Source of the DNA: Lytechinus pictus
Taxonomy: Eukaryota
Length of the DNA: 64,000 nucleotides
Direction of reading: 5' to 3'
NCBI RefSeq assembly: GCF_037042905.1
Contig: NC_087245.1
Coordinates: 11,906,001 to 11,970,000, forward strand
Below are positions 1-64,000 of the stretch, one piece after another (position 1 is the stretch's first letter; every line of letters starts with the position of its first letter). A program made the position numbers and the translations under genes. The notes beneath the pieces are model-generated. The model was not told where the DNA came from. It saw only the letters and a program-made list of their open reading frames with translations, and made no database searches.

Positions 1-134
1 CTTTTCATATATATGTTTCTTATGATTTTGCTTTATTTCGTCTATCACGTTTTTACTAAATAAATCAAATTGCATCTCCCTCTTAACAGTATCCATTGCT
101 TTATTTCGTTAGGTAAAAAGAATGTCTGCATAAT

Positions 135-1115
135 TACTCCTCGTGATCCAAGTCCCCCCTCTAAAATAAAAAGGCAATTCATGATTAACCCCGTTGGTAT
201 TCATCTACCCCTCGATCATTTCTCTCCTCTTCAAAACCACTCTGCCACTTTTAGACAGTTTCCTAGAGATGATAAAGGAATATTTTCGATAATAAGAATC
301 ATTAAAATCAATGAAAATCACATTAAAAACACTATTTAACTGTCTTATTACTCCTCGTGATCCGAGTCCCCTTCCCGTGTTAAGACTGTCCAATTTCTCA
401 TAGGAGGGGACTTTGATAACGAGGAGTACTATTACTCGTGATCCAAGTCCCCTCTCCTAAAAATACAAAACGGCAATTAACCCGTTGATATTCATCTACC
501 CCTCATTTCCCTCCTCTTCAAAACCACTCTGCCACTTTTAGACAGTTTCCTAGAGATGATAAATGAATATTTTCGATAATAAGAATCATTAAAATCAATG
601 AAAATCACATTAAAAACACTATTTAACTGTCTTATTACTCCTCGTGATCCGAGTCCCCTTCCCGTGTTAAGACTGTCCAATTTCTCATAGGAGGGGACTT
701 GGATAACGAGGAGTACTATTACTCGTGATCCAAGTCCCCTCTCCTAAAAATACAAAACGGCAATTAACCCGTTGATATTCATCTACCCCTCATTTCCCTC
801 CTCTTCAAAACCACTCTGCCACTTTTAGACAGTTTCCTAGAGATGATAAATGAATATTTTCGATAATAAGAATCATTAAAATCAATGAAAATCACATTAA
901 AAACACTATTTAACTGTCTTATTACTCCTCGTGATCCGAGTCCCCTTCCCGTGTTAAGACTGTCCAATTTCTCATAGGAGGGGACTTGGATAACGAGGAG
1001 TACTATTACTCGTTATCCGAGTCCCCTCCTATGGGAAATTGGCAGTCTCAACACGGGAAGGGGACTCGGATCACGAGGAGTAATTAGACAGTTAAATAGT
1101 GTTTTTAATGTGATT
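135..1115. repeat. Tandem array (3 x 287 bp) of a TIR-bounded MITE-like unit ending in an inverted partial copy
   Basis: Units start at 135, 433 and 720; near-identical spurious ORFs recur at 205/492/779. Each unit is bounded by TACTC(CTC)GTGATCC(A/G)AGTCCCC and its near reverse complement (AGGGGACTTGGATAACGAGGAGTA). 1007-1115 is the reverse complement of ~890-1002. Confidence 0.9.
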
Positions 1116-1785
1116 AATTTTGTTTTATTTAGTGTTTTTGATCATTGTTTCATCAACTTGGAAGAATATACAGCCACAGGAGAGAAAAGAAAAAGACTAT
1201 TATTGTCGTTTGAAAAAGTGTCCGAGTCATTTGTTATTGTGTCAATGGGAAAACGTGTGGTGGAAGGAAGTCCCCGTTCAGTGAGAAGCTTCGCACCGTT
1301 TCGCACCGCGAACAATAGATTTCTTTTGAAAATCTTCCAACCGTGGATTCCATTGAAAGTTTGCTGATATTTGAGGTGTGTCTCAAGTTTGTCCCCAGTG
1401 ACTTGGATGACGATAAGGCCATATTAAGAATAAAATGAATTAAATTATTAAACCCTTTTTTTAGTTGGGGCCTTATACTATAGTTTAACTATTTTAAAAT
1501 TAAGCTTGTGCCTTGTGGCACCCTACCTCGACTCCTCGAGCGAAGTTCGTGCAGGCTCCACTCCACTTCCATGAGTGACTTCACTACCGCTACACTACAC
1601 TCCACCTACCCGAACTTCGAGACGGTGAACCAGTTCGGATATATTGAGTCACAAAGGTGGGATGGAAATCATGTTTATCGTAAAAATTAAAGAAAAAAAA
1701 TATAACGAGAAAGATGAATAACTTAATAATAATATCTTACTCTACACCCGTATTTCACTCCGTTTCCATCCTCTGGTTATCCTCA

Positions 1786-1966
1786 AAATTGGTGATTTTG
1801 GGCCAGTATCTTTTTCCTCACACGTATTATTCACGGCCGATTTTAAGACATCGCATGCGATCGGTTTGGTTTGACCTGCGACCGATCGCGATCGCATGCG
1901 ATGTTTTGAAATTGGCCGTGAATAATACGTGTGAGGAAAAAGATACTGGCCCAAAATCACCAATTT
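1786..1966. mobile_element. Palindromic MITE (~180 bp, ~75-80 bp inverted arms)
   Basis: AAATTGGTGATTTTGGGCCAGTATCTTTTTCCTCACACGTATTATTCACGGCC... is mirrored by ...GGCCGTGAATAATACGTGTGAGGAAAAAGATACTGGCCCAAAATCACCAATTT. Confidence 0.85.
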
Positions 1967-2381
1967 CTAGTTCTAAAGATCTCGTCCTAATATTCATGTA
2001 GACCTAGCGTTATAAATGGGATACAACTTCATTTCCGACATTTATACAATATTGATTTCATTTTTAAACAAGAATTCATTAAAAAAAAACAAGAAATATA
2101 TTATGAAAAGACAGGAATACTTGCCGCGATGTTTACGTCGCCATCTTGTTTCTTTTTTATCTTCACCAAGCTACAAGAACAAGAGGCATATCAGAGGATA
2201 TGCGTCTTCTAGCTTGGCGAAAACCAAAAAGAAACAAGATTTTGTATGAGCATGTTTTTGCACATGGCGTATGGTTAGAGCACGCACGCGTTCTGTGAAC
2301 TTTTATGGAGGCTAATTCCTTTATTATTGGTCGTAGAAGGTTGATCAAGGAATCAAATTGCTCAGAATCTTATTATAAATG

Positions 2382-4960
2382 CAGGGGCGGATCCAGCCTT
2401 AGCCAATAGGAGGGGCCCGGAATATTTTTCAGCCATATTTTCCCCGATCGGCCGCTCGAACATGATTTTTGTTTGTTTCTTTGAAGGGGTAGTCCTAATA
2501 GTTACTTCTTAGCTTTATTCTTATAAATCAACATAAATATATAATATCATAATCCTTATTTTTTAATGCGAAATTTTTTATTGAAATTTTATGTATTTTT
2601 TCCTAAAATATGAACATTCTAAGCAATGTTTGATATCCTGAAAATGATGTGTATGCAACTAAATAATTACTACGAATGCGAAGCGCGAGCAGACATTTTT
2701 GATACACGTTTTGAACTGATCGAAAAGGTAGGCCTACCTACTACTTGCAGTTAGCCATAAAGACGTTACATATTTCAACAATCAAATAATGCGAGCGCCA
2801 GGCTCGAGCTGAAATTTTTTGACATTTTAACCTAAAGAATGGAAATTCTAAGCACTTTTTGTTACTTAAACGGAATAGGTGTATAACTTAACAATTGATG
2901 CGAAAATTTCTAGATTTAGACCTAAAAACAAGACACTCTATTCATGTTTTGTAAATCATGAAAAGGATGAGTAATTGGGGATCTTTCTTACATTAATAAC
3001 GCAAGCGCAAAGCGTGAGCAAAAAATTTATATACGTTTTGAACTGATCGAAAAGGTATAGGTAGGGACAGTGATTTTCCGCGATCGCGGAAAACTGACGG
3101 AATTCACGGAAAGGGCCTTTTGAAACGGAAAGTGGCATTTCAAACGGAAAATCACGGAAAACATATTTTTCCTTAAAATACACAGAAAAGCAACAGAAAT
3201 GACTCCAAAATCTCAACAAAATATGAATATTAAATGGCCACAAAACCCCAGAAAACACGATCTCACTTCGCTACAATCATGACAATTCACACATCGTGAC
3301 TGCACTCGATATCATCACACTCGATCGTATCCTACGCCCGTACCCGGCCGGCCGGCCAGGCGCCTCTACGTTCGAAGATGTAACAGCACGATATCGAGGT
3401 CTTAAAATCCAAAATGGGGGATAGGCGAAAGTCGTTGACTGCTGATAACGATGTCCAAAAAACCCAAAATTATCGATGAAATTTCATTTGACCGTAAAAT
3501 AATGTGAAAGGTGAGGATATATTCATGTTAAATGTGTTCGTCAAAATATTTAGTGCACCCGCATAAATCCGATTAGAACGGATTCTATTTCGTTGTTGGT
3601 ACAGTGGCAGATACAATTTTTGAACAGCGCGAGTATTGTGATACTGTTATTCAATGGGTAAACTGAATTGTCAAATTTTTTTGTACACAAAGTCTATGGG
3701 GAAACAGAATTTCCGTTTTCTGACATGCTGAAACGGAATTTAAGATTTTCTGAAACAGAAAAGGCAATTTTTTTAAGCGGAAAATCACTGTCCCTATATA
3801 GGCCCTGCCTGTTAAGGACTGCTTGCACTTAGCCATGGAGACGTAATTACTTCAACAATCAAATAATGCAAGCGCAAAGCGCGAGCTGAAATTTTTTTAA
3901 ATTTCTATATAAAGAATGGAAAATTTTAATCAATATTTGTATTCGTGAACAGGATAGCTATATAACTAAATAATTGATGCGAGCTGAAAAAATTGAGATT
4001 TAGACCTAAAAACGGGACACTTTATTCATGTTTTGTAAATCATGAAAGGATGAGTAATAGGGGATCTTCTTACATTAATAATGCGAACACAAAGCGCGAG
4101 CAGATGCGCATGCGTGTTTCAGATTTAATCCTAGAATCTAGGCATTCTAAATACATCTTTTATCATGAAAATCAAAGTGAGCGAGAAGCGCGAGCTTAAA
4201 ATATTTGATATTTCGATCTAAAAAAGGGTCAATTTCAGCTCTATTTCAAGCACTTTGTATGAAAATTATGAGGTGGATATGAATCGCACTTACAGATAAT
4301 AAAGAGCTGATATTTTTCATTATTATTACTTTGAGTTTTGACATAGGACCGGGACATCCTTAGGACATGTCATCATATGAAAATGTTGACTATCTTTCTA
4401 TTCCTCTTGCTAATTAAGCGCAAGATGAAACAAAAAGGACAATTTAATTATTAAATTGATATCTTATTTATTAATGCATAATGAGGGCACTGAATTAATG
4501 CGAGTGCAAAACGCGAGCCGAAATTTTTTATAAACTGTCATGAAAAGGGGATTTTAAGTAGTTTGTTGTGTAATCAATATTGACACATACATACTGGCCA
4601 ATCAAAATGCAAGCGTGCAGCGCTAGCTGATATGTTTTGTCAATCAGGCCTGAAAAGGGATATTTTGAAAACTTTATGGAATACACGAAAATGATAAGTA
4701 CCTGATAAATCAAAATTTGCGAGCGCGCAGCCGAGCAGAAAATGTTAATATTCTGGCCATAAAACTGACATTTTACAGAGCACTTTATGAAAATCAATTT
4801 GTTAATCACACAAAATAATGAAAGTTTGATTTCCGAGGTGAAATATGTTTTGTATATTGACTTCCAAACTTGATATTTAAGCTCCATATTGAACAAGTTA
4901 TGTAAATCACCTAACAGGCAATGCAAGCGTGAAGCACGAGCGAAAATCTTATATAGTGAC
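2382..4960 (+). mobile_element. Non-autonomous DNA-transposon-like element with an internal ~110-120 bp periodic GCGAGCGCGAAGCGCGAGC-type array
   Basis: Begins CAGGGGCGGATCCAG. The motif (AT)GC(G/A)AGCGC(G/A)AAGCGCGAGC followed by an A/T run recurs at ~2677, 2791, 3001, 3868, 4083, 4180, 4500, 4608, 4719, 4922. ~2740-3050 is duplicated at ~3820-4100. The right boundary is uncertain. Confidence 0.6.
3062..3796. mobile_element. 735-bp non-autonomous DNA transposon (hAT-like TAGGG ends) with perfect 20-bp TIRs and 6-bp TSD, nested in the previous element
   Basis: TIR TAGGGACAGTGATTTTCCGC (3062-3081) / GCGGAAAATCACTGTCCCTA (3777-3796); TATAGG directly repeated at 3056-3061 and 3797-3802. Confidence 0.85.
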
Positions 4961-6524
4961 ATAAAAGATTCCTTTTGGTTTCCAAGTCTTCCCCTTATTT
5001 AAATATTTTTTATTCAATCGTCTTCCTCCTCTTCTTTTTTCGGCGATCGGAAGATGTACAAAACACTTCCACAGCACTTCAAAGAAGCAAAAGTAGTACA
5101 AATCATGTGCAAGTCTATACTCCTCAGTGTCCGTGTGTGTGTGTGTCCCCATGCTGATGTGTCTTTTGTACATAAATATGTCTCTGTAAAAACAGTTACG
5201 AAGTGTGGAAAAAGGTGGCTTAAATTTCACTTTTTTTACCTTTAGATCTAAAAATTCATGTCACAGTTTGATCTGTAATCCATAGGGTTAAGCAATCTTT
5301 GCCATTTGTGTTTTGTTCATTTTTCAAAAAGTTGGTGCAAAAATGTTGAATTTTGTGAACAGAATCTTACACCCCTAAAAGCTCTGGTCATGTGACATAT
5401 GAATATTAATGAGTATGCAATAGCTGCCAATACGTGTGTATAGAGTCAATCAGATGACAATAAAATCAAATTATTTCATGGAAAATTCATTGGAATATTA
5501 CAGTGAGTGAATAAATATTGATAAGATTATGTTAGAAAATAGTTTAGGCTCTGATTTTGTTTGAAAATAAAAAAGGTGAAATTCTAGCTAACTTTTTGAA
5601 TCACTAACTGTACTTTCTAAACCTTATTTTTTGTCCACATAGAGGTGCATATATAAAATATTTCACTACATAGGATGTTTTCAATAGCTAAGCTTTGCTG
5701 TTGGGTATATTGGCACTGACTACTAATTGTGTCAATATTTTTGCGTGTTGTTAAATTTGCGGCCGATTGGCAATTCGCAAAATCCATGAAAATAAAAACG
5801 TCGTGAAAATAAAAACGCCACGAAAAGAACAGCTTATACATGTACAGTCTTGCATTAAACTGTTTTGATCACGTACAGGAAATACAGAGCATCCCAGAAA
5901 AAGGAAAACTTGATTTCTCAGTACTCTCTCCATCACATACAAATGGTTTACGATACGTACATAAATACAGCATTTTGAAAAAAATCAGATTTTCTTATTT
6001 CAATACTGTACCTTTATGAAGATTATCACATAGATATGTACATGTATGAATTGAGCAAGCGAGGATTAAGTTTTCAAATCAATATGAAATTGCTCAAAAT
6101 AATCGGTCAAGAGTAAATGAGGATAGTAATAACTAGTACAATGTTCTTGTGTAAAAGTGATTCATTAGCATCTCTTTTGTGTCTTGTATATTGTGTTGTG
6201 GATTGTCAAACTTTGAATAATGCTGTGGATTTTAGATAGAGTGCACACACTGTCAAAAAAAACTCTCATGAGGCTAGCCCAGCAAGGCAGCAACAAGCCA
6301 AAAATATCGCAAAAAAACTTTTTAAACAAAATATAATTACATGATACAAGAATTACAAACATTTGCTAGTATGCATGTATAATTTTGCATCACTAATGAG
6401 AATTCTATATCCTAGTTGTTCGTAATCTGTCATTCATGAGAGATTGAATTAATACGTATGGATTAATATGTATGGATAAACTGGATATGCTTAGTGAAAA
6501 ATGATTTTTACTCTTTATTACACA

Positions 6525-7008
6525 TGTTTATGTGCAAGACTCTCTTATGACTTAAACTCCACCACCGTAAGTCACTTTTCACCCAATCTGGGGTTATACA
6601 TTGTAGATGTACTTAGGAGACCTGCATGTTGTGCTGCAGTCGGAGTTCACATGGTAAGGTCAAAGTTAATTTTTTAGGTCAACATTAAAGTTTATATGCA
6701 AGACTCTCATATGACACGTAACTTTACAACCATAAGTCACTTTCAAATCAAACTTGGGTTGTAGCTGTAGGCCTACTTAATTAGGAGACCTGCATGTGAT
6801 TGTGTTCGGAGGTTACATGTTAAGGTCAAAGGTGATTTTGAGGTCAACATTGAAGTTTACATGCAAGACTATATGACAAATATTAATCCGTTCCAGTTAT
6901 TTCACAATGAACTTTTTATACATTTCTGTTGCGTGTACTTGCAAATCGCGATATTTTCTGGTCATTTTCACAAGTGGGTGAGACCCAATATCGCTTATGC
7001 CTTGTTTT
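6525..7008. mobile_element. Helitron/Helentron-like non-autonomous element remnant with ~165-bp internal tandem repeats
   Basis: About 2.2 diverged copies of TTTATATGCAAGACTCTC...AAGGTCAAAG...AGGTCAACATT(A/G)AAG starting at ~6527, 6691 and 6856, followed by a GGTGAGAC...CTTGTTT end. The family assignment is inference. Confidence 0.45.
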
Positions 7009-7721
7009 TCCAAATAGCAGTACTAATTACACTCATCTTGTAAGTTTTCATGAGTGGGAGTGCTAATATCACCAAACATCCTCATTTGTACATGGAGCTT
7101 AAATTATTCAGGCCTAGATCTTAGCCTAGATTTAGTTCAATCATGGCATGTGCTATTTATAACTTTCCACTAAAAATAGTTTCATTATACAAGTTTTACA
7201 GTTCACCCATTACATGTACATAGCATGTGAGTACGACCAAGTACATGTAGGTATCACTTTATCTGCTACCTCCTTTGATTCAACTGCCATTCTGCATGGA
7301 ATTTTCAGGCTGCTCTTCATAACACTTTGACTTTGGCATGTCAGTGACTGTGTACACAATTACACACATTTCAGTAATTCGGTTACTGCGTCTAATGTAT
7401 TTTTCATATTAATGGTAAGAATAGTAATGGTAAGAATTATTGTCAATTTTATTTTTCCTGTTCAATACATGTACATGTAGTATAGGGATGTATAAGGAGT
7501 TCAACTTTCAATTTTTTTTTTAGTGGATGTCAAAAGTAATGGTCACAATTTGCATGGCTTATTTCGGAGATGCTGAAGTACCGAAATTTAATGGAAATCA
7601 TGTCAAGGTTTTGTGTCTCCCAATTCACAATCAATGCGCGGAAGTTGCACATCTATTTGTGACATCACTCATACTGAGTTTCTGAGAAATTGGTAGACCA
7701 AAGTGTAATCAACACCAAATA

Positions 7722-8743
7722 CACTCGGCAAAAAAAGTTCTTGGACACTTATAAAAATTAAAATATTCCATATAGATATTTGATTAAAGGCAAATTATTG
7801 TATGTCAACATGACCAGACAATATTCCTCTTCCAGGATAACATGAAATTTTCATGTGAACAGTCATGCATGGGTGGTTAAATGCTTTAAACAATAGCAAT
7901 GTCAGTAAAAGAAAATTGCAAGAAATGGATCAGTCAGTGCATGGCTGGTTACAGGCATTAAACAATACATGTAGCAATGTCAGTAAAAGAAAATTGCAAG
8001 AAAACGATCAGTCATTCTTTCAGTTGTGAAAGTTTATGTGGCATAAATATCCATTAAACGATAAAAGCAATCTTAAAGTCAAATACCACTCCAAAAGAGA
8101 AGAGAAAGTTATCCACCTTGGATGCATCACTATTCAATTGGAATTTTAAGTCAAAGTTAGTCGATGAAAAAAATGTCAAATTTCAGTATCTTGGCATAAG
8201 CAAAAGAAAATTCAATATATCGTTTGTCCACCCTAGCTCTGAATGAGTGCAGCACATCGACGTCACATGCTTGTCACAAGTCAGCGAATTTGCCCTGAGG
8301 TGATGTTGTCCCATTCATCCAGGAGATAACACCGGACATCTTGAAGAGTGTCTCCTGGTTGAATTCTTTGATTGACTGATTTTCCTAGCTGATCCTACAA
8401 GTGTTTAATCGGGTTCATGTCTGGTGAACAAGCGGGCCATGGATCCAAGCGCTGAATATTGTGGTGACCCAGAAATCTTTGGACAATGTTGAATGTATGC
8501 ATACAGGATGGCCATGATCATTAGCATTTGAATGGTCCATTTCTTGCAATTTTCTTTAACTGACATTGCTTTTGTTTAAAGCATTTAACCACCCATGCAT
8601 GACTGTTCACATGAAAATGTCATGTCATACTGGAAGAGGAATATTGTCTGGTCATGTTGACATACAATAATTTGCCTTTAATCAAATATCTATATGGAAT
8701 ATTTTAACTTTTATAAGTGTCCAAGAACTTTTTTTGCCGAGTG
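7722..8743 (-). mobile_element. Internally deleted Tc1/mariner transposon with ~205-bp TIRs, TA TSD and a pseudogenised transposase C-terminus
   Basis: TA|CACTCGGCAAAAAAAGTTCTTGGACACTT ... AAGTGTCCAAGAACTTTTTTTGCCGAGTG|TA. Minus strand ~8445-8216 reads DPWPACSPDMNPIKHL*DQLGKSV...LLDEWDNITSGQIR*LVTSM*RRCAALIQS*GGQTIY*, the Tc1 WPxxSPDLNPIE..W / SM.RRC.A.I...GG.T.Y signature with stops. Confidence 0.92.
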
Positions 8744-9039
8744 TATTATAGTGTTTCTCTTTCAAAGTGAATATTAAGAACTATACATGTTTCCACTTCA
8801 TTTTTCATATATAATTCTACACTCTACAGATTAATTTTTTTTCTCTCTTCGTTTGGGATTCATCATTCAATTTTTTTCCATTTAATTTGTCAATTCTAAA
8901 ACATGGCCCATGTGGTCTTGCACGTCTTTAATTAAAATTGGTCAGCACAAAACCCTCTTATAATGCTGCATGGTTTTTATTATGAAATGCACGAATTGAA
9001 ACCATGATATTTCAACCATTGTTCAGATCAATATTTAAC

Positions 9040-9207
9040 TGCACTATTCGTATAAGAGTAGGGGGAAACCCCGGTGTAGTGGTCCACCTGCATTCCCCCC
9101 AATCAGTTATATCGGGAGGAGAGACCTGCGGGTCATAGTGATTCAGTTCGCTTTTCGCTTCCCAGGCACAGGTGACGCCAAACAAATAATAATAATAATA
9201 ATAATAA
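9040..9207 (+). mobile_element. Probable SINE 3' portion with (AAT)n tail
   Basis: GC-richer block ending ...CACAGGTGACGCCAAACAAATAATAATAATAAT; no A/B boxes seen. Confidence 0.35.
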
Positions 9208-10445
9208 TCTTTGCCACTATTTAACATTATGGTCTCTAAAAAGTACTAGACCTCTAATTTCATGGAATTTGGTTTACAACTCAATTTCTTACAAAAAATA
9301 ATGATTGGATGCACAGTATGATCAACCTTCACAACAAAATAATTTATTCCTCAGCAGACCCAATAATGGGTCCAAAGGGTTGGAATAAGAATGAATGTAT
9401 GGACTCTGGTTTTTATCAATACGATTAACCAAATTTCAGAGGAACTCAACTTTACCTAATATTGTTGAGGTGCATTTAGTTTGATATGAATTACATACAT
9501 GTCTATCCAAGATAACTGCCAAACCAAGCCAAATATTATCAATCACCACAAACTTGTTATCCTTGTGATCTATTGTAATGAGTCATTCGTTTATAAACTT
9601 GGAATTGGTGACTGAAATCAATGACACATCAGTTATATATTTGTTTTACAGCCACATGTCACAAATATTGAAAACCACTGAACATATCATGCTAAAGGGA
9701 ACAGAAAGTTGAGCTATTTATAGACCAATTCTGTTTCAACACTTCATTTTTGGTTACTTTTCATAGTAATTTCATATATGACCAAATCTGTAGCTTCCTT
9801 GAAGCTTCACACACATACTTGGATTTTCGTAACTCTATGGAAATCCATCAGTGTCATAATTTTTTCTACAGGAAATTTGCAAAATGTCCTTTGTAAATAA
9901 AGGAGAACACACCAAATTGTCAAGATATTAATTGATTTATGGATATACAATCGTATCTAGAATTTTTTTTTGAACAATCATGACTTTGCTGGCTTTCCAT
10001 AGTTGCGATTGATTGGATCAATTGCAACTCTTTGTAAGACAGGCCCCTGTTCAGTATGCAGACATCATATAACACTCGAGGAAACATACTGAAATTATTA
10101 GTTCTGTAGCTTGTGGTAATAACTAATGTATGGTATGACAACAAAAGGCTCTACCGACATTCATGTAGCAACACACCTGATTTATTACATAATAAATTTT
10201 ATGTTCTTTTTTAGAATTTGGAAGCTTTTAAACTACCTGATGTGAGCAGCAGTGTTTTGAAACTGGATAAGATGGATAAACTGGATATGATCCAATACCG
10301 CCTGAAAGCCTTTATGATCAATTACATACAATGTACACTGTACGTGAACATTAAAACACACTTGCAACTAGTTGTGATTGTTTGTAATTGAGTGCAGAAG
10401 ATTTTGTAACATATGGTCACACAACCAATTGTGAAACCACTTTAA

Positions 10446-11041
10446 AGGGATGGTCCAGGCTGAAGATAATTAAATCTCAATTTAAATAGAGTAAAATTCA
10501 CGGAGCAAAATGCTGAAAATTTGATCAAAATCGGATAACAAATAAAGTTATTGAATTTTAAAGATATGCATTATTCTGGTGAAACAGTTCTAGGCATGTC
10601 TTCATGAATATTCATTAGTTGGGCTGATAATGTCATATTCCCACTTGTTCTTTTGTATTTTATTATTTGAAATTGGGTTTATTCAAAACATTTTCTACCA
10701 AGAACTAAAACAATTGGATTGACAACTGATTAAGTGCATTAATTATTTATTGCCGCGACTTATTTCATCATAATGGAGAATACACATGTATGAAAAAATT
10801 AAACAAGTATGATTTCATGTAATAATATAAGAAAAAGAAAAGTGGGGATATGACATCATCAGCCCACCTAATGAGTATTCATGACGATGTGCATATAACT
10901 GCTTTCACTAAATATTGATAAACTTTAAAATTCAATAATTTTGTTATTTGTTATCCGATTTTGATGAATTTTTCAGCATTTTGCTCTGTGAATTTTACTC
11001 TATTTATTTAGATATAAATATTTTCAGCCCGGACCATCCCT
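10446..11041. mobile_element. Kolobok/T2-like MITE (TTAA TSD, AGG...CCT ends), largely palindromic
   Basis: TTAA|AGGGATGGTCCAGGCTGAA ... TTCAGCCCGGACCATCCCT|TTAA; long internal inverted symmetry, e.g. GCAAAATGCTGAAAATTTGATCAAAATCGGATAACAAATAA vs TTATTTGTTATCCGATTTTGATGAATTTTCAGCATTTTGC. Confidence 0.85.
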
Positions 11042-11189
11042 TTAAGGAGTGTGCAAGTAGATAAATCAGTTTCCACTTCATATAGTATTATAAAGCATCT
11101 TGATCTTGTTATTCTTAAAACAATCTCCTTCAATGTTTTATCCCCCTTGCAGATCTTGACTGAGTAATATAAAGGAGTTCTCAATAAAG

Positions 11190-13928
11190 ATGGGGTATGA
11201 GGTGGCCCGATTTGTTGGTGAGGTGGATGAAGAACTCATCTGTCCAATCTGTAGTGCAGTGCTTGAAGACCCTCAGCAGGTATGTAGGCTATTTCAAAGA
11301 TCTCTCTTGTTGCTTTTCGGTCATTCCTTTTGGCTTGGGGAAATAAATCGCAAGATGTCCATGTAATATTTCATTTCACTATGAAGATTAGTTCAGATGT
11401 TACCAAGTTTTGATACTGTGTCAATGTGAGGATAGTCTCTCACCATTGGGTTCTTTAGTTATATTTTCTTGATTTTATTTTGTAAAGATATCAGAAAGAT
11501 GTACTGTATATCATCTTATCTGATTTTCATATAATATAACAAAATGTATTTTACATTGTGATAGTTTTTAAGTCAAAGTTCATGTTCATTGTACATGTAG
11601 CCTACATACAAATTAGAACAAATTAATGCAGACTTGAGATTTTGAATTGATACAAAAGTTGGAGGCCTTGGACCTGGGCTTGCGACTGTAATTGCACGCA
11701 TATTTGGGTGTTGCCCGTGTGCATGCAAGTCTTTTAAAAAGTTGTTCAATCTCAATATCAGGCAAATTTAAAATACATGTTTATCCAGTACAAATAAAAA
11801 TAAGGTAAACCATTGAGTCAATAAAATGACTTGCATTGATACACATATAGAAAAAGAAATATCACCATTGGCAGTGAGGCATGGAATATGTAAATATCAA
11901 ACAAGGCAACAAGCTCATGTCACGTTACCCTACACGTATGATGCAAGGTTGGCTTTAAATAGATGAAGTTTGTTCAAAGTTTGTCCGGGGTCATGCTGGA
12001 GAAAGAGTTTAAATCAAATGCAACTTATTTTTCAACCAATGAGCTGTGTGCATTTAATTAGATTTTTTTAAGTTGTGTTACATGTAAAATGCAATTCTGC
12101 AATAGATCCCTGGTCATGAGATTGAAATGTGGATGAAACTGGCCTAAAATGTTTTTAACGATTAGTTATGTTGCACCCAAGATTTGGTAGACCTATATGC
12201 TGTACACGTTTACAAGAAAAACTTTGAAGTCTCTGAATGAAATATGACAATAGTCATTTTTCCCATGCAAGGCAAGGCCATATTATTACTAGCAAAACAA
12301 GGAAGTTTTATTTGATTATGAGTATGTAGAACTACTCCATGCAGGCATGCATTCTAGAAAGTGAATTACATGTATACCAACCACTTCAGTTACAGTATAC
12401 TGCATGTATGAATTTTATCACACTCAACTCCTCAAAACCCGGGATTGAATCTATTACGAACTTATTTTCCGATTACCATAATGATACACAGTATGTTGGG
12501 TCCCTTGATTTTTGCATGTGCATCATCTTAGTATGCAATAGCTCCTGAAAATGCATTTTTGTGTTTGAGCTTTGTTCCGCATGGATTTCAGAATATGATC
12601 CTCTTTGATACAAAACGTTATTTGACTAGAAATTTTCAACATAGTTGTTGGTTAGCCATCTGTAACTGATGGCAGATTTCTGAATAAGCTATCATTACAC
12701 AGTATGATAGTTATCTATGAACTGAACTCGAATCATTGAAACTCAGATGATTTTATTATTGCAATTTGCCTGTCACTATCAGTTCACTGCACATGTATAT
12801 TGCAGCATGAAGAGTATCACTAATGTCCTACTAACATACACAATGTATGACTTGGGAAGTTGTTAGAATAAAGTATGTAAACTCCATGAGACATTCTTTG
12901 AAAATAATCGAAATGATAAAATGTATTCTACATACTTGCTGGATTATGATATTAATAATTTAGTGTAATATACCATTGGTTTATTAAATAGTCTTTTTGA
13001 ACTTATACATGTAGAGGTCGAGTATTGACAGCATACATTAATTTTCATTCTCTTTTAGGCACCAGAATGTGAACATGCTTTTTGTTCTACCTGCATCCAA
13101 GAATGGTTATCTCGTCAGCAGACCTGCCCTGTAGACCGTAACCACATAACATCTCAGCAGCTCAAACCTGTGCCTCGTATCTTGCGCAACCTCCTTGCCC
13201 GCCTCCAGATTCGCTGCGACAACGAAGGCTTCGGCTGTGCCTCCGTTGTCCGTTTAGATTCCCTGCAGCAGCACCTTCAGGAATGCGAGCACAACCCCAA
13301 GCGTCCTATACAGTGTGACAAAGGATGTGGTATGGTCATCCCCAAGGATGAGGTCAAAGACCACAATTGCGTCCGGGAGTTGAGGCTCCTGGTACAGAAC
13401 CAGTCCAACAAGCTTGGTGAGCAGGAAACGGAATTGACAGAGATCCGAAGCCAACTGTCGGAGCATCGTCGCGAGATGCAGATGTTGAAAGAGTACATCC
13501 GCGCCATACGGATCTCCAACCCAAACACAAGCCCTTCAGTCCGTGCGATCGAGGATGAAATTGAGAACAATGAAGTGGTGCGATGGGTGAACTCCATGCC
13601 CCTTGCTCGTGTTACCCGCTGGGGCGGGATGATTTCCACACCGGACGTTGTTCTTCAGACAGTCATCAAGCGTTCCCTCCTTGAAAGTCACTGTCCAGCT
13701 CATATTGTTGCAGAACTAATGGAGAATGCCCATGAGCGCAACTGGCCACCAGGGCTTAGCACCCTTGAGACACGTCAGATGAATCGCCACACCTATGAAC
13801 AATACGTCTGTCGTAGGATACCAAGTAAGCAGGCAGTGCTTGTGATGGCATGTGACAATGCTCATATGGGAGAAGACTTCACATTGGACCCTGGTTTGGT
13901 CATGATCTTTGCACATGGGATAGAATGA
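11190..13928 (+). CDS. RNF41: E3 ubiquitin-protein ligase NRDP1 (RING finger, TRAF/SIAH-type zinc finger, coiled coil, C-terminal USP8-interacting domain), 319 aa
   Basis: Coding exon 11190-11279 (MGYEVARFVGEVDEELICPICSAVLEDPQQ, donor GTATGT, acceptor TTGCAG ending 11152). Coding exon 13059-13928 (APECEHAFCSTCIQEWLSRQQTCPVDR...ARVTRWGGMISTPD...NAHERNWPPGLSTLETRQMNR...PGLVMIFAHGIE*). Strongly matches the vertebrate RNF41 sequence as recalled. Upstream non-coding exon(s) not placed. Confidence 0.97.
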
Positions 13929-16542
13929 TATCCTCATAGTAGAATGCAATATTCTCAAACAATAGAAAAGAAACTTGATCATTCTTTGCAATTGAAGACT
14001 TATGGTAGTATAAGCTCAGGTTTTGAGCAGTTGAAGCAGTACCTGCTCATTTTTTATTTGAGTTTAATATGTGTCTCTTGGATTCTAACTTATTGTGGAC
14101 AGTATAGTATTTTTTCTGGCACAATGTTTAGTTGTAAAATGCAGCCTGTTTGGCTTCCTGTACATGTATATTACACATCTGCCTTGAGGGAGTTATTTTG
14201 TTGCATTCTTTATTGGTAGAGAATTACAAGTTTAATTATATGCAATTTGAATTGTGTTCTAGCAGATTTGAGATGATATGTTGCTTGCTGAGAGAATACT
14301 TTTCATAGTTTGATATTTAAAGACTAAGTATTTGTTTGACCTTTGAAACATACCGGGGTATATGTTTCTAAATAAATAAAGGGAATTTAAGGCTTAGCAG
14401 TAATTGGGACAATAATCAATGCTTAAATGGAGCAATGGTTGGCTATTAATTTTATAAACAAAAGGATGAATATTATCTTTATGTATACGTGTCTTGCCTG
14501 CGGCTGTTGCAAATTTATTCCTATTTCAGTGTGTTTATTTGGCTTGCCGTAATGTGACGTATAGATTTATATGTTACTATGTACTTGCTTTATAGTAAAC
14601 TCTTTAAATGGACTTTATGGAATAATGTATTACATGGTTTTTATACATGTACACCATTTTTAGTTTCTGGTGTTGAAATTTGGAGTCTTCTTTCATTTAC
14701 TGAATGCTATAAAAGACTAAGTTACCGGATAGATAATATATATATTTTAAATTCTAAACAAGTTTACATTTCTACATGTAAATGGGAAGGTTGATCAGGG
14801 AAGAGTGTTTTCACAAACAAAATTGCTCTCAGCCATTCAGCCACAAGGATTTTAGTAGTTAACAACATTTTTCAGAGAAAATCACTGACAAATCACTTCA
14901 TGAAACTCTAACTATGTCATAATCAATCTCTGGACTCTGCCTTTCTTTAGGAGTCAGACATTGCTAGAAATTTTGGATAGATTACATGAAATCTGTCATC
15001 ATTTACAGGTCAATCTTAGGCCACAAACATTTTTGTTTTGTTTTGAAATTGCAAATTATTAGATGGATTGCCAGTCTGCATTTTGATAAAGTTTTCAAAT
15101 GATAAATTTATTTGCAACACCCCTCTTAGTCTTTTTTTTTTAATCTCCTCTATCTTTAACTGCTTCTAATTAGTGCTCTCAGTTATATACTCTTCTGATA
15201 TGTTGCAAGTGGAGCATTTTGATATATTTAGAAGATCTTAGATAGTACTAAGGTCTGGACTTAAGTGAACTACAGAAGGGGTTCATTTACAGACGCGGTT
15301 GAGCACGTCAGGTATTGCTTTGTGTTTAACAGGTCTGGTAATGGAAAAGTCTCTCAATGTATTGTAAATTGACGACAAAGTGCAACTTTCCCCCTAAAAA
15401 AATATAGAAAACACTGATTACTGTAAAATTCAGTATTGCTGCTGAGGTGATAAAACTGGGATCTGAAACCAGTTGCAATATTCAAGAGAGTGACAAAACA
15501 TGGCTTCCTTCCTGTATCAATGGGATAGTCTCTTGTTTGACATAACATTCATGAAACTTTCAATGTAGAGAAAGTGAGATTTGGACAGGAGCTGAGATGA
15601 ACTATTATGGTCACTTAGCCATTCAGGGCACAGCAGGCAATAAGTTTCAAGGAATCCATCAAAGTTTTTAGTGGATGGCAAAGTTAGCATCATAGTACTT
15701 AACTCATACAAAAGAGCCAATGCCAGTGTGACACAACTTTAATTTGGTTGGCTGTGTATGGTAATGATATGGCTTTCAGGATTATTTATATATTTTTCCT
15801 CTACTCAAAATCTTATGTTTTATTGAGAATGTAACATAATTTGTGCATACCATTATTCAAACTTTTTGGAGAACTGAATACTTGCAGAATGCCTGCCCAT
15901 TGGGTTGTGGACAAAGGCTTGAAGTATCACCTACATGTTAGCTTAATGTGTGTAGCTGAATAACGCTAGAGTGCTATGTTCTCATTTTCCCAATTTTAAT
16001 TTTCAAAAGAAAAAAAATCAAGGATGGTCGTGTTGTAATATACCTCTGCATATTAGACAGTACTTCATTGTAGTACTGTAGTACAACCAAGTGAAGACAA
16101 AAGGGATGGTTTTGATAGACTAATACTTTCTAAAGGTACATACATTCATTTCTCGAACCTAAAATAAACAAAAAATGTAGGGTGTGTATTACTTTGCTAG
16201 TCTTCGTCAGGTTTGACGAAGCTTGTAGCCTAGCAAGCGAAAGCTTACCAAAAAACAATTCATGATTGTGAAATAAATAATGTTTTTCTCAAGTCAAGAT
16301 AGTTGTGAGCAATTACATTCAAATGAAGATTTGGATCTTGAGTGCTTCATTTGATAATGAAAAGTACATGATTGATTTTATATTCAATTTGTATTTGATC
16401 AAATGTAACTCATAGGAAGATATGGGCTCGGACTTTGTAAAGTTAACAATTACATGTTTTCAATAGTTTATTCAGAGAAATAGGATCTATTGTGGCATTA
16501 AACTTTCATCCTCTTGGTTAATTTATATTGGTCTGAATAATT

Positions 16543-16793
16543 GTAATAATAATAATGATTTGATAATAATAACAATAATAATAATAATAATTATAATAAT
16601 AATAATAATTATAATAATAATAATAATGATGATAATAATAATGATAATAATAATAATAATAGTAATAATAATGATAATAATAATAATGATAATAATAATA
16701 AAATTAATAATAATAATGATAATGATAATAATAATAATGATAATAAAAGTAATAATAATAATATTAATAATAATAATTATAATAATAATAATA
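16543..16793. repeat. (AAT)n imperfect microsatellite
   Basis: ~250 bp of AAT/GAT triplets; source of the poly-Ile ORF. Probably lies within the RNF41 3' UTR. Confidence 0.95.
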
Positions 16794-19168
16794 GAAAGCC
16801 ATAGCCTAATTTTACCTGTGGATCAGATAATATAACTGCTTCAAACAATGGCATGATGCATCAAGTATGTTCTTGTACTCTATTATATTTAGACCCTTGG
16901 AATTGATTTAAGTTTCAATAAGGTTCTGTACACAGAGACTACTCCCATGGTGTGGTATTCCTTTTCTTTGGCACTGAATTCCTATTTTGATTTCTTTCAA
17001 GGTTTGAAAACAAAAATAATGGAGACTGTTGTGTAAATACTGAATAGCATTTGCCATTTCATTGAAGCTATTATCTGCAAGCAGTGGTGTAGAATAAGGA
17101 CTCCAGTTACAACCATACATGCATTGCCAACTTTTAGAAATGATTGCATAATCAAGAACTTTTGATGAACCTGCATATATTTGTTTGTATTCTTATAGCA
17201 TCTGTCATAACAGTCTAACTTAGTCTAACGTAAATGTGTATTGCACTTATGTTTTGACTGCTTGTTTCAAAAATTTAGTTTGTAATGAAATAAGAAGTGA
17301 TAACAAATGCAGAAGCCAGAAGGCTCCATGTACATGTACTGTAGTCTATGTATAAATGTGGACTAAATTTTGTTCTATCTCATTGTTACCATAGTTTAAT
17401 GTGAGAATTTCTTTGATTTAATCTTATAGATGGTTTTAAGATTTAAACCAAGCTTTCTTTAAATATCTGTTTTATTTTGGCTGTTGAATATGATTTCAAA
17501 TAGTTTCTTGCCTTAAGATGATAAATACTTTGATTTTACTTAATTCTTATATCATGTATATGTCTAACTTGAAAGTTGTGTGTACATGGAGTCGGAATAC
17601 AGTGACCGACAAAAAAAAAAAACTTTGTTTTCCTTCTAATCATGATCATTTGTCAAAACAGGACATGATATCTCAAAGGATTTCACCCAAATAAATATAG
17701 AACACAAACAAAGGAGCAGCAACATTCAACACATAACCAATCGATTATCCTTAATTTGTAACTTATGCAGATCACTCATGCCTTTTAGCTGAAAGCAATT
17801 TTGCTCTCTCTGCATACTGCGTACAAGATACCATTGTTTATACTGTTATAGACTACATGTATGTACATGTATGTACCATCTGTTTGCTTGTGTTGAAAAT
17901 GTCTATCCATTCAAATTAGCCACTGAAGATAGAAACAACACAAATACTATTAGTTTTCTACTTGAATTATTGTATGCTTTTTGTTTGTTTTTTTAAACAA
18001 GAAATGACATCACAATCTGTTGATTGGTATATAGGATGGTTTGTAATTTGAAAAGTTCAATTGAATCACATGTTTATGTCCAGTTTTAAAGGCCTCTTCA
18101 AATTCAGCTTCACATTATTTTTTTGTCTTCTTTGAAATACATTAATTAAATTGATCAAATTCTAGTAGTTTGATTTATTCAATGCCCATTGCAAAAAGAG
18201 ATGTGTTTAAACACAACTATTGAAAAAAAATCAAATCTTTGAATCAACTCTTCTGAATGTTTATTAGTTTTCTCTGAATTTTTAAATTTTGTTTGATTGC
18301 AACTATTTCTGCAATGGGCCCCTGAACACTTTAGACCACTTCAAACATACCAGCAAAACTTCTCATTAGAAATTAGTAGTTGTTTCCTCAGTAAGTTTAT
18401 TGTTGCCTGTTGAGATTTGTACAGTTACAAAAAATTGAAGACACAAATAAATGATTTGATGGAATTTAAATGAAATATTTAATCAAATCATTGTATGCCA
18501 GGTTTATTACAATTGACTGTTTATTGGTGGTATTTTTGTATGTAACAGGGCCTTAAAATTAAACATTGTCATCTGGTTAAGAGCTTTACAACTCAAGCAA
18601 GCAATTTATTCACAGACAAGAAAGAAAAGAATGATTACTTCTCTAGAACGGAGGAAAAATCAGTAATTAGTGTCAATACTGTAAAAAAATACATTTTATA
18701 GAATAACATAAGATGATGATATTTTGGTTGCTAAATTTGTAAATTATGATATCTTTTTTTACTTTGTGACATACAAATGTCAGCAAATGTCAGTATGAGT
18801 AAATGAGCAACTATACTTCACCGTCATTTGATCTATTGGTTATTTTGCTTCTCTGTGTTTCGGGGTTAGTTGTTATTAATTGGTGGAATTTACTTGTTTT
18901 TGTGCAAATATTTACTGAATACTGTTCATATACTGTGTAATATGTCCTTATTGACTTATATAATAAAATACTTCTTGGCGTATTAAATACTGCATATATG
19001 AGACTATTAGTTGTTTAGTTTTGAAGATTCTGACATCAATATCTCTGAGATGATTGGGACTTGGGGTGTTTCATAAAGCTAATTCCAAGTTTATGAACGA
19101 CTTTAAAAATGACTGGAACATAGTTTTGGTTGCAGCATCAGATATAATCAATCATCAATCCCCATTAA

Positions 19169-19769
19169 AGGGGAATCCAGCCTTAGTCATAAAGTGTTGT
19201 GTTGGTAAGGAGAAAATTAAATTTAACAGAATGGTGAAAGTTTGAAAGAAATCGGACAAGCAATAAGAAAGTTAAAGCTGCTTTAAAATTGAGATCACTA
19301 ATACTATGTAGTTTTCAAATTGGCAACTGGGTAAGTAAATTATGACAAGGGGCAAGGACAACTTACCCATAGGCCATGTACTTTATTATCAGGGATTTGT
19401 GATTTTCTCCTAAGTACCAATTCCCCTGGGGCAGTAATCTAAATATAACCCAGGTAGTATATTGTTTTATGTCCTCCTGAAAGAAAAATATATATTGAAA
19501 TAAAACTTTTGGGAAAAATGACATTTTAGCCATAATATGTATTGGAGTACATGGAAGAGTAGTCCTTGCCTTACATCACTAATCTATGGCATCCCATATG
19601 CGGCCAATTTGAAGTCTCCATGGGTATAGTGATTACCAATATTTACAACTTTTAAAAATTCCTAACTTTCTTGTTGTTTGTCCGATATTGTTCAAACTTT
19701 CACCTATCAACTTGTCTGATTTTTTCTTTTCCTTATAAAAACAAGTTTTTATTTGGGTTGGATTCCCCT
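19169..19769. mobile_element. Kolobok/T2-like MITE (TTAA TSD) nested in an older GGGGTGTTTCATAAAG-type MITE (~19063-19893)
   Basis: TTAA|AGGGGAATCCAGCC ... GGTTGGATTCCCCT|TTAA. Outer inverted ends GTGTTTCATAAAGCT (~19066) and AGCTATGAAACAC (~19881-19893). Confidence 0.8.
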
Positions 19770-22034
19770 TTAAGCTAAGGTTGAACTCCGAACACTTTAT
19801 TTAAACACCAGGAAAAATATGGGTAACTCACTTAGTACAAGAACATCAGTCGTTTGTAAACTTGTTCTAATTTTTTTTAAAGCTATGAAACACAAAATTG
19901 TATGAATCTATAAAGAAAGTTTACACTGACATTCCCTAATTAGTATGTTTTATCATTATGGTTTTGATGGATAAGACACTGGTGTAGTTGGTGTTTGTTG
20001 TTTGAGCTTTGATGATAAACTGCATATTATGTGAATTGTGTCAGTGGATACGAGAGCCGTTGTGATAACGATATGATGTTGATAAAGACAATATTAAAAT
20101 TGTCTATCCGTTCTTCAGCTGGTTGAAAGATGTATCTAGAAATTGGCAGACGGTCTAGCGAGTTGAAAAATACATTCAAAGTTGAATTCCCGCCATCTTG
20201 CACCATCTGACCTTTTTATTTAAACAGAGACAATAGTTTAAAGGTAACATAATGTGACAGTGCCTGTCATATGATGAATATAAATTTTATATTTGTCATG
20301 TTCAGTTATGATGTTGGTGAATAGATAGGTCCTATGTGACGAAAGATAATTGTGCCCTTGTGGATTTGAATGACAATTATAATGCCCTCCTAATCTTCAT
20401 TTTTAGTATGATTTTATTGTTATCAGAATTATAATCATCGTGATGCTAGTGATAATGATATATTCACGGATCGGATAGATGTAACTGATTTTTTTCATTA
20501 ATATTTTATTCTTTATTTGATTGATTCTATCAATATCCAAGTATATTGTACGTGTTACGGTTAATCTAGGCTTAATTGGGTTTACAATCTCCTCTTTCTC
20601 TCCTATCGCCCCTCCAAACCTCCATTTTCTCTCTTCCTCTTTTCACGTTCACTCCTCTTATATTCTGTCTTTCTGATTCAAATTACGAAACGTACATAAA
20701 AGAAAACATCTCAACATTTAATGTGTAAACATTCTTTTCTTTTTATAAATCTACATGTTTGTTGGCTCTTTCTTTAACAAATTAGTAATAAGGTATCACA
20801 CGACTAGACTACCGATTCAAAGAGTGAAATAAGATAAGCTGTATACCAGTTTAAACAGGCACAGATCCAAGGGGAGGGCCAAAGGGCCCCTTTTTTACCC
20901 TAATTTGTATAACGATAGTACTTCATATGTAGTGCAACATCACTGTTGGAAGTGAAGATGAAACTAGGTCAGTTTGGGGGAGAGAATTCGATTTTCTAGT
21001 ATGCAGCGCTTAGAAAAATTTTTATTAAGCGCTTTATAAATATTGCTTATCATTATTGATAATATTATTATTGTTGTTGTTATTATTTCATTTATTATTA
21101 TTTTCCCTTCAATTCCCAATACTGCTTCCTTTCTCAAGAACTCAATTCATTTTTCTCTCTCCGTATTACAGTGTAACAATGTCGACTTTTAATGTGTTGT
21201 ATAAAATGTGTTCTTTTGATTGTTTTATGTATATATGTATTGTGCAGGGCCCTGGTTGACAACAGTGTCTAAACCACTGAACAGGCTACCCTGGGTAAAG
21301 AAGACAAATAAAAAAATAAAATAAAAAATATTATTATTTTCTCATCAATTGATTTTGGGGAAAAGGAAATAAGAATATTTTAAAAATATTAACCCCGTTT
21401 TTTATCTGAAAGGGGGGTGGGGGCTTGCCAAAAAAATCGTCGCGTCCCCCCCCCCCCCCCCCATTTTGAAATCTTGGGTCCTGCATTTTGGACAAACCGT
21501 TCTCATCATAAATAATAATGTTCTTTGTATTCTTGGGTGTCATACCGGGTACCTCATGGCTTTTCATAATGATATTAGGGAAGCCCTGCAATTTTCATAC
21601 AACATGTTTAAGAATTTGCTTATATTCTCTATATTTTTTTAATAGTTAGCATTTTAATAATTTAGTGATGTAATATTTTCATACGAAATAATTGTCTTAA
21701 AATTTATGAATAGAAGTCATTTTTCGGATAAAACGAATTTTACAAGTCACTAAATGTTATACTTTTTGGTACAATCGGCCATTTACGATCCATGTACGTA
21801 TACTCCTATTCCTCTTAAGCAATATTTAATCCATCTTTGCTCTCCTGACTCACGGGTCTCTCGTCTGAGGAAAAAAAAAAAAAACAGTGAGAATAGCTCA
21901 GAATTATTAACTTTTAAATTTTTTGAAAATTGAAAACAATGAAAAACTAATAGTAAAATAATGAATGAATACAAAATAAAAATAAATAATTCAGTTGTTT
22001 TATTTTAATTTGAAAAATTGCTAGTTATGTTTAA

Positions 22035-23024
22035 AAAGGAAGTTTACCCTGAAGAAAGTTTGTTATAAAAATAAAAAGAGATTATAAAAAAATATTGGTG
22101 AAGTTTTGAAGAAAATCCATTAAAGATTAAGAAAGTTATTAAAATTTGAAGTTTTGGATTTGTGGCGTCATAAACGAGTAGCTGCCCATTATGTAATATA
22201 AAATGCATAAATTTCATTTTTTTAATGATTCATGATGACTTATTTTGTTTTCTTTTTAGAAATGGGTGTGAAACCCGGGGGCACATACATTGACGAGTGG
22301 ATACCATGCGCGACCCCCAAAACACGTAAAAACGATGTCTTTTTCAAGATAGGGCACGTTACGTACGTAACGTAATAAGGGTGTCAAAAACACTAAAATA
22401 ATGAAAAAAGGGTATCTATTTCGCTAGGAAAGGTACGTGTTTAGGGTGAAATTTGCGAGGGTATAAAAAAGATAATTTTTTTTTTATAAAGGATGTACTT
22501 TTTGCCCCAACAGTCAACACTACGTGTTTATTTCGATTTGCGCGAGGTGTAGGAGGTGGGACCGTACTATTGATGTAGGTAAAGATAATACCGACGACCA
22601 ACGTCTGTGACATAAAAATATGACTGTACTTGTTAAGGGGTTCAAATTCAGGGAATATACTTGCCAAGGGTATCGTTTTGTTTCCGATACTTGTTCAGCG
22701 TAGGGTTTTACACGCCAACACTTGTTAAGGGGTGCATTTTCAGAATATGGAAAATACTTGTTTAGGGTGCTTTTCTTTATTAATATAATAAAGGTACAGT
22801 AAAAACCATGTTCAATTTTCGCAGAGATTGACATTTCATTGATTTTTTTTACCATACAATATGTAGGAAAGCTGCTTGATATGACGTCACAAATCAAATA
22901 ATTGACATTCTAATAACTTTTTTTTTATTCTTTGATGGATTTTTCTCAAACCTTGGGCAATATTTTTTATTATTTTATCTGTTATTTTTACAATAAACTT
23001 TTTGTCAGGGTGAACATTCACTTT
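22035..23024. mobile_element. Degenerate TTAA-type MITE interrupted by a nested CCCGGGGG-starting repeat element (~22273-22775)
   Basis: TTAA-AAAGGAAGTTTACCCTGA ... TCAGGGTGAACATTCACTTT. The arms mirror each other (AAAATATTGGTGAAGTTTTGAAGAAAATCCATTAAAGA vs TCTTTGATGGATTTTTCTCAAACCTTGGGCAATATTTT). The inner block has recurring TTAGGGTG/TAAGGGG subunits. Confidence 0.6.
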
Positions 23025-23490
23025 GAGACCCCATTCCCCATTACATCATTTTGTGAATAGGCCTATCATTACTCTTTCTTTTCTCCTTGTTTCAAACGAT
23101 ACTTTAGCCATTATGCTTTATTTTCTTCCATACAAAACACCCGTTTAAGCAAATAATTCTGTGCTTTTCTTTACCTTTTTTAATCGTCAATGAATCTGGT
23201 TCTTCTGAAATCAACAATTTTAATCAGTCATTTTTATTTCTTGAACACTGCTTTGAATAATATTTCTTTTAAAAGAATATTAAAAAAAATCAATATGAAA
23301 CGAATAGGTCTCATATTAAATAAATATATACACAGTATATAAGAAAGTATAAATTTACCAAAATACTCTGGTGAACACATGAGTGATCTTTCTTCCTTCG
23401 TGAGAAGCTATCAGGGCATGAGAAAATATCTGTTAACAAGGGGAAAACGGTAGAATAGTTAGTTGCTATAGCATCTAAACGATTCCTCGT

Positions 23491-26400
23491 TCACACATAG
23501 TGAGTAAACACAATTTGAACAAAGGATACCCAAAATTCAGTTGTCGGGTGTATAGGTAATTTGTTTTTTGTATTTGTGATTAAGTTATCGACAATTCTCG
23601 GTTTCGTTTTTTTTCTAGGACGCACTGTAGTATTGAAATAAAGGGATTGTGATCTGTGAGCTCCGATCTGGCTCTAGATCTAACAAAACTGAATATAAGC
23701 TGTTTATCTATCAAGTAATATCTATCATATTTAACTAGATTCAATCATTTTTAGAAAATGGTTAGAACGAACCGTCTGAGCATCCCTTTTCATCAACGCC
23801 ATCCTTGCAGTCTGTCATTCCATCGCAGAGGGCGGACTTGATGATACACACACCATCACATGAGAACATTCCAAAACGTTCACATTCTTGCATTGTGCGA
23901 TCTAAAGAGGAAAAGCCCAATTTAAAACAGGCGAAATGTTTTCAGAAGTATAGAAATATAAAAACACACAAAGCGAACAAAAATAAAATCATGATCCCAC
24001 TTCAGACATCGACTCGCTGTTAGATGAAACTAGGAAAAAATGGAAACCACACAAAATGACCTCGAACAAAAATATCTTTTTCTTCTAAAATAACTGACTT
24101 ATTGACTTTAGAGCATTGTAACAAGGTTATATTTAGTTTTGTTAAAGGTATTTGAACAACCTCGCTAAATTAGATTCGAAATGTAAGAAATCAAGTAATG
24201 ATGTAATGAACACAAATTTTTCCACAAATATTCGAAATTTGCAGACCGATATAAATCTTTTGATATCCACACCTATAAAATAGTGGTGTATTCTAACCAT
24301 ATTTTCAATGTTAGAAAGGACAAGAGATCTTGCTTCAGTTGCTATTGATGGCAACTGATAATCAAAAGGAAGTTCAAAGCCAGGTTCTCGGAAAGGGGAC
24401 CCTTTTCGAATTGAGTGCGAGAATTACTGAATATGGTTAAACGTCGATCTTACCGCATGTTTTATATTCATCTGATCCGTCCTTGCAATTTTTATATCCG
24501 TTGCAGAATAAATCGTCCGTAATACATTGGAGTCCATCAGCACATTTACTTGAGCCAAGAGGACATGGATGATTGCAACTATAAAGTGATTTAATAATGT
24601 GAAATCCATTATCATATAATTCTTAATATTATCCTTATTTGTATATGTTCTACAAATATGACAAATGACTTTTTCTGCTTCTTTAGATACAAAGACTAGT
24701 AAAAATGAGCCCACGCAAACTTCAGATACAATTCAATAATCAATGTTTTAAAGCAGATATATGATAACAAGATGTTAAAGTATTAGCTGCATTATATTCT
24801 TCAAGTTTTTTTTTCTTTGAAAATTGTTTATAATTATATTGGACTTTCATAATATGATTGTGCTTGAATACTTCATCCTATGTTTTTTTTCTGGGGGGGG
24901 GGGCAAAATGTTGGTGTGCATTGTCGTTTGCTGTATGGAATCATGGACTTTTACTGTCGAGATTGAAGAAATAATTAATTTGCATGTGAAACAAAAATGG
25001 CCCCAGGAAAATCTGCAGTATATTTAAAGAAGAGATTGGAATAAATAACCGAGCAATGCTAACCGTTCCGATGTTTCATCATAGTTGTCATCACAGTCCT
25101 GAACTCCATCGCAAAAATCCTCAATTAGCAACCGTTTCTCCCCACCATCAAGTCCTATACAGGACACTGATAAACAATAAAAAAAGAAGATATGATTATG
25201 TTTTTCTATTTTAAAAATCATGTTACGTGCGGACATGAAAGATATCAAAACGGGTGGAATAGAAAGTAAATTATGAAATTAAGAAATTAAAATGGGATAA
25301 TAGGGAAAACATTTCGTGTGCAAGCAAAAGATACGGGGATTTTGATGAAATTCAGTGGTGGGGTTTGTAAATAGGGACGTCATAAAGAGACTGGGAAATA
25401 ATATGGAAATTGATAAGAGAAAATAGGGCAAAAGGGTGTGGGAGGGAGGGAGATCGGTAGAGTGAGACAAAGATAGAGGATGGGATGCAGAGAAAGGAAA
25501 ATATGGAGGAAGGGAAAGATGGAAGGAATAAGGGAGAGGGAAGATGTAAGAGACAGACTAAAAGTGAAATAAAGGAAACGAATAACAAACAAAAAGCTTT
25601 TTTATTTATCTCGGTGGCAAAAATGATAGCATATTACTGAAACAAAAAGAAATGAAAATATTAACATACTGCAGTTTTTCTCATCAGCGCCATTGTAACA
25701 ATGGAAAACACCATCGCACCAATCCTTGTTATCGATACACTGAGGTGACTTGTTGCACTTTGTGAATCCAGGTGGGCACTCACGATCCAGCTCTGAAGAA
25801 TTAAGAAATAATGATCAGATTTTCATTATCCTGGACACCATAATCCTATTAGAACTGCCGTCATCATCATCATCTTCAACCTCCTATTAGCCACACCATC
25901 GCCATCCTCGTCACCCCCCCCCCCCCCCACGATCATACCATTCACCTACTCATTATCTTATTGTTACTACATCATCATCATCCCCGTCGTCACCTTCCTA
26001 TTATCACACAATAATAATCCTCGTCACCCTCCTATTACCACACCACCATCCTCATCGTCACCCTCCTATTAACACATCATCATCCTCCTCGTCACCCTCC
26101 TATTAACACATCATCATCCTCGTCGTCTCCCTCCTATTACCACACCATCATCCTCGTCGTCATCCTCCTATTAACACACCATCATCCTCGTCGTCACCCT
26201 CCTATTACCACACCATCATCCTCCTCGTCACCCTCCTATTACCACATCATCATCCTCGTCGTCACCTTTATTACCACACCATCATCCTCCTCGTCACCCT
26301 CCTATTAACACATCATCATCCTCCTCGTAACCCTCCTATTACCACATCACCATCCTTATCGTCTCCCTCCTATTACCACACCACCATCCTCATCGTCACC

Positions 26401-29348
26401 CTCCTATTACCACACCATCATCCTCCTCGTCACCCTCCTATTACCACACCATCATCCTCCTCGTCACCCTCCTATTACCACACCATCATTCTCCTCGTCA
26501 CCCTCCTATTACCACACCATCATCCTCCTCGTCACCCTCCTATTACCACATCACCATCCTCATCATCACCCTCCTATTACCACACCACCATCCTCATCAT
26601 CACCCACCTATTACCACATCATCATCCTCGTCGTCGTCCTCCTATTATCAAACCTTCATCCTCATCGTCACCCTCCTATTACCACACCATCATCCTCCTC
26701 GTCAACCTCTTATTAAAAAACCATCATCCTCATCGTCACCCTCCCATAACCACACCACCATCCTCATCGTCACCTTCCTATTACCACACCATCGTCCTCG
26801 TCGTCACCTTTATTACCACACCATCATCCTCCTCGTCACCCTCCTATTATCAAACCTTCATCCTCATCGTCACCCTCCTATAACCACACCACCGTCCTCA
26901 TCGTCACCCTCCTATTACCACACCATCATCCTCGTCGTCACCCTCCTATTACCACATAATCATCCTCATCGTCACCCCCCTATTACCACACCATCATCCT
27001 CATCGTCACCCCCTATTACCACACCATCATCCTCGTCGTCACCCTTCTATTACCACACCATCATCCTCATCGTCACCCTCCCATAACCACACCACCATCC
27101 ACATCGTCACCCCCCCCCCCTATTCCCACACCATCATCCTCATCGTCACCCCCCTATTACCACACCATCATCTTCGTCGTCACCCTCCTATTACCACACC
27201 ATTATCCTCCTCATCACCATCCTATTACCACACCACCATCCTCGTCATCACCCTTCTATTACCACATTATCATCCTCGTCGTCACCCTCATATTACCACA
27301 CCACCATCTTCATCGTCACCCTCCTATAACCACACCACCATCCTCATCGTCACCCTCCTATTACCACACCACCATCCTCATCGTCACCCTCCTATTTCCA
27401 CATCATCATTTTCGTCGTCCCTCCTATTATCAAACCTTCATCCTCATCGTCACCCTCCTATAACCACACCACCATCCTCATCGTCACCCTCTTATTACCA
27501 CACCATCGTCCTTGTCGTCACCCTCCTATTGCCACATTATCATCCTCGTCGTCGCCCTCATATTATCAAACCTTCATCCTCATCGTCACCCTCCTATAAC
27601 CACACCACCATCCCCATCGTCACCCTCCTATTACCACAACATCGTCCTCGTCGTCACCCTTCTATTACCACATTATCATCCTCGTCGTCGCCCTCCTATT
27701 ATCAAACCTTCATCCTCACCGTCACCCTCCTATAACCACACCACCATCCTCATCGTCACCCTCCTATTACCACACCATCGTCCTCATCGTCACCCTTCTA
27801 TTACCACACCATCATCCTCATCATCACCCTCCTATTACCACACCATCATCCTCATCATCACCCTCCTATTACCACATAATCATCCTCATCGTCACCCCCC
27901 TATTACCACACCATCATCCTCATCATCACCCTCCTATTACCACATAATCATCCTCATCGTCACCCCCCTATTACCACACCATTATCCTCCTCGTCACCCT
28001 CCTATTACCACACCATCATCCTCATCGTCACCCCCCCCCCCCTATTACCACACCATTATCCTCCTCGTCACCCTCCTATTACCACACCACCATCATCATC
28101 GTCACCCCCTATTACCACACCATCATCCTCATCGTCACCCCCTATTACCACACCATCATCCTCGTCGTCACCCTCCTATTACCACATAATCATCCTCATC
28201 GTCACCCCCCTATTACCACACCATCATCCTCATCGTCACCCCCCTATTACCACACCATCATCCTCGTCGTCACCCTCCTCTTACCACATAATCATCCTCA
28301 TCGTCACCCCCCTATTACCACACCATTATCCTCCTCGTCACCCTCCTATTACCACACCATCATCCTCATCGTCACCCCCCTATTACCACACCATTATCCT
28401 CCTCGTCACCCTCCTATTACCACACCACCATCTTCATCGTCACCCCCCTATTACCACACCATCATCCTCATCGTCACCCCCTATTACCACACCATCATCC
28501 TCATCGTCACCCCCTATTACCACACCATCATCCCCGTCGTCACCCTCCTATTACCACATAATCATCCTCATCGTCACCCCCCCTATTACCACACCATCAT
28601 TTTCATCATCACCCTCCTATTACCACACCATTATCCTCCTCGTCACCCTCCTATTACCACACCACCATCCTCGTCATCACCCTTCTATTACCACATTATC
28701 ATCCTCGTCGTCACCCTCATATTACCACACCACCATCTTCATCATCACCCTCCTATAACCACACCACCATCCTCATCGTCACCCTCCTATAACCACATAA
28801 TCATCCTCATCGTCACCCCCTATTACCACACCATCATCCTCATCGTCACCCCCCTATTACCACACCATCATCCTCGTCGTCACCCTCCTATTACCACATA
28901 ATCATCCTCATCGTCACCCCCTATTACCACACCATCATCCTCATCGTCACCCTCCTATTACCACACCATTATCCTCCTCGTCACCCTCCTATTACCACAT
29001 TATCATCCTCGTCGTCGCCCTCCTATTATCAAACCTTCATCCTCATCGTCACCCTCCTATAACCACACCACCATCCCCATCGTCACCCTCCTATTACCAC
29101 AACATCGTCCTCGTCGTCACCCTTCTATTACCACATTATCATCCTCGTCGTCGCCCTCCTATTATCAAACCTTCATCCTCATCGTTACCCTCCTATAACC
29201 ACACCACCATCCTCTTCGTCACCCTCCTATTACCAGACCACCATCCTCGTCGTCATCACCAGTAAATACCACGATAGAAAATCTGGTTATCGGGTAATAG
29301 GATAATATTATGACATCCTCCTATGCGGAAATATATATATATATGTAG

Positions 29349-29381
<33 letters not shown>

Positions 29382-32300
29382 AGCTCGTTTGCAATGGCAG
29401 TAATAGTAATCGATTAAAACGTTGCAGGTCTAGATAATTGTATTTTAAACGTTAGTTGTTGGGATAATGATGGTGATAATAATGACATGTATTAGCAGCT
29501 TTGGCTACCCATTTCTCCTTTTTAGTGGATAACGTTGTATGTGATATTGATCATTATACATGTATTGAGCATATGAGGGCAAAATGACGCAACTGGACAG
29601 ATCTCTGGTCTGTTGATACTTACGGCAGATACCAGAATTTTCATCTGATCCGTCAGCACAGTCCAACATAAGATCACACACAGTATCTTGAAGAACACAC
29701 TGCCTCCCGTCTGCACATGCAAAACGGCCCTCGCCACAGTCCAAACCTATAAAAAGAACAAATTAAGAACAAAAAAATCACAAGAATTATGATCCTGAAT
29801 AAGTAGGACACCTGGACTCTGCCTTACAAAAAGTTGTTATCATATCACCTATGGAAAATCATCAATGTCAAATTCCGATAAATGAAATTCAACGTACCTT
29901 TAGAAACAGGGGCCTATTAATTGGTTGATAGTCCAGGGTTAAGAAAACGTTATTCTTCCTGCCTGATAAGAAGTATCAATGTGGGTCGTTAACAATCAGA
30001 TGACCAATTGCAGTCTGTCTTTTCGGGACAGAATCAAAATAATGTGTTTTTATGATACCTGGTTGTGTAGTGGTGATCTCTAAATCAGGGCCAAAGTCTA
30101 TTGCCTCATCTGAACTTAAAATGGTTGGGTAAGGGCTGCTGAACACAAATGTGGGTGCTGTAAAAACAAAAAGTAAAAAAATAATGAAAAAAATTAACAT
30201 TTCTTAAATTCCCAATGTAATAAAAAAAAAAACCACTTTATTACAAATTACACAATCATAATGTCATTTCGTAAATAAAGTATAATAAGACACAACTGAG
30301 GTATAAAGCATAGGGGGTTTGAAGGGGAAATAGCCGATCTTGTGAATAAATATCAGTTTATGGTTATCTAATCCCAAACTACACTCGCCATCATCCGTTT
30401 GACTAACACAAGTATTTCTAAGAAAGATGCAGATAGATAACTTTTACATGTATTGCTTTAGACAGAGTTTGTTGAATAACTAGTCTGCGAAGGCTTAGTC
30501 GACTAATAGCCTTCTCGGAGAAATTGTAAACTTCTGTGTTAATGACCTAATAATGTGGAACGACCTACATTATGCAGAGCTTTGACCTTAAGGAAAATTC
30601 GCTATTTTAAATATTTTCTGTACTTTAAGTTGGACTGGACTCTGATTTTGTAGGATTTTTTACACTTACCATCGTCATCTGCCGTTTCATCTGTAGCAGC
30701 TTCCAAATCCCATAGTTCCTCTTCTAATTCTTCGTCATCGGGAAAAACCGTTCGCGTCATTTCAGTTTCAACGTCAACTTCATCAGCCACATCGTCGATG
30801 AACTCGGTAGCTGTTTGAATATCAGTGATGATCTCTGTGACAATGGTTGTACTTTCAGGCTCCTGTATGTTTAGAATTGCAGTCTGATCTTCTGAAAGGA
30901 TTTCTTGATTTGCACTCGTGGATGTCGGTTGCATATCATCATTGGAGGTAACAAACGATGAAGCTAGAGAGGGCTCTACGTCATCGACAATGGCCTCATT
31001 GGGAATAACGTCATAGACAACTTCTGTAACCAGATCAGTGATGGTTTCATAGTCATCATACCCCTGTGCGACTGTACCCTCGGCGACAGGTTCTGTTTCC
31101 AACACCAACTCTGTGACGACTTGAGAAACAACCTCTTCTACAATTTCAAGATCCATCAGGTCATTGACCAGATCATCATCTGCAGTTTTTGAAGTACTGC
31201 CCTCATTGATCGTTATATCATCAGTGGACCCTGTAGTTATGGCCATGCTGGGTGTGACCGTTTTGTTTGAATCCCCCAAATTCGTATCGATCAAGTCATT
31301 AACTGGTTCATCTGAATCATTTGCAACATCTGTAGTAGAGCCATCGTTGGTGCCACTCATGTTTTTAAGCTCATCTTCCAAATTCACTTCGTCAATCAGC
31401 TGATCTCCCAAATTGACTTCATCGAGGAGTTCGTCACCAAGATCATCGACATATTTGAACTGGTTTATAGCATCAACAACATCCTTGTCGACTCCGTCAA
31501 ATGAGACAGCCTTATTTGTTTGGATGTCACCACCGAGGTCCATCAGGTCTTCGATCAGATCATCAACGTCATTTTCCGAATCGATCTGAACCCTTCCAAA
31601 AGGATCTTCCATCGCCTTAAGCTGGTCGACGAATTCATCTATAACGAGGAAATAACTTTTTTAAATCAATTTTAGGAAAGCCTCAATTCACACCTAAATT
31701 AATTCGTATATTGCCTTTATTAAGTGTCTGTATATCGTCTTGTAATTTTTTTCTAAGAGCTGATAATTTAAAACAATCATTGTGAAAATATAAAACAAAT
31801 ACTAAGATAAAATTTAAAACACTATCATGAAAACGTTCTTTGAGTTTTTGGAGCCTTGATATATTGTAAAATCAATCAGTAATAATCCAAATGTCCATCC
31901 TAGGAATAATATAGAATTGGGAGATATACTAAGACTAAACATCCTCAATCAGTCATCCATAGCCAATTTTGCGTATCGTCATGTTTTCCATATAATAATT
32001 GAACTGAATGGCAATTATAACAAACGGTAGTAAAATTAAATGTTATATTCTGTAGGCCATTTGGTTTTTGACAAAAAGATTCTTCATAAGATCATAATCC
32101 CGAGAGCCACAAAATCCTTAATGGCGAAAATTGAGTATTTTGTATGTTCGTTGGAAAATATAAACCTGTATAACTGAAGAGCAATATGTCATGATGAAAA
32201 AGATTAATTTTATGGGAAAGCCTTTACAAACTCTGGCCAAGAAGAATGTTATCCTCAAAATGATAGTTGATTTAGCGCCTTTTGATAACTTAAGATTTTA

Positions 32301-32410
32301 ATAAGTCGTTATAATATCTTACCTTTGTCCTGAAGGAGGGGCGTGGTAAGTGTTGGCACGGCAACCAACTGAAGGATACCAATGACTACAAGACCTTGCA
32401 GAATAGCCAT
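23491..32410 (-). CDS. Secreted acidic protein with five LDL-receptor class A (LDLa) repeats, ~630 aa
   Basis: Phase-compatible GT-AG exons: 32410-32323 (MAILQGLVVIGILQLVAVPTLTTPLLQDK, signal peptide); 31638-30670 (D/E/T-rich); 30157-30059; 29746-29624 (CGEGRFACADGRQCVLQDTVCDLMLDCADGSDENSGIC); 25792-25670 (CPPGFTKCNKSPQCIDNKDWCDGVFHCYNGADEKNC); 25166-25064 (SCIG...FCDGVQDCDDNYDETSER); 24578-24454 (CNHPCPLGSSKCADGLQCITDDLFCNGYKNCKDGSDEYKTC); 23901-23773 (CERFGMFSCDGVCIIKSALCDGMTDCKDGVDEKGC); tentative last exon 23624-23491. The last exon is less certain. Confidence 0.88.
25850..29262. repeat. 34-bp minisatellite, ~100 copies, intronic
   Basis: Consensus CCCTCCTATTACCACACCATCATCCTC(A/C/G)TCGTCA tandemly repeated between LDLa exons 4 and 5. 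Confidence 0.97.
29330..29378. repeat. (TA)n microsatellite
   Basis: Interrupted TA dinucleotide run. Confidence 0.9.
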
Positions 32411-32462
32411 CACTGACACTCTTGGAAAGGGTAATAGAAAGGACTTGAGCAACACGTATGGT

Positions 32463-32591
32463 AAGCCGTTTTAACATTTAATCCTATTTCTTGATATCAA
32501 TAATTAATTTCTTGATATCAATAATTCATTTCTTGATATCAATAAATGAATTCTTGATATCAATAAATAGGATTAAATGTTAAAACGGCTT
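32463..32591. mobile_element. Palindromic MITE with four internal 21-bp TTCTTGATATCAATAA repeats
   Basis: AAGCCGTTTTAACATTTAATCCTATTT / AAATAGGATTAAATGTTAAAACGGCTT perfect 27-bp inverted repeat enclosing 4 tandem units. Confidence 0.85.
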
Positions 32592-35500
32592 GAAATAATC
32601 ACGCGAGATTCTATATATTAATGTGTCAAATCTTTCAAAAATATTTTCTATAATTCTCGTCTTTGGGTATACATTGAGTGCATGTGATATTCGAAAACTA
32701 AGAAAGTGTATGGATGATTCAGAAAAGCAATAAAGCTCGATAAATACCGGTTATGCGTGATATGAAACAATTACAAGAAACCAGAGGGAAAATCAAATTC
32801 GATTATCTTTTTCGGAATAAAAGGTTCTGGTTGAAGGAGAGAACCCCATTTTAAAAAGGATAGATGATAAAACTCATATATCACTAGTTCAATACATTTT
32901 CTGAAGTCTAAAATCAGTTATCAGCCTTGGCAATAACTTAGAGACTAATCCTCACATTGGCATTTTATATTTTAATGACGGTTTTTTTTAATTTTGTTAT
33001 TAAGAGTCTATTTCGTGTTTTATTTGATTGAATATTAAGAACCATTTACCCGAAATATTATGTTAGGAGGGTGATAGATTTTGTACCAATATCACTCTTT
33101 ATTCATGATCAGGAGAATTTGTTAGAAAGGACATAATATAGATCAACCTTATGATGATTGCAGCCTTTCGTACGGATGATAAAGCGAAGTATATGCAGTG
33201 CGAAAAGTGCACTATCCCTTGCAAGTTGAAAATTGTTGAATCAATGCGAGAAGTTGATTTATCTTTAGTAATCATTATCATATATAAGAAAATGAATTTG
33301 GTTTCTAACAGTAAATGGTCAGTGTGGTCACTGTGGTGTTGTTCTTATTGTGAGATAAAAATGTCGTATCAATCAATAACACACCAAAAACATCTTATCC
33401 ATGGCCCTTTGAAAATTCCTGTGGAGAAGTTAATCGATGTGAATATTGATTTTGGAGCGGACTCGTTTTTAGAAATAGATTAGACGATGTCGCAGACAGT
33501 TTTACGTTGTTTTAGTTTTCACTGTTTTTTTTATAAACACCTTGTCTTTTACTCTTATTTATGATAATTTATGACGGAAAGAATATCGAATTTTCTGATC
33601 TCCCCCGTGCCTTCATGTACATCTTATAATAAGATTCTTATTTCTTGCCATTTCTTTTTAATTCCTCTTTTAAAGATAGTATACATCCCTCGCTATTATC
33701 ATTATTGCAAAAAATAACCACTATGTGTATAAAATATAACGTTAAATTTGATATGATATTTTGATGAAGCAACTTCATATACAAATTTGTTTTTCCATGA
33801 TTAATATTGCTTAAAGGTTTCAACCGGGTTTTAATAAAGATAAACCAACCAACCAAATTTAAAAACGGTAACACTGCAACAGATTATACCATAAATATCA
33901 CCCCCCCCCCGAAAACAGGAAAAACACAATATAATAATATGATATTGGAATATCATACAATGATGGTATTAAATCCTTATCATTGGAAGTAAAACATGCT
34001 TACTTGTATATTTACTTAATATATTATAAGATGGTAAAGATTGATTGGCAATATTAGTTGCTTAACTCAATATGCACTTTTATTTCTTGAATTGACCTCA
34101 AAGTAGTTCCAGCTTATTATTACTTACCAAGTAATGTTATTCCAAATAATCAAATTCTGTCTCTCACGGACTGTCTTGCAATACACATCACCTGGGAAAA
34201 CTCATCTTGGTATTAACATTAAAACTTTAAAGAGTCTTTCAGTAAGAGGAGGGGTAATACCGCACCCTCCACCGCAATACGAACTATCAAAATGGAGAGC
34301 TCAACATGGACAAAGGGGGCAACGTTTACGTCAGATGTGCAACAAGGGGTGCTGCCTTTACCCTTCTTGGTGTTCTTCTATTGTGTGTGTGTCTTAAGGA
34401 AATAGACCAATACTGACATGAGTGATGGTTATACTTAAAACTAAATATAGACACATATCGATAAATTAATTTATTGTACATATGTTTAGAAAAAAAAGTT
34501 TTATTGAATATATACGAAAGATGAATGAAAACTCCCCTTCGTAAATACTTTTGTTCTTGTTTCAATCCGACTTCAATAACCATACCTAAATGGTATAACC
34601 CCCGCCTTTATCTTAATTTCACTTATCTTTGTTTTATTTGTATCATGTTTACTTGATATGTATCGTGTAATCTTTGTGTGTATCATAAGAGGTTCTAAAT
34701 TATATTGTGCTAACAAACTGAATTTTCATTTGTACCTGATTGCATTATGGATAATAAAAATTTATCCATGGTAGCTCCGTATAAGGAGGGACATGATTTG
34801 CAATCAGTGGCGGTGGCGGGCACCGTATTCTTTTTACATGGTAGATAAAGGGGAAACCAAGACGGTAATCGTTAATATTGAAGACCGAACTTGTTATGTG
34901 AATCAATTCATTTCATTGATTAACTAAGTTCTTTCAAAAGAGAAAGAAGTGTGGAATGAATAAAGTGTGAGGGCGGTCGATGTGGTTGTTAGCGCTGTTT
35001 ATATTCTTATCTTAGGCCTATATGCTTGTCGACAAGAGCATTGATGGCTTAAAATGAAAAATTATAGTTCATTACTAGGGGAGATGGTGTTCTTTCGGGA
35101 GTGCAAGAATAGCTACCCCCCTACACACACACCCCCACACACACGCACATACAGCCGCCCACACACACACACCAAAATAAAATGGAATATAAAATAGTTC
35201 ATGAATCATATTTCTGCAAAAAAAAATAACGAACATTATCTCAAATCAATTTTATTCATGTCGAAAGAGGCATCTATATATATTTCCGTTTAATCATAAG
35301 GGTAATTTCACGGCCAAGCTACACTTAGCTCTGTCGTGTCTGTATATTATATTTTACCATAAAAATACAGTGACAAATATCAATCCTTATTGATCTCAGT
35401 TTTCAACAAAATGTTGATGTGGTTTCATTTTGAATGACTTTTTTTTTTGATGCTCAGTTCATTAGTCATTTGAAATCAATAAATCGGTCTAAAATTTGAC

Positions 35501-36640
35501 ATGTTTTTAAAACAAAGTGATATATTAGACTTTTTCTTTGGTGGCCATGAATAATATGAATATACTGATAATGATAAATTTCTAAAAGTCGCGAACAGAT
35601 AAATAATTTTACATTTTTATATGGAAAGCTGATTGCATGGAAGATTTTAACAATATATATTTAGAAAAGAATATTAAATTTAACCCATTCCCTTCTCTCT
35701 CTCTTTCTTGGTCGTGAAACTTTGGGGGCCCATACCCCCTAAGCCCATACGCAGGTCTATAACACCTAAATGGAATTAAAAGGGTAACATAATTATAAAA
35801 GCCGAAAAAAATCTGAAGAATGGTTCGCATATAAAGGAGTAAACAATAGGAGGAAAACAATAAAAATGTTACTAATATATATCCAGTAGTTTAAGATGAC
35901 AGAAGAATAAGATATTATTATTTATAGCCGGTGTACAAACAACACAAAGAACACCAAAACTTATTTTCCTTATTATATTTTATTTGTATTTTATTTGTAT
36001 TTCATTCATATCATAGTCAAAATTACATCGATCCAGAATAACCGTTGTTCACGGTCAGTTGAACTCTGGATTTAACTTATCCTCAAGATTTATTTCTAAA
36101 TCTTTAAGTTTTTAAGTTGAATTCAGTGTCCTTCTGGTCACTATTCACGGCTGATATGGATTTATTTTCAGTTTATTGAAATTTAAGATGAAATGACAGA
36201 CTGATACACCAGTATCAGTTCATTCAAAATATATTATTTTTCATCAAAACATGCCATAGTCTTAGAAAGAGAGATCTGATGAAAAATCTCGAAATTTTTA
36301 CTTCGCCATTTATGTATCACAGTGTCAAAGTAAATTTGTATAATGTGTTCCAAACTTTACATTTACTTATAAAAATGATTGAAATTTGTGCAATTAGAGG
36401 GCAAATTCGGATAAAACACAATATTGTAATATGAAGGATTGACTACAAATCTGGATCTCTCAGTACGATTGTATTAAATAAAGGAAGGCACAGCTCTGAA
36501 AATACATTATCACACATACATCATTATATTTTTTGTTCACTATCATTAACATCTGTTTGGTTTTGAGTCGAATGGATGCATCATGATGGTTTAAATGCCA
36601 AGATGAAGCATGGGTAACATTGTGTAAACATGTATCGATT

Positions 36641-48313
<11,673 letters not shown>

Positions 48314-48404
48314 GTCTGTAACGATAAATGTGTAGATATTTTTTCATAGCATTTATACCAAGTTTTAATTAGTTCTTTTGAAATGGAGACATAATTATAA
48401 TAAC

Positions 48405-48630
48405 GTTTTATTTACCCAGGGTAGCCACTTCAGTTAGGAAACTGCTCTTCCAGCGGGCCCTGCTTAACATAATATGTTATTATTACCCTTTTCCAATCTA
48501 AATGCTGAGCGCCTAGCAAGAAGGCAGAAGGTTCCATTTTTATAAGTCTTTGGAATGACTCGGCCAGGGATCGAACCCACGACCTCCCTTTCATGAGGCG
48601 GACGCTCTACCACTGAGCCACCATGCCCGG
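48405..48630 (-). mobile_element. tRNA-derived SINE (near full length)
   Basis: Minus strand: CCGGGCATGGTGGCTCAGTGGTAGAGCGTCCGCCTCATGAAAGGGAGGTCGTGGGTTCGATCCCTGGCCGAG (A and B boxes) ... GGCTACCCTGGGTAAATAAA. A related 3' tail occurs on + at ~21245-21330. Confidence 0.88.
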
Positions 48631-49731
48631 TATAAATAAGCATAAGCCACAGAATGAAAAATTATGATAACAATAACAAAATTATAAGCAAAGAGGAACG
48701 CGCCTTTGTACTGTTAAGAAAAAGACCCGATCTATTAATGTTCATTAATATGAACCTGACAACGGCAACTCGAAAAGAGTGATACAGCTTAGTGGAAACG
48801 CTCATAATAGCAAAGGCCACTTATCTGCCAATTAATTGAATTATAATATATAGGCCTAGTACACTTGACATGAAATTATGAACAGATTAAACCGAATCAA
48901 GAATAGGAGATTATAGTTCTGAGTATATTATATATACAAGAACCCAAATATTTTTTAATAATTATTTTTATGTGAGATAGAATTTAAATAACTGGTAACT
49001 AAAATCATATCACTTGAAATGGAACTTATTGACTAGTAATATCGAATGACACTATGAATGTGTTTCTAGACCATGCCTCACAGGAGTGTCACTGAATACA
49101 CTCCATTCCCTTGGAAGCCATATTTGATATTTTGACAGGGGCTATTGAAAATATAATAATATTGCAACATAACGTTTGAAATTACTTTACTGGTCACAAC
49201 TCATGATAATGTGTTCGAACAATCTAATCTTCAATTTTTGTCTGTTATGTTGCACGTTTGCGGAAGTTAATCATTTTTTTATATTGTTAAAGACAGTGTC
49301 CAATCATCAACGCGTATTTTCAACACAAATCAGTTTCAGTTTTCCCATGAAACTGGCGGAATCACGCATCGCCATCAAAGACAACGGTGCACCTGTGAAG
49401 TCTTCTGTACTTCTTCAGAAGTGAAAAGCTGCATTTGTTGTTCGTTCTTGAAAATATTATTGATTTCGGCTCTCTCACTTTGCTCGCTTACAAATTTCCA
49501 AAGTAGTATGCCGTATCAAAATCTCAACGCCTTCTCAAAAATGGCCTCATTACGCCACTGGCATGACTAGTGACAACAAAACAAATGTTATGTCCCTTTC
49601 CGGGCTAATATTGTTTTTCTTATTCCGATTTTTCATTATTTTGAATAATTTCTTTTTGTCCCTTACATCCTGTGTTTGACACCTTATAAAAATCATGTTA
49701 TAACGCTCAAGAATATAGATTGAAAACTTAC

Positions 49732-49820
49732 CGATTCTTGTAGAAGTAAGTCTGTTATGAAAAACGGACAATCTTATTCCAATTCTAAATATCAAAGTGA
49801 ATTTATTGCTATTATATTCT
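49732..49820 (-). promoter_or_regulatory. Putative non-coding first exon and core promoter of the subtilase gene
   Basis: The subtilase ATG exon has an acceptor (TTACAG) 2 nt before the ATG, so an upstream exon is expected. There is a minus-strand donor ATCG|GTAAGT at 49732/49731 and a TATA-like TATAAT ~80 bp further upstream. Confidence 0.35.
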
Positions 49821-50119
49821 GTACGTCTACATGTATATGTAAAAAAATTAGCTCCTGCACTCACGTTATCAGATACTTGAACATTGCACGTGTGCAATTT
49901 CCCATAAAAATTTCATAATTGCATTGTGCGTTATTACAGAGTTCATAATTACAGAACTGTTCAAATATAATTAACAGTTTTGATATTTATCATAATTGAT
50001 TCTTTAGTAGATAAAGTATATTAATGGTCACAATTAGGCCCAGTATTCAACAAATACTAACCTTAATGTTATATGCAGGCAGATGCGTAAATGTACACAC
50101 TGATAACGGTATATATAAT

Positions 50120-50510
50120 AGTTCGGTTTATTTCCAATTGGACTAATGCCAATTCGTCTAATCACCAACTCGTCTACTATCATTTGGTCTACCATCGATT
50201 CGTCCACTATCCACATGGTCTAATTGTCATTTCATCTATTAACCAGGTGGTCCAATAGCCATTTAATCCATAAACCATTTGGTCTAATTGAATAAGTGTT
50301 AATTGGGAGAAATGAATGAAAAAAGTGGTATTAGAGCAACTGGTTATTAGACGAAATGGTCATAGACGAACTGATGATTAGACGAAGTGATTATTGGACC
50401 AAACGGTTGTTAGACGAAATGTTGATGGACGGAATGGCATTAGACTAAATGAAGGTAACCAAGTGGTGAGTGGACGAGTTGGTAGTGGACGAATTGGCAA
50501 TTTACCAACA
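50120..50510. mobile_element. Foldback MITE built from ~15-bp subrepeats
   Basis: TGCCAATTCGTCTAATCACCAACTCGTCTACT... vs ...AGTGGACGAGTTGGTAGTGGACGAATTGGCA; many TCGTCTA / TAGACGA subunits in opposite orientation in the two halves. Confidence 0.75.
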
Positions 50511-51471
50511 GTTCTATGACCTATATTAGGCCCACTGCGAATTCATAATGATTAGTGTTTTTATTTTAATCCATATTCATTTTGCTCTTTTCTGACAGAG
50601 GAAGTAGCGAAGTAAGTTAGGTAAAGTTTTGGTAGGAAGTCAATGATATAAACGATCACAGATTATTAATATTCCAACTTTCAAGTCTCATAGTGACAAT
50701 CAATCATATTAGAATCTGTTAGCGGCTGGGATTTATAAAGAAGGTAGCAAAATTCTAACATCGTGATGTTTTTTTTCTATTTCCCAGTGAAAAGTAGGAT
50801 TATCTTTAAGCGTTCGACTGTAGATGCACATTTTGTTCTTTATCTTCCATCTTCTTATTTTCTTATCGTCGGATTTTGATTTTTACCAATCCTTTTTAAG
50901 AGTGCATTCTCTATAACAAATATAATATAATACTGATTAGTAGTAATTCTTGCATTTTTTTAGGTTCTCTTTTTTTTCTTCAATTTTTGAATAAAATGTA
51001 TTTGAATTCCGTCTTTGCCTCAGTAATTAACTTCCCATTATCATGATTATACCCCTCATCTATTCCACTATTGTTTCATTTTATATACTCCTTGCATTTT
51101 TACAATCTGTCTATATCATTCTCCTTTAACTTTCTTTTCCTCGTTTCCTTTCCCTTATATATTGGTATCACGAATTGGCTGTTTTTTGTATATTATTATA
51201 ATAACTATGATCAATAAGATTCTCTTTCAAAAGTAATCGAATAATTATTTGTAATACTTGACTGATTTAAGCCAGGTTTTCCAAATTTTCTAATATGGGG
51301 ACATAATCTGTAAAGGTACATTGTGCTAGTTTTATCTGAAAGGATTGGGGAAACAGCGCCCTCTTGTATGCATGCAGCAGGAGATTGCGACGACTCGGTC
51401 ACAATCGTCAACAAAATAATGGTTCGACGTGCATGAAATTTCCTCAGTCGAAGACTAGAAGTCTAACTTAA

Positions 51472-52095
51472 AGGTCAAGTCCCGGGGTCAAGTCCACCCC
51501 ATGAAATTGTTGACTTGAATCGAAGAGAAAAATCAATTAAGTATAACGCTGAAAATTTCATCAAAATCAGATGTAAAATAAGAAAGTTACATATTAAAAG
51601 TCTCTCTTATTTTTCACAAAACAGTTAAATGGATAATTCAATGATACGCAAATGAGAGTCTATATGATGTCCCTCACTTACTATTTCTTTTGTTCTATTG
51701 TGTGAACTATTAATATTTCAATTTTTCATATTTGACAATAATATTCAACTTGACTGAACAAAAAATGTTAAACAATGGTTCAAGGAGGAATAAAATTTTG
51801 TTTCACATGACATTGAGGAGAACATTTGAAAATTTCCTAGTCATATAAGGAAATACAAAAGCAATAGTGATTGGGTGATGTCATCAGTTCACGCATTTGC
51901 ATACTGACCAGGACTCTGGGTATATAACTGTTTTGTGAAATTAAGCAAAACTGTCAAATGTCATAACTTTCTTATATTCCATCCGATTTTCATGAAATTT
52001 TTAAGTGTTATGCTTGTTGGATTTCTCCCCTTTTATTCAAATCACTTTTTTTTTTTTTTTTTTTTTTTTTGGGGGGGGGGGGTTTGACATGTCCT
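51472..52095. mobile_element. Kolobok/T2-like MITE (TTAA TSD), sibling of 47434-48021
   Basis: TTAA|AGGTCAAGTCC(CGGGGTCAAGTCC)ACCCC ... GACATGTCCT|TTAA; interior colinear with 47434-48021. Confidence 0.85.
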
Positions 52096-52124
52096 TTAAG
52101 AAGATGACTGATGTGATACAGTAG

Positions 52125-52165
52125 AAGTATGGGTGATGGTGGTGATGGTGGTAGTAGTGGTATAA

Positions 52166-52201
<36 letters not shown>

Positions 52202-52242
52202 ATAGTAGTAATAGTAGTAGTATCAGTAGTAGTAGAAGTAGT

Positions 52243-52298
<56 letters not shown>

Positions 52299-52313
52299 AA
52301 GTAGTAGTAGTAT

Positions 52314-52344
<31 letters not shown>

Positions 52345-52358
52345 ATAGTAGTAGCAGC

Positions 52359-52416
<58 letters not shown>

Positions 52417-52485
52417 ATAGTAGTAGTAGTAGTAAAAGAAGTAGTAGTAGTTGTGGTGGTTCGTAATAGAAGTCGTAGTGTAGCA

Positions 52486-52537
<52 letters not shown>

Positions 52538-52639
52538 CAGTATTAGCAGCAGCATCAGCAGCAGTAGTAGAAGTAGTATTAGCAGTAGTAGCAGTAGTAG
52601 CAGTAGTAGCAGTAGTAGCAGTAGTAGCAGTAGGAGTAG

Positions 52640-52683
<44 letters not shown>

Positions 52684-52705
52684 ATAGTAGTACTGTAGTA
52701 TAGTA
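52125..52705. repeat. (AGT)n/(AGC)n compound microsatellite
   Basis: ~580 bp of GTA/GCA triplets; source of the poly-S/V/L/Y ORFs. Confidence 0.95.
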
Positions 52706-54236
52706 TAGTCTGTGGTGGTAGTAGAAGTAGGAATTGTAGTATGTATACGTGATTTTATATAAGGAAAATCTGAATACAAAGAGGGGTGGGGAGGATGACC
52801 GTCATTATGATTTTTCAAGTGATACATTTCAAAAAGAGATTGGGAAGGAAAGGGTAAGAAAGAGAAGAAGAAAAGGTGCATTGAACGTATTGCTGCATTG
52901 TGTGAATGTATGATTACCAGTGGCGTAACAGGCGGGGGGCAGGGGGACAAGAAAGAAGGAAAGAAGGATAAAAATGGAAAGGGAATAGTGAAAAGGGAAA
53001 ACGGAAAGAAAGCGGGAAAAAGAAGGAAAGAAGAACATGTGAGGAAGTACAAAATGTCCTGAAATATTAATACATCAGTATGATTAGCAAGAGAGAAATA
53101 TAAAATCAAAAGATATGACTAAATGGCACGGGCAAGAATGGCTGGAAAATGGAAGAAAGAGGCAAACAGAAACGGGAAATGAAGGAAGAGCCAAAAGCTA
53201 AATAAAAGGGACAAGAAAAATATTTTAAAACACGACCGGGCTGCCGAGAAATGAAAAATATAAAGAACGGGTTCAAAAGTTGATGGCGTCTATTGTAAGC
53301 TTTCTCAGTGTTATTCAGTAATGGTCGCAATCAGGACAAAAATCCTTAGCCAAGGGCTACCCTTATGTCCTAACCTTAGTAAAGCTTTACGCTGGCTAGA
53401 TTTACCGTAAAAAGCCTCTTAATTATTACTTTGCCTAAATTTCCAAAGCTATACTATAACATAATTAAGAATTTAATTTCAAAATCATTTGAAAAGGCCA
53501 AATTTTTCTGGTTCGCTTCGCTCGCTGGCGACTTCACAAATTTTACCACATCTGCTATGTTGTGCTGCCTCAAAATATTTCGTTTATTATCCGCAACTGC
53601 TTTGAAGTTTTGTGTTGTGTATGTACCCGCGGTTTGATAAAAAAGTGGCCAACTGCAATGATTAAAAATATCGCAAGGTTCCGGTGGTTCCGCCCCAGAC
53701 CAGTGGCAGCACCAGGGGGGAGGCACGGGGGGCGGTTGCCCCGGTGAGTTGCCTCCCCCCCGCCGAAATTTTGAAAAATAAAAAATGTATAGTAGATGTT
53801 GTCACAAGCTTCCCCCTAAAGCTGCAAAGTGCTCCAAAACAGATTTTTCCTTCTTTAAATTTTGAAAATTTTCTCATCCATTCAATATTAGTTCCCGAAA
53901 TCTTTTGTTACTAACATAAATATTTCAGGTCATTATATAAAATTCAAATTTCACTCGCGCTACGCGCTCGCAGTGACCCTTGATCGAGATAAGTAAATTA
54001 ACTGTTCACATGCATGGGGCTTAAAAGTCCAATGTTCAAGTCAATATGCTTCTCGTAATTAAAGTTTTCATTAATCGTTTTTGCGAGATACACATCCTGC
54101 GTATTCATAATTTTCATAAATCAAAAATTTTCGCTCGCATCAATTGATTAATTCAGATTTGATTAAAAGAAACGTGGTAATACAAAGCTTAAAACAAAAG
54201 TAAATGCAATATATGATATCAGATGGGATAGGTTTA

Positions 54237-54704
54237 CAGTGCGTATAAAAAAATTACATTTTTGGAAAAGCGGTAAAATTCTGTTTTTGAATACGATACT
54301 TTTTTATATTGATAAAGTAATGTCTCCTTTATAAGATGACACCAAAAAAAAATTATTTTGTTTGTGCATGAAACTCTTACATGTCTTTTCCTGTGTGCCG
54401 ATTGTGATAATGAATTGAATCTTAGTTTTTTTTACATAATCACAAATGAATGAAAAGTGAAAGATATTTGATTGCGAGCTCTAGATTCATTTGGTTTCTC
54501 TCATTTTGTACATTTCCTTCATTATGGTGGAAGCCATTTTTGACACCCTGAAGAAAATGGGTCACTGTTTGGTATATTTGCATTATTTGTGTGTCATCTG
54601 ATAGAGGGGACTTATAGTTTAGAGCATCTATCAATATCAAAATGTCTCTTTCATGTTTAGAAACGATAGTTTTTCCAAAAATGTAACGTTATTGATAGGG
54701 ACTG
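54237..54704. mobile_element. Tc1/mariner-type MITE (TA|CAGT...ACTG|TA)
   Basis: Left end CAGTGCGTATAAAAAAATTACATTTTTGGAAAA; right end (reverse complement) CAGTCCCTATCAATAACGTTACATTTTTGGAAAA; TA on both sides. Confidence 0.7.
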
Positions 54705-55089
54705 TAAGCGAAAGTGCCATAGAAAGTGACGAAACTGACTTATGTTGATATGAGTTTTGAAGCTACTGAAAATCCTCGTGTTCTCAAATTAATCTACTAA
54801 TATTAAAAGGGGAATCAAATGCACATACGACTTACAGGTTAATATGTTGTTTGTAAATGGTTAAGTATTGATGTATTCTATTCCAATTCACGTCATTTCT
54901 TTCCTAAAACTTGATGAAGACCTCAATTCTTTAATTTCTTATCATCTTTCTGAATTGATTGTCAGGAAACCTGAAAATTAGAGACTTGAAGCATCGCTGA
55001 AGGATATGAATTTATGTTTTTAGGAAGTCAAACCGCAATCCACTCCGTCCAGGTTGAGACTTCTGCTGTGCATCAAGGCAGGGAAGCAG

Positions 55090-55477
55090 AAGCAGCGTCA
55101 AAAACTCACCTTCCGTCAAAACCCTGACGGGGAAAGATGGGGAGGAAGCGAGAGAGAGAGAGAGAGAGTAAGAGAGATGGTTATGGGTACGGTATTAGGT
55201 GTGCGTTCAAACGGGATGAGGGGTGAATCAAGTGTGAAATGTTTGCCAACTCCGCCCACTTTCAGAGTGATTTATGTGCCCTTTCAGCCAATGGGAATGA
55301 AGTATTCTCATGGTTGTTGGAACTTTCTCTCTCGAGTTCAGCGGTAGTGGAAAGAGAAAGTGATAGCAAGCAATTCACCATTTCTCCAAAAAATTATTTC
55401 TGTTTTCCTCTACGACTAAGACGACTTTTTGACCATGCCTGTACTGGAAGAGAATCCACCTTTTAACCCAGGTAAGT
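55090..55477 (+). promoter_or_regulatory. Putative promoter and non-coding first exon of a downstream + strand gene
   Basis: CRE half-sites CGTCA/TGACG (55096, 55114, 55125), a (GA)n tract, GC box CCGCCC (55252), CCAAT (55288), then a perfect donor CCAG|GTAAGT at 55471/55472. Confidence 0.45.
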
Positions 55478-57359
55478 GAAATTAAAAAGTACTTAATTAA
55501 TTGCAGCATAGTATATTCAAAACTAAAACTATAATTTCCGTTGATTTTTTTTTCATCTTTCATTTACCATTTGAATTCATCAGATCTCGCTCTGTTTCCT
55601 GTATAATAAACTATATCGTAAATGTAAATATTTAGCAAACTATGTACATAAAAGTGAAATCAATTGTAAACATTATCTTTGTATCAGATTATATTACAAG
55701 ACCCTCACATTCCCAGTTAGGATTTTATACCAACTCTGGGCTAATCATAAGTAACAAATTTCTCCCTCAACGTTATTTTTCATAATTTGTTTTTTGTATC
55801 GGAAAATTCATGAAAAATAGCCAATATGGTCATCGAACTAAACACAATTAACATCTTTTTAAGGTAATAAATGTTTAAAAGCAGAATATTACAGATAAAC
55901 TTATTATTTCCAAATACTTTCATGTCCATGCATTTTATCTAGCAACGTATTCATCTCATTTAATTGATTTATTGATCAATCGATCGATTGATTTTATTTA
56001 TTTATTTATTTATTTTACCAAGTCTCCAATACACAGCAATATATTTGGTTTCATACTTCACAAAACTGAATTTTGTCGATATTTATCAAAGCGGAGAAGA
56101 GTTTCGCGTCCAATATTAATCATATATTGTACAATATTTGTTTTTTTCTTCTGTATTCGTACATAAAACATAGGGAACTTTTACATTCATTGTTATTTTA
56201 TCATTCACAGATGGCATAATATTATTGTTCATATATTTTTCAAATAAGTTTATCGTGATCTGTGTCTTACCTTTGTTTAATTACACTACTTCTTTTGATT
56301 TTTGTTGGCTTTGTAAATTGAACATTTTCAGCCTGCTAGCTGCCTGATTTATGTTGTTTTTAATAAACCAATTCACTTTAATCCAATCCTAGACTTCCTA
56401 AACTCGTGTGAGAGGCTACTTTTAACTATGTTTCGGATATTATTTGTGTTTTTTAACCTACTTGATTTCATTATCTTCTTTATTTTTCACGTATCTTTTT
56501 TTAAAACATATCATAAAAGAAATAAACAACAATCCATATAAATTTATGAACATCATTTTAACGTGAATTCTCATTAAGAATATGAAAGTTTACATTTGTG
56601 AAAGTTTAATTCGACACTTAATAATGAAACATATAACAGCCCTGGTTATTTTTTTAAAGAAGGAATTTTTCAAAGTGAACATCTTGAGAAAGAATTTAGT
56701 AATAATCTGATATGATTTGTGAAAATATTAACTTGGATCATTCATACGCTATATTAGATTATTATTTAAGCATGAAAGCTACAATTATCTTTAGAAATGT
56801 CACCCGAATATAAAACAACACATATAGAATGAGCGCATAATTTGCAGATTAAAATGGAAATGAATATATATATGTTCATTTATTTTAACTGCCTTAAAGT
56901 ATTGATAATAGCCCAACTTTTGTATATAAAAAAGTCATCATAATTTAGCTGCACTGGTTGAAAATATTTGAATATTTGTTCTTACACACTGTAAATATCA
57001 TTGTTATCTAATGTGTTGTCCCACATGACAGCAAAATCCAAATCTGCAAATCTTTTTTTAAAAAGGCAAAAGCAACACAAAAGTTTCCACTTGTCTCACT
57101 GTTTATCCACTCGTCTGAAATCTTAACGTACAACTATCGCAATTTATCAATTTGAATGTACCGATTGTTCATCAAGACAACAATCTTTTTCAAAGTTGAA
57201 TTAATGATACAAATATTGACAAAATTTGGCATAAATCTTTCCTTGCGATTTTTTTTTTCATTACAATTTCAACATCAATATATTCTGACTATTGAAATGA
57301 ATACGCAAACATCGCCTTTCGTTCAAACATTTGACAATATGTATGCCCCCGAATTTCTG

Positions 57360-57553
57360 TAAAATCCACAGTGTGCTGCACTCAACCCAGGTGAGGTAAA
57401 TGGGTACCGGTAGGAAGTAATTCCTTAAAAAGCTGTGTGCGCTATGAACGCCTAGCTTAGCCGGGTAATATAGGACCGCCTTGAGCACCTAACAAGGTGG
57501 ATATAATAATATGTGCGCAATATAAATACCCTATATTATTATTATTATTATTA
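57360..57553 (+). mobile_element. 5'-truncated SINE (central CACTCAACCCAGGTG..AAATGGGTACC domain, L2-like tail)
   Basis: GCACTCAACCCAGGTGAGGTAAATGGGTACCGG ... CGCCTTGAGCACC...GTGCGCAATATAAATACCCTATATTATTATTATTATT. Confidence 0.6.
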
Positions 57554-59767
57554 AAAAAATTGCACTCCCCAAAATGTGTTCCGTTATTTTGGAAGTCTTG
57601 TCGCAATGTTCAACATTTTAAACAATTTGAAATTATCATCATTTTTTTAATTTTACATTATCAAAACAGACATTAAAAACTTCATTTAAAGGAAGTTTAA
57701 ATCTCATTGGGTTCTTTTCAAAATCTTTTCTAAGATTCTGATAAACGAATTAGAACAAACTTTGAAAATGTCTGCTCACTGAAGTCTGCCATACAAAATT
57801 ATGTACGGATTAATTACATTTCTGAAGCGAATGTGTTAGATGTAAATTGATCTGCGACCAATTTTTTTATGAACGGTTTAAAAAATTAGAAAGGTTGAAT
57901 GCTAGGAGGGAATCAGTAATGTAGCAAGGCAACGGAATGAAATCGCTTGCTTTGTTACACAAATGGAAAACAATTATATTTTTTAATTGACTATTATAAT
58001 GGTAGAAGTATTCCAAGAACTGTGCACCCTTTTGGTCTAAAGTCTTTTTTATTACCAAATTATTTTCATCCGAATTCTGTCTTTATTTCAAAATGCAAAG
58101 TCATACAACATGATTAGGCACTTCAATTTTCAATTTGTTAGCAATATATACCTTCAAGAGATAAGTTGTGATTTTTAAAGGACAAAAAATATATTTTAAA
58201 TGTGTAAAGAAGTGAGTACTTTTTTTTATTATTGTGTGTGAAACATGTCCGAAAATGGTTGAACGAGTACTAGTATTGAAAGACAATTTTTCATCTTTTA
58301 GAGATAAATGTAAACGTATAAGAGGATTTCGATTACAAATCAAGAATGTCAAATTACAATTTCTGATTATGTTTCTTGTATTTATATTTCTCATTTTATT
58401 TTTCATTTTTCTTTAGGGGGGGAGAGTGCATGGTATAAAAAACATAATCAAGGGTAAACAAATATACAACATAAATTGTTTATAGGTAGAAGTGAGTGTA
58501 CCATGATATTTTTTAAGTTTTAAAAAGAATGTGCTAAAGAGAAAATTATGACTATGTTGCGTTAACTTTCATTGCTTAAAGACCTCATTCTGAAGCTAAT
58601 AGACATACATATTGTCACATTGTGCTAAAGTATGTCATAAATCTTTGAGGATGTGCGCTTAGGCCTACATAACGAAGATATGGAACTTTTTTAAGAGTTT
58701 CATACTTTTTTGAAGCCGTAATCTATCATCCGAGACCATGGATCATATCGGATTCATCCATGGTCTGACCGAGAAAAGCAATGCGAGATATTGCCTGTAT
58801 AAGTGCGGGGGCAAGACAGCTTCCTTATTGTTTTAAATCACTGCTGACAAATGCTATCATCAACCCTCAGTAATCGTATAGAGAAGGAAGCCTGAGAGAT
58901 TAACCAACTGATTGATTTGGTATTGAGAAATATGACTATGGAGATAATCCCTTACACCTTGGTATTTCAAAGGTGTACCTTGACCTATACTAAAGAAGGG
59001 ATATCGTGTTATTTTGGAATCGTCTGATGTGGATGCTTTTCTGACAAAAAAACAGATTTATTCTTTACAAAATCAAATACTGTAGTACTCTCATAAATTC
59101 CCCTAAACCAAAGAAAAGTTAATTAAACTAATATAGTTACATCACTATTTTTTTATTCAAGTAAAAAAATTGGGGGCCAATAAAAAAAAGTTTCGAAGAA
59201 AGGGCAGTGAGAATCCTCAAGAAATAGAATTATCAAGAAAATCGAGTCAGGTCGGGGTGGTGACTTGCTCTTCGTGAAAACGTGCCACAATTTGGGAAAT
59301 CGTTTTAATCTCTGCATTCTTATTTTAAGCGTCTATTTATTTTTCTTATTTGGCGGCAGTCATCATGGTCATATTTTGAATAAAGTAAGAAGATAACCGA
59401 ACAATTCGGACCAACTCTTCGGAAAAACTTTTGATAATTTAATCACAGTTTAGTGGAACGTTTTATCTGGTCTATAAATATCACAACAAGGTTTAGAATA
59501 TAATAAGGGTTACCAACAATTCTTGTTTGGATTTAATTCTTCAATATAAAACCGATTTACTAACACCTGTAGATTTTTATTTTCTACCATACCAGTATTT
59601 TTTTAATTCTGATCTAAAGAATTAAAATTACATTCATCTCTTGGTATGATTAGCTCTATGTATATGTCATCGTAAAACAACGTTATAATATGCAATATGG
59701 AGCAGATTTTGGTGTAATACAATACTTATTCTGATCAGACCAAGATAATTTCACCTAATTCATGACA

Positions 59768-60130
59768 CGTACAAAATTGTCCATAACTTTCGTAACTTCA
59801 AAGAAAAGGTATTCGTTTATCACATTGAATTGTGACATTAGAAATACAATTTTTGACAATTGCTCTGAATAAAAAGAGGACTTAATACAGCTATATTCAA
59901 ATATTTTATTTTAGGCCTACCTTAATTATTCAGAACAATTATCAAAACTTGTACTTCTATAATTTCACAATTCCATGTGATAAATGAACACAAAAAGTTA
60001 CAAAAGTTAATTATTTTAGGCCTACCTTAATTACTCAGAACAATTATCAAAACTTGTACTTCTATAATTTCACAATTCCATGTGATAAATGAATACAAAA
60101 AGTTACAAAAGTTACGGAAACTATTGTACC
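59768..60130. repeat. Foldback element with one arm tandemly duplicated (2 x 105 bp)
   Basis: 59906-60010 and 60011-60114 are near-identical direct repeats; ~59770-59872 is a diverged reverse complement of that unit. Confidence 0.8.
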
Positions 60131-61589
60131 TGGCAAGTAGCGACCGAGAGAGAAAATGCTCGAATTTCAATAGTAAAAGCTAAAGTATATACTTGGCGAC
60201 ATGAATGGAATACTGCTTGTTTACGATCATAGGACCTATTATACAGTAGGCCTATCCCGAGGCATATATCTTTTTTTTTCTTTCTGGATGTAAAATGGGG
60301 GGGGGGGGCTTCAGCGATTTTTTTTTTCGGGAGGGTTCAGTCACGGTCCCCAAAGCTCACTATATAATATAGGTTGTACATGTCTTTATTTTCAAAATGC
60401 ATTATTTGTTGTATTTTGTGGGAATTTCAATATATTTTAATAATTTACCCCCATAATGAAACAGTTCATTTCAGATTAAAAAAACGGAGGTATAAAGAGG
60501 GAAATATGTGAAAGAAATTAAAGATATATAAAAGCTTTGATTAAAATTGATATAAAAATACACAACTTTGGTGCAGACTTTACCTCGGCCACCCAATTAT
60601 ATTTTGTTGATTCTTGTCGCCAGTGAATGGTCGACAGACTTGACACCTGTTATGATTTCGATGATTTAATTGGTCCGATTATCCCATAAGCTAATGATTA
60701 ATTTAGATTGTCACTGAAACATATGTGACTAAGTGTTGAGATATCAATTCAATAATGTGCGACTCCATTACCCAAATCAGAAGTTTCCCTCTTGATACAG
60801 CACCCTCCCCTTTCTAGGAGATATCTTTTGGCTGATGCTGTCACGCTAATGGACAAATACCCGGTTAATATTTAAGCTCACTATAGTAATATCATAATCC
60901 GTACTCCATTATATCAATAGTGCCAACATCATGCAAATCCTGATATGATCCTGGCGAAAAATGATATTGGCGTGCAGAAAGCCTCTCTTTATAATGCTAA
61001 TAATCCCTGATCTCTTTTCAGAAATAAATTTTAGTTTTAAAAACCCCACAAAAATACTAATATTGATTTATTTAGATATAATGGTTAAATCTGTTCCCAT
61101 ATCATTTTTATTTTATTACGCGTGCGCGTGTGTATGGTTGTGGTGGTGGTGGGGGTCTTAAATGCGTTTTGATAATCTGACTGACCTGAAACGAAATTGC
61201 TATGTTGCATGACTCTCTTTCTTACTTCAAGTCTAAAGATACTGGTTCAAATTTATCAAAATCCGATGGATTTAAAAAAAAATATCTGAGACTTCAAATA
61301 TGTTTTTTTGCTCCCAAAACCTCCCATAAAATTTAAGCATTTGATCAGGCATAAAAGAAGTCTTAAAGACTGAGATAAAAAAATAAAAATAAAAAGGGCC
61401 TATATCTTAAGGTCTCGGGAATTTAGAAAGATGGTAATTCAAAATACGGAAATGAATTGTAATTATAAACGAGCATGGTTCATCCAAAATCATTTCTTAT
61501 TGTCATTTCCAGGGAGGTTGGCGGGGGGGGGGGGTGATCACTCACAGGGTCATATTCATTTGGAAGGTATTACCAGCAAAATTTTTGAA

Positions 61590-62618
61590 TCACTGGGTGA
61601 GCGCGCGAAGCGCGCTCAGTTGCTAGTTATTCTGACCTAATAGAGACATTTTAAGCAATGTCATTGAACGGATATGTATCTCACTGATCAAATAATGCGA
61701 GCGCGAAGCGCGAGCTGAATTTTTTTTATATTCACACTTAAAAAGGGACATGATAATCAAATTTGTGTAATAATGATAGTCACCTGTCTCGCTAAACAAT
61801 GCGAACGCGAAGCGCGAGCTGAAATTTTCGTATATTTTGACCCCAAACAGCGAGATTTTAAGGAATATATTTTAGGAATCCATTAAGAGTATGCATATCT
61901 CACCATAGTCATCTAATGCGAGTGCCAAGCGCTTGCTGATTTTATTAGAATTACATCTGAACACATGAAACACTTTTTGTAGTCATTGCAATCATGATTA
62001 TCATGCGCATCTCACTAATCAAATATTGCGAGCGTGAAGCGCGAGCAGAAAATTTTTGATATTCAGATCAGAAAAAGGACATTTTAAGGACTGATTTTAG
62101 GAATTCATGAAGAGCAGACATATCTCACCGATCCACTAATGCGAACGTAATCACGGACAGGAAATGTTTTTTTTATATACGAAGACCTTAACATGGGGCA
62201 ATCACTTTTTTAGTTATGTAAAAGAAGCATAGGCCTATGTCACTACATAAAACAATGATAACTCAAGTGCTAGGAAATATATTTGGTTTATATTGACTTG
62301 AAAACGGGATGTTTTAGTACAACATGATTATATATCACGTTAAACAGACAATGCGAGCACCAGGAACAATGAAGACGTAGGCCCTGGGCAAATTATGTTT
62401 CATAAAGTTATGATAAAAATGTTTCTTATGTAATGTAACATAACATAATTATAATATAATATAACATTATAATGAATAATACTTTCTTCTTTCCCACTAC
62501 GTTTCTTTTCCTTTCTCCCTCTTTTCTCTTTTTCCCCATTTCCCCGGTTTTTTTTTTGTCAGCCGATGGCGGGAGCATGTGCCTCCCATGCCCCCCCCCC
62601 CCCGTAGTTACGCCACTG
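61590..62618 (+). mobile_element. Second copy of the GCGAGCGCGAAGCGCGAGC periodic-array element, right end ...TTACGCCACTG
   Basis: Motif at ~61598, 61697, 61801, 61918, 62028, 62141, 62353; terminal CCCCCCGTAGTTACGCCACTG. Related CAGTGGCG/CACTGGCG termini occur at ~45697, 52918, 53701 and 63030-63039. Confidence 0.6.
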
Positions 62619-64000
62619 TATGTCCATATGGCAAATACCCCTCCAATATTATTATCTTTTTACCCCATGATGGTTTAATGGTTTTATTAGAGATTACATT
62701 CAAATTTTTTTGACATTCCATCTTAATCCCTCCCAAAGACCCCAACATTGATGAATTGGAAGAAACGGGGGTTTCTCTTCAATGTTATAATAAGGACATA
62801 AGTATTTCGTTTGGAAATGGTGAACTGGCTCTTTATTTGCATTTTATGATTCAATAATATTGTTTTATTTGTTAAGCGGTATTTTAGGAAGAATTTTCAC
62901 CAATAAAACAATTATCTCTTGTGATTTTTTTTTACTTCTTTCGTAAAAAGTGGGGGGATGATTGTACAGGCCATCCCCCCCTCCTCGAAAAGTGGGGGGG
63001 ATATATCCCCCCCCCATCCCCCCGGGATTTACGCCAGTGCATAGCATTGTAAATCCAAATCAATGGAATATAATTTCGCTCTTTATCAATTCGTATAGTC
63101 GTATAGTCGTACTTTATCAATTCGTAAGACAAAGTCGTACTTTACTGAGGCCGCAATCACAAAAACACTACATGACAACAGAGAAACGGTCATATCGTTT
63201 ATGTCAAATCATATTTCAGATTTGAAAAAAAAATGAAAAGTGGAATGTATCTAAAAAATAAAAATAAAAGGTTTTCCACCTCCTAACACTCACAAACAAA
63301 AAGACCCCAAATCAACGACATGTGTATGCATGTGGCACTCCATAAACAATCTGTTGACTTTTCCGTAGTCTACGGCGTCATCTTGTCCATTTTGTTAGAG
63401 ATTTCCAAATAAATGCGACTCAAAGGAAAGGATTGGAAGATTTGCTTTTTAAATGAAGCTTGACTTCTGTCATTGTTCCTGATTTCGACGTAGCTGTATT
63501 TGCGATCGTGATAAAGTAAATCTTGTTCGTTCCTCTGTAACTGGACCAGTCACAAGACCGAGCAGCAGGAGCAAATCGTTAATCGGGCACCAGGACACAA
63601 AGCCAGACGGGGCTGGGCCTGCCGGTCCGGGAGTGAATGGCCGATGGGTAGGTTGGGAGTAGTCGGTATCTCAATTCTCACATTGTATCAGACTCAGTCA
63701 ATACACACAGTCCCAGGAAGAGCTAGGGTATTGCCACACATATAACAATGCCTTGAAAATCACTTCCCCACGAGCTGATGATGCCAAGAATCTTGTAAAT
63801 ATTTGATATCTCCAGATCTAGACTCTAGAGTAAAGTGCCCAAATATCGGACAATTATAATTGGACCAAACAAAAATACAATCATTGAATCAAATAAAAAT
63901 CATGTGTATTTCTGTAGTACAAATGTTGAATATTGATGTCATGAAAAAATTATGGTAAACGGACATTATTAACTTACTACCAGAGCCAGCTCCAGAGGCT

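Follow-up and report, generated by a model that had tools for sequence, protein, structure and literature searches.

An exact TA-bounded palindrome is in excess in a 64-kb Lytechinus pictus window and may be the excision scar of a TA-targeting DNA transposon

Excision of DNA transposons normally leaves no countable record; a fixed word with a density above one copy per 10 kb would supply it. In a 64-kb stretch of DNA from Lytechinus pictus (the window, meaning the whole stretch analysed) the eight-letter palindrome TAGGCCTA occurs in 11 exact copies, or ~1.6 per 10 kb, raising the question of what wrote it. An origin by excision would be a sign of a transposon family that targets TA and carries GG ends, for which the parts of the literature searched gave no animal example, and would make TAGGCCTA a mutational rather than a functional "motif" in cis-regulatory scans of urchin DNA. 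Should TAGGCCTA also prove scarce in methylated DNA, a long-standing problem, the steering of invertebrate transposon traffic by gene-body methylation, would become testable from assemblies alone. The window itself establishes the excess of TAGGCCTA; the steps to a record, to a GG-ended family and to methylation go beyond it. The copies, none of them assigned a strand, are as follows.

2729..2736, within one unit of a dispersed repeat of high copy number
6768..6775, in unit 2 of a local duplication of ~165 bp; the sole copy in the CpG-poor domain described below
23058..23065, ~700 bp past an LDLa exon; no paralogue for comparison
35013..35020, between CUB and LDLa exons of a minus-strand gene, probably intronic; no paralogue
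39667..39674, between two CUB exons, probably intronic; no paralogue
48851..48858, no paralogue for comparison
58660..58667, in DNA that is single-copy in a related urchin (depth 19-97)
59912..59919, in a decayed palindrome (59763-60135), on its right arm
60017..60024, the 59912 copy repeated by a 105-bp tandem duplication; not independent
60247..60254, in low-copy DNA; no paralogue for comparison
62230..62237, in a unit of a high-copy repeat array

The exons named above belong to the following span, which contains TAGGCCTA; the word does therefore occur within a gene span.

23780..43636, minus strand, exons coding for a subtilisin-like protease that has CUB and LDLa domains, probably one gene; CpG-normal

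The 11 coordinates had been given in the original prediction together with an expectation of fewer than one copy, and all of this was borne out, with 0.3-0.7 copies expected. Dinucleotide shuffling (100 shuffles) gave a mean of 0.36 copies and a maximum of 2, so that none attained 11, and Markov models of orders 0-3 gave 0.38-0.68. After satellite masking the expectation was 0.28, and the probability of at least 10 copies multiplied by the 32,896 octamers was 2e-8. The copies at 59912 and 60017 share the 105-bp duplication, which is absent from one related-urchin contig, and there are therefore 10 independent sites rather than 11. TAGGCCTA is about 30 times as frequent in the window as expected by chance.

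Comparison of the 16 palindromes of the form TA-xy-y'x'-TA showed an excess in TAGGCCTA and one sibling, TACATGTA, only. Four of the 256 palindromic octamers reached P < 0.001, the two others having counts of 2 and 3. The 12 classes of one-mismatch neighbours of TAGGCCTA total 16 copies against 11.9 expected, which is background; therefore the core and both TA ends are required. AGGCCT is bounded by TA on both sides in 11 of its 17 occurrences. Partial scars, which error-prone joining should leave, are not enriched, with TAGGCTA and TAGCCTA at 6 versus 3.6 expected and TAGGTA and TACCTA at 11 versus 27. The flanks of the 10 sites are unrelated (mean similarity over 45 pairs 12.6 versus 13.1 for random TA flanks). 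A purine stands 5' of TA in 16 of 20 half-sites versus a background of 54% (P = 0.014, post hoc), giving a purine-TA-pyrimidine bias, R-TA..TA-Y, in which T..A never occurs on both sides. Three copies extend the palindrome outward, by 2-3 further pairs or by one pair. An age estimate from the one-mismatch neighbours is too noisy to use, since the count seen lies between the 11.9 of no decay and the 23 of steady state (P = 0.07). An excess confined to the exact word, with just two palindromes standing out, suggests that a site-directed process writes fixed letters at TA. The excess, the exactness, the independent flanks and the flank bias of TAGGCCTA are established, and together with neighbours at background they support a TA-directed process that writes a fixed four-letter core.

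Our best explanation, to which we assign a probability of roughly 55%, is that TAGGCCTA comes mostly from the site-directed mutation of TA to TA-GGCC-TA, most likely as the end-joining scar of a TA-targeting cut-and-paste DNA transposon with GG..CC or GGC..GCC ends. A Tc1/mariner footprint consists of the 2-4 bases at the start or end of the element, with a TA on either side (PMC6943129), and element ends are cut 2-3 bases inside (PMC2170065). An element of the proposed kind would insert at R-TA-Y and duplicate the TA. On excision its transposase would cut a few bases inside the element ends, leaving 3' overhangs on the flanks. If the ends are GG..CC, joining could fill in GG and CC; alternatively, two GGC overhangs could anneal through the GC at their tips. 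The six-base gain would be identical by either route. Full insertions would be lost or purged, and the near-neutral scars would accumulate. The original prediction had read the word as the footprint of a TA-targeting element with GG..CC ends; its TA-directed fixed core stands, but we infer the transposon origin, a footprint being the best known mechanism for a word of this form, and found neither a donor in the window nor a clean pair of empty and filled sites.

How TAGGCCTA compares with known systems bears on this reading. Excision footprints of Sleeping Beauty are TACAGTA and TACTGTA (PMC6943129 and PMC8151067). Like footprints of the IS630-Tc1-mariner group, TAGGCCTA has two TA around a few fixed bases, keeps its letters constant whatever the flank and has a palindromic flank bias; the Tc1/mariner pattern of a fixed, flank-independent core with TA on both sides is thus found here. 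It also shares its form with TACATGTA, for which a candidate Tc1-like element lies in the window. The C. elegans Tc1/Tc3 scar is TA-CA-TG-TA. Unlike Tc1/mariner footprints, TAGGCCTA has a core of GG/CC rather than CA/TG, a gain of six bases and no donor in the 64-kb window, and unlike their experimental products it is a standing genomic word, at the density given above.

Members of the PHIS superfamily (PIF/Harbinger, ISL2EU, Pangu and Nuwa) usually start with GG or GGG, and the animal groups duplicate TWA, AT, ANT, CWG or TNA (PMC4482050). Unlike TAGGCCTA, the scars predicted for these animal groups are absent from the window or at background. A PIF/Harbinger or Zator footprint, with TWA repeated around the core, was rejected (TAAGGCCTAA 0, TTAGGCCTTA 0 and AAGGCCTA/TAGGCCTT 0 copies), as was an ISL2EU or Pangu footprint, with AT (in A/AT/T) or ANT around GG..CC (AATGGCCATT 0; ATGGCCAT 3 versus 1.0-1.7 expected; A.TGGCCA.T 1). 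PHISTA, a PHIS lineage with TA duplications, is described from rust fungi only (PMC12730594). Its TA duplication would yield TAGGCCTA if its ends were GG..CC. Zator ends are GG, and the Kolobok target is TTAA. Both are like TAGGCCTA in having GG- or AGG-type ends and unlike it in that their scars would be TAAGGCCTAA, TTAGGCCTTA or include AAGGCCTT, each with 0 copies; a Kolobok footprint, with TTAA on both sides, was rejected on the counts of TTAAGGCCTTAA (0) and AAGGCCTT (0). The Zator target duplication is 3 bp (PMC10045372). A collapsed hAT or IS3EU element, with fused TAGG..CCTA ends, was also rejected, no 6-8-bp direct repeat being found by inspection to flank any of the 11 contexts.

Two elements in the window bear on the search for a donor.

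3062..3796, no strand, non-autonomous inverted-repeat element of 735 bp; its ends are TAGGG..CCCTA and it is flanked by a 6-bp target duplication (3056-3061 and 3797-3802)
7722..8743, minus strand, Tc1-like element with an internal deletion, CAC..GTG ends and a TA on either side

In the 64-kb window, 141 x 204 end pairs yielded no TA-flanked inverted-repeat element with GG..CC ends, as the original prediction had said. Four end pairs matched at 12/14 or better, and they are the element with the 6-bp duplication and the inner part of a larger palindrome. The former (TAGG..CCTA) was rejected as donor on that duplication, which is not a TA target, and a 55-bp hairpin at 975-1031 was rejected because its inverted repeat runs outward past the TA. 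The Tc1-like element is a candidate donor for the TACATGTA class rather than for TAGGCCTA. It gave only a weak match to Sleeping Beauty transposase (E = 0.007), and Pfam returned nothing for four short frames of it. A protein search yielded no candidate, and the sole transposase remnant found belongs to the CA..TG element. TTAAAG-ended elements are common in the window. A hunt for further sea-urchin DNA with the repeat motif returned one metagenome contig (1.7 kb), no prokaryotic contigs and one viral contig, the last containing neither TAGGCCTA nor TACATGTA. Nested-scar patterns in viral contigs (16 and 50 loci) were set aside: the 12 richest are 78-96% covered by long reading frames and are virus DNA with coding or operator-like repeats, which has no bearing on TAGGCCTA.

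Paralogous sequences allow a filled site to be compared with an empty TA at four sites, of which two lean for a net insertion and two against. The pairs put forward originally, at 6768 and 62230, lean towards a six-base insertion, but they are not clean, as MAFFT shows no 6-base gap. At 6768 the difference from the paralogue consists of substitutions and a 4-base gap; removal of the six letters changed the alignment score by +2, +3.5, -1 and +1 under four scorings, and support for an insertion appears weak. At 62230 removal improved the match to two of three sibling units (0 to +5) and worsened it to the third (0 to -3), and MAFFT placed no 6-base gap there. Between their anchors the siblings have 20-21 letters, closer to the 22 of the filled form than to the 16 of the empty form. 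At 6768, and at 62230 for two of three siblings, the site was among the four best of 64-69 places for removing six letters; these gains are at most +5 and their sign varies with scoring or sibling. Two controls that had not been used before, 2729 and 59912, lean against fresh insertion: under all four scorings removal worsened the paralogue match, by -7.5 to -15 and by -5 to -6, respectively. The mirror arm of the palindrome 59763-60135 aligns over the 59912 site without a 6-base gap. Opposite the 2729 site the paralogous repeat unit has a homologous TAGGCCCT at 3799, so that the 2729 copy either predates the duplication or is repeat-borne. A minority of the 11 copies is secondary, one being a tandem duplicate and at least one being older than the duplication of its host repeat.

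We also compared the window with sequencing runs from a related urchin. Of 16 runs listed, nine contain 8-13% of the sampled words and represent one organism, ~6-9% diverged. Four runs (3 samples) were compared over 52800-64000, which covers five of the 11 sites. In at least 10 contigs, from 3 of 4 runs and 2 samples, the match to the window resumes at 62236, where the second TA of the 62230 site begins. One contig covers 62229-62495 with just 4 letters left out overall among the pieces listed, and therefore has no 6-base gap at that site. None of the 12 indels listed, from 330 in 52800-64000, falls at a TAGGCCTA site, and all 12 are in repeats. At 58660, 59912 and 60247 the letters left out in the listed pieces allow a six-base absence, with no excess over the 3-7% background.

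Could the six bases have been written without a donor? Host repair or templated insertion, or a nuclease with a fixed patch, would write GGCCTA at TA (AGGCCT between T and A), and the parse is ambiguous because TA+GGCC+TA and T+AGGCCT+A are identical letters. Such an origin would suit scars that outnumber elements, the 64 kb having 10 independent sites but no donor, and a uniform product lacking the partial forms usual for end-joining, whose footprint heterogeneity is described in PMC6943129. On the other hand, an element with CA..TG ends, flanked by TA and matching the sibling word TACATGTA, lies in the window, and this favours a transposon route for words of such form. We know of no enzyme that writes GGCCTA at TA, and we regard donor-free insertion as unlikely. 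It is quite improbable that the word is borne by repeats, or arose by substitution from near-words inside them, and that its excess reflects repeat content. The family of the 2729 repeat, which natively includes TAGACCTA (2917, 4001), has a homologous TAGGCCCT in the 2729 paralogue and another at 62378; letters ending TAGGCCC join its units at high depth in two runs among the joints listed; 60017 is a duplicate; and 59912 aligns gap-free to its mirror arm. This can account for 2-4 sites, however, not for 10: the flanks are unrelated, the DNA around 58660 and 59912-60247 is single- or low-copy in the related urchin, and 23058, 35013, 39667 and 48851 are outside any repeat found by self-comparison.

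Selection for a protein-binding site, such as a palindromic transcription-factor or chromatin-protein motif, would favour an exact word over its neighbours, and palindromes suit dimeric binders. We consider this very improbable. The copies show no promoter clustering; some are in introns or repeats and one is a recent tandem duplicate; variants of a binding site are normally tolerated, yet the one-mismatch classes are at background; and a literature motif search gave nothing relevant among the matches listed. Generic palindrome correction through template switching is already disfavoured and hardly credible, and so is an origin from a precursor word by CpG decay. TAGGCCTA is a perfect palindrome that some copies extend, but the other palindromic octamers are at background. 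CpG decay offers no route to TAGGCCTA, and the CpG precursors of TACATGTA are absent or rare (TACGCGTA 0; TACGTGTA and TACACGTA together 1).

The transposon-scar explanation is compatible with an added claim, that the TAGGCCTA system prefers unmethylated or open germline DNA, leaving methylated gene bodies to a separate TACATGTA system. This claim concerns the following features.

5000..20000, plus strand, CpG-poor domain around RNF41/NRDP1, probably a methylated gene body judging from CpG loss
11190..13928, plus strand, RNF41/NRDP1 coding exons (11190-11282 and 13059-13928)

The CpG o/e is 0.20-0.59 in 2-kb bins of 6001-20000 versus 0.57-1.28 in non-satellite bins outside. Taking the RNF41 body as the CpG-poor block at ~5000-20000 makes the statement correct that only one copy lies in it; that copy, at 6768, precedes the first coding exon (11190). 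The domain contains 15 of 18 independent TACATGTA and one of 10 TAGGCCTA sites, with densities per 10 kb inside versus outside of 10 versus 0.69 and 0.67 versus 2.07, respectively, and a local CpG o/e below 0.5 occurs at 11 of 19 TACATGTA and 0 of 10 TAGGCCTA sites. The two distributions differ (Fisher P = 3e-4, one domain). The "complementary distribution" survives as this difference between words, but not as avoidance by TAGGCCTA itself, for which one of 10 sites versus 25% of all TA gives a binomial P = 0.24. The contrast arises because TACATGTA crowds into one domain, and with one domain even this clustering has a circular-shift P = 0.046. Relative to TA, the positions of TAGGCCTA gave P = 0.36 by circular shift and P = 0.24 by KS test, and its local CpG content is indistinguishable from that of random TA sites (rank test P = 0.29). 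At the outside rate 3.1 copies would be expected inside the domain, where one was seen (P = 0.18). With 10 sites no outcome could attain P < 0.05; 60 independent sites would give 93% power for a 3-fold depletion. The related seven-letter words TAGGCTA and TAGCCTA also tell against the claim, with five of six inside the domain. A preference of TAGGCCTA for unmethylated or open DNA, as first proposed, therefore finds no measurable avoidance behind it at a sample too small to decide, and we hold it as a tentative and somewhat doubtful suggestion. The proposal of two chromatin-partitioned systems comes down to one methylated domain and to TACATGTA. It seems rather unlikely that two TA-directed germline insertion systems read chromatin in opposite ways, TACATGTA arising in methylated gene bodies and TAGGCCTA in unmethylated DNA from an undescribed animal GG-ended TA lineage or a donor-free enzyme. 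Were it so, the local TAGGCCTA/TACATGTA ratio would record germline methylation as a fossil map written in the sequence, together with ~10^5 past excisions per genome (an extrapolation from the window). The RNF41/NRDP1 product has its best match (95%) to a sea-urchin protein, followed by 78% and 76% to those of other echinoderms.

The octamer TAGGCCTA (TA-GGCC-TA) is a real, strongly over-represented TA-bounded word. An exact count confirmed all 11 places originally predicted in the window, which has a G+C content of 35%. The expectation from 100 dinucleotide shuffles was 0.36 copies, with none above 2; Markov models gave 0.38-0.68, and masking the satellites gave 0.28. Two of the copies, at 59912 and 60017, lie one each in the units of a 105-bp tandem duplication (59906-60114, units 98% identical); in a related urchin, a 4.4-kb contig omits 102 letters at this place. 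We therefore counted ten independent sites, and the duplication is younger than the split of the two urchins. The probability of at least 10 copies, corrected for all octamers, was 2e-8.

Among the 16 palindromes of the form TA-xy-y'x'-TA, TAGGCCTA (11 against 0.28 expected) and a sibling octamer, TACATGTA (20 against 1.85), were the sole outliers. The one-mismatch neighbours of TAGGCCTA, summed over twelve classes, came to 16 against 11.9 expected, and the 60-base flanks of the sites (45 pairs) were no more similar than random TA flanks. With both strands folded, purines occupied the position 5' of the TA in 16 of 20 half-sites, against 54% in the background (P = 0.014, post hoc), and G alone in 8 of 20, against 16% (P = 0.010, post hoc). 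The sharp excess, the neighbours at background, the unlike flanks and the flank bias thus argue for a TA-directed process that writes a fixed core.

The original prediction held that TA became TA-GG-CC-TA. A paralogue was available in the window for four sites (6768, 62230, 2729 and 59912), and we scored each alignment under four schemes, once with the six letters in place and once after removing them. At 6768, removal changed the score by +2, +3.5, -1 and +1; this position was among the 4 best of 64 removal places, three of those four being one event, shifted, and MAFFT placed substitutions and a 4-base gap there instead of a six-letter gap. Removal at 62230 changed the score by 0 to +3.5 for one sibling, 0 to +5 for a second and 0 to -3 for a third. 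The stretch enclosed by the flanking anchors is 20-21 letters long in the siblings and 22 in the filled unit; it would be 16 in an empty form. For 2729, a homologous TAGGCCCT word stands at 3799 in the paralogous unit and removal cost 7.5-15 points, and at 59912 the mirror arm of a palindrome aligns across TAGGCCTA and removal cost 5-6 points. Insertion is thus suggested by 6768 and 62230 but not by 2729 and 59912, which may be older scars common to both copies or repeat-native words.

Two further classes of word were seen in the window. There are five TAGGCCCT words (3799, 43147, 47053, 61395 and 62378), two in a high-copy repeat family; one of the five extends to the full TAGGCCCTA, which may be a 3+2 form of the scar. 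At 6597-6605, unit 1 of the local duplication that holds 6768 has TA-CATTG-TA and unit 2 apparently a plain TA; this could represent a seven-base scar of another end type, and words of its class number 4 where 1.2 are expected.

Nine sequencing runs of the related urchin share 8-13% of the window's words, and we found no run from the same population. Contigs from four of the runs, whose sequence diverges from the window by 6-11%, were compared with 52800-64000, where 5 of the 11 sites lie. The 12 indel rows with the best support, out of 330, included none at a TAGGCCTA site. Ten contigs (three of the four runs, two samples) depart from the window at 62170 and match it again from 62236, where the second TA begins, as would copies lacking TAGGCC; this is an indirect sign that the six letters at 62230 may be an insertion. 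One contig near single-copy depth covers 62229-62495 and omits only 4 letters overall, so it has no 6-base gap at 62230; the word may be common to the related urchin, or this contig may be a paralogue. By depth in that urchin, 58660, 59912 and 60247 are in single- or low-copy DNA and the family of 62230 is thousands of times deeper. In two runs, letters ending in TAGGCCC join units of this family at high depth; the family therefore also natively carries a near-word.

Tc1/mariner transposases are described as inserting at TA with duplication and cutting one strand 2-3 bases inside the element ends (PMC2170065). End-joining is reported to leave the first or last 2-4 element bases between two TA, and the Sleeping Beauty scars TACAGTA and TACTGTA to vary between cell types (PMC6943129; PMC7913693, PMC8151067, PMC2874221). 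TAGGCCTA has the form of such a footprint and is a candidate member of that class. It would arise from GG..CC ends if both 2-base overhangs were retained, or from GGC..GCC ends if 3-base overhangs annealed over GC.

We sought a TA-flanked, inverted-repeat donor with GG/CC ends by pairing 141 TAGG with 204 CCTA, and the 64-kb window held none. Four pairs shared at least 12 of 14 terminal letters, namely one 735-bp element and three from one hairpin; the latter were ruled out because the hairpin symmetry extends further outward.

Mobile elements of the window
3062-3796 (3056-3802 overall): non-autonomous 735-bp element, TAGGG..CCCTA ends, perfect 6-bp target duplication
7722-8743 (7720-8745 with TA on both sides): Tc1-like deletion derivative, 1,022 bp, 219-bp arms, CAC..GTG ends

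The 735-bp element sits inside a dispersed-repeat unit. An identical six-letter word on either flank rules it out as a TA-target donor and marks it as a 6-bp-duplication element, which by duplication length would be hAT6- or IS3EU-like (PMC12730594, PMC10045372). The Tc1-like derivative contains the TACATGTA word at 7966 and a frame weakly similar to the Sleeping Beauty transposase (E = 0.007), and is a plausible source class for TACATGTA and none for TAGGCCTA. Scars predicted for GG-ended groups with TWA, A|AT|T, ANT (target types from PMC4482050) or TTAA targets were absent or at background in the window. In the literature consulted, fungal PHISTA (PMC12730594) is the only case in which a GG-type superfamily duplicates TA; Sailor is described with ends beginning GT or CC and TATA duplications. 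Titles and abstract openings gave no description of TAGGCCTA as a genomic scar; a donor family may be named in Repbase reports, in supplements or in subscription journals.

We favor the reading that TAGGCCTA is the excision scar of a TA-targeting transposon (probability about 0.55), probably of a new core type. The TA-element footprint originally proposed thus keeps its fixed core at TA, with insertion only partly shown and no donor in the window. An insertion process that writes TAGGCCTA free of any donor is unlikely, and has the weight it does mainly because the product is very uniform and no donor was seen in the window. Carriage by repeats accounts for some copies and is improbable as the main cause of the excess. 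A selected binding site seems more improbable still, and we give hardly any credence to palindrome correction; neither CpG decay nor a general tendency to form palindromes matches the data.

The Tc1-like derivative lies in a CpG-poor domain around RNF41/NRDP1.

Genes of the window
11190-11282 and 13059-13928: RNF41/NRDP1 coding exons
at least 23780-43636, minus strand: subtilisin-like protease exons with CUB and LDLa domains, in CpG-normal DNA

The RNF41/NRDP1 protein shares 95% identity with a cluster whose representative comes from a sea urchin; its identity to proteins of other echinoderms and of hemichordates is 74-78%. In the 2-kb bins between about 5000-6000 and 20000, CpG observed/expected is 0.20-0.59; outside this block, bins free of satellites have values of 0.57-1.28. 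We read this block as a methylated gene body; invertebrate gene-body methylation is described as mosaic (PMC11292947).

Distribution tests dropped 60017 and, for TACATGTA, the adjacent repeats 7472 and 17864; the domain counts additionally dropped the microsatellite TACATGTA at 44179. The domain, with 25% of non-satellite TA, held 1 of 10 TAGGCCTA sites (P = 0.24; circular shift 0.36) and 15 of 18 TACATGTA sites (P = 3e-7; circular shift 0.046), and these shares differ (Fisher P = 3e-4). Local CpG observed/expected differed from random TA at TACATGTA sites (P = 3e-5) and not at TAGGCCTA sites (P = 0.29). At the outside rate, 3.1 TAGGCCTA sites were expected inside, where 1 was seen (P = 0.18). 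With ten sites no outcome reaches P < 0.05; power for a 3-fold depletion would be 65% with 30 sites and 93% with 60. The complementary distribution originally proposed thus agrees in direction (0.67 inside against 2.07 outside per 10 kb) and the two words do differ, but the depletion of TAGGCCTA itself stands at P = 0.24 from ten sites and one methylated domain. Because the sites at 35013 and 39667 are inside a gene span, any contrast would be between methylated and unmethylated DNA, not genic and intergenic. Two chromatin-partitioned systems, one for each octamer, therefore remain a tentative and rather doubtful addition.

The seven-letter words TAGGCTA/TAGCCTA (7122, 11285, 11598, 16226, 16802 and 44936) show no overall excess (6 against 3.6 expected); five of the six are in the CpG-poor domain, and at 11592-11604 one has a TA in common with TACATGTA, as serial scars would.

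Related inverted-repeat elements occur at 10442-11045, 19165-19773, 47430-48025, 51486-52053 and 22042-23015, three with TTAAAG ends. Kolobok targets TTAA, and we take the TTAAAG-ended elements to be Kolobok-like. A 287-bp tandem repeat at 184-1126 (2.9 copies, nested inverted repeats) finishes with a palindrome of 226 bp, which encloses a 55-bp hairpin. The protease gene span contains a minisatellite (25976-29255, 34-bp unit, 96 copies, strong C skew) and an acidic Thr/Asp-rich open frame of 352 codons (30602-31660, minus strand), which has no Pfam family and is probably a large linker exon of that gene.

A 1.7-kb metagenome contig sharing a repeat motif with the window (L001:1135, L001:1465) also has one TAGGCCTA; this lone case hints faintly at an association of the word with such host DNA. 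Related viral contigs (L063, with 9 copies in 10.4 kb, L043 and L066) repeat a motif of about 20 letters that has TAGGCCTA at its centre. Most copies fall in the intervals separating reading frames, and the motif resembles a promoter or operator repeat with no relation to the urchin finding.

Follow-up and report, generated by a model that had tools for sequence, protein, structure and literature searches.

Why should a single eight-base word accumulate in one gene of a sea urchin? In a window of 64,000 nucleotides from Lytechinus pictus (the whole stretch of DNA analysed), TACATGTA occurs 21 times, and 17 of these copies lie within a CpG-poor domain that holds the RNF41/NRDP1 gene (Table 1). 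The 17 positions listed for the domain in an initial annotation and the four outside it (29557, 30445, 44179 and 49828) proved to be exact matches, and the concentration described there in the RNF41 gene body was borne out as coincidence with the CpG-poor domain, which takes in 17 of the 21 octamers.

Dinucleotide shuffles gave a mean of 1.98 copies for the whole window (n=100, maximum 8) and 0.58 for the domain alone (n=300, maximum 3), none of the 300 reaching 17, while Markov models of orders 1 to 3 fitted on the region predicted 0.57, 0.77 and 1.59; the enrichment, about 30-fold over chance in the RNF41 domain, survives both corrections. Counted per TA, the octamer marks 17 of 1218 sites inside the domain against 4 of 3759 outside (p=9e-8). 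Coding sequence holds none of the 17, which are divided among the region upstream of the first coding exon (7), the coding intron (4), the 3'UTR (3) and the sequence further downstream (3). The predicted RNF41 product has 319 aa, and its main coding exon is 95% identical to a Diadema antillarum NRDP1 cluster. Because a public-run contig (X11 record 15) starts at the exon boundary and is identical over 13057-16004, the 3'UTR reaches at least 16004. CpG depletion suggests that the domain is subject to gene-body methylation, and the RNF41 region is putatively expressed in the germline.

Table 1. Coordinates of the features discussed, as positions within the window.
Feature	Position	Strand	Remarks
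CpG-poor domain	5095..20043		changepoints from CpG counts alone; CpG o/e 0.39 vs 0.78-1.1 elsewhere
TACATGTA	5837..5844		exact match
TACATGTA, left neighbour TA-TG (compound)	6039..6046		length conserved in one relative's contig
TACATGTA then CA-TA (compound)	7211..7218		exact match
TACATGTA	7242..7249		exact match
Double TACATGTACATGTA	7466..7479		re-insertion or 6-mer slippage
Tc1-like element, internally deleted	7722..8743	-	ends CACTCGG...CCGAGTG; TA duplication 7720-21 / 8744-45
TACATGTA in the element's duplicated sub-terminal segment	7966..7973		+6 at TA; paralogues and public contigs
RNF41/NRDP1 first coding exon, part	11190..11279	+	ATG 11190; exon start 11153
TACATGTA then GCC-TA-CA-TA (compound), intron	11592..11599		exact match
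TACATGTA, intron	12079..12086		length conserved in two runs of relative
TACATGTA, intron	12367..12374		exact match
TACATGTA, intron	13006..13013		exact match
RNF41/NRDP1 main coding exon	13059..13928	+	without octamer
RNF41/NRDP1 3'UTR	13929..16004 (lower bound)	+	octamers 14161, 14644, 14773
TACATGTA then CTG-TA (Sleeping-Beauty-type word, compound)	17331..17343		exact match
(TACATGTATG)x2 + TA	17854..17875		octamer with TG-TA, then 10-nt tandem duplication; exact match

The initial annotation had explained the octamers as excision footprints of Tc1-like transposons, and a footprint origin is likely. In the available parts of the C. elegans study of van Schendel et al. (2015; PMC4490562), Tc1 breaks carry 2-nt non-complementary 3' overhangs (Fig. 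1 legend), and the class L footprint, TACA+TG+TA, accounts for 24 of 103 wild-type germline revertants (Supplementary Data 3) and was also recovered in brc-1 (8) and lig-4 (10) animals. Its product, TA-CA-TG-TA with a gain of six at TA, is identical to TACATGTA. Class L is one of 26 outcomes and comes from a single site, in an assay limited to in-frame products, whereas the apparently dominant fixed scar in RNF41 reaches a density above one per kb within one gene body, and no donor was caught. The assignment to a Tc1-type footprint is upheld by the exact match and by the failure of CpG decay as a rival (below), but no full element was seen at any site, nor at an orthologous TA among the public-run differences listed or the RNF41 loci compared. 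Canonical Sleeping Beauty footprints, TACAGTA and TACTGTA in the accessible text of PMC6943129, likewise join TA, terminal bases and TA, and one such word adjoins an octamer (17337), but they add five nucleotides, draw three bases from one end only and are not palindromic.

Direct evidence for insertion comes from 7966. The internal control proposed earlier, AAACAA-TA-GCAATG (7888) set against AAACAA-TACATGTA-GCAATG (7966), was confirmed, but the TA state is not found in every duplicated copy, the third (right TIR) reading AAACAA-AA-GC. The site carries six extra nucleotides at TA relative to two paralogous copies in the window, contigs of the same family in four public runs skip these six (8, 7, 17 and 1 contigs), and X11 record 10 spans 7916-8205, across the site. 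The flank offers no template for the CATG, and the difference aligns as a gap containing no copy of it. Site 7966 is a footprint in form, a small net insertion with TA on both sides; for the other 16 of the 17 we infer insertion, and that only one of 17 is demonstrated counts against the footprint reading. The four runs were compared over 5200-16450, a range that takes in 14 of the 17 sites, and in results dominated by repeats 7966 was the only octamer site among the 12 of 302 indels listed. At 6039 and 12079, distance arithmetic against a relative that differs by about 5-7% revealed no length change of 6 nt, so these octamers are either old or not insertions.

The resident element that contains 7966 has TIRs of 215 nt each (207/215 identical, 96%) with TA on either side, and supplies CA and TG termini flanked by TA, although a match of two bases per end is weakly informative. 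Its decayed transposase C-terminus (8212-8517, minus strand) matches Pfam DDE_3 with E=0.027 and 14.7 bits, below the curated cut-off of 28.6, and is a piece in which the triad spacing is not visible; the motif WP..SPD.NPI.HL presumably marks a resemblance to Tc1. Several TA-flanked CA...TG elements had been claimed for the window, but only this one was found among inverted repeats of at least 15 nt lying at most 8 kb apart, and the window yielded no second transposase remnant of its kind.

Octamers also adjoin other scar-like units. Of 34 outer flanks, 9 run on into a TA-spacer-TA unit, compared with 57 of 2296 flanks of background TAs (p=2e-7), with a list of spacers (CA/TG, CAG/CTG, GGC/GCC, CATG) picked after the flanks had been viewed; conservatively, without duplicates and possible slippage, the count is 5/30 (p=1e-3) or 4/30 (p=7e-3) against a background of 2.5%. 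This supports the earlier suggestion that compound forms reflect re-insertion into old scars, but there is only one perfect double (7466/7472), and the pair at 17854/17864 arose from a 10-nt tandem duplication. Once microsatellite words are set aside, two TA-NNNN-TA words are enriched, both palindromes; a join of two bases from each end requires a palindrome, and the enriched words therefore fit it. The domain is also modestly richer in further words of footprint type, in keeping with that origin (all uncorrected): TACAGTA/TACTGTA mildly (7 against 2.4 expected), one-mismatch octamers (22 against 12.2) and TACATA/TATGTA weakly (24 against 15.1). According to the accessible text of PMC6943129, NHEJ at Tc1/mariner excision sites usually retains either the first or the last 2-4 nt of the element, a rule that predicts TACATA/TATGTA, so that their weak excess counts against the footprint reading. 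Beside the octamers, half-site letters are T at -2 in 25/42 (p=0.002) and C at -4 in 13/42 (p=0.04), both confounded by compound scars. Tc1 has the target-site preference CAYATATRTG. That of ZB is ATATATAT in the available part of its source.

The second enriched palindrome, TAGGCCTA, occurs once inside the domain and nine times outside, against 17 and 4 for TACATGTA (p=3e-4), and this opposite distribution argues against simple retention of scars in the domain. No TA-duplicating CC...GG or GG...CC element that could be its source was found in the window. An element at 3062-3796 was rejected as a GG...CC donor of this type, for its duplication is 6 bp long (TATAGG) and its ends read TAGGG...CCCTA, and it appears more hAT-like; TAGGCCTA at 6768 was rejected as a second insertion control since it aligns by substitutions to the adjacent repeat unit.

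The octamer recurs in the RNF41 genes of other animals. From 80 loci, 19 near-duplicates were dropped, and the 61 non-redundant loci hold 20 copies against 5.3 expected (13 against 2.4 in CpG-poor loci, 7 against 2.9 in the rest). None of the 80 has an octamer on a clean 6-nt gap, and the exact CATGTA indels sought among related metagenome RNF41 loci were absent, none of their four 6-nt indels being of this type. One coral-like 3'UTR octamer has been kept in loci that are 92% identical.

On balance we favour the reading that the octamers are Tc1/mariner excision footprints and that their excess in RNF41 reflects a higher rate of scar formation in methylated, transcribed chromatin. A CA...TG element would insert at TA and duplicate it, as seen for the resident element; excision would leave a break whose two 2-nt 3' overhangs, TACA and its mirror, are non-complementary, as published for Tc1; and end joining that keeps both would yield TA-CA-TG-TA, a net gain of six, as published for Tc1 in germ cells and as found at 7966. 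Later elements may re-use the TAs of the scar, to which the flank enrichment points, and drift would fix scars in non-coding DNA, with slow decay thereafter. The scar would be made more often in the constitutively transcribed, putatively methylated chromatin of RNF41; given footprints, a true rate bias and mere DNA age are about evenly balanced. The bias may act at insertion, at excision or in the choice of repair pathway; a bias at any of these stages, like DNA age, would produce this pattern. At a rough steady state the implied rate is about 0.1 scar per TA per base substitution. With a single resident donor-type element in the window, such a rate is high, which counts against the footprint reading.

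The strongest competitor, although rather unlikely, is that the footprints are untargeted, housekeeping introns and UTRs being older and less turned over, so that ordinary scars build up there while young repeats dilute intergenic DNA. High-copy repeats cover about 26% of 5200-16450 and hold only 1 of its 14 octamers (p=0.08), two sites are older than the divergence of the relative, and one-mismatch variants are mildly in excess in the domain (22 against 12.2 expected, uncorrected). Yet TAGGCCTA, if the same kind of scar, is distributed oppositely, a young element (judged by its TIR identity) within the domain is itself already scarred (n=1), and the CpG-rich stretch at 30600-44000, with exons of another gene, has no octamer in 13.4 kb. 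It is improbable that, in methylated chromatin, CATG-TA is added at TA without a resident transposon, by abortive transposase action or a host process; what suits the proposal is a highly uniform product formed at a high implied rate, together with the scarcity of full elements and the fact that the word recurs in distant animals. We know of no mechanism that makes this addition without a transposon, which tells against the proposal, as does the untemplated CATG at 7966. The product, moreover, equals the Tc1 scar documented in the available part of PMC4490562.

Distinctly less probable is a one-end footprint of the Minos type, TA plus four terminal bases of a CATG-ended element in place of two from each end of a CA...TG element. 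Minos leaves a 6-bp footprint, a paper on which was not found in the open-access literature, and +4 forms are weakly in excess. In the accessible text of PMC6943129, a footprint canonically consists of an element's first or last 2-4 nt. Against this, the window has no CATG-ended element, palindromy of both enriched words would be coincidence (about 1/16 each), and the resident element's own one-end words are not enriched (TACACTA, 1 against 2.3; TACACTTA, 0 against 0.9). That substitutions built a selected protein- or RNA-binding motif, such as UGUA-type 3'UTR elements or sites for CATG-binding factors, is very unlikely: TACATGTA is a bound motif in Phytophthora according to the available part of PMC11134190, and the coral-like site is conserved, but the octamers are scattered across introns, UTR and transposon interior, 7966 arose by insertion, and the flanking words GACATGTC, CACATGTG and AACATGTT are not enriched. 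CpG decay of TACGCGTA/TACGTGTA, or slippage, can be dismissed almost entirely, for although the domain is CpG-poor and slippage accounts for 17854/17864 and perhaps 7466/7472, 7966 is a gap with no flank copy, precursor words count 0-1, and decay as the main source, which the initial annotation had named as its own refutation, is itself refuted because sibling words are not enriched in the domain (TATGCATA, 1 against 0.64; TACACATA/TATGTGTA, 1 against 1.21).

The octamer thus matches a known footprint, its density is undescribed in the open-access literature searched, and targeting is a candidate reading only. Invertebrate methylation concentrates on transcribed gene bodies, with young intronic transposons most methylated, according to the available part of PMC8857917, which covers methylation of resident elements rather than excision scars or insertion targeting. 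The accessible text of PMC5521727, PMC7913693, PMC13148408, PMC6829131 and PMC3979674 contains no statement of a TACATGTA footprint, and no description of a chromatin bias of such scars was found in the open-access literature, though an earlier description elsewhere is possible. More tentatively, a Tc1/mariner lineage, or host repair of its breaks, might be directed to the methylated bodies of housekeeping genes in sea urchins and other marine invertebrates, mostly hit-and-run. Per TA, this activity would make a uniform 6-nt insertion about one-tenth as often as point substitutions arise, and unmethylated DNA would receive TAGGCCTA from a second system. Were such steering true, the genome would carry, in its octamer density, a map of germline chromatin and of transposon traffic that is otherwise invisible. 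Excision does not normally leave a record that can be counted; if the octamers are scars, their density gauges past cut-and-paste traffic per site and also reveals chromatin bias. Matches to TACATGTA or TAGGCCTA in marine-invertebrate motif searches may be mutational, not regulatory.

Some features of the relative's contigs were noted but not used as evidence. Two begin exactly at the octamer at 14644, one of them preceded by 238 letters that do not match; another begins at the right TA of the resident element (8744); and one is 26 nt shorter over 7164-7704, an interval that holds four octamers.

The octamer TACATGTA, which can be read as a Tc1-type excision scar (TA-CA-TG-TA, a gain of six nucleotides at a TA), occurs 21 times in the window, in every case exactly where the initial annotation had placed it, against 1.98 occurrences expected from dinucleotide shuffles of the whole window. 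Seventeen of the 21 lie in a CpG-poor domain (5095-20043) that was delimited from CpG counts alone (CpG o/e 0.39 vs 0.78-1.1 elsewhere in the window) and that spans RNF41/NRDP1, which bears out the proposed concentration in this gene region. The enrichment persists after dinucleotide correction, with 17 octamers vs 0.58 in shuffles of the domain, of which 0/300 reached 17. Furthermore, TACATGTA is the top over-represented 8-mer of the domain after the ATA microsatellite, and its frequency per TA is 17/1218 inside the domain and 4/3759 outside (p=9e-8).

Octamer 7966 falls within a sub-terminal segment that is duplicated in a Tc1-like element of 1022 nt (7722-8743). Because two paralogous copies of this segment (the neighbouring copy with a bare TA and the right-TIR copy with AA) and family contigs in all four public runs (8, 7, 17, and 1 contigs; 49%, 8%, 30%, and 100% of depth, respectively) are 6 nt shorter, it was concluded that octamer 7966 is an insertion, acquired by this element copy or its sub-lineage. 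One of the shorter contigs covers 7916-8205 and is, therefore, not a misplaced neighbouring copy. The suggestion that the octamers are 6-nt insertions at TA thus holds for 7966, and the other 16 in the domain are putative insertions. Contigs from a relative diverged by ~5-7% revealed no 6-nt difference at 6039 (0 and +2 nt) or at 12079 (0 and 0), so these two octamers are older than the split or are not insertions. At 14609-14644, the relative's contigs end on either side of a gap, two of them beginning exactly at octamer 14644, and the relative's genome may hold an insertion there.

Tc1 excision in C. elegans leaves 2-nt non-complementary 3' overhangs, and among in-frame germline revertants the join TACA+TG+TA (24/103) ranks just after precise excision (25/103) (PMC4490562, Supplementary Data 3). 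Because this join was recovered among those revertants, the octamer word is an already known footprint. The usual NHEJ footprint in the Tc1/mariner superfamily, as described in PMC6943129, retains bases from one end only, whereas the two-end form predominates in this domain. On balance, the octamers probably originated as excision footprints. No earlier description of the scar density and gene-body bias was found in the literature searched. The window contributes the cross-validated insertion at 7966, the match to the Tc1 footprint in primary data, a statistic on compound scars, and a second palindrome, TAGGCCTA, whose distribution is opposite. Of its transposase, the element at 7722-8743 retains a decayed C-terminal part (match to Pfam DDE_3 at E=0.027, under the cut-off), and no further element of its type (TA duplication, CA...TG ends) was found in the window.

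A further TA-spacer-TA (spacers CA/TG, CAG/CTG, GGC/GCC, and CATG) adjoins 9/34 outer flanks of domain octamers, compared with 2.5% of other TAs. Removal of duplicates and possible slippage leaves 5/30 (p=1e-3) or 4/30 (p=7e-3), p-values that are optimistic because the spacer list was fixed after the flanks had been seen. Related words show mild, uncorrected excesses over expectation in the domain: TACATA/TATGTA (24 vs 15.1), TACAGTA/TACTGTA (7 vs 2.4), TAGCCTA/TAGGCTA (5 vs 0.8), and one-mismatch octamers (22 vs 12.2). Together with the compound flanks, these are in keeping with the same TAs having been used more than once and with scars of varied age.

Coordinates of features in the window
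Feature	Position(s)	Description
RNF41/NRDP1 coding exons	11190-11279, 13059-13928	product 319 aa
Possible non-coding RNF41 exon	7310-7414/7429	AG acceptor 7308-09, two GTAAG donors
Tc1-like element	7722-8743	TA duplications, CACTCGG...CCGAGTG ends, 215-nt TIRs (207 identical)
TAGGCCTA (11)	2729, 6768, 23058, 35013, 39667, 48851, 58660, 59912, 60017, 60247, 62230	
Non-coding element, presumably hAT-like	3062-3796	735 nt, 20-nt perfect TIRs (TAGGG...CCCTA), 6-bp duplication TATAGG
MITEs	10442-11045, 19165-19773, 47430-48025	~600 nt, TTAA duplications, long imperfect TIRs
Gene exons (- strand)	30600-44000	CpG o/e 0.78, 0 TACATGTA; from ORFs, presumably CUB-like and subtilisin-like pieces plus an acidic exon
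Array	25837-29265	~3.4 kb, 34-nt units
Nested inverted repeats	216-1126	three 287-nt tandem units, inverted partial copy

The main exon of RNF41 shares 95% identity with a cluster from Diadema antillarum, which places the host among the sea urchins. A contig of X11, one of the four public runs compared with 5200-16450, shows zero differences over 13057-16004. Its start coincides with the exon boundary, which implies that the 3'UTR reaches at least 16004. X11 depth in the bin of the possible non-coding exon is consistent with ~110 nt of the transcript contig. The coding sequence contains no octamer, which carries little information because it offers just 26 TAs. CpG loss, along with the general gene-body methylation of invertebrates as outlined in PMC8857917, suggests that the domain may be methylated and expressed in the germline.

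Among 80 RNF41 loci of other animals from metagenome contigs, the 61 non-redundant ones (217 kb) contain 20 octamers vs 5.3 expected, with no excess of TATGCATA (3 vs 5.1). CpG-poor loci account for 13 octamers (2.4 expected) and the others for 7 (2.9 expected). In this contrast CpG level is confounded with taxon, and many of the loci are short or resemble transcripts. No clean +6 was found between orthologous RNF41 pairs among the metagenome loci compared. TACAGTA/TACTGTA is also raised in the 61 loci (60 vs 28.1 expected), and a locus with 81% protein identity (L001, 363-376) bears a TAGGCCTAGGCCTA double that parallels the TACATGTACATGTA double.

Apart from the octamer, TAGGCCTA is the sole TA-NNNN-TA palindrome that is enriched and not a microsatellite word (10 copies outside the gene region, where ~0.3 are expected). 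It lies almost entirely outside the domain, opposite to TAGCCTA/TAGGCTA (5 inside vs 1 outside), and possibly represents a second scar family. No donor element was found for it, and two candidate controls for its origin by insertion both failed. The element at 3062-3796 is hosted by a repeat unit whose paralogue bears TAGGCCTA at 2729.

A steady-state estimate (16 excess scars, 1218 TAs, loss at eight times the substitution rate) would imply, roughly, 0.1 new scars per TA per base substitution. Four causes are compatible with the excess at RNF41: a bias in insertion, a bias in excision, the choice of repair pathway, and greater age of the DNA. If the domain DNA were merely older, octamers would have accumulated without rate bias, and high-copy repeats, which cover 26% of the compared stretch, indeed hold only 1/14 sites (p=0.08); however, age alone is at odds with the location of TAGGCCTA mainly outside the domain (contrast with the octamer, p=3e-4) and with the lack of TACATGTA in a CpG-rich 13.4-kb stretch containing another gene's exons. 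CpG decay of TACGCGTA was rejected as the octamer source, as it would also yield TATGCATA and TACACATA/TATGTGTA, which occur once each in the domain, the chance level. Among the other repeats, the MITE at 10442-11045 has a very high copy number in the public sequencing runs.
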